Shown here: positions 1 through 28,220 of the stretch, piece after piece
Layout of the letters: every line of letters starts with the position of its first letter
Position numbering within the stretch: position 1 is the stretch's first letter
Assembly: GCA_965644315.1 (NCBI GenBank)
Contig: CBFFRQ010000154.1
Coordinates: 1-28,220 of the forward strand
Length of the DNA: 28,220 nt
Direction of reading: 5' to 3'
Source of the DNA: Caecitellus pseudoparvulus
Lineage: Eukaryota; Protista; Bigyra: Bicosoecida
Made by a program: the position numbers and the translations under genes
The notes under the pieces: generated by a model
The model's database searches: none
Told to the model about the DNA's origin: nothing
The model's input: the letters and a program-made list of their open reading frames with translations, nothing else

Positions 1-322
1 TAACCCTAACCCTAACCCTAACCCTAACCCTAACCCTAACCCTAACCCTAACCCTAACCCTAACCCTAACCCTAACCCTAACCCTAACCCTAACCCTAAC
101 CCTAACCCTAACCCTAACCCTAACCCTAACCCTAACCCTAACCCTAACCCTAACCCTAACCCTAACCCTAACCCTAACGCTAACCCTAACCCTAACCCTA
201 ACCCTAACCCTAACCCTAACCCTAACCCTAACCCTAACCCTAACCCTAACCCTAACCCTAACCCTAACCCTAACCCTAACCCTAACCCTAACCCTAACCC
301 TAACCCTAACCCTAACCCTAAC
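1..322 (+). repeat. Telomeric repeat tract (TAACCC)n = (TTAGGG)n on the minus strand, ~53 units
   Basis: Perfect hexamer array from the window start, with one variant unit CGCTAA at 178-183. Cannot tell whether it is the physical end or an internal tract with more elements beyond the window. Confidence 0.98.
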
Positions 323-542
323 TTTCCAAATGTCAACCTAATCATAGGTTGTGCATTGCTAACAATGCCTAATCCAGGCGCTCGTGCACCCAAGTGTGGT
401 GTTGCACAGCGCTAGTGCATTGCATTGGGTGCGCGGGTGAGCAGCAGTGCGATTTCCGCACGCCACGCTCCCCACGCAGTGCTAAGTGCGGCTCCGGCTG
501 GACGCTGCACCACTGCTTGCCCGAAACCATTGCTTCATCATC

Positions 543-3500
543 ATGTCATCCAAGGCCAGCCAAGTCCTCGGCGTGCTCTTCGCGGACAAGTGCCTGGAGC
601 AGCGTGTGTCAGGGCGGCCACGAACAGGCGTGCTGACTGACATGTCACGCCGAGGGGCAGCCCGGACTTTCCAGCTCGGTGGCATGGACATTGACTGCAC
701 GGATGGCCAAGATGCATCATTTTTCGTCCGCAAGTGGCTTGGCATCTTCGGAGATGAGCTGGAGGCCGAGTTTCCTGGAGCTGCTCCTGTGATGGTGCGC
801 GCTAATTCCGCGCTGAAACAATCCGCACCAGGGCAGACCATTCTCCTTGTCACGCTGCCGAGTGACGGTGAAGGCCCCGCCATTGCCAAGTCCCTGCGCG
901 TTGCTGCTGCTGTGCGAGAAGACTTCATCATCATGTTGAAGGGGGGCGGCTCTGTGGGCGTGGTGTACTCCAACACGCGGCAGTTCACGTCAGAGCGCGC
1001 CAGGGTCAGCGTGATCGCCCCTCCCTCTGTAGTGAAGGTTGCTCAAAAGATCTCTGAGGCAGCAACCAACATTGCCTGTGAGAGTGGGGATGTGTCCAAG
1101 ATCTTGAAGCTTGTCCATGCCCATGTCACCAACACTCACTCCATCGCCAAGCGTGCTCCAAAGCCTGTCGGACACTCCGTCTCTCCAGAAGATGACGCCT
1201 CTGTCGACAAGCTGCCAAGCACACTGCCAAAGCCCCTTGCTGAAGGCGGTCCCAAGAAGAAGAAGACACGGAGGGGCAAACGCAAGCCATCGACAAAGAG
1301 CTCTCCTCCTCGGCGCTTTGCTGAACTGTTCAAGGAGGGCGTCGTGACTACTCGCCCCACAGCGCCCTCCCCTCCATCTGCACCCGCCGAGTCGTCAGGC
1401 CAAGCTGCTCCTTCCCCTGAACATGTCCCTCTTCCGTCCACCAGAGTCAAGCGCCCGACCTTCAGCAGATGGGACTCGCCCAGCCCACGCAAGAGACCTC
1501 CTCCCGTGTCCCCGACAGCTGCGGCACTATCGGGCAGCGGGGCACAGCCACCTCTTGCAAGTCCTGCAAACACGGCACCCACTACGCTGCTAAAACTTGC
1601 TGACTGCAGTCGCCGACCAGCACGGCTTGGACAGGCAAACCTTGACTTGGGTTCCCCCTTGCAGCAACTCCTCGCCTCTGCGCACGCGTTCCGCAATAAG
1701 GACCAACGACACTGTGTCCAGGCCTGCTTTGAAACAGCAGCAGGAGAGCCACTCTTCAATGACGATGACCTTGTCCTTCTTCAACACGCAGCCACCATCC
1801 AAGCGGCGCAGACATCCTTCTGTGCTGTGTTGAAGAAGAGCAGCGCGCGTCACCCTGGCACACCAGACTCGGAGGTCCATGCTGTCTGTGAAACAGAACC
1901 TTCCATGCCGACCACCGAGCAAGACAAGCTTGACCTCTTTCAATCGTTCCTGTACCGACATGCGCCTGATGATGCAGCACTCACCAGTGCCTGTCCACCT
2001 GTGCTCCTCCCTGGTCTTCATCTCTTGCTCACGCGTATCAACGAGGGCCATCGGGAACTTGAAGGCGGCACAGTGTCTGGACACTGCCTGGTTGATGTCA
2101 AGGCAGAGAAAGAGATGACCTCCGAGGCAAAAGTCTTTGCTGGGGTGTACTTCGCGTTTGCTCTCAGCTTGGTTGACACTGGAGGTGTCTCCCACCTTCA
2201 GCTCATTGTCGTCAACGCTGAGAAGTCCACACTTGTACTGTGGAACCCTGACGAACCCTTCAAGAGCACCAACATTCCAATCGACGGCTGCCTGAACACA
2301 CTCGACTCGATGGGCATTGAGTCTGTGTACCGTGTCTCATCCTCCCCGCTGAGTGGCAAGCCGATTCCCTTCAAAGACAGAGTGCGGCTGGCCATGCTGT
2401 CCCTCAGGTCTGACTTTCCCCCACTCCCGTTCGTAGCTGAGGACGAGACTGTCTACCCAAAGACTCTCATCACTGGCAAGACAACACGGGTGTACCTCCC
2501 TGTAGGCCGCACCACGCGCCAACAAGCAGCTGCCGATGAGAGAGCCAAGACGGTTGACCCCATACTGTCACTCATCCCAACATCTGTACAAGTCGCCGAC
2601 CAGATCAGTAGCGATGCACCCCATACCCCTGTCGGCCGCGGAAGACACATGACACTCGCACTTGCTGCTTGGAATGTGCACGGCTCCTGCGGCCAGTGTG
2701 TCCACGATGTCGTCACCTGTGTCCAGTCTGTGTGCAGTGCGTCGTCCATGTTGGCACTCTGTGTCACAGAGCCTGGGGGGCACGGCCTGCTCGACACGGA
2801 AGTCATGGGCCTTGAATGCTTCCGCCCAAGCCCGCCTGATCGGCCTGTCGGGCGGAGTGAGGTTGCCTTGCTGCTTGATCGAAGACTCAATGGCTCAGTG
2901 ATCCCGGGCCTCGACGTTGATGGTCGCTGCATAATTGCTTGCTCGATCCCTGCAAGCCCACAACCCATCGCCATCATAGCCACGTACGTACCCAACTGGC
3001 ACTCTTGGCAGCGAAAGAAGCCAGTCGCTGATCCGGACACGAAGCTTCCGTACCGGCAAGAGGTTTGGCGGCAGCTTGAGTCTGCTGTTCAACAGCTCCG
3101 CCTCACCCACATGATTGTCATCATGGGTGACTTGAACACTCATCCAGGTGACGAAGGGGTAGGCACGTGGGGAGCAGATCACTGGGAGAACCGGACCGGC
3201 ATTCCCGAGCCCACTGAAGACATCCTGCAGATGCAGCTCCTCTGCGAGCAAGGCCCACTGATCCCAGCCGGACTTGGTGGCCTGCCAACGCACAGGTATG
3301 GTCGGGCTCTGGACCACATCCTGATGACTGAGGACCTCCACAGTATGTTGAGCAGACCACTGCACATCACAACAACGTTCTCCAGCGGGACGAAAAAGAG
3401 TGCCGCTCGACTAGTCCTCAGTGACCATCATCTTGTTGCAGCAGAAGTCCGAGTGAAGCCTGCCAAGCGAGTGTGGACATCATCCAAGAGCCCCCATGTA

Positions 3501-6500
3501 CAGGCGGTGCCACCCTGGTGGACCTCAGCGACAGAGGCTGGGCTGGCAGCGCAAGCGATGTTTCGAGGATCCCTCAGCTCGCGGGCCACCGCGCTCCAGA
3601 CAGGCAGCGCCGCCCCGAGCCTATCCTTTCTCAACGGTGCTATCGAAGCTGCGGCTATGGACACACATCGCAAGGCCAAGACCCCACGTGACCCTCTGCC
3701 CCAGCTGAAGATGGACATCAAGGCGGCCAGCGGGCTCAAGAAGTCCATGACTGCACGCGTGTCCAAGCTGCGGAAGACCATTGCCAAGCTGCACCGGAAG
3801 CTCGCACTTGCCACCGGTCGGCATCCTCAGCCAGACCACGCCCGTGCCATCCGAGAGGGAATCTCCATGGCCACTGAAGAGCTACACGCCACGCTTCAAT
3901 GCCGCAAGGATGCAATGCGGAAGTGCACGAGGCTTGTGAAGAAGAAGCGACATGTCACTCTGTCCAGGATCCGAGCACGCTTGAGGGAACTCGCTGTCAC
4001 GGATCCCTTCACTGCCCACCAACACATCAAGCGCCTGTCAGGTCGAGGTCGTCGAGCCCGTCGAGCTCCCATCAGGTCCGTGAAGTCCATGCAGGGAGTG
4101 CTCATCTCCTCCCCTGATCTGGTGAAGGAGGAGGTTGCCAAGCAGATGTCTGGCATCCTGAGTCACAACAAGCCCAGGCCAACATCGCTGAAGTACGGGC
4201 TGGCAAGGTTCCTTCCCTCAGCCCAAGAGTCCTTCACCCCGCCAGTGACATGGCTTCCCTCCAAGAAGCAAGTCAAAGTCCTCATGGGATCACTCAGCTT
4301 GCATCGACACCCAGGCTCTGGCAAGTTCCAATCAGAGCACATCAAGTATGCTGGGCCAGGCTTCCAAGACATCTACTCCCAAGCCGTCATCCAAGCGTTG
4401 CAACACGGCACCTGCCCGCCAGACTACCATGCAGGCATTGGGTCACTCATCCCCAAGAAGACGAGTGAAGCTGGGCGGCCTCGCACATACCGCTTGATTG
4501 TATGCCGCCCCCCTCCTGCGAAGCTCTTCTTCTCAGTGGCCGCTGCATGCCTGGAGTCCTGGATGCAAACATGGGTGTCGAAGGAGCAGGCTGGCTTCAC
4601 TCGACACCGCAACACGCATGAGCACATCTTGGCTCTCCAAGAGGTGATCAAGGGCCACCTGCGACAGTCAACAGCGCCAGTGCAAGTCCTGGTACTCTTC
4701 GTGGACTTCCGGGGAGCATTCGACTCTGTGAGCCACGCAGCCATCACAGAGATCCTTGAGGCTGCCTCCCTCCCTGCGCCACTCCTGGCCGTCATCAAGG
4801 AGTACATGTCCAAGGCGACGGTCTCCATCAACACGCGCCATGGTCTTTGTCGCCCCCTTCCTGTCAGCAATGGTGTCCCCCAAGGAGGAGCTCTGTCCCC
4901 CCTCCTCTTCAAGGTTGCGATAGATGTGCTGTCGCAAAGGCTCCACGAGATGCCCCTCCAAGGCATCCAGGGAGTGGGCATCCCAACACCAGCAGGCCAT
5001 GTCACCCACACCCTGTATGCAGACGACCTGGCCTGCATCGCAACGTCTGCCACGGCCTTGCACCGAATCTTCGTAGAGGTGAAGGCCATCGCTGCCCGGG
5101 TTGGCCTTGCCATCAACCCGTCGAAGTCCGGGGTCATGATCCTTGCCAACTCCGTGCGAGGCAGCCGGACACCAGTCAGTGAAAGGAAGAAGTTGGTGTG
5201 GCGCTCGGCTGCCCTCAAAGCGGGCAGCATGCTGAAGGTTGGCACCAAGTCCATCCAACGGGTGGCCGAGTACACCTACTTGGGTGTGCCGATGTCCGAA
5301 CATCCTGCCAAGACCCGTGCACTTACCCTGCAACAAGCTGGGCTTGCTTGCATCCAAGCCGGGTTCACTGCGGGCGCGCTGCTCAGTGCCACCTGGCTCG
5401 ATGTGCAGCAGCGGCACCTGGTTGGGTATGCCACTGTCACGTCAGCCGCCGACTACATGCTGTCCACCCAAGCCAACAGTTCCCTGCTTCCGCTGCGCGA
5501 TGTTGACCGCGGCGTCGCCCTCGCCTTGGACAGGACCCAAGTCGGCTCGCAGAGTGCACTCATGCGCCCCCACAGCTACGCCAAGCTGGCTCTATGCGGA
5601 GTCCTGCCTGCCCACATCCGCTCCACGCAACTGCGGACTGGGATGTTTGTCAAGGCTCTCCGGATGCTGCACTCGGACACCCCTCTTGCCCGAGCTCTGT
5701 GCCTGACCATCCCGCAGGCCCTTGACCTTATGCCTGCTTCGATGTCGACGACCTTCATCGTCGACACCATTGCTGATGGAGGTCGACTCCGGGCTGCCAG
5801 TGTCCCTGCTCCGTGGGCACTGCATGCCCTCTTGGACCTCTGGCTCATGGGCTGCATGCCAGACCTTGCACAGCTTCGGCTTGCATGTGCACCTGGCTCT
5901 GAGCATGCTGCCACAGCCCTTGCCCAAGTCCTTGCCGGACTTAAGACCACCCCGGGCCTCCACAGGTCTGCGGTGGTTGGGGTGGCTGCCAGCGAGACGT
6001 CGTCCATGGCCGAACCCCCGGCCTTCACGGCAGACACCCCCTGGGCCCTGCGTCGCCAAGTCCTCGCGTCGTATCTTCATGTAGCCCAGGCAGTGCCGAG
6101 TGCAGCTGCCCACTACACCACCGACAGCCGAATCCCCCAAGTGCAGAAGCCCAGGCCGTATCATCTTGGGCCTGGTGCGCAGCACTTCGTGTGGCTACAT
6201 CCACTGCCACACGGGGTGAACCCCCTCTTCTGGGTCTGTCCTGATGACAGGCCCACCAGAGTGATGGTCCATCACTTCCAGACCTTACAGCTTCTTCATG
6301 GGGGGGACAGTGCCACTCTGTACGAGTGCTGTCCGATTTGCGGACTCAACACCGATGTACAGCTGCACGTGCACATCCTGCTGCACTGCACCCACCACGA
6401 ACTCACCATGGCACGCCAACACACGATGACCAAGTTCAGAGAACTGGCCAACAGGTCAGCTGTGCCCGAGTCCGCGGCGGGCCAAGTGCAGTGCCTGCCC

Positions 6501-7109
6501 ATCCCCCCCAAGATCTGCCACGCCCTCCTTCGTGCCCCCGACCCAGAGCCGCGAAGCCTGCGGGACCTCGAGGTCCTCCACAGGCTCCTGCTCTGCGGGC
6601 AGTGGCCTCACCGGTGGGGGCTGGCCGACGAAGAGCAGCTTGTCTCTATGAAAGAGGCGGCTGTCCTCTCCCACCCCCACCTCGTCCACCGTGCTGGTCC
6701 TTGCCGTGTCCGTGCCCCAGCTGTATGGCAAGACATCCTGCGCAGCGCGGTTGAGTTCACAGCAAAGGCGTGGCGGGTCACAGTCACTTACATGTTGCGT
6801 ATGACCGATGCCCACCACCTTGCTGTCCAGAGGCATGCTGAGTACCTGTGGTGGGCAGTACATGGGCGCGGGGCGCCGCTGCCTGGCCGCACGCAGCCAG
6901 TGCGGTCAGCGGCCACGCGGCACACGCGCAGGCCCCGCACTCGCCGCAGGGCACGCACCTTTTTCCCTGCCAAGGCTGGCCAAGTGCCGTCCACGGAGGG
7001 CAAGGTCCAGAGGACGCTGCAGCACTTCATGGGGCCTCAGCCAGCCCATGCAGACACTGATGGTGAGGGGGAAGGGCCCGATGGTTCCTGTGAAGAGAGC
7101 GAGGAGTAA
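543..7109 (+). CDS. Retrotransposon polyprotein (~2188 aa): N-terminal module, APE endonuclease, reverse transcriptase, CCHC zinc finger
   Basis: The ORF track starts at GTG 486; the first ATG (543, MSSKASQVLGVLF) aligns with the partner's MNAQVDQVLGVLF. APE motifs: WNVHG (2670), VTE, YVP, GDLN, LDHI, SDH (3420). RT motifs: IPKK, YRLI, QAGF, DFRGAFDSV, GVPQGGALSPLLF, YADD (5016-5027), INPSKS, YLG. CPIC-x10-H-x4-C at 6330-6389. Confidence 0.95.
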   Translation: MSSKASQVLGVLFADKCLEQRVSGRPRTGVLTDMSRRGAARTFQLGGMDIDCTDGQDASFFVRKWLGIFGDELEAEFPGAAPVMVRANSALKQSAPGQTILLVTLPSDGEGPAIAKSLRVAAAVREDFIIMLKGGGSVGVVYSNTRQFTSERARVSVIAPPSVVKVAQKISEAATNIACESGDVSKILKLVHAHVTNTHSIAKRAPKPVGHSVSPEDDASVDKLPSTLPKPLAEGGPKKKKTRRGKRKPSTKSSPPRRFAELFKEGVVTTRPTAPSPPSAPAESSGQAAPSPEHVPLPSTRVKRPTFSRWDSPSPRKRPPPVSPTAAALSGSGAQPPLASPANTAPTTLLKLADCSRRPARLGQANLDLGSPLQQLLASAHAFRNKDQRHCVQACFETAAGEPLFNDDDLVLLQHAATIQAAQTSFCAVLKKSSARHPGTPDSEVHAVCETEPSMPTTEQDKLDLFQSFLYRHAPDDAALTSACPPVLLPGLHLLLTRINEGHRELEGGTVSGHCLVDVKAEKEMTSEAKVFAGVYFAFALSLVDTGGVSHLQLIVVNAEKSTLVLWNPDEPFKSTNIPIDGCLNTLDSMGIESVYRVSSSPLSGKPIPFKDRVRLAMLSLRSDFPPLPFVAEDETVYPKTLITGKTTRVYLPVGRTTRQQAAADERAKTVDPILSLIPTSVQVADQISSDAPHTPVGRGRHMTLALAAWNVHGSCGQCVHDVVTCVQSVCSASSMLALCVTEPGGHGLLDTEVMGLECFRPSPPDRPVGRSEVALLLDRRLNGSVIPGLDVDGRCIIACSIPASPQPIAIIATYVPNWHSWQRKKPVADPDTKLPYRQEVWRQLESAVQQLRLTHMIVIMGDLNTHPGDEGVGTWGADHWENRTGIPEPTEDILQMQLLCEQGPLIPAGLGGLPTHRYGRALDHILMTEDLHSMLSRPLHITTTFSSGTKKSAARLVLSDHHLVAAEVRVKPAKRVWTSSKSPHVQAVPPWWTSATEAGLAAQAMFRGSLSSRATALQTGSAAPSLSFLNGAIEAAAMDTHRKAKTPRDPLPQLKMDIKAASGLKKSMTARVSKLRKTIAKLHRKLALATGRHPQPDHARAIREGISMATEELHATLQCRKDAMRKCTRLVKKKRHVTLSRIRARLRELAVTDPFTAHQHIKRLSGRGRRARRAPIRSVKSMQGVLISSPDLVKEEVAKQMSGILSHNKPRPTSLKYGLARFLPSAQESFTPPVTWLPSKKQVKVLMGSLSLHRHPGSGKFQSEHIKYAGPGFQDIYSQAVIQALQHGTCPPDYHAGIGSLIPKKTSEAGRPRTYRLIVCRPPPAKLFFSVAAACLESWMQTWVSKEQAGFTRHRNTHEHILALQEVIKGHLRQSTAPVQVLVLFVDFRGAFDSVSHAAITEILEAASLPAPLLAVIKEYMSKATVSINTRHGLCRPLPVSNGVPQGGALSPLLFKVAIDVLSQRLHEMPLQGIQGVGIPTPAGHVTHTLYADDLACIATSATALHRIFVEVKAIAARVGLAINPSKSGVMILANSVRGSRTPVSERKKLVWRSAALKAGSMLKVGTKSIQRVAEYTYLGVPMSEHPAKTRALTLQQAGLACIQAGFTAGALLSATWLDVQQRHLVGYATVTSAADYMLSTQANSSLLPLRDVDRGVALALDRTQVGSQSALMRPHSYAKLALCGVLPAHIRSTQLRTGMFVKALRMLHSDTPLARALCLTIPQALDLMPASMSTTFIVDTIADGGRLRAASVPAPWALHALLDLWLMGCMPDLAQLRLACAPGSEHAATALAQVLAGLKTTPGLHRSAVVGVAASETSSMAEPPAFTADTPWALRRQVLASYLHVAQAVPSAAAHYTTDSRIPQVQKPRPYHLGPGAQHFVWLHPLPHGVNPLFWVCPDDRPTRVMVHHFQTLQLLHGGDSATLYECCPICGLNTDVQLHVHILLHCTHHELTMARQHTMTKFRELANRSAVPESAAGQVQCLPIPPKICHALLRAPDPEPRSLRDLEVLHRLLLCGQWPHRWGLADEEQLVSMKEAAVLSHPHLVHRAGPCRVRAPAVWQDILRSAVEFTAKAWRVTVTYMLRMTDAHHLAVQRHAEYLWWAVHGRGAPLPGRTQPVRSAATRHTRRPRTRRRARTFFPAKAGQVPSTEGKVQRTLQHFMGPQPAHADTDGEGEGPDGSCEESEE

Positions 7110-7930
7110 GGCGGAACGCAGGCGTGCGGGCGGGGAGTGGAACAGCCACGCTTGTGGCCGCGTCTACCCTCCACGAGTGTCCTGACGTGATGAACCTGTG
7201 TGAAGCGTGGTGATAACCACGGTAGCCCGAAGCAGATGCCCAAGACCTTACCTTTTACTTACTACATAGCCTGCGAGTAGCAGTGGAGTGAGCGGGAGCG
7301 TGCCTCGGGCCGCGGCGCGTGTGCAGCCGCAGTGCTGCACGGCCGCGGCCCGGATGGCGGCTGACGATGAAGCAAGCTCACTCACCACGAAACCAGGGCG
7401 TGACGGGTTGAAGAAGAAGGTCCTTTTCCTTTCTGTATCCCCCTTGATGCGCGCGATGCGCTCTGTGGCGCGGGCGCGTGTGTGCGCACGGGTGCTGGTG
7501 TGCGCGATCGAATTCCGCACCACGCACCCGGCCGAGTTCCCGCGCAGAGGCGGAGCACACACCTCATGAAGGGCGCAGAGAGGCCTATGAGGGCCACAGA
7601 GGAGGTGGGTGAGGAATTTGGATTATGATCTGTTGTCAAGACTGCGCGGATGCCTGGGTGTGCTCTGGTGTGCCCCAGGTGTCTGGCGCTGGCGGAGCAA
7701 GGGATGAAGTGTAGCGGAGGAGGGCCAAGATGATGAATTGGAGCGGGCAGGGACCTGCCCTAGCAAGTGGCGGCAGATATAACGGGTGCAAGCCTGTGTT
7801 TGTTGCGAATCCGCGCCAAGCGGTAGCCGCTGTGGCGTCCTACATGTGCAGAGGTGCATTGTGGGGCGCCCGTGTGACGCTCAAGCTGTACGGTGCCAAG
7901 CTGTGCCGAGGTGAAATGCATTGTGAGTTG
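7110..7930 (+). other. ~820-nt structured 3' UTR of the autonomous element, no poly(A)
   Basis: Non-coding, repeated at 17244-18064; GC-rich hairpins at 7306-7352 and ~7461-7549; runs directly into CTAACC repeats. Confidence 0.8.
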
Positions 7931-8001
7931 CTAACCCTAACCCTAACCCTAACCCTAACCCTAACCCTAACCCTAACCCTAACCCTAACCCTAACCCTAA
8001 C
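7931..8001 (+). repeat. Interstitial telomeric spacer, ~12 CTAACC units
   Basis: Perfect repeats between the 3' end of copy 1 and the 5' end of the partner. Confidence 0.97.
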
Positions 8002-8224
8002 TTTCCAAATGTCAAGCTAATCACAAGTTGTGAAGTGCTAACATTGCCTAATCCAGGCGCTCGTGCACCCAAGTGTGGTGTTGCACAGTGCTTGCTGGTT
8101 GGGTGGTGCGCACCGGGGCGGGGTAGTGCGAATTCCGCACACCATCGCACCGTGGCTCCCAGTTTGCGCCCTCGGTCGGGGCATGCACCTGGGATCGACA
8201 TCAAAAGCATCATTGACAAGCATC

Positions 8225-10309
8225 ATGAACGCCCAAGTGGATCAAGTCCTGGGGGTCCTCTTCGTGGAGGGGTGCCTGAAGCGCAAGCAAGTGCTCGGCC
8301 CCAGAACAGGTGTCTTCACTGACATGCCACGTCGGGGTGCCGCACGCACCTTCGAGCTTGGAGGACCCCTGCCCAAGACTGATCATGATAGTTCATCTTC
8401 GGCACGGGACATGTGGCTCGAGGTCTATGGGGAAGCCGCCGAACGGCTGATCCCAGGGCTGAGTGCGGAATTCGGCAACGCCAATGCGGCCCTGCGCCAG
8501 GGACCCACCGGATCGCCAACCATCCTCGTCACGCTCGGAAGTGAGGGTGATTCACCAACAGTGGCACGTCAACTTCGCATTCTTGCTGCTCAAGAGGACG
8601 ACTTCGCCATTCGAGTCGGCCAAGGTGGGTTCGTCGCCGTGGCCTACACCAACACCAAGCAGTTCGCATCGGCGAAGGCGAAAGTGAAGGTGAAGGCCCA
8701 CCCCACCGCCATCCAAGTGGCCCACCAAGTGACCAAGGAAGCAACCGAAATCGCCTGCCAGTCAGGTGATGTTGCCAAGGTCATGTGCCTCGTTAGGTCC
8801 CACTTCGACCATGGCCCCGTGCCAGCCCAAGCCGTCCGTCCCAGTGTCAGACAATCCGTCCCCTCCGAGGGTGATGCACCTGTCGACACCAAGACACCAT
8901 CGACCTGGACTGACACTCAGCTCGACAAGGCACCGAAGAAGAAGAAGACCCGTCGAGGCAAGCGAGGAAAGGGCAAGTCAGCCGGACGATCCCTCACCTT
9001 CGAGGACGTCTTCATCAAGAACGTCCGGCCACCTGCACCTCGACCAACCTCACCACCTGCCACCCAAGGCTCACCCAAAGATACCGTCACCACCCCTGTG
9101 GTGCATGCCATGTTGCCTTCATCAAGGGTGCAGCGGGGCGTCGACCGCAAGTGGCCGTCCCCCACCCCGTCGGGCGAGGCAAGCCCCGAGGTGCACCGGT
9201 ATCGGCCGTCTGCAGCAGCAGCATGGGAGGTGATCACAAGGGTGGTGCCTCTTCATGACAGTGTGCGGACACCCGAGCACCTGGCCGAGTACCCCATCAA
9301 GCCTGGCCCTCTGGCCGACCTGCTGTCATCGACCCACGTGTACTCTAACGTGGGGGGGCGGGCCTGTGTCCAGGCCTGTCTCGAGACGGCAGCAGGGGAG
9401 AGGGTCTTCGAGGCTGGGGACCTCCTCCTACTCCAGCATGCAGCCACCATCAACGCTGCCCAGCTTGCCTTCAAGCACATGGTCAGGCAGCTGGAGGGGG
9501 TGGTCAGTGACTCGTCCAGCTCGGACATCATGGACGTCGGCCAGAAGCCACCCTCCCCCTTCCGCTCAGACGGGCAACGGGTGGCCGTCTTCCGCAACAT
9601 GCTGCACCAGCACTCGCCGGATGACACCTTCCTGGCCCCAGGTACACCACCAGTCCTGCTTCCCGGCCTGCACCTGCTCATCGACCGCATCAACCAAGGG
9701 TACCGTGCCCCAGCCGGGCATGATGACCTTGGCCAGGCCGGCGTCGACCCCAGCCAGGTTGATGAAGAGGGTGACCAAGAGGGGCACCTCGACGGAGTGC
9801 TGTATGCCTTCGCACTTCGAGAGGTGTGGACCGACAACACGGCCCATCTGCAGCTCATCCTCGTCGACCATGATCGAGGCAAGCTGGTGCTGTGGAACCC
9901 CGACATCCCTGACCTCCATGACGAGCTGCCCCTGCACAAGTGCATGACCCGGCTGGCAGCCGAAGGCATCAACGTCTTGTACCGGATCTGGACCACACCC
10001 GAGGCGGGCAGTCCAGCACCCTTCCGGGACAGGCTTCGAGGGGCACTCCAGTCTCTCCGAGATGACTTCCCCCCCCTGCCTCACAAGGCCACCGACGGCA
10101 CCGTGCACCCCCAGACCCTCATCGCTGGCAAGGGCACAAGGGTGGCCATGCCTCATGGGCGGATGACCCGACAGCAGGCCGCCACCCTGGAGGCTGAGGT
10201 CAAGGACCCCCTCAAGCGGCTGGTGCCTGAAGACGGCGAGGGTCGCCTGCCCAAGGTCAAGGATGTGCCCCACATCTCGATCGGGCAGATGGGTGGACGC
10301 CTGATGTAA
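8225..10309 (+). CDS. ~694-aa stand-alone homologue of the polyprotein N-terminal module (ORF1/Gag-analogue with putative cysteine-protease domain)
   Basis: Collinear shared blocks: QVLGVLF, PRTGV, RRGAARTF, PKKKKTRRGKR, CVQAC(F/L)ETAAGE, LLQHAATI, PPVLLPGLHLL, HLQLI, LVLWNPD, DFPPLP, TRQQAA. 29/47 identity over the first 47 aa. An alternative in-frame ATG lies at 8183. Confidence 0.9.
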   Translation: MNAQVDQVLGVLFVEGCLKRKQVLGPRTGVFTDMPRRGAARTFELGGPLPKTDHDSSSSARDMWLEVYGEAAERLIPGLSAEFGNANAALRQGPTGSPTILVTLGSEGDSPTVARQLRILAAQEDDFAIRVGQGGFVAVAYTNTKQFASAKAKVKVKAHPTAIQVAHQVTKEATEIACQSGDVAKVMCLVRSHFDHGPVPAQAVRPSVRQSVPSEGDAPVDTKTPSTWTDTQLDKAPKKKKTRRGKRGKGKSAGRSLTFEDVFIKNVRPPAPRPTSPPATQGSPKDTVTTPVVHAMLPSSRVQRGVDRKWPSPTPSGEASPEVHRYRPSAAAAWEVITRVVPLHDSVRTPEHLAEYPIKPGPLADLLSSTHVYSNVGGRACVQACLETAAGERVFEAGDLLLLQHAATINAAQLAFKHMVRQLEGVVSDSSSSDIMDVGQKPPSPFRSDGQRVAVFRNMLHQHSPDDTFLAPGTPPVLLPGLHLLIDRINQGYRAPAGHDDLGQAGVDPSQVDEEGDQEGHLDGVLYAFALREVWTDNTAHLQLILVDHDRGKLVLWNPDIPDLHDELPLHKCMTRLAAEGINVLYRIWTTPEAGSPAPFRDRLRGALQSLRDDFPPLPHKATDGTVHPQTLIAGKGTRVAMPHGRMTRQQAATLEAEVKDPLKRLVPEDGEGRLPKVKDVPHISIGQMGGRLM

Positions 10310-10640
10310 GTCACCTGTGGGGGCATACTCCCTGTGCCACACATGACTGAAGCTTTGTGTCGCGACCGACGCACATAGCTGACATCGGACATTGGAAAGT
10401 CCAACCCAACCTCACCATCACCAACCCAACATCGATACCAACACATCAGGACTCGGCTCAGTGGAAGGGGAAGGCACTTGCAGCAAGATCTGTGAGGCCG
10501 CCCCCAAACCTGAGCCGAAGGGACAGCCGGGCTGGGTCGTGTGCTTGCATCTCAGCAACACCCAGTCCGTGTCGAGTCCATATCCTCCAGCCCACACCGC
10601 CACCCAAGCCAAGCAAGTCGGGTCTCCACCCCTGGACATC

Positions 10641-10702
10641 GGACCGAGACGGACGAGACTGGACTGGACGGACAAGACAAGAGTGGACCGAGACCTGGAC
10701 CT
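10641..10702 (+). repeat. Imperfect GGAC/AGAC microrepeat in the partner 3' UTR
   Basis: ggaccgagac ggacgagact ggactggacg gacaagacaa gagtggaccg agacctggac. Confidence 0.6.
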
Positions 10703-10924
10703 ACACCTCAAGACCATCCCACCGGGGCGGGCGCTGAAGCGCCAAGACAGACGGCGACTTATACAACGGACACGAGTCTGTGCTAGTCGCAAAGCCGTGC
10801 AAGCGGTGCCGTCGTGGTGTCTGTGTCACTGCATTCTGTTGTGGCGCAGGTGGCACCACATGTCCAAGCCCAAGCTGTACCATGATGTAGCCTGCATGGA
10901 GGCAATCTGCAATGCATTGAGTAG

Positions 10925-10934
10925 CTAACCTAAA
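10925..10934 (+). repeat. Minimal variant telomeric linker CTAACCTAAA
   Basis: Lies between the partner 3' end and the first base of copy 2 that matches copy 1. Confidence 0.75.
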
Positions 10935-13900
10935 CGCTAATTCCGCGCTGAAACAATCCGCACCAGGGCAGACCATTCTCCTTGTCACGCTGCCGAGTGA
11001 CGGTGAAGGCCCCGCCATTGCCAAGTCCCTGCGCGTTGCTGCTGCTGTGCGAGAAGACTTCATCATCATGTTGAAGGGGGGCGGCTCTGTGGGCGTGGTG
11101 TACTCCAACACGCGGCAGTTCACGTCAGAGCGCGCCAGGGTCAGCGTGATCGCCCCTCCCTCTGTAGTGAAGGTTGCTCAAAAGATCTCTGAGGCAGCAA
11201 CCAACATTGCCTGTGAGAGTGGGGATGTGTCCAAGATCTTGAAGCTTGTCCATGCCCATGTCACCAACACTCACTCCATCGCCAAGCGTGCTCCAAAGCC
11301 TGTCGGACACTCCGTCTCTCCAGAAGATGACGCCTCTGTCGACAAGCTGCCAAGCACACTGCCAAAGCCCCTTGCTGAAGGCGGTCCCAAGAAGAAGAAG
11401 ACACGGAGGGGCAAACGCAAGCCATCGACAAAGAGCTCTCCTCCTCGGCGCTTTGCTGAACTGTTCAAGGAGGGCGTCGTGACTACTCGCCCCACAGCGC
11501 CCTCCCCTCCATCTGCACCCGCCGAGTCGTCAGGCCAAGCTGCTCCTTCCCCTGAACATGTCCCTCTTCCGTCCACCAGAGTCAAGCGCCCGACCTTCAG
11601 CAGATGGGACTCGCCCAGCCCACGCAAGAGACCTCCTCCCGTGTCCCCGACAGCTGCGGCACTATCGGGCAGCGGGGCACAGCCACCTCTTGCAAGTCCT
11701 GCAAACACGGCACCCACTACGCTGCTAAAACTTGCTGACTGCAGTCGCCGACCAGCACGGCTTGGACAGGCAAACCTTGACTTGGGTTCCCCCTTGCAGC
11801 AACTCCTCGCCTCTGCGCACGCGTTCCGCAATAAGGACCAACGACACTGTGTCCAGGCCTGCTTTGAAACAGCAGCAGGAGAGCCACTCTTCAATGACGA
11901 TGACCTTGTCCTTCTTCAACACGCAGCCACCATCCAAGCGGCGCAGACATCCTTCTGTGCTGTGTTGAAGAAGAGCAGCGCGCGTCACCCTGGCACACCA
12001 GACTCGGAGGTCCATGCTGTCTGTGAAACAGAACCTTCCATGCCGACCACCGAGCAAGACAAGCTTGACCTCTTTCAATCGTTCCTGTACCGACATGCGC
12101 CTGATGATGCAGCACTCACCAGTGCCTGTCCACCTGTGCTCCTCCCTGGTCTTCATCTCTTGCTCACGCGTATCAACGAGGGCCATCGGGAACTTAAAGG
12201 CGGCACAGTGTCTGGACACTGCCTGGTTGATGTCAAGGCAGAGAAAGAGATGACCTCCGAGGCAAAAGTCTTTGCTGGGGTGTACTTCGCGTTTGCTCTC
12301 AGCTTGGTTGACACTGGAGGTGTCTCCCACCTTCAGCTCATTGTCGTCAACGCTGAGAAGTCCACACTTGTACTGTGGAACCCTGACGAACCCTTCAAGA
12401 GCACCAACATTCCAATCGACGGCTGCCTGAACACACTCGACTCGATGGGCATTGAGTCTGTGTACCGTGTCTCATCCTCCCCGCTGAGTGGCAAGCCGAT
12501 TCCCTTCAAAGACAGAGTGCGGCTGGCCATGCTGTCCCTCAGGTCTGACTTTCCCCCACTCCCGTTCGTAGCTGAGGACGAGACTGTCTACCCAAAGACT
12601 CTCATCACTGGCAAGACAACACGGGTGTACCTCCCTGTAGGCCGCACCACGCGCCAACAAGCAGCTGCCGATGAGAGAGCCAAGACGGTTGACCCCATAC
12701 TGTCACTCATCCCAACATCTGTACAAGTCGCCGACCAGATCAGTAGCGATGCACCCCATACCCCTGTCGGCCGCGGAAGACACATGACACTCGCACTTGC
12801 TGCTTGGAATGTGCACGGCTCCTGCGGCCAGTGTGTCCACGATGTCGTCACCTGTGTCCAGTCTGTGTGCAGTGCGTCGTCCATGTTGGCACTCTGTGTC
12901 ACAGAGCCTGGGGGGCACGGCCTGCTCGACACGGAAGTCATGGGCCTTGAATGCTTCCGCCCAAGCCCGCCTGATCGGCCTGTCGGGCGGAGTGAGGTTG
13001 CCTTGCTGCTTGATCGAAGACTCAATGGCTCAGTGATCCCGGGCCTCGACGTTGATGGTCGCTGCATAATTGCTTGCTCGATCCCTGCAAGCCCACAACC
13101 CATCGCCATCATAGCCACGTACGTACCCAACTGGCACTCTTGGCAGCGAAAGAAGCCAGTCGCTGATCCGGACACGAAGCTTCCGTACCGGCAAGAGGTT
13201 TGGCGGCAGCTTGAGTCTGCTGTTCAACAGCTCCGCCTCACCCACATGATTGTCATCATGGGTGACTTGAACACTCATCCAGGTGACGAAGGGGTAGGCA
13301 CGTGGGGAGCAGATCACTGGGAGAACCGGACCGGCATTCCCGAGCCCACTGAAGACATCCTGCAGATGCAGCTCCTCTGCGAGCAAGGCCCACTGATCCC
13401 AGCCGGACTTGGTGGCCTGCCAACGCACAGGTATGGTCGGGCTCTGGACCACATCCTGATGACTGAGGACCTCCACAGTATGTTGAGCAGACCACTGCAC
13501 ATCACAACAACGTTCTCCAGCGGGACGAAAAAGAGTGCCGCTCGACTAGTCCTCAGTGACCATCATCTTGTTGCAGCAGAAGTCCGAGTGAAGCCTGCCA
13601 AGCGAGTGTGGACATCATCCAAGAGCCCCCATGTACAGGCGGTGCCACCCTGGTGGACCTCAGCGACAGAGGCTGGGCTGGCAGCGCAAGCGATGTTTCG
13701 AGGATCCCTCAGCTCGCGGGCCACCGCGCTCCAGACAGGCAGCGCCGCCCCGAGCCTATCCTTTCTCAACGGTGCTATCGAAGCTGCGGCTATGGACACA
13801 CATCGCAAGGCCAAGACCCCACGTGACCCTCTGCCCCAGCTGAAGATGGACATCAAGGCGGCCAGCGGGCTCAAGAAGTCCATGACTGCACGCGTGTCCA

Positions 13901-16900
13901 AGCTGCGGAAGACCATTGCCAAGCTGCACCGGAAGCTCGCACTTGCCACCGGTCGGCATCCTCAGCCAGACCACGCCCGTGCCATCCGAGAGGGAATCTC
14001 CATGGCCACTGAAGAGCTACACGCCACGCTTCAATGCCGCAAGGATGCAATGCGGAAGTGCACGAGGCTTGTGAAGAAGAAGCGACATGTCACTCTGTCC
14101 AGGATCCGAGCACGCTTGAGGGAACTCGCTGTCACGGATCCCTTCACTGCCCACCAACACATCAAGCGCCTGTCAGGTCGAGGTCGTCGAGCCCGTCGAG
14201 CTCCCATCAGGTCCGTGAAGTCCATGCAGGAAGTGCTCATCTCCTCCCCTGATCTGGTGAAGGAGGAGGTTGCCAAGCAGATGTCTGGCATCCTGAGTCA
14301 CAACAAGCCCAGGCCAACATCGCTGAAGTACGGGCTGGCAAGGTTCCTTCCCTCAGCCCAAGAGTCCTTCACCCCGCCAGTGACATGGCTTCCCTCCAAG
14401 AAGCAAGTCAAAGTCCTCATGGCATCACTCAGTCTACACCGTCACCCAGGCTCTGGCAAGTTCCAGTCAGAGCACATCAAGTATGCTGGGCCAGGCTTCC
14501 AAGACATCTACTCCCAAGCCGTCATCCAAGCGTTGCAACAAGGCACCTGCCCGCCAGACTACCATGCAGGCATTGGGTCACTCATCCCCAAGAAGACGAG
14601 TGAAGCTGGGCGGCCTCGCACATACCGCTTGATTGTATGCCGCCCCCCTCCTGCGAAGCTCTTCTTCTCAGTGGCCGCTGCATGCCTGGAGTCCTGGATG
14701 CAAACATGGGTGTCGAAGGAGCAGGCTGGCTTCACTCGACACCGCAACACGCATGAGCACATCTTGGCTCTCCAAGAGGTGATCAAGGGCCACCTGCGAC
14801 AGTCAACAGCGCCAGTGCAAGTCCTGGTACTCTTCGTGGACTTCCGGGGAGCATTCGACTCTGTGAGCCACGCAGCCATCACAGAGATCCTTGAGGCTGC
14901 CTCCCTCCCTGCGCCACTCCTGGCCGTCATCAAGGAGTACATGTCCAAGGCGACGGTCTCCATCAACACGCGCCATGGTCTTTGTCGCCCCCTTCCTGTC
15001 AGCAATGGTGTCCCCCAAGGAGGAGCTCTGTCCCCCCTCCTCTTCAAGGTTGCGATAGATGTGCTGTCGCAAAGGCTCCACGAGATGCCCCTCCAAGGCA
15101 TCCAGGGGGTTGGCATCCCAACACCAGCAGGCCATGTCACCCACACCCTGTATGCAGACGACCTGGCCTGCATCGCAACGTCTGCCACGGCCTTGCACCG
15201 AATCTTCGTAGAGGTGAAGGCCATCGCTGCCCGGGTTGGCCTTGCCATCAACCCGTCGAAGTCCGGGGTCATGATCCTTGCCAACTCCGTGCGAGGCAGC
15301 CGGACACCAGTCAGTGAAAGGAAGAAGTTGGTGTGGCGCTCGGCTGCCCTCAAAGCGGGCAGCATGCTGAAGGTTGGCACCAAGTCCATCCAACGGGTGG
15401 CCGAGTACACCTACTTGGGTGTGCCGATGTCCGAACATCCTGCCAAGACCCGTGCACTTACCCTGCAACAAGCTGGGCTTGCTTGCATCCAAGCCGGGTT
15501 CACTGCGGGCGCGCTGCTCAGTGCCACCTGGCTCGATGTGCAGCAGCGGCACCTGGTTGGGTATGCCACTGTCACGTCAGCCGCCGACTACATGCTGTCC
15601 ACCCAAGCCAACAGTTCCCTGCTTCCGCTGCGCGATGTTGACCGCGGCGTCGCCCTCGCCTTGGACAGGACCCAAGTCGGCTCGCAGAGTGCACTCATGC
15701 GCCCCCACAGCTACGCCAAGCTGGCTCTATGCGGAGTCCTGCCTGCCCACATCCGCTCCACGCAACTGCGGACTGGGATGTTTGTCAAGGCTCTCCGGAT
15801 GCTGCACTCGGACACCCCTCTTGCCCGAGCTCTGTGCCTGACCATCCCGCAGGCCCTTGACCTTATGCCTGCTTCGATGTCGACGACCTTCATCGTCGAC
15901 ACCATCGCTGATGGGGGTCGGCTTCGAGCTGCCAGTGTCCCTGCTCCGTGGGCACTGCATGCCCTCTTGGACCTCTGGCTCATGGGCTGCATGCCAGACC
16001 TTGCACAGCTTCGGCTTGCATGTGCACCTGGCTCTGAGCATGCTGCCACAGCCCTTGCCCAAGTCCTTGCCGGACTTAAGACCACCCCGGGCCTCCACAG
16101 GTCTGCGGTGGTTGGGGTGGCTGCCAGCGAGACGTCGTCCATGGCCGAACCCCCGGCCTTCACGGCAGACACCCCCTGGGCCCTGCGTCGCCAAGTCCTC
16201 GCGTCGTATCTTCATGTAGCCCAGGCAGTGCCGAGTGCAGCTGCCCACTACACCACCGACAGCCGAATCCCCCAAGTGCAGAAGCCCAGGCCGTATCATC
16301 TTGGGCCTGGTGCGCAGCACTTCGTGTGGCTACATCCACTGCCACACGGGGTGAACCCCCTCTTCTGGGTCTGTCCTGATGACAGGCCCACCAGAGTGAT
16401 GGTCCATCACTTCCAGACCTTACAGCTTCTTCATGGGGGGGACAGTGCCACTCTGTACGAGTGCTGTCCGATTTGCGGACTCAACACCGATGTACAGCTG
16501 CACGTGCACATCCTGCTGCACTGCACCCACCACGAACTCACCATGGCACGCCAACACACGATGACCAAGTTCAGAGAACTGGCCAACAGGTCAGCTGTGC
16601 CCGAGTCCGCGGCGGGCCAAGTGCAGTGCCTGCCCATCCCCCCAAGATCTGCCACGCCCTCCTTCGTGCCCCCGACCCAGAGCCGCGAAGCCTGCGGGAC
16701 CTCGAGGTCCTCCACAGGCTCCTGCTCTGCGGGCAGTGGCCTCACCGGTGGGGGCTGGCCGACGAAGAGCAGCTTGTCTCTATGAAAGAGGCGGCTGTCC
16801 TCTCCCACCCCCACCTCGTCCACCGTGCTGGTCCTTGCCGTGTCCGTGCCCCAGCTGTATGGCAAGACATCCTGCGCAGCGCGGTTGAGTTCACAGCAAA

Positions 16901-18064
16901 GGCGTGGCGGGTCACAGTCACTTACATGTTGCGTATGACCGATGCCCACCACCTTGCTGTCCAGAGGCATGCTGAGTACCTGTGGTGGGCAGTACATGGG
17001 CGCGGGGCGCCGCTGCCTGGCCGCACGCAGCCAGTGCGGTCAGCGGCCACGCGGCACACGCGCAGGCCCCGCACTCGCCGCAGGGCACGCACCTTTTTCC
17101 CTGCCAAGGCTGGCCAAGTGCCGTCCACGGAGGGCAAGGTCCAGAGGACGCTGCAGCACTTCATGGGGCCTCAGCCAGCCCATGCAGACACTGATGGTGA
17201 GGGGGAAGGGCCCGATGGTTCCTGTGAAGAGAGCGAGGAGTAAGGCGGAACGCAGGCGTGCGGGCGGGGAGTGGAACAGCCACGCTTATGGCCGCGTCTA
17301 CCCTCCACGAGTGTCCTGACGTGATGAACCTGTGTGAAGCGTGGTGATAACCACGGTAGCCCGAAGCAGATGCCCAAGACCTTACCTTTTACTTACTACA
17401 TAGCCTGCGAGTAGCAGTGGAGTGAGCGGGAGCGTGCCTCGGGCCGCGGCGCGTGTGCAGCCGCAGTGCTGCACGGCCGCGGCCCGGATGGCGGCTGACG
17501 ATGAAGCAAGCTCACTCACCACGAAACCAGGGCGTGACGGGTTGAAGAAGAAGGTCCTTTTCCTTTCTGTATCCCCCTTGATGCGCGCGATGCGCTCTGT
17601 GGCGCGGGCGCGTGTGTGCGCACGGGTGCTGGTGTGCGCGATCGAATTCCGCACCACGCACCCGGCCGAGTTCCCGCGCAGAGGCGGAGCACACACCTCA
17701 TGAAGGGCGCAGAGAGGCCTATGAGGGCCACAGAGGAGGTGGGTGAGGAATTTGGATTATGATCTGTTGTCAAGACTGCGCGGATGCCTGGGTGTGCTCT
17801 GGTGTGCCCCAGGTGTCTGGCGCTGGCGGAGCAAGGGATGAAGTGTAGCGGAGGAGGGCCAAGATGATGAATTGGAGCGGGCAGGGACCTGCCCTAGCAA
17901 GTGGCGGCAGATATAACGGGTGCAAGCCTGTGTTTGTTGCGAATCCGCGCCAAGCGGTAGCCGCTGTGGCGTCCTACATGTGCAGAGGTGCATTGTGGGG
18001 CGCCCGTGTGACGCTCAAGCTGTACGGTGCCAAGCTGTGCCGAGGTGAAATGCATTGTGAGTTG
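10935..18064 (+). mobile_element. 5'-truncated autonomous element, copy 2
   Basis: Near-identical to 800-7930 (offset 10135, then 10134 after a 1-bp deletion); lacks the 5' UTR and first ~86 codons. Confidence 0.96.
10936..17243 (+). pseudogene. Truncated and frameshifted polyprotein ORF of copy 2
   Basis: Native start is missing. The C7 run of copy 1 (6503-6509) is C6 at 16638-16643, giving a premature stop at 16785; the remaining C-terminus continues in another frame to 17243. The indel may be a homopolymer sequencing error. Confidence 0.8.
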
Positions 18065-18078
18065 CTAACCTAACCCTA
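18065..18078 (+). repeat. Innermost telomeric remnant CTAACCTAACCCTA
   Basis: About two units between copy 2 and unique subtelomeric DNA; the first unit lacks one C. Confidence 0.85.
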
Positions 18079-18278
18079 TTTATAGTAATTAGAAGGGATT
18101 ATTTATAACTTTATCATATGGATTTAATAATATTACGCTATCGCATAATATCATTAACTGTTTTGATTATATATCTAAAAATATAAATTCTGATATAAAT
18201 AAATATATATTAATATATTGTATGCGGGGTATGTATTCATAGAGTCTATAGCTGATTAGTAGATATATATATATTTAT
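18079..18278. other. Sharply AT-rich ~200-bp island at the array/subtelomere boundary
   Basis: Almost all A/T with (TA)n runs, in contrast to GC-rich DNA on both sides; no ORF. Confidence 0.85.
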
Positions 18279-18673
18279 GTCTGCTTCTGAGTCCGTGTTA
18301 GCCGCAAGTTGCGATAGCAATCTGAGGCACGGCAGCTCATACATTTATGTATGCGGTCCCCCCAGTGTCGTAACGCGCGGCGGGGCCGTTTTGGGTCGCG
18401 GGGTGGCGCGGTGTGCGCGGGGTCGCCGCGGCGCCCCCAACACGCCAAGGCCGAAACCCGCGCCCAACTCGCCCAACAGGCGCCGAACGCCTGAATGACG
18501 ACGAAGAACATTAAAGTACCATGTTCCTGATGGAACATGCTCATTTCACACGGTGACTCACCATGTTTCGTGCAAGATATGTGCGCGACGCAAGCGAGAA
18601 CCGTGGCCCGCTTCTTTCGAGGAGCAAGTGTGAGGTGAGTGTGGTGAAAACAAGAGGCTACAATGCAATATTC

Positions 18674-21600
18674 TTAACCTAATTTTTGCAGTAGGCTCTG
18701 AAGGGATGACAAGGCATATTGGTTTCCCTGCTCAGCCGCCGCCGTGTACCACCGTACAGCCTCAGTCCCATCCTTCGCCACACCCTTGCCATGCTCATAC
18801 ATGACACCAAGGCTGTACTGCCCTTTCGCATGTCCCTGCTCAGCCGCCGCCCTGTACCATCGCACAGCCTCACTCTCATCCTTCTCCACACCCATTCCGT
18901 ACTCATACATAACACCAAGATTATTCTGCCCCTTCGGCTGCCCCTGCTCAGCCGCCGCACGATACCACTTCACAGCCTTACTTTCATCCTTAGGTACGCC
19001 CCATCCGTGGTCATACATGACACCAAGCTTGAACTGCCCATCGGCATGTCCCTGCTCAGCCGCCGCCCTGTACCACCGTACAGCCTCAGTCTCATCCTTC
19101 GCCACACCCTTGCCATGCTCATACATGACACCAAGGCTGTACTGCCCATCCGCATGTCCCCGCTCAGCCGCCGCCCTGTACCACCGTACAGCCTCAGTCT
19201 CATCCTTCTCCACTCCCTTGCCATGCTCATACATGACACCAAGGCTGTACTGCCCTTTCGCATGTCCCCGCTCAGCCGCCGCACGATACCACTTCACAGC
19301 CTTACTTTCATCCTTCTCCACACCCTTGCCATGCTCATACATGACACCAAGCCTGCACTGCCCATCCGCATGATCCTGCTCAGCCGCCGCCCTGTACCAT
19401 CGCACAGCCTCAGTCTCATCCTTCTCCACACCCTTGCCATGCTCATACATGACACCAAGCCTGCACTGAGCAACCGCATGTCCCCGCTTAGCCGCCGCCC
19501 TGCAACACCGTACAGCCTCAGTCTCATCCTTCGCCACACCCTTGCCATGCTCATACATGACACCAAGGCAATACTGCCCATCCGCATGTCCCTGCTCAGC
19601 CGCCGCCCTGTACCACCGTACAGCCTCAGTCTCATCCTTCTCCACACCCTTGCCATGCTCATACATGACACCAAGCCAATACTGCCCATCCGCATGATCC
19701 TGCTCAGCCGCCGCCCTGTACCACCGTACAGCCTCAGTCTCATCCTTTGCCACACCCTTGCCATGCTCATACATGACACCAAGGCTGCACTGCCCATCCG
19801 CATGATCCTGCTCAGCCGCCGCCCTGTACCACCGTACAGCCTCAGTCTCATCCTTCGCCACACCCTTGCCATGCTCATACATGACACCAAGCCTGTACTG
19901 CGCACCCGCATGTCTCCGCTCAGCCGCCGCCCTGCAACACCGTACAGCCTCAGTCTCATCCTTCGCCACACCCTTGCCATGCTCATACATGACACCAAGC
20001 CTGTACTGCGCACCCGCATGTCTCCGCTCAGCCGCCGCCCTGTACCACCGTACAGCCTCAGTCTCATCCTTTGCCACACCCTTGCCATGCTCATACATGA
20101 CACCAAGCCTGTACTGCGCACCCGCATGTCTCCGCTCAGCCGCCGCCCTGTACCACCGTACAGCCTCAGTCTCATCCTTTGCCACACCCTTGCCATGCTC
20201 ATACATGACACCAAGGCAATACTGAGCATCCGCATGTCCCTGCTCAGCTGCCCCACGAAAACACTGCATAGCATTGATATAATCCTTCTCCACACCCATG
20301 CCTTGTCTGTACATGGTGCCTAGGTTGAACTGCCCTTTCGCATGTCCTTGCTCGGCCGCTCCACCAAAACATAGTACAGCCATAGTATCATCCCTGTCCA
20401 CACCCATGCCGTGCCTGTGCATGGTGCCTAGGTTGTTCTGCCCATCAGCATGACCTTGCGCAGCCGCTGCACCATACCACTGCACAGCTTTGACATAGTC
20501 CTTCGCCACACCCTTGCCATGCTCATACATGACACCAAGCCTGTACTGCCCATCCGCATGTCCCTGCTCAGCCGCCGCCCTGTACCACCGTACAGCCTCA
20601 GTCTCATCCTTCGCCACACCCTTGCCATGCTCATACATGACACCAAGCCTGCACTGCCCTTTCGCATATCCCTGCTCAGCCGCCGCCCTGTACCATCGCA
20701 CAGCCTCAGTCTCATCCTTCTCCACACCCTTGCCATGCTCATACATGACACCAAGCCTGTACTGCGCATCCGCACGCCCCTGCTCAGCTGCTGCAACATA
20801 CCACTGCACAGCTTTGACATAGTCCTTCGCCACACCCTTGCCATGCTCATACATGACACCAAGCCTGTACTGCCCTTTCGCATGTCCCCGCTTAGCCGCC
20901 GCCCTGTACCATCGCACAGCCTCAGTCTCATCCTTCTCCACACCCTTGCCATGCTCATACATGACACCAAGCCTGCACTGCCCATCCGCATGTCCCTGCT
21001 CAGCCGCCGCCCTGTACCACCGTACAGCCTCAGTCTCATCCTTTGCCACACCCTTGCCATGCTCATACATGACACCAAGGCAATACTGAGCATCCGCATG
21101 ATCCTGCTCAGCCGCCGCCCTGTACCACCGTACAGCCTCAGTCTCATCCTTCGCCACACCCTTGCCATGCTCATACATGACACCAAGGCTGTACTTCCCA
21201 CCCGCATGTCTCCGCTCAGCCGCTTCCCGAAACCATCGCACAGCCTCAGTCTCATCCTTCTCCACACCCCTGCCGCTGGCAAACATGACACCAAGCCTGT
21301 ACTGCCCATCCGCATGTCCCCGCTCAGCCGCCGCCCTGTACCACCGTACAGCCTCAGTCTTATCCTTTGCCACACCCTTGCCATGCTCATACTTGACACC
21401 AAGCCTGTACTGCCCTTTCGCATGTGCCTGCTCAGCCGCCGCCCTGTACCATCGCACAGCCTCAGTCTCATCCTTCTCCACACCCTTGCCATGCTCATAC
21501 ATGACACCAAGCCTGCACTGAGCAACCGCATGTCCCCGCTTAGCCGCCGCCCTGCAACACCGTACAGCCTCAGTCTCATCCTTCGCCACACCCTTGCCAT

Positions 21601-24304
21601 GCTCATACATGACACCAAGGCTGCACTGCCCATCCGCATGATCCTGCTCAGCCGCCGCCCTGTACCATCGCACAGCCTCAGTCTCATCCTTCGCCACACC
21701 CTTGCCATGCTCATACATGACACCAAGGCTGCACTGCCCATCCGCATGATCCTGCTCAGCCGCCGCCCTGTACCATCGCACAGCCTCAGTCTCATCCTTC
21801 TCCACTCCCTTGCCATGCTCATACATGACACCAAGCCAATACTGCCCATCCGCATGTCCCCGCTCAGCCGCCGCCCTGTACCACCGTACAGCCTCAGTCT
21901 CATCCTTCTCCACTCCCTTGCCATGCTCATACATGACACCAAGGCTGTACTGCCCTTTCGCATGTCCCTGCTCAGCCGCCGCCCTGTACCACCGTACAGC
22001 CTCGACATCATCCCTCGCTACACCCTGGCCACGTCTGTACATGAAGCCCAGCTCGGCCTGTGCCGTCACATGTCCCTGCTCAGCCGCTGCATGAAACCAC
22101 CGCACAGCCTCAGTCTGATCCTTCGGCACACCCCAGCCGTACTGGTGCATGACTCCCAGCTCGGTCTGCGCTGTGGGATGTTTCTGTTCAGCCATTGTGA
22201 ATATTACCTTCAGCGCGTCAGCCTGGCCCATTTGTGTTTTTATACGCAAGTGGCGGTACACTGAGCGGCATTCCTCAGTCAGGATAGATGCTCGTTTAAA
22301 TGCTTGGCGTGTTTTACACTCAGCTGCTTGTGTGTCCTCCTGGCTTTGCGTCAAAGCCTGCTTGGCGCCCTGGAGCGCTGCTCGCACAGCCTTTCCGCTG
22401 GCGACCACAGGCTTCGTTGCCTCTCCTGCAGCCCCTGTCACATCATGCCGGGCACACAATAGTTCACGCACCATTCGCATGTTGCCACCTGTGTAAACCA
22501 CCTCCAAACCTTGTGCCTCGCCCCACGAGTTGCCAGTCTCCAGGTCCACCGCACGATCACCTTCAAGGCTGAACAGCTCCCTCACCACACCCAGGTGATC
22601 ATGCACGCAAGCAAGTCGGAAGCCGGCTTCAGGCCCATCCCTATCTCCAGTATGGACATCCACTGCTGCTTCTCCGCTCAGTGCAAGCAGTTCTTGTACT
22701 TTTGAAAGGTCGCCCGCGCGACAGGCAGCGATGAAGGGAGGCACATGAGAACCACCTTCTGCGGTTGGAAATGCCGCACCACTGACCCCATGGACTGAAA
22801 AATCTACTCCAACAAGTCCACTGCTGCCTGTGTCACCCTCTGCCTGGCAAAATGCTGCGTATGCCTCCTTGCACCATGATTTGCTCCCTTCGGACACGCC
22901 CTCTAGAACTTCAAGCAAATGGCGACCGTCCTCCTCGCCGCTTGACACAAACACACCCCCTCCCAAGCCTTCAGTCCCTATCCCTAGGATCTCGCGCAGT
23001 ACTCCTCTCATACAACTGTTTGCCTTTTCGCTCCCAATCCACACTTCTGAACACGCTCCAAGCACCACCATACATGAACCAGCTTCCACAGCCTCCGCCA
23101 CACCGGAAACCCTGCACGAGGGCAAGCCAACCACCACAAAGCTCGACAGCCTCACACCACCCACCCCAACACCACAAGCCTCGGCAACAGCACAGGTCCC
23201 AAGCACAACCCTGCACAGCCTCTGGCGGACCTGAATCCCCACGTCACCCCAAGCCTCATCATTTACGACCTCGCTCAAGGGCCATCCGGCTTCACAGTGC
23301 AGCTGCAGCGTCACACTGCTGCTGGACCCCACTGAATCTAATTCTGACGCTTCTGTGCACAGCGCAGCTCCCTGCATAGATTGAGTGAAGCGAGGTAGCC
23401 CTTGCGCCAAACGAGCATCCTCGCTCTGCTTCATTCCAGAAACCCTGCAAGCCAAGGTCTCAACGCTCACCGCAGCACGCCTGCACCACTCTTCCACTTC
23501 CTCTCGCCCCATGGTGAAGTCGGGCGTAAGACCAACTTGAACTTGCAATAAGTGCGTTGCCCCGCTCTCAAACCGCTGCACTCCTTCTGGCACATCAGCG
23601 CCCAGGCCTGACGGCAGCTGCTGGCCAACGAAAAATTCGTTGCTCCCCACCATGCCCACAAGCTGATTAAGACGCTTCACAGCAGCCTCCAGGTGTCCCG
23701 CAGCATCCTCGCTCATCAGCTCTCCTGCTTCCTGAACTCGCAGCCACTCAGCTTGCTGTATCATGCAAGCCATGGCACCTGATACTTCACTTGCACCGTA
23801 TACTTCATGACTCATCACGGCCTCGGAACCATCCATACTCACACGCTGTGTCTCGTGGTTGATCCACCACCGCGTCAGGTCTGCCAGGTCGCCTTCGGAC
23901 CCGCCCCCACCGCGCACGCTAAGCCAGGCCTCCAAAATGGGGCCCCATACCGCATCCCCCTCGGGCAAAGCGCTTTCACTCTCTCCCCCTGCCGCCTGGC
24001 GCAGCACATCCACCGCAGTAAAGCACCGAAACGAAAGGTGCTTCAGCGCAGCACACACAAGTTCTCGCCCTCGCTGCCCCGCCAACAGCTCAGCTTGCCC
24101 CAGCAACGAACTCCCCGCATCATGGAGCAAGTGTCCCAGATCCACCAGACTCGTGCAAGCGGATTTAGCATCCAAGACAGGCGTCTCCCCTCTGCCAATG
24201 GCCGCCAGCCCTCGTAACGCACAGCCAAGCAGAGCAGCGCCGTCAGGCAGACAATCGACTTTGGCCAGACACGCCAGGATTGCGTCACTTGGCGCATCCG
24301 ACAC
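18674..24304 (-). CDS. Large Sel1-repeat protein (~32 SLR units) with 2-3 ankyrin-like repeats and a possible degenerate kinase-like region; true start uncertain
   Basis: 36-aa repeats AEQGHADGQYxLGVMYEHGKGVxKDETEAVRWYRAA; ankyrin-like FIAACRAGDLSKVQELLAL and FRLACVHDHLGVVREL. The listed start is GTG and the frame stays open without an ATG to ~24427, so the 5' end may be spliced. Confidence 0.88.
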   Translation of the reverse strand: MSDAPSDAILACLAKVDCLPDGAALLGCALRGLAAIGRGETPVLDAKSACTSLVDLGHLLHDAGSSLLGQAELLAGQRGRELVCAALKHLSFRCFTAVDVLRQAAGGESESALPEGDAVWGPILEAWLSVRGGGGSEGDLADLTRWWINHETQRVSMDGSEAVMSHEVYGASEVSGAMACMIQQAEWLRVQEAGELMSEDAAGHLEAAVKRLNQLVGMVGSNEFFVGQQLPSGLGADVPEGVQRFESGATHLLQVQVGLTPDFTMGREEVEEWCRRAAVSVETLACRVSGMKQSEDARLAQGLPRFTQSMQGAALCTEASELDSVGSSSSVTLQLHCEAGWPLSEVVNDEAWGDVGIQVRQRLCRVVLGTCAVAEACGVGVGGVRLSSFVVVGLPSCRVSGVAEAVEAGSCMVVLGACSEVWIGSEKANSCMRGVLREILGIGTEGLGGGVFVSSGEEDGRHLLEVLEGVSEGSKSWCKEAYAAFCQAEGDTGSSGLVGVDFSVHGVSGAAFPTAEGGSHVPPFIAACRAGDLSKVQELLALSGEAAVDVHTGDRDGPEAGFRLACVHDHLGVVRELFSLEGDRAVDLETGNSWGEAQGLEVVYTGGNMRMVRELLCARHDVTGAAGEATKPVVASGKAVRAALQGAKQALTQSQEDTQAAECKTRQAFKRASILTEECRSVYRHLRIKTQMGQADALKVIFTMAEQKHPTAQTELGVMHQYGWGVPKDQTEAVRWFHAAAEQGHVTAQAELGFMYRRGQGVARDDVEAVRWYRAAAEQGHAKGQYSLGVMYEHGKGVEKDETEAVRWYRAAAERGHADGQYWLGVMYEHGKGVEKDETEAVRWYRAAAEQDHADGQCSLGVMYEHGKGVAKDETEAVRWYRAAAEQDHADGQCSLGVMYEHGKGVAKDETEAVRCCRAAAKRGHAVAQCRLGVMYEHGKGVEKDETEAVRWYRAAAEQAHAKGQYRLGVKYEHGKGVAKDKTEAVRWYRAAAERGHADGQYRLGVMFASGRGVEKDETEAVRWFREAAERRHAGGKYSLGVMYEHGKGVAKDETEAVRWYRAAAEQDHADAQYCLGVMYEHGKGVAKDETEAVRWYRAAAEQGHADGQCRLGVMYEHGKGVEKDETEAVRWYRAAAKRGHAKGQYRLGVMYEHGKGVAKDYVKAVQWYVAAAEQGRADAQYRLGVMYEHGKGVEKDETEAVRWYRAAAEQGYAKGQCRLGVMYEHGKGVAKDETEAVRWYRAAAEQGHADGQYRLGVMYEHGKGVAKDYVKAVQWYGAAAAQGHADGQNNLGTMHRHGMGVDRDDTMAVLCFGGAAEQGHAKGQFNLGTMYRQGMGVEKDYINAMQCFRGAAEQGHADAQYCLGVMYEHGKGVAKDETEAVRWYRAAAERRHAGAQYRLGVMYEHGKGVAKDETEAVRWYRAAAERRHAGAQYRLGVMYEHGKGVAKDETEAVRCCRAAAERRHAGAQYRLGVMYEHGKGVAKDETEAVRWYRAAAEQDHADGQCSLGVMYEHGKGVAKDETEAVRWYRAAAEQDHADGQYWLGVMYEHGKGVEKDETEAVRWYRAAAEQGHADGQYCLGVMYEHGKGVAKDETEAVRCCRAAAKRGHAVAQCRLGVMYEHGKGVEKDETEAVRWYRAAAEQDHADGQCRLGVMYEHGKGVEKDESKAVKWYRAAAERGHAKGQYSLGVMYEHGKGVEKDETEAVRWYRAAAERGHADGQYSLGVMYEHGKGVAKDETEAVRWYRAAAEQGHADGQFKLGVMYDHGWGVPKDESKAVKWYRAAAEQGQPKGQNNLGVMYEYGMGVEKDESEAVRWYRAAAEQGHAKGQYSLGVMYEHGKGVAKDGTEAVRWYTAAAEQGNQYALSSLQSLLQKLG
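18700..22195 (-). repeat. 108-bp coding tandem repeat (Sel1 units)
   Basis: Recurring cccttgccatgctcatacatgacaccaag at 108-nt period. Confidence 0.95.
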
Positions 24305-25010
24305 ACAGGGCCCATCCCCTGCACCTGTCTGCGCTGCAGCACCATCCTGCGTGAAGGAGGGGCGATGTGAGTCGTGAGAAAGTGGTGCCGTTAGAGCGAG
24401 ATCGTAAGGCGAGCACTTGCGCCTGCATCACTCCTCATGCATAAAGCTGCACGAGGTGCTCACCATGTACCTGGCACTACTCACCATGGGGGTCGAATCA
24501 ACTTTATCTCAGATAGCAAAGACGAAAAGTCACCCGTGCAGCTGGGAAGTTGCGTGGTTCCTCTGAGGCAGTGCCCTTCGGCAAAGCTGAGGCGTTGGCT
24601 GCAATTTCCGCACTGAGGAGTGCTTGATACAGCTCGAGGGCACAGACGAGGAAGGAGTGGGACCTAAAGGACTTTGGTATTTGATCATTGAAGAGTTTTT
24701 CATGTGTCATACCTGTGCTTGTCTCCCCCCCTCAACACCCAACCAATCTGCCGTTTGAATTGGCCGACCTCGCCCCTCGAAATCCTCCCAGCGCCAAGTC
24801 GGTCTTCTTGCGTCCACAGCACCTGATCAACGATACCACTTGGGCTCTGGGTAGCCATTGCTTACCGTTGCCTCCACGATGCCTTTACCTGTGCATGGCG
24901 CTGTGTAGCTTGTCCAGAATCGTCACGTTGGTGCTCCACACTCAAGGATCACAATAGAGATGGAGTGCAAACCGCGCAATTCAAGAGCCGACCGAAGTTC
25001 GCGTGTGTCT

Positions 25011-25457
25011 TCAAGGTGAAGGAGCCCCCGGTGTGCTAGGTCGGGGCCCAGGCCGGCTGAGGTACGTCTCCTGCTTGCACGTTGCAACTACGCAGCCTCT
25101 CAGCCAAGGGGAAGCCCACCACTGCTCGATAACCCTAGCGGCATGCTTGGTGGCAGACAAGTGTCCGCATTTGTCACAAAAGGCGCAATGATCCACACCC
25201 TTTGCGAGATGGCAAGCTGGTGTGCCGCAGAAGGTACCCAGATGCCTGTGTCCAAAGGACAGCCTGAGACCACCCTCACTCCTCGAACCATCCTTCGCGT
25301 GCACATCAACTTCCTGGCCACCAACTATGCTTATCAGCTCCATCGCATTATCAAGGTGGCCATGGCCGCAGGCCAGTCGTAACAAAGCCTCAGGCGCGCG
25401 GCGACGGACTGCCAAAGTAAGTGCTGCACGGTTCGATTTCCGCAGAACAGGCACCAA
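25011..25457 (-). pseudogene. Degenerate ankyrin-like repeat gene fragment
   Basis: PEALLRLACGHGHLDNAMELISIVGGQEVDVHA...EGGLRLSFGHRHLG matches the neighbouring repeat family but is decayed, with no clear ATG. Confidence 0.55.
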
Positions 25458-25904
25458 CGACTCAACGCCCCCCGGCGGTCTACCGGAGCGAGAAATGCAT
25501 CTTTGCGGACCCTAGAAGAAACTATCCCGTCGCAGGTTTCATCTCTAGCGACCTGCTTGGCGTATTTCTGCTTCCCTTACCGCAATCTAGATGCGATTAT
25601 TTGGCTGGCGCAGGCTCAGCAGTAAAATCAAAAACTGCGAAAGCTTGCTAACAGACAAGACTGCCCACAGATGCAAAACGACATGCATACCACCGAGAAA
25701 TTTAAAATACAATCGGCATTGATATTTGCTCTTGTGGGCTCAACTGATGAAGTAGTTTGAGTTTGAAGCGCCACCTTGCCTTCCTCTCCTGGCCATTCCT
25801 CTTGTCGCAAATACCTAAGTATCCACTCTCAGTGCTCGGCTCAACGGCACCTCTACACTGTAGTCAAAGCTCATATCAACCTTCCACCTTAGCCCGACAA
25901 CGCG

Positions 25905-27119
25905 TCAGGCAGCCAGTGACATCCTTAGCAGAACTGCTGCACTCCTCCCCTGCATCTCACTGGTACCGCTCCACACAGTATCCAGAGCCACGCGCAGTGC
26001 TAGCCTTCCGTCACTGAGCTTTGTGTCTCGTGGAATAAAGCGCTCACCTCTCAAGGAGAGCAACTCGCGCACCACGTCCAGGTGCCCATTCTTACATGCC
26101 GATCGAAAGCCATACTCAGGATCCCCCTCAAGCCCCGCATGCACATCCACCTCTCGATCGCCAGTGAGGGCTAGCAGCTCCCGCACCACACCAATACATC
26201 CATTCTTACAGGCGCATCGGAAGCCAGACTCAACATCTGAGTGGACATCCACGGCACGGTCGCCTGAGAGGCACAGCAGCTCGCGAACAACGCCCACATG
26301 TCCACCCCCACAAGCGAGCCGAAACGCAGACTCGCCAAGGTTATGAACGTATACCTCCTGATCACCTGTGAGAGAGAGCAGCTCCCGCACAACAGCCAAG
26401 TGTCCGTTTCGGCACGCTTTCCTAAAGCCGTTGTCCAACAATGTGCTTACCCGTGCCGCTCGCGAACCACGCAGCGCTAGCAGCTCACGCAAGACATCCA
26501 GATGCCCGTTTGCGCACGCCCAGCGAAACCCCCACTCCCGGCTTGCATGCACATCCACTTCACGGTCCCCAGCCAGCGACAGAAGCTCCCGGACCACTGC
26601 CAGGTGCCCGAATTCGCAAGCAGCTCGAAACGCGTACTCACTGTCTGCATGCACGTCCACTGCTCGTTCACCAGTCAAGGCAAGAAGCTCACGCACCACA
26701 TGAATGTGGCCATTTCGGCATGCCCCTTTAAATGCAGATTCGCCCCGAACATGGCTGTCAACTGCGCGCTGGTCGCCGAGACGCAGCAAAGCACGCACGA
26801 CGTCCACGTGTCCGAGGCGACACGCTTCACGAAAGCCAAGCTCTTCACTCGGCCAGAGCTCATGACTGCCACCACTGGAGTGAACATCTACCTCCTGGTC
26901 GCCGCTCAACGCCAGCAGCGCCTCCATCAACTCCACATGCCCAGCCATGCACGAGACCAGGAAGGCAGCCGTCGTCTCCTCGCCAGACAGACTCTCCAAC
27001 AGGCCCCCCTTCCCCCCTTGCCATTCCTGCATCATCTCCATTATTGCACCTGCGTTTACGGCGTCACAGGCAGCTTGCCAGCGCTGCCTTGCATCCGCAG
27101 GCCCGGCGCTACCAGCCAT
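25905..27119 (-). CDS. Ankyrin-like repeat protein (~404 aa, ~8 repeats)
   Basis: Repeats FRxACxxGHLxVVRELLxLxGDRxVDVH. First ATG at 27119 (MAGSAG); the ORF-track start at 27188 is GTG. Confidence 0.85.
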   Translation of the reverse strand: MAGSAGPADARQRWQAACDAVNAGAIMEMMQEWQGGKGGLLESLSGEETTAAFLVSCMAGHVELMEALLALSGDQEVDVHSSGGSHELWPSEELGFREACRLGHVDVVRALLRLGDQRAVDSHVRGESAFKGACRNGHIHVVRELLALTGERAVDVHADSEYAFRAACEFGHLAVVRELLSLAGDREVDVHASREWGFRWACANGHLDVLRELLALRGSRAARVSTLLDNGFRKACRNGHLAVVRELLSLTGDQEVYVHNLGESAFRLACGGGHVGVVRELLCLSGDRAVDVHSDVESGFRCACKNGCIGVVRELLALTGDREVDVHAGLEGDPEYGFRSACKNGHLDVVRELLSLRGERFIPRDTKLSDGRLALRVALDTVWSGTSEMQGRSAAVLLRMSLAA

Positions 27120-27495
27120 GGCGTGGTGAGGCAAGTTCCGCAGTCGCACGAGACGCAGACTTTGCAGGAAATTATTCGCACGGGCCACAATTCAAGGTTT
27201 GCGTAGCATCTATCTGTCTATTACAGGTGGTTTGATTTTGATTGCCCCTGCATAGGTTTTGTGGTGCTCGCAGCGCCTTCGAATACGCTGTATCTGACAC
27301 CCGCTTCTGCTCTCCTCAAAACCTGACCCCAACACAGACCAATATTCACAAAACAACCCCCTGACAAGACAAATTTCTTGATCATGCTTAGCTGGTGCGA
27401 TCCAGGTCCACTTTTGAACAAAGGAGCGTCTCGCTGCGCGTGCTCACGCTCGCCAGCTCCAAGTGCGGAACTTTTCCCTGCTTGAACTGTGAAGC

Positions 27496-28220
27496 ATGGC
27501 AAGCGAGGGCTGCCCAGCGCAGCTCGTGGAGCAGTGGAATGCAGCATGTGCCGATGGAGATGCAGATAAGCTGTTGCTCATTCTCCAGCAGGTCACAAGT
27601 CATCCTGGCCGCATGAACGAGGCTTTTGAGAAGGCTTGCACCACCGCTGGCTTTTGGGTAGCTTGTGAGGCGGGGCAAGTGGAGCTGGTGCGCGGCCTGC
27701 TTCGGCTGGAGGGTTCACAGGCAGTTGATGTTGCTGCCGATGACTGGTACGGCTTCCGTGCAGCCTGCTCCAATGGCCACTTGGAGCTGGTGCGCGAGCT
27801 GTTGGCACTGCACGGTGAGCGGGCGGTCAATGTCCACGCGTCTGCTGAAGCAGGCTTTAGGCAGGCATGCAGCATGGGGCACCTCGAGGTCGTTCGTGAG
27901 TTGCTTACCTTGACAGGCGATCGGGCGGTTGACGTGCGCGCTGAGCAGGGTGCAGCGTTCAAAGGAGCTTGCCGAAACGGCCATCTTGGCGTAGTACGTG
28001 AGCTGCTTGCGCTGGAGGGTCACCGCGCAATTGATGTGCATGCTGCAGGCGAGGAAGGGCCATCCAGCGGCTTGGAGCATGCCTGTGCATGCGGCCACGT
28101 GCTCGTTGTGCGGGAGCTTCTGGCCTTGGGCGGGAGCAGGGCAGTGGCCGTTGACGCCTGCAACGCTGGCTTCCTGCTCGCCTGCTCCCATGGCCACGTT
28201 GAGGTGGTGCGAGAGCTGTT
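27496..28220 (+). CDS. Ankyrin-like repeat protein, paralogue of the divergent neighbour; runs off the window end
   Basis: Manual translation (absent from the ORF track because there is no stop): MASEGCPAQLVEQWNAACADGD...GFRAACSNGHLELVRELLALHGERAVNVHA...FKGACRNGHLGVVRELLALEG. An in-frame TGA at 27490 precedes the ATG. Confidence 0.85.
   Translation, partial: MASEGCPAQLVEQWNAACADGDADKLLLILQQVTSHPGRMNEAFEKACTTAGFWVACEAGQVELVRGLLRLEGSQAVDVAADDWYGFRAACSNGHLELVRELLALHGERAVNVHASAEAGFRQACSMGHLEVVRELLTLTGDRAVDVRAEQGAAFKGACRNGHLGVVRELLALEGHRAIDVHAAGEEGPSSGLEHACACGHVLVVRELLALGGSRAVAVDACNAGFLLACSHGHVEVVREL

Follow-up and report, generated by a model that had tools for sequence, protein, structure and literature searches.

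In Bombyx mori, the TRAS/SART elements are APE-type LINEs of the R1 clade that occupy only telomerase-made repeats (TTAGG) in one fixed orientation, the sense strand of TRAS lying on the C-rich strand; they contain two ORFs, the first of them encoding a Gag-like protein with zinc knuckles, and end in a poly(A) tail. The HeT-A/TART/TAHRE elements of Drosophila, which belong to the Jockey clade, are stacked head to tail at chromosome ends, each 3' end on the proximal side, in a host devoid of telomerase and its repeats. They also have poly(A) and Gag zinc knuckles, TART and TAHRE retain an APE, and the abundant RT-less partner, which encodes an N-terminal Gag-like protein alone, depends on its autonomous relative. 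Among the L1-type LINEs, whose APE matches PF03372 and whose C-terminus bears a CxxC...H...C motif, HAL1 ("half-L1") is an ORF1-only derivative. MoTeR1/MoTeR2 of Magnaporthe and FoTeR of Fusarium insert into TTAGGG tracts in a fixed orientation in telomerase-bearing hosts, and pair a long RT-encoding element with a short one that has common termini. These CRE/SLACS-like elements carry a C-terminal restriction-like endonuclease (CCHC, then RHD ... E ... R/KPD ... D/E) and no APE (PMC12857005).

Here we analysed a window of 28,220 nt that comprises positions 1-28,220 (forward strand) of contig CBFFRQ010000154.1 of Caecitellus pseudoparvulus (assembly GCA_965644315.1). This chromosome end has very probably been colonised by a telomere-repeat-specific, APE-type LINE lineage in which a single abundant RT-less partner accompanies several autonomous families, and which would coexist with telomerase. 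The overall interpretation put forward in the initial annotation, a telomeric retrotransposon system, is supported, but the system is not two-component; the notion of a single autonomous element accompanied by an RT-less partner stands as regards the partnership, but the genome harbours at least four autonomous families rather than one.

Organization of the chromosome end

All elements and tracts described below are on the plus strand. The contig starts with a terminal telomere tract, (CCCTAA)n, at 1-321, made of 52 perfect units and one CGCTAA variant (178-183); at other chromosome ends the variant units are of many kinds, without over-representation of CGCTAA. Then follow element A, a full-length autonomous LINE of 7613 nt (322-7934), an internal tract of 11 CCCTAA units (7935-8000), element B, a non-autonomous partner of 2928 nt (8001-10928), a CCTAAA filler equivalent to one imperfect telomeric unit (10929-10934), element C (10935-18068) and, proximal to it, about 1.7 residual telomeric units, CCTAACCCTA (18069-18078). 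No CCCTAA tracts like those at 1-321 and 7935-8000 are expected by chance. The ORFs of A, B and C are all located on the strand that reads CCCTAA, and their 5' ends therefore point toward the chromosome end. Boundaries and ORF strands thus bear out the three head-to-tail elements, collinear with CCCTAA and with outward 5' ends, of the initial annotation, and the window is confirmed as one chromosome end holding a unidirectional stack of telomere-repeat retrotransposons. The accompanying claim that every junction is telomeric holds well for telomere/A (~53 units) and A/B (11 units), but only in a minimal sense for B/C and C/proximal. Nor does the array finish at 18078, as had been proposed: an AT-rich repeat found too at other chromosome ends (C88, C89 and C68) occupies 18079-18360, and a 307-nt 3' terminal fragment of a further LINE family, D, is present at 18361-18667 in the same orientation as A, B and C. 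This fragment ends in CAATGCA followed by degenerate TAACCTAA, and the stop codon of a Sel1-repeat gene is at 18674.

In a self-comparison of the window, 10935-18078 matched 800-7945 with 99.7% identity; C is thus a copy of A that has lost its 5' part and begins at A position 800. In the same comparison 7931-8364 has 75% similarity to 252-682, indicating that the 5' ends are common to A and B. C differs from A by 18 substitutions plus the loss of 1 nt from a C7 run (A position ~6503), which shifts the frame and may be a homopolymer assembly error. The differences cluster at 4288-4331 and 5771-5792 (13 synonymous versus 4 non-synonymous), and this patchiness suggests gene conversion. For all these elements, what is said of transcript ends, of activity and of the assembly being correct is deduced from DNA alone.

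The autonomous element and its N-terminal module

Element A consists of a 5' UTR (322-542), a single ORF of 2188 aa (543-7109) and a 3' UTR (7110-7934) that terminates in GCTAA, without poly(A). Its protein appears to be ordered as RRM-like domain, basic motif, papain-fold cysteine peptidase, APE, RT and CCHC. In agreement with its earlier description as a single-ORF APE-RT element, Pfam located an APE-type endonuclease (2655-3467; Exo_endo_phos, 2.3e-5) and a reverse transcriptase core (4449-5288; RVT_1, 2.9e-29) with YADD at 5016-5027. The APE motifs WN, (T/S)EPGG, Y-x-P, GD-x-N-x-H, D and SDH are invariant in 9/9 family members, and the RT matched R2Bm (1e-16) and human L1 ORF2p (6e-12) in the PDB. 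The endonuclease structures of TRAS1 and R1Bm are solved and deposited there; they were absent from the sequence matches of the A endonuclease at E up to 10, where only ExoIII was retrieved (E 0.014). A CCHC motif (CPxC...H...C) lies at 6330-6389, and the RHD/KPD motifs of restriction-like endonucleases are not conserved after it in a nine-sequence alignment. By its RT type, its intact APE motifs and the variable 5' truncation with a common 3' end seen in C, A is classified from sequence as an APE-type non-LTR retrotransposon (LINE). Comparison of the autonomous pair L031/L043 gave a dN/dS of 0.17 overall, 0.04 for the APE and 0.05 for the RT; L031 is an independently assembled, telomere-bounded metagenome contig whose autonomous element is 97% identical at the nucleotide level to the C114 subfamily.

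The long module preceding the APE, initially regarded as unfamiliar, resolves into two predicted domains. For domain 1 (645-975; model pLDDT 74), the best structural match covering the domain was the RRM of human L1 ORF1p (Z 6.2, 91 residues aligned), followed by generic RRMs at Z 3.5-4.9. When compared with all representative PDB chains, the L1 ORF1p RRM scored Z 5.0 and was outranked by an unrelated 60-residue helical match (5.8), and Pfam gave no match for the domain, L1 ORF1p included; the models thus hint weakly at an RRM-like fold. An invariant basic motif, KKKTRRGKR, follows at 1257-1283. Domain 2 (1656-2378) contains a candidate triad, Cys391 (1713), His551 (2193) and Asn568 (2244), whose Cys, His and Asn are invariant. 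In its model (pLDDT 73, pTM 0.73), Cys47 starts helix 47-56 and so occupies a helix N-terminus, His207 is just before strand 208-214, and Asn224, with 17 residues between His and Asn, is just after strand 219-223. Structural comparison retrieved Josephin (Z 7.5 over 166 residues) and the C39 domains of PCAT1 and ComA (Z ~7), with papain-fold peptidases or their close relatives filling 24 of the 25 top rows; Josephin was also the best Foldseek match, and an Atlas search returned C39, Josephin, calpain and USP. No Pfam peptidase family matched any of 8/8 family members at E up to 10. As all the Z values are below 8, assignment of domain 2 as a papain-fold (clan CA) cysteine peptidase, Josephin/C39-like, is probable, short of certain. 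A motif conserved at the boundary just upstream of the APE, P-x-T-P-[VI]-G-[RK] (2619-2639), could conceivably be a self-processing site.

The non-autonomous partner

The ORF of B (8225-10309) encodes 694 aa that align end to end with residues 1-703 of A (41% identity, E 8e-143). It stops where the APE begins in A, and so equals the front third of the A protein, as anticipated by the initial annotation, in which the partner encoded the N-terminal module alone. Every invariant residue of this module is kept in B, with the candidate triad at Cys381 (9365), His541 (9845) and Asn558 (9896), and the N-terminal modules of autonomous elements are at most 41-48% identical to B in protein sequence. B copies are 99.8-100% identical to one another and show 5' truncation points at 1436, 1448, 1529, 1990, 2243, 2480 and 2596; B-B units also recur at an exact spacing of 2928 nt on at least 6 contigs. 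An ortholog, L054, was found on an independent metagenome contig with telomere units on its flanks. Between the two, 60 nt but only 20 aa differ, giving a dN/dS of 0.165 (0.08 in the peptidase domain), and a binomial test (22 or fewer replacements out of 60 changes, neutral expectation 0.72) yielded P ~1e-8. These values indicate that the B ORF is evolving under purifying selection. B is then an RT-less partner with an N-terminal protein only and cis signals in common with the autonomous element.

Termini, junctions and genome-wide distribution

Both termini are shared across families. The conserved 5' terminus (322-410 in A) starts with CTTTCCAAATGTCAA, contains three telomere-like CTAA(C/T) motifs and is near-invariant over ~90 nt, B included, among families with no more than 40-50% protein identity. 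At the 3' end (7810-7934), a two-hairpin structure followed by AATGCA-N12-14-GCTAA is common to A, B and other families. In the family alignment 94% of the hairpin cells are paired, and 13 pairs show compensatory changes, versus 4.7 ± 1.5 in shuffles (0/500 reaching this value) and 1-3 in slid controls. No A-run was found at the 3' ends, where GCTAA abuts CC(C)TAA or non-telomeric DNA. The ~40 distinct 3' junctions have 0 to 102 repeats (tracts between elements ranged from 0 to 102 or more TTAGGG units) and a variable register, GCTAA being followed by CC-, CCC-, CCCC- or CCCCC-TAA. At the 5' junction, the phase CCCTAA|CTTTCC dominates (14 of 22 distinct contexts). Zero-repeat junctions, which would not be expected if nicking were strictly repeat-specific, were found in B-B tandems (GCTAA|CTTTCC) and where GCTAA is fused directly to 5'-truncated neighbours, and some telomere tracts contain micro-insertions of only 13-27 nt of the element 3' tail. 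The same junction contexts were found again at several contig ends, and part of the copy number therefore stems from subtelomeric duplication.

The 15-nt 5' terminus had 70 matches in the genome (reversed control, 1+1) and the 3' terminus pattern had 127 (control, 0). All 70 5' termini are located no more than 12.2 kb from the end of a contig and have their 5' side turned toward it. Among the 100 matches listed of the 127, the 3' termini on contigs of known length, a tally that covers minus-strand matches in part, show the same polarity and are at most ~30 kb from an end. Telomere tracts are present on contig ends. The restriction to ends in one polarity that the initial annotation had put forward for checking was thus recovered, and the elements are telomere-specific, with possible exceptions in an RT fragment on the minus strand (C23:10663-11166) and in a few family D units of 80% identity, all of them internal or of opposite polarity. 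Besides B, at least four autonomous families were found. The RT of the fourth, family D, is 36-37% identical to that of A, and its 3' unit is present in at least 25 near-full-length copies close to contig ends; on 7/7 contigs the unit lies downstream of the D RT core at an unvarying distance of ~1.58 kb. The search for TERT, also advised there, detected the gene as a Telomerase_RBD match of 79 bits inside a 1389-aa open frame.

Relationship to known elements

In a FastTree phylogeny of 141 RTs the family is monophyletic (SH-like support 100) and shares a clade of 25 rows with plant L1-type elements bearing zf-RVT, grouping with PF03372/zf-RVT (L1-type) sequences apart from the PF14529-bearing majority; RT core identity to any outside sequence is 24-33%. 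The RT thus forms its own clade, which tentatively, and in a tree without labelled R1 references, would group with L1-type elements rather than with the R1, Jockey or CRE clades. An independent origin of the telomeric partnership, as proposed in the initial annotation, is suggested just as tentatively by this placement beside L1-type elements. With L1-type LINEs, element A also shares the PF03372-type APE, the C-terminal CxxC...H...C motif and, if the weak structural match to L1 ORF1p holds, an N-terminal RRM-like domain; B resembles HAL1 in being ORF1-only. In contrast to L1-type LINEs, A has the equivalents of ORF1 and ORF2 fused in one frame, a probable papain-fold peptidase added, no poly(A) and telomere specificity, and Pfam gave A no match to L1 ORF1p or zf-RVT.

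As the initial annotation held, the elements fit none of the telomeric systems compared, since they lack defining features of each. With TRAS/SART they have in common the APE, the exclusive use of telomerase-made repeats with which they coexist, the fixed orientation and, for TRAS, the sense strand on the C-rich strand. Unlike TRAS/SART with their two ORFs and poly(A), A has one 2188-aa ORF and a GCTAA end, and it further differs in its predicted RRM-like and papain-fold peptidase domains and its TTAGGG target. The head-to-tail arrays with proximal 3' ends, the abundant RT-less partner and some junctions without telomere repeats, as end-addition predicts, recall HeT-A/TART/TAHRE. Membership by telomerase loss was rejected, given the TERT frame and the terminal and internal CCCTAA tracts, with TTAGGG also separating elements. 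The partner protein has other domains too: B would match a HeT-A-type partner in function only, its predicted domains being unlike Drosophila Gag. MoTeR/FoTeR share with our elements the insertion in TTAGGG tracts, the fixed orientation, a telomerase-bearing host and the long and short elements with common termini; they differ in that A has an N-terminal APE and no RHD/KPD motifs after the CCHC, the only C-terminal conservation in the nine-sequence alignment, and this assignment was also discarded.

Mode of insertion and alternative explanations

We propose that the element RNA would span from CTTTCC... to ...GCUAA and that the RT would recognise its 3' hairpins and begin precisely at the terminal CUAA, with synthesis primed by a 3'-OH on the G-strand whose end reads ...TTAG(G)(G). 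This primer could be provided by an APE nick in duplex TTAGGG, in an estimated ~55-60% of events, or by a natural or eroded chromosome end. The cDNA would extend outward, which would account for the fixed polarity, and the CCCTAA units abutting the 5' end may come from telomerase or from the pre-existing distal tract. B would make its own ORF1-like protein, with RNA binding and peptidase functions, and borrow the APE-RT in trans, a strategy analogous to that of HeT-A with TART/TAHRE or of ORF1-only "half-L1" elements. Speculatively, the peptidase would free the N-terminal module from the polyprotein at P-x-T-P-V-G-R/K.

A different reading, possible but on balance unlikely, is that all elements are added as in Drosophila, by reverse transcription directly onto the G-strand, at its free 3' end, where telomeres are short or eroded, followed by telomerase re-capping, so that the endonuclease never inserts. 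Such end-addition would account for the zero-repeat junctions, both in B-B tandems and where GCTAA is fused to internal points of truncated neighbours, although template jumping by the RT could equally yield them. It also predicts a variable register after GCTAA, as expected from varying overhang ends, agrees with the 13-27 nt micro-insertions of 3' tail, and fits the preferred CCCTAA|CTTTCC phase, with telomerase extending a fixed cDNA end. However, no other part of the protein is as constrained as the APE, whose catalytic motifs are invariant across ~35%-identical families, and this is hard to square with a nicking activity that is never used. TART and TAHRE of Drosophila also retain an APE.

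There is a small chance that the arrays arose mainly through subtelomeric recombination or segmental duplication of a few old insertions, their restriction to ends reflecting copy survival and not integration. The collapse of many loci to the same junction context across contig ends, the exact B-B periodicity and the apparent gene conversion between A and C are in keeping with this. The diversity of 3' junctions, the many truncation points, the micro-insertions and the strict polarity at all sampled ends speak against it, and near-identical copies together with purifying selection on APE, RT and the B ORF point to recent, protein-dependent retrotransposition. Still less probable is that B is a mere recent internal-deletion derivative of an autonomous element whose protein has no role of its own. 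Its end exactly at the module boundary and its two termini, which are as in the autonomous elements, could be so explained, but the 41-48% ceiling on its identity to autonomous modules marks B as an old lineage, and the conservation of all invariant module residues and the low dN/dS relative to the ortholog from another sample do not fit a protein without function. Finally, we give very little credence to an assembly artefact in which repeats were joined onto a contig end: the single frameshift of C does sit in a homopolymer run, but dozens of contig ends have the same architecture, which reappears in L031 (autonomous) and L054 (B), independently assembled and both telomere-bounded, and the 19 positions that differ between A and C identify them as distinct copies.

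Organization of the array and of the adjoining region

The chromosome end opens with a tract of CCCTAA telomere units (positions 1-321, + strand), which is followed on the same strand by the full-length autonomous element A (322-7934, +), an internal telomere tract of 11 units (7935-8000, +), the RT-less partner element B (8001-10928, +), a CCTAAA filler (10929-10934, +) and element C, a copy of A cut at A position 800 (10935-18068, +), after which only the residual telomeric units CCTAACCCTA are found (18069-18078, +). No CCCTAA tracts like those at 1-321 and 7935-8000 are expected by chance. Self-comparison of positions 1-18200 revealed that 10935-18078 is a 99.7% identical copy of 800-7945 and that 7931-8364 is 75% similar to 252-682. 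Because every ORF sits on the CCCTAA strand, the 5' ends point to the chromosome end; junctions and ORF strands thus agree with the head-to-tail arrangement, 5' ends toward the telomere, proposed in the initial annotation. Its three-element layout was likewise borne out, but the array does not stop at 18078 as it had claimed, since a 3' unit of family D, a fourth autonomous LINE family, is present at 18361-18667.

None of the three elements carries a poly(A) tail, and all of them terminate in AATGCA-N12-14-GCTAA. Compared with A, C has 18 substitutions and one deletion. The 17 substitutions located within the ORF (13 synonymous and 4 non-synonymous) form two clusters, and the deletion removes 1 nt from a C7 run, disrupting the frame; it may stem from an assembly error. 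The single CGCTAA variant in the terminal tract (178-183) was considered as a minimal element footprint and discarded, given that variant units at other ends were diverse and included CGCTAA only once; as it is not over-represented among them, an ordinary variant or an error is the probable explanation. An Rfam search of the window returned no match.

C is separated from the family-D fragment by a 282-nt AT-rich repeat (18079-18360) with copies at other chromosome ends (C88:242309-242592, C89:894029-894256 and, split, in contig C68). This repeat may represent a boundary sequence or a further element associated with chromosome ends. Other AT-rich sequences, different from this one, come after the innermost telomere units at loci L036, L043 and L045. 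The family-D 3' terminal fragment (18361-18667, +; 307 nt) matches a unit repeated near contig ends, with at least 25 near-full-length copies, all in end-outward polarity. It lies ~1.58 kb downstream of the family-D RT core at a constant spacing in 7 of 7 contigs and must therefore be the 3' end of this family, whose RT is 36-37% identical to that of A and whose ORFs elsewhere are giant (up to ~3400 aa, as in an open frame at C147). The unit ends at CAATGCA, followed by a degenerate TAACCTAA. Three units with 80-83% identity, which may lie internally or nearer an end, were also noted at C89:60985-61283 (+), C89:73172-73470 (-) and C30:253739-254027 (-).

The first host gene adjoins the retrotransposon array and runs on the opposite strand (18674-24304, -; stop at 18674). 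It encodes a 1876-aa protein with 32 Sel1 repeats, derived from 108-bp tandem units that are 70-90% identical. The next one is an ankyrin-repeat gene (25905-27188, -).

Distribution across the genome

The assembly comprises 30.6 Mb in 215 contigs, and the telomere tracts at contig ends range from ~260 nt to 2.5 kb. There are 70 occurrences of the 15-nt 5' terminus (1+1 for the reversed control) and 127 of the 3' terminus pattern (0 in the control). All 70 5' termini were found at 12.2 kb or less from a contig end and facing that end, and the 3' termini, among the matches listed and placeable, lie at ~30 kb or less from an end with the same polarity. The restriction of the copies to chromosome ends in a single orientation was thus upheld, with possible exceptions in two contigs: an RT fragment in C23 and, tens of kb into C89, a few family-D units with 80% identity. 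The C23 fragment (C23:10663-11166, -; 168 aa, 69% identity) lies 10.6 kb from the contig start on the strand against the usual polarity, and may be an interstitial or inverted relic.

Searching the genome with the RT protein yielded 96 matches which fall into identity groups of ~100, 69, 59-61 and 36-37%, and therefore at least four autonomous families reside on the chromosome ends. Consequently, the two-component system initially described holds as regards the existence of an RT-less partner, but not as regards a single autonomous family. The 3' tail of B (…GAGTAGCTAA) was the commonest among the 3' termini listed, and B copies are 99.8-100% identical with variable points of 5' truncation. 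The TERT gene, for which a search had been proposed, is present.

Terminal sequences and junctions

The first ~90 nt are near-invariant across families with 40-50% protein identity, and the remaining 5' UTR diverges. The last ~125 nt form two hairpins common to A, B and five other family representatives, with 94% of the cells paired. Compensatory changes affected 13 pairs, vs 4.7 ± 1.5 after shuffling (0/500) and 1-3 when partners were slid. Such hairpins would be the kind of signal by which a LINE RT recognises both its own transcript and the RNA of a partner that depends on it. The conserved 5' terminus and the AATGCA motif may have roles of their own.

Junctions were compared in a sample of chromosome ends, 51 loci that provided ~40 distinct junctions at the 3' side and 22 at the 5' side. 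The number of perfect CCCTAA units after GCTAA at the 3' junctions ranged from 0 to 102. When repeats are few, the first unit is often one C short (GCTAA-CCTAA), as in both proximal junctions of the window, and CCCC-TAA and CCCCC-TAA variants also exist. Repeat-free junctions were of two types: B-B tandems (GCTAA|CTTTCC) with an exact 2928-nt spacing in at least 6 contigs, and GCTAA fused straight to internal points of 5'-truncated neighbours. The 5' junction reads CCCTAA|CTTTCC in 14 of the 22 distinct contexts, the others having 1-10 extra or variant bases. In addition, micro-insertions of 13-27 nt derived from element 3' tails are present inside long CCCTAA tracts (L044, L047; C125, C145); one 15-nt A-rich insert, AAAAGAAAAAAAAAC, was also seen in these tracts.

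Two irregular types of element ends were observed. Some ~60%-family elements (L016, L026, L028, L030) start at TGTCAACC, 9 nt inside the usual CTTTCCAAA start and directly after telomere units or the 3' end of another element, which may represent either an alternative start point or a 9-nt truncation that has recurred. Locus L051 (C201:1-9897, reverse strand, ~930-1900) harbours a chimeric end composed of a telomere tract, CCTAA, ~700 nt of unrelated sequence and a ~270-nt family-D 3' unit, fused straight to the 5' UTR of a 69%-family element that is missing its first ~60-65 nt. This structure suggests template switching or recombination.

Proposed insertion routes and a possible role in end maintenance

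Judging from the junction sequences, we conclude that the element-encoded 3' end would be exactly GCTAA, and that reverse transcription could begin there with or without a telomeric primer. A GCTAA end devoid of poly(A) offers a simple model tying RT priming to the telomeric G-strand, and priming on this strand would account for the strict polarity. The APE is under strong constraint, an argument for nicking of the telomeric duplex, and the repeat-free nature of some junctions is an argument for an additional use of eroded or free ends, or of template jumps by the RT.

A true dual system of end maintenance would go further. Retrotransposon RNAs would be copied onto eroded ends lacking repeats, and then the 5' terminus of ~90 conserved nt, with its many TTAGG-like motifs, would seed telomerase or capping proteins. 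Copying onto eroded ends would explain both the repeat-free junctions and the 13-27-nt micro-insertions. We regard this possibility as rather unlikely; were it true, the elements would be part of normal end maintenance and would represent a living intermediate between telomerase-only and Drosophila-type telomeres.

Proteins encoded by A and B

Two Pfam domains were recognised in the A protein (2188 aa): RVT_1, at residues 1303-1582, and Exo_endo_phos, of which the C-terminal half was matched. Alignment of nine members of the family showed no variation in the APE motifs WN, (T/S)EPGG, Y-x-P, GD-x-N-x-H, D and SDH. Past the RT, a CxxC...H...C motif was the sole conserved feature, and no restriction-like endonuclease motifs, including those of a Dualen-like second endonuclease, were found in the family alignment. 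The B protein (694 aa) is 41% identical to residues 1-703 of A, ends where the APE starts and keeps every one of the ~70 positions invariant across 13 aligned N-terminal modules. Domain 2, the RRM-like domain and the CCHC region matched no Pfam family even at relaxed thresholds, and a language-model feature search gave C58/C39 leads, all of them sub-threshold.

Usable AlphaFold models were obtained from small alignments for domain 1 (pLDDT 74) and domain 2 (pLDDT 73, pTM 0.73). The top Foldseek match for domain 2 was the Josephin domain of ataxin-3 (E 3e-3). After VIA re-alignment, Josephin reached a Z of 7.5 over 166 of 182 residues and C39 peptidase domains a Z of ~7, and 24 of the 25 top rows were papain-fold peptidases or close relatives. 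ESM Atlas matches corresponded to C39, Josephin, calpain and USP clusters. The model places the invariant Cys (CVQAC) at a helix N-terminus and the invariant His (HLQL) and Asn (WNPD), at a distance of 17 residues, on adjacent strands, a predicted geometry that is the papain arrangement. Domain 2 is thus probably a papain-fold cysteine peptidase of predicted activity, the fold matches being middling. For domain 1 (residues ~35-143), the best domain-covering match was the human L1 ORF1p RRM (Z 6.2). In a wide search the latter scored 5.0, below a 60-residue helical match (Z 5.8) and followed by generic RRMs, so that the likeness to an L1 ORF1p RRM is suggestive only.

Domains 1 and 2 are separated by a proline-rich linker and a basic motif that does not vary (KKKTRRGKR in both A and B), and P-x-T-P-[VI]-G-[RK] is conserved at the boundary between the N-terminal module and the APE. 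We infer that the peptidase could process the A polyprotein itself. The initial annotation had regarded the module as unfamiliar and B as the module alone; the latter was corroborated, and the former is true only in part, as the models suggest an RRM-like domain plus a papain-fold peptidase. In frame with an APE-RT, this predicted combination of an ORF1-like RNA-binding domain and a peptidase is an unusual LINE architecture, which provides a testable route to an ORF1-like protein from a single ORF.

Selection and copies in independent assemblies

A protein search identified an intact B ortholog (694 aa, 97% identical) on a metagenome contig where telomere units are followed by B, two further units and the 5' end of a different element of the family. 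Comparison of the two B ORFs showed 60 nucleotide differences but only 20 amino acid differences, with a dN/dS of 0.165 overall and 0.08 in the peptidase domain (P ~1e-8 against the neutral expectation, binomial check). A second metagenome contig, L031 (7707 nt), bears a complete autonomous element with CCCTAA on both sides. Its 97% nucleotide identity to the C114 subfamily rules it out as an independent distant lineage, and therefore its source must be the same or a sister organism. This pair had an overall dN/dS of 0.17, with values of 0.04 for the APE and 0.05 for the RT. Misassembly would be another way to account for the arrays, but the same architecture was recovered in these two independent metagenome assemblies.

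Relationship to known elements

Telomere-specific retrotransposons are known from few lineages (insects, a few fungi, Giardia, Chlorella and rotifers) and are central to arguments on the relationship between telomerase and retroelements. Found in a GC-rich protist that has a TERT gene and canonical TTAGGG telomeres, the family described here would be one more such case, apparently an independent one. It is unusually informative in that several autonomous families and a dominant RT-less partner exist together with 5' and 3' cis elements in common, the B protein is demonstrably under selection, and the junctions record repeat-primed and repeat-free events alike. No description of the family was found in open-access papers and bioRxiv preprints. 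As anticipated, it does not fit the telomeric systems with which it was compared: MoTeR and FoTeR use a restriction-like endonuclease (PMC12857005), which is absent from this family, and the presence of TERT sets these chromosome ends apart from Drosophila-type telomeres.

An exhaustive profile-free search of 1.84 billion representative proteins gave only seven with E ≤ 1e-30, beyond which RT identity was 24-33%. In a FastTree analysis of 141 RT cores, the four local families and the distant relatives P0006 and P0007 formed one clade (SH-like support 100), nested in a larger clade of 25 rows (support 95); the named sequences in the latter are plant L1-type elements bearing PF03372 and zf-RVT. 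Elsewhere in the tree, most of the high-scoring matches sampled had PF14529. The L1-like placement of the RT, rather than R1, Jockey or CRE, is tentative because the tree is unrooted, sampling is biased toward the query's own matches and labelled clade references (Repbase) are lacking.

The P0006 contig has no telomere units. P0007 (3724 aa, 34% identity over APE-RT) is encoded on an 18758-nt Logan contig (L053) with three CCCTAA units at its start; the ORF is located 7.5 kb into the contig, and a DDE transposase gene lies between the contig end and the LINE. This contig gives a hint that association with chromosome ends extends to the wider clade in other organisms.

Follow-up and report, generated by a model that had tools for sequence, protein, structure and literature searches.

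The HeT-A element of Drosophila, which operates with TART and TAHRE, lacks a reverse transcriptase (RT), encodes a protein, is restricted to telomeres, is the most abundant element of its system and forms arrays in which the elements lie head to tail, their 3' ends facing the centromere (PMC4700185, PMC2173066). The element analyzed here, which we call the partner, resembles HeT-A in all of these respects. However, its host has TERT and TTAGGG caps, its elements are separated by telomere repeats, and its donor is a single-ORF polyprotein element, whereas that of HeT-A is a two-ORF Jockey element; furthermore, no gag knuckle was found in the partner, which carries a predicted papain-fold domain. 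HAL1 and Ag-Sponge elements are dispersed in the genome. Described as "ORF1-present bipartite non-autonomous LINEs", they join LINE 5' and 3' parts and retain one ORF1-equivalent protein over a long independent history (PMC5786205), as does the partner, which combines a LINE 5' part and a LINE 3' part without endonuclease (EN) or RT. Their sources are L1 and CR1 elements, in which ORF1 is separate, whereas the partner appears to have been excised from a polyprotein and has a protease-like domain, telomere specificity and a telomere-phase end without poly(A). TRE5-A.2 of Dictyostelium is likewise site-specific, retains ORF1 after deletion of ORF2 and is mobilized in trans via a structured 3' module (PMC3159450). 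It derives from one helper, TRE5-A.1, and targets tRNA genes, whereas the partner targets telomeres and shows about 41% protein identity to each of its candidate helpers.

The autonomous elements that could act as helpers here resemble TRAS and SART of Bombyx, which are LINEs with an APE endonuclease that insert specifically into the telomere repeats of a host with telomerase. TRAS has the same orientation in telomeres as the elements here. TRAS and SART have two ORFs and poly(A) tails, whereas the helpers here have a single ORF and no poly(A), and we know of no protein-coding RT-less partner of TRAS or SART. In Magnaporthe oryzae, autonomous MoTeR1 and non-autonomous MoTeR2 lie head to tail in TTAGGG telomeres with the 5' end distal, as here, with spacers ranging from half a repeat to over 20 repeats (10.1101/845669). 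The endonuclease of MoTeR1 is restriction-like (RLE), whereas that of the helpers here is APE, and MoTeR2 shares its ends with MoTeR1 around an unrelated middle without obvious function, whereas the middle of the partner is a selected homologue of the helper N-terminus. Dualen (Josephin-related protease), NeSL and Utopia-1_TSP (Ulp1-like protease) have a long single ORF in which a cysteine-protease domain precedes EN/RT (PMC8557442, PMC9977147, PMC4640811), an arrangement similar to that of the helpers. These elements are autonomous and RLE-bearing, whereas here an element without RT encodes the putative protease domain as well; Dualen has both APE and RLE plus RNase H, whereas neither RLE nor RNase H was detected in the helpers, in which Pfam showed APE and RT only and an alignment of five sequences contained no conserved RLE motif after CCHC. 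Within open-access text, we found no RT-less LINE that retains a protease domain. The partner is best read as a HeT-A/HAL1-type element, which would mean that the HeT-A arrangement arose independently in a marine, stramenopile-like protist with telomerase. Since this host is TERT-positive, loss of telomerase is not a prerequisite for RT-less telomeric elements that code for a protein.

Array layout and the boundary of the partner ORF

The window, i.e. the whole 28,220-nt stretch of DNA analyzed, begins at a left chromosome end with a terminal telomere tract, (TAACCC)54 (1-322), and all features described are on the forward strand. A full-length autonomous element of family F1 (323-7930) follows with its 5' end facing the chromosome tip. 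Its single ORF (543-7109, 2188 aa) encodes an RRM-like region, a linker, a papain-fold region (aa ~345-680), an APE endonuclease from aa ~702, RT (aa 1303-1582) and a C-terminal CCHC motif. An interstitial spacer of about 12 telomere repeats (7931-8001) leads to the full-length partner (8002-10924, 2923 nt), the limits of which are exact, since telomere phase stops at 8001 and restarts at 10925. Beyond a short, irregular telomere-like spacer (10925-10934) lie a 5'-truncated F1 copy (10935-18064), 99.7% identical to 800-7945 and with one C absent from a C run near 16640, and, as the innermost array piece, what remains of a 3' UTR from the distant G family (18361-18680, 94%). Several assembly copies as well as metagenome contig L077 also show the autonomous single ORF, and the autonomous ends join CTAA directly. 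These helpers are inserted at telomere repeats and carry an APE endonuclease by Pfam; their RT only distantly matches R2Bm (E 8e-17) and L1 ORF2p (E 4e-12). The host genome is stramenopile-like, its Hsp90 finding its nearest named matches in oomycetes and diatoms (74-75%). It has a match to the TERT RNA-binding domain (E 7e-21) within a 1389-aa frame, and its chromosome ends bear long canonical TTAGGG caps.

With about 57 near-identical copies in the assembly, compared to ~47 autonomous relatives of all families together, the partner is the commonest element of the system. Its 28 full-length copies are 100% identical over 2.9 kb, all copies inspected lie within TTAGGG arrays, and ~15 of the 28 sit directly beneath a telomere tract of at least 880 nt. 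The 3' junction has a single phase in every copy read, the 3' module always being followed by CTAA, while 5' truncation points and downstream neighbors vary. Spacers between elements also vary and are short (median about 16 nt; 5 of about 42 exceed 300 nt), re-primed 3' fragments are present in L001, L008 and L014, and several head-to-tail partner dimers carry an identical 4-nt spacer. Pfam detected no EN/RT in the partner, and no remnant was detectable in 10310-10722. Without EN/RT of its own the partner would have to borrow the enzymes of its relatives, and the precise 3' junctions, 5'-truncated copies and re-primed fragments agree indirectly with the dependence in trans proposed in the first-pass annotation.

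The partner ORF (8225-10309, 694 aa) is open throughout, as had been claimed. BLASTP aligned it to residues 1-699 of the F1 protein with 41% identity and 57% similarity over 700 columns (E 9e-157). Its stop aligns with autonomous residue ~706, four codons ahead of the WNV motif with which the APE domain starts in 12/12 autonomous sequences, confirming that the ORF ends where the endonuclease begins. In neutral simulations the 694-codon frame stayed intact in 18/2000 runs at 0.08 substitutions per site and in 0/2000 at both 0.3 and 0.6 substitutions per site; since synonymous sites between the partner and the autonomous families are saturated (pS 0.70-0.77), the open frame is not due to chance. 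The locus thus offers a natural dissection of a single-ORF LINE, in which evolution cut the polyprotein where the endonuclease starts and kept its front part on its own through synonymous saturation. The following 3' UTR segment (10310-10722) is partner-specific and without clear counterpart. An ORF at 10392-10928 was rejected as a gene because a 7-nt insertion disrupts its frame in metagenome variants.

Descent and selection

Compared with selected autonomous family members of one genome, the partner protein is only 38-45% identical to every family sampled. It forms a separate deep, long branch in the tree, with a root-to-tip length similar to other lineages, and a sister relationship to the F1 family of the window was rejected (p-AU 0.001). 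Neither Pfam nor searches of 5.8 billion proteins and of 1.84 billion representatives revealed outside relatives; the sole match in the latter was the partner's own fragment.

As the assembly copies are identical and hence uninformative, dN/dS was measured against marine-metagenome variants. Partner and variants differed by 40 synonymous and 19-20 non-synonymous changes (dN/dS 0.16, P~1e-11), demonstrating purifying selection similar in strength to that in close autonomous pairs (dN/dS 0.17-0.20). Between two metagenome variants there were 8 synonymous vs 0 non-synonymous changes, and the indels in the variants comprised three in the 3' UTR and none in the ORF. Four metagenome contigs, 2.8-2.9% diverged from the partner, share its stop and its RT-less 3' UTR. 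For the deep branches we used likelihood tests alone, ML omega values being uninterpretable under synonymous saturation: neutral evolution on the partner's branch was rejected (2 x delta lnL 49), and selection on it did not differ from background (2 x delta lnL about 1). Together, dN/dS far from 1, the separate deep branch and the low identity to the autonomous families bear out the earlier proposal of an old lineage under purifying selection.

From the homology we infer that the ancestor was a member of the genome's group of telomere-specific single-ORF LINEs (N-terminal domains, APE, RT and CCHC). Homology to this group extends over the 5' module, the N-terminal 694 residues and the structured 3' module of ~200 nt, all retained in the partner; an ancestral loss of the whole EN/RT part would have left the stop at the first endonuclease strand. 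No second RT-less lineage was seen in the copy census of the assembly.

Predicted protein domains and shared RNA modules

The structure model of the partner protein contains a folded alpha/beta domain at aa 37-195 (8333-8809), which weakly matches the RRM of human L1 ORF1p (2w7a, 2ldy; Z 5.0, 91 residues, rmsd 3.8-3.9) and is a probable RNA-binding domain. An Atlas feature search with aa 1-200 gave no match, the protein has no sequence match to L1 ORF1p, and Pfam found no gag or knuckle in it. The Pro/Ser linker noted earlier is real: aa 196-335 (8810-9229) are Pro/Ser/Thr-rich, modelled as disordered, and bear a conserved basic patch, KKKKTRRGKR, a possible nuclear-localization or RNA-binding motif.

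The remainder, aa 336-670 (9230-10234; dN/dS 0.07), is modelled (pLDDT 84) as a papain-fold, clan CA-like domain. Nearly all of the top 50 matches in a VIA structure search were papain-like (rmsd 3.8-4.5, 129-168 residues aligned); scores were moderate, the best (Z 7.5) being to the C39 domain of ComA and to PcJOS, a Josephin. Foldseek ranked Josephins first (E 0.013-0.06), in VIA they tied with C39 and staphopain, Pfam gave no Josephin match for this domain, and Atlas shape and feature searches agreed weakly with a papain fold. The candidate catalytic residues are Cys381 (9365-9367), which opens helix 381-390 of the model, His541 (9845-9847), which opens strand 541-548, and Asn558 (9896-9898), which follows strand 553-557. 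This set is invariant in 13/13 sequences, and the distant G family has Cys/His/Asp. The domain is thus predicted to be a putative papain-like cysteine protease with an intact Cys-His-Asn set. As for the "ORF1-like protein" of the first-pass annotation, the position upstream of EN corresponds to that of ORF1p and the N-terminal half has its weak RRM-like match; ORF1 is not a separate frame in the donor, however, and the predicted papain-like C-terminal half had been missed.

At the RNA level, the first ~95 nt of the partner 5' UTR (8002-8224), a candidate promoter or RNA signal, are nearly invariant across families, and divergence between partner variants is 0.45%. An Rfam scan gave no match, including no ribozyme match at the 5' end. 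The partner ends in a conserved structured module of ~200 nt (10723-10924), a candidate RT-recognition signal common to all sampled autonomous families. Identity ranges from 63 to 72% overall, with F8/F11 nearest (71-72%), F9/F5 at 67% and the F1 of the window at 64%. The module covaries: two-sided changes occurred at 22/50 pairs, with 96% paired, compared to 0/500 in shuffles and 25-50% in slid controls. The partner 3' UTR had been described as unrelated except at its tip; this holds for 10310-10722, which has no clear match, but not for the last ~200 nt, which are 64-72% identical to autonomous families. Since the module is nearest to F8/F11, the helper need not be the neighboring F1, and pairing with the adjacent F1 element is not specific; at least six autonomous lineages share the partner's 5' and 3' modules.

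Proposed mobilization in trans and rival explanations

We favor, at a probability of about 60%, the reading that the partner is a non-autonomous LINE of the ORF1 type, ancient and still amplifying, whose protein acts for its own RNA while EN/RT are captured in trans; cis benefit combined with trans mobilization has precedents (PMC5786205, PMC3159450). Partner RNA would be translated into a free protein with the RRM-like domain, basic linker and predicted papain-fold protease. The most likely role of this protein is to bind the RNA that encodes it and to assemble with the homologous N-terminus of the autonomous polyprotein. The borrowed RT would recognize the 3' module and, always in one phase, copy it onto the G-rich strand of the telomere; the primer would be a GTTAG 3' end, either generated by a helper endonuclease cut or exposed at a shortened end, and telomerase would cap the newly made end afterwards. 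The protease, if active, might cleave the polyprotein between its N-terminal part and EN-RT, in which case the partner would correspond to the processed product, or it might strip ubiquitin-type marks off the particle; no conserved cleavage site was seen at the protease/EN boundary. Selection on the ORF would come mainly from benefit to the element's own copies, and benefit to its own RNA explains this selection equally well as help to autonomous elements. It is doubtful, if conceivable, that the partner is a genome-encoded "pre-cut" N-terminal polyprotein product, whose active protease and RNA-binding module would process or escort several divergent LINE families in trans in a two-component, protease-controlled system beside telomerase.

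A division of labor, as proposed for HeT-A/TART, is a tentative possibility: the autonomous elements, and perhaps the host ends too, would need the free partner protein in trans, for extra RNA-packaging subunits, telomere targeting or polyprotein processing. Without processing, a single-ORF helper yields N-terminal units and RT in a 1:1 ratio; the partner outnumbers every other element and often lies directly beneath long telomere tracts; it has also persisted alongside the families through synonymous saturation and occurs together with family F7 in the wild sample ERZ23495255. However, the autonomous families hold the same domains under equal selection and thus give no sign of reliance on the partner, TERT and long canonical caps are present in the host, and in cheating copies an ORF that acts only in trans should decay.

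A rival reading, in which the copies multiply chiefly through gene conversion, recombination or break-induced replication among chromosome ends and the ORF is a domesticated telomeric gene under host-level selection, would fit the identity of the 28 copies and the dimers sharing a 4-nt spacer, and D-loop amplification is documented for MoTeR arrays (10.1101/845669). We consider this improbable, as downstream neighbors, spacer lengths and truncation points vary copy by copy, re-primed 3' fragments indicate reverse transcription, and the 3' RNA module retains compensatory pairs. Least probable by far is recent deletion from an autonomous subfamily absent from the assembly, with the selection signal inherited from the parent. 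Telomeric arrays are often incomplete in assemblies and a single genome was compared, yet a census of 117 candidate protease-domain places scored none close to the partner within an EN/RT frame, so that the near-identical full-length subfamily expected under such a deletion was not found; dN/dS of 0.16 was obtained between forms that are RT-less themselves, and 413 nt of 3' UTR have no match to EN/RT sequence. These comparisons indicate that the partner is not a recent deletion derivative. Two questions become testable in this system: what purpose cysteine-protease domains serve in LINEs (Dualen, NeSL, Utopia), and whether elements with ORF1 alone act as parasites or as helpers. One further observation concerns a G7 run at 9352-9358, which reads G6, a frameshift, in about 24 assembly copies. 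The G6 reading is probably a long-read homopolymer error; if real, about 40% of assembly copies would be frameshifted and many would have spread without their own protein, favoring trans action.

Array layout and the partner ORF

The window covers a left chromosome end, where 54 telomere repeats (1-322) are followed by an autonomous 7.6-kb element, whose single 2188-aa ORF carries an APE endonuclease and a reverse transcriptase (RT), 12 further telomere repeats, the 2923-nt partner element (8002-10924), a 10-nt spacer and, on its centromere side, a second, 5'-truncated copy of the autonomous element with 99.7% identity to the first. Across a short spacer lies a 3' UTR remnant of the distant autonomous G family (18361-18680, 94% match), separated by an AT-rich stretch (18079-18300) from the truncated copy, which like the first belongs to autonomous family F1. 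The C-rich strand is the reading strand of all window elements, and their 3' ends point to the centromere. The remnant adjoins the stop codon of a Sel1-repeat gene, with host genes beyond. This gene, directly inside the array, is an intron-less 1876-aa ORF with ~31 Sel1-like 36-aa repeats (18674-24304, minus strand); ankyrin-like repeat ORFs lie beyond it (25011-28197), and together they form a subtelomeric repeat-protein zone. The assembly comprises 30.6 Mb in 215 contigs, and the host genome contains a TERT gene. For the host's Hsp90 the closest named sequences, at 74-75%, are from oomycetes and diatoms, and we take the host as stramenopile-like.

The partner frame is uninterrupted over 694 codons and is 41% identical to residues 1-699 of the autonomous protein (E 9e-157). 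Its stop lies four codons upstream of the WNV motif where the endonuclease opens, in agreement with the first-pass annotation of an intact ORF ending at that border. A search of the middle of the 3' UTR (10310-10722) for an endonuclease/RT (EN/RT) remnant found none.

Age, selection and abundance of the partner lineage

Against the N-terminal part of each sampled autonomous family the partner shows 38-45% identity, the same range as between autonomous lineages (36-48%). It forms its own branch outside the F1/F2/F12-13 group of autonomous families (support 96/95), as long as other deep branches; these branches are long, and its exact position is to be treated as open. A tree with the partner as sister of F1 was rejected (p-AU 0.0014). 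No EN/RT element close to the partner was found in the assembly. Given this, the deep branch and the between-family level of divergence, the one-off deletion named earlier as a refutation does not apply, and the old lineage proposed earlier is supported.

A complete RT-less element flanked by telomere repeats was present in four contigs from marine metagenomes, with an ORF diverged by 2.8-2.9%. The partner differs from these variants by 40 synonymous and 19-20 non-synonymous changes (dN/dS 0.16, P ~1e-11); the contigs are population consensus sequences, a caveat, yet no source of a synonymous excess. Regional values were 0.24 (aa 1-195), 0.37 (linker) and 0.07 (aa 346-685), the differences between two variants were 8 synonymous and none non-synonymous, and indels were confined to the 3' UTR. 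Close autonomous pairs gave 0.17-0.20 for the same region. In the deep tree the partner branch had an omega no different from background, and neutrality was rejected for it (2 x delta lnL 49). With dN/dS not near 1 and deep-branch neutrality rejected, the purifying selection that had been postulated was confirmed. One seawater sample yielded both a partner contig (L061) and contig L077 (ENA ERZ23495255), which holds a complete F7-type autonomous element with a single 2159-aa ORF and telomere repeats on both sides. Between families F5 and F7 (L034, L040, L041) the N-terminal region is 99% identical and EN-RT only 87%, a sequence pattern that likely arose when autonomous subfamilies recombined near the border between protease and EN.

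For the C-terminal domain, each of 117 candidate places was scored; a count from the match tables gives ~57 partner copies, ~44 copies of the closer autonomous families taken together, and 3 of the G family. Matches concentrate near contig ends; 28 full-length partner copies show 100% identity (99.97% in one), and ~15 full-length copies lie directly beneath a telomere tract of at least 880 nt. About 24 partner copies are read as G6 in place of G7 at 9352-9358. Because all frameshifts examined, whether in the partner, F1 or F3, are single-base losses in a C or G run, and the frame is kept in four independent metagenome contigs of the partner, we take these frameshifts as long-read errors. Single-base C/G-run losses recur across families (9352-9358, 4503-4508, 6503-6509 and other copies); they are probably assembly errors, and many 'broken' copies in the genome may therefore be intact.

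Predicted folds of the partner protein

Sequence searches for outside relatives of the partner protein found none. Its AlphaFold model shows a disordered linker besides two folded parts. The first part (aa 37-142) weakly matches the RRM of human L1 ORF1p (Z 5.0). For the second (aa 336-670, pLDDT 84), nearly all of the best 50 structural matches were papain-like cysteine proteases, with one C39 peptidase and two Josephins tied at the top (Z 7.5); Josephins led in Foldseek (E 0.013 or worse), and Atlas searches also favored papain-like proteases. Each single score is less than strong, and it is because the searches agree and the candidate catalytic residues are conserved that we predict a papain-like cysteine protease fold. 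In the model, Cys381 sits at a helix start, and His541 and Asn558, 17 positions apart, lie on adjacent strands; a candidate oxyanion residue is Asn375. All 13 sequences compared retain the candidate Cys, His and Asn unchanged, and the G family, with 38% identity in RT, has Cys, His and Asp at matching places, with a profile score above all 200 shuffles. The autonomous Dualen, NeSL and Utopia elements also carry cysteine-protease domains, for which a role in countering protein degradation has been suggested (PMC8557442, PMC9977147, PMC4640811).

The G family itself (L075/L076, G000:C147:50800-62892; also contigs C42 and C171) has a reading frame open for 3394 aa or more, in which ~18 tandem 46-aa repeats precede a divergent papain-fold domain and the APE and RT domains; its RT is 38-40% identical to that of F1, and its 3' end likewise abuts CTAAC. 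A close ubiquitin domain occurs at G000:C8:22903-23118 (minus strand), within a 2814-aa open frame ~12 kb inside a telomeric array.

RNA ends, mode of spread and classification

The 5'-most ~95 nt are near-invariant across families, and the 3'-most ~200 nt can be aligned across all sampled F families (71-72% to F8/F11, 64% to F1). A common fold of these ~200 nt has two-sided changes in 22 of 50 pairs, exceeding 500 of 500 shuffles and slid controls, which lean in its favor as the structure derives from the alignment on which it is tested. CTAA, one repeat phase, follows every partner 3' end read; spacers are short (median ~16 nt) and often irregular, a few holding a re-started 3'-end piece, and 5'-truncated partner copies exist. 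The junction phase, spacers and truncation are as expected from target-primed reverse transcription on the G-rich strand; its primer may be an endonuclease nick near the tract's inner edge or a shortened chromosome end. Short repeats of the partner's extreme 3' end, with telomere-phase bases between them, occur at L001:4201-4227, L008 and L014, as from aborted, re-primed reverse transcription. Another 3' end, with an ATGCATT...CTAAC ending, at L020:4078-4312 and L076:656-890, is assigned to none of the characterised families.

We favor, with a probability of about 0.6, an element that is chiefly selfish and whose protein acts in favor of the element's own RNA: the partner RNA would be translated, the protein would bind RNA, a helper's EN/RT would be captured, and the putative protease may be active. 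Real help given by the partner to autonomous families or the host is a less likely reading; the main argument against dependence on the partner is that autonomous families possess its domains themselves, under the same selection. Spread through recombination, with the ORF under host-level selection, appears improbable, and with its deep branch the partner is most improbable as a recent derivative.

The partner's proposed way of working is like that of HeT-A, HAL1, Ag-Sponge and TRE5-A.2 (PMC5786205, PMC2173066, PMC3159450), and its arrangement like that of MoTeR1/2 (10.1101/845669). Outside each of these named families, it can be placed in the broad class of ORF1-present bipartite non-autonomous LINEs, from which it differs in deriving from a single-ORF polyprotein and in retaining a protease-like domain.
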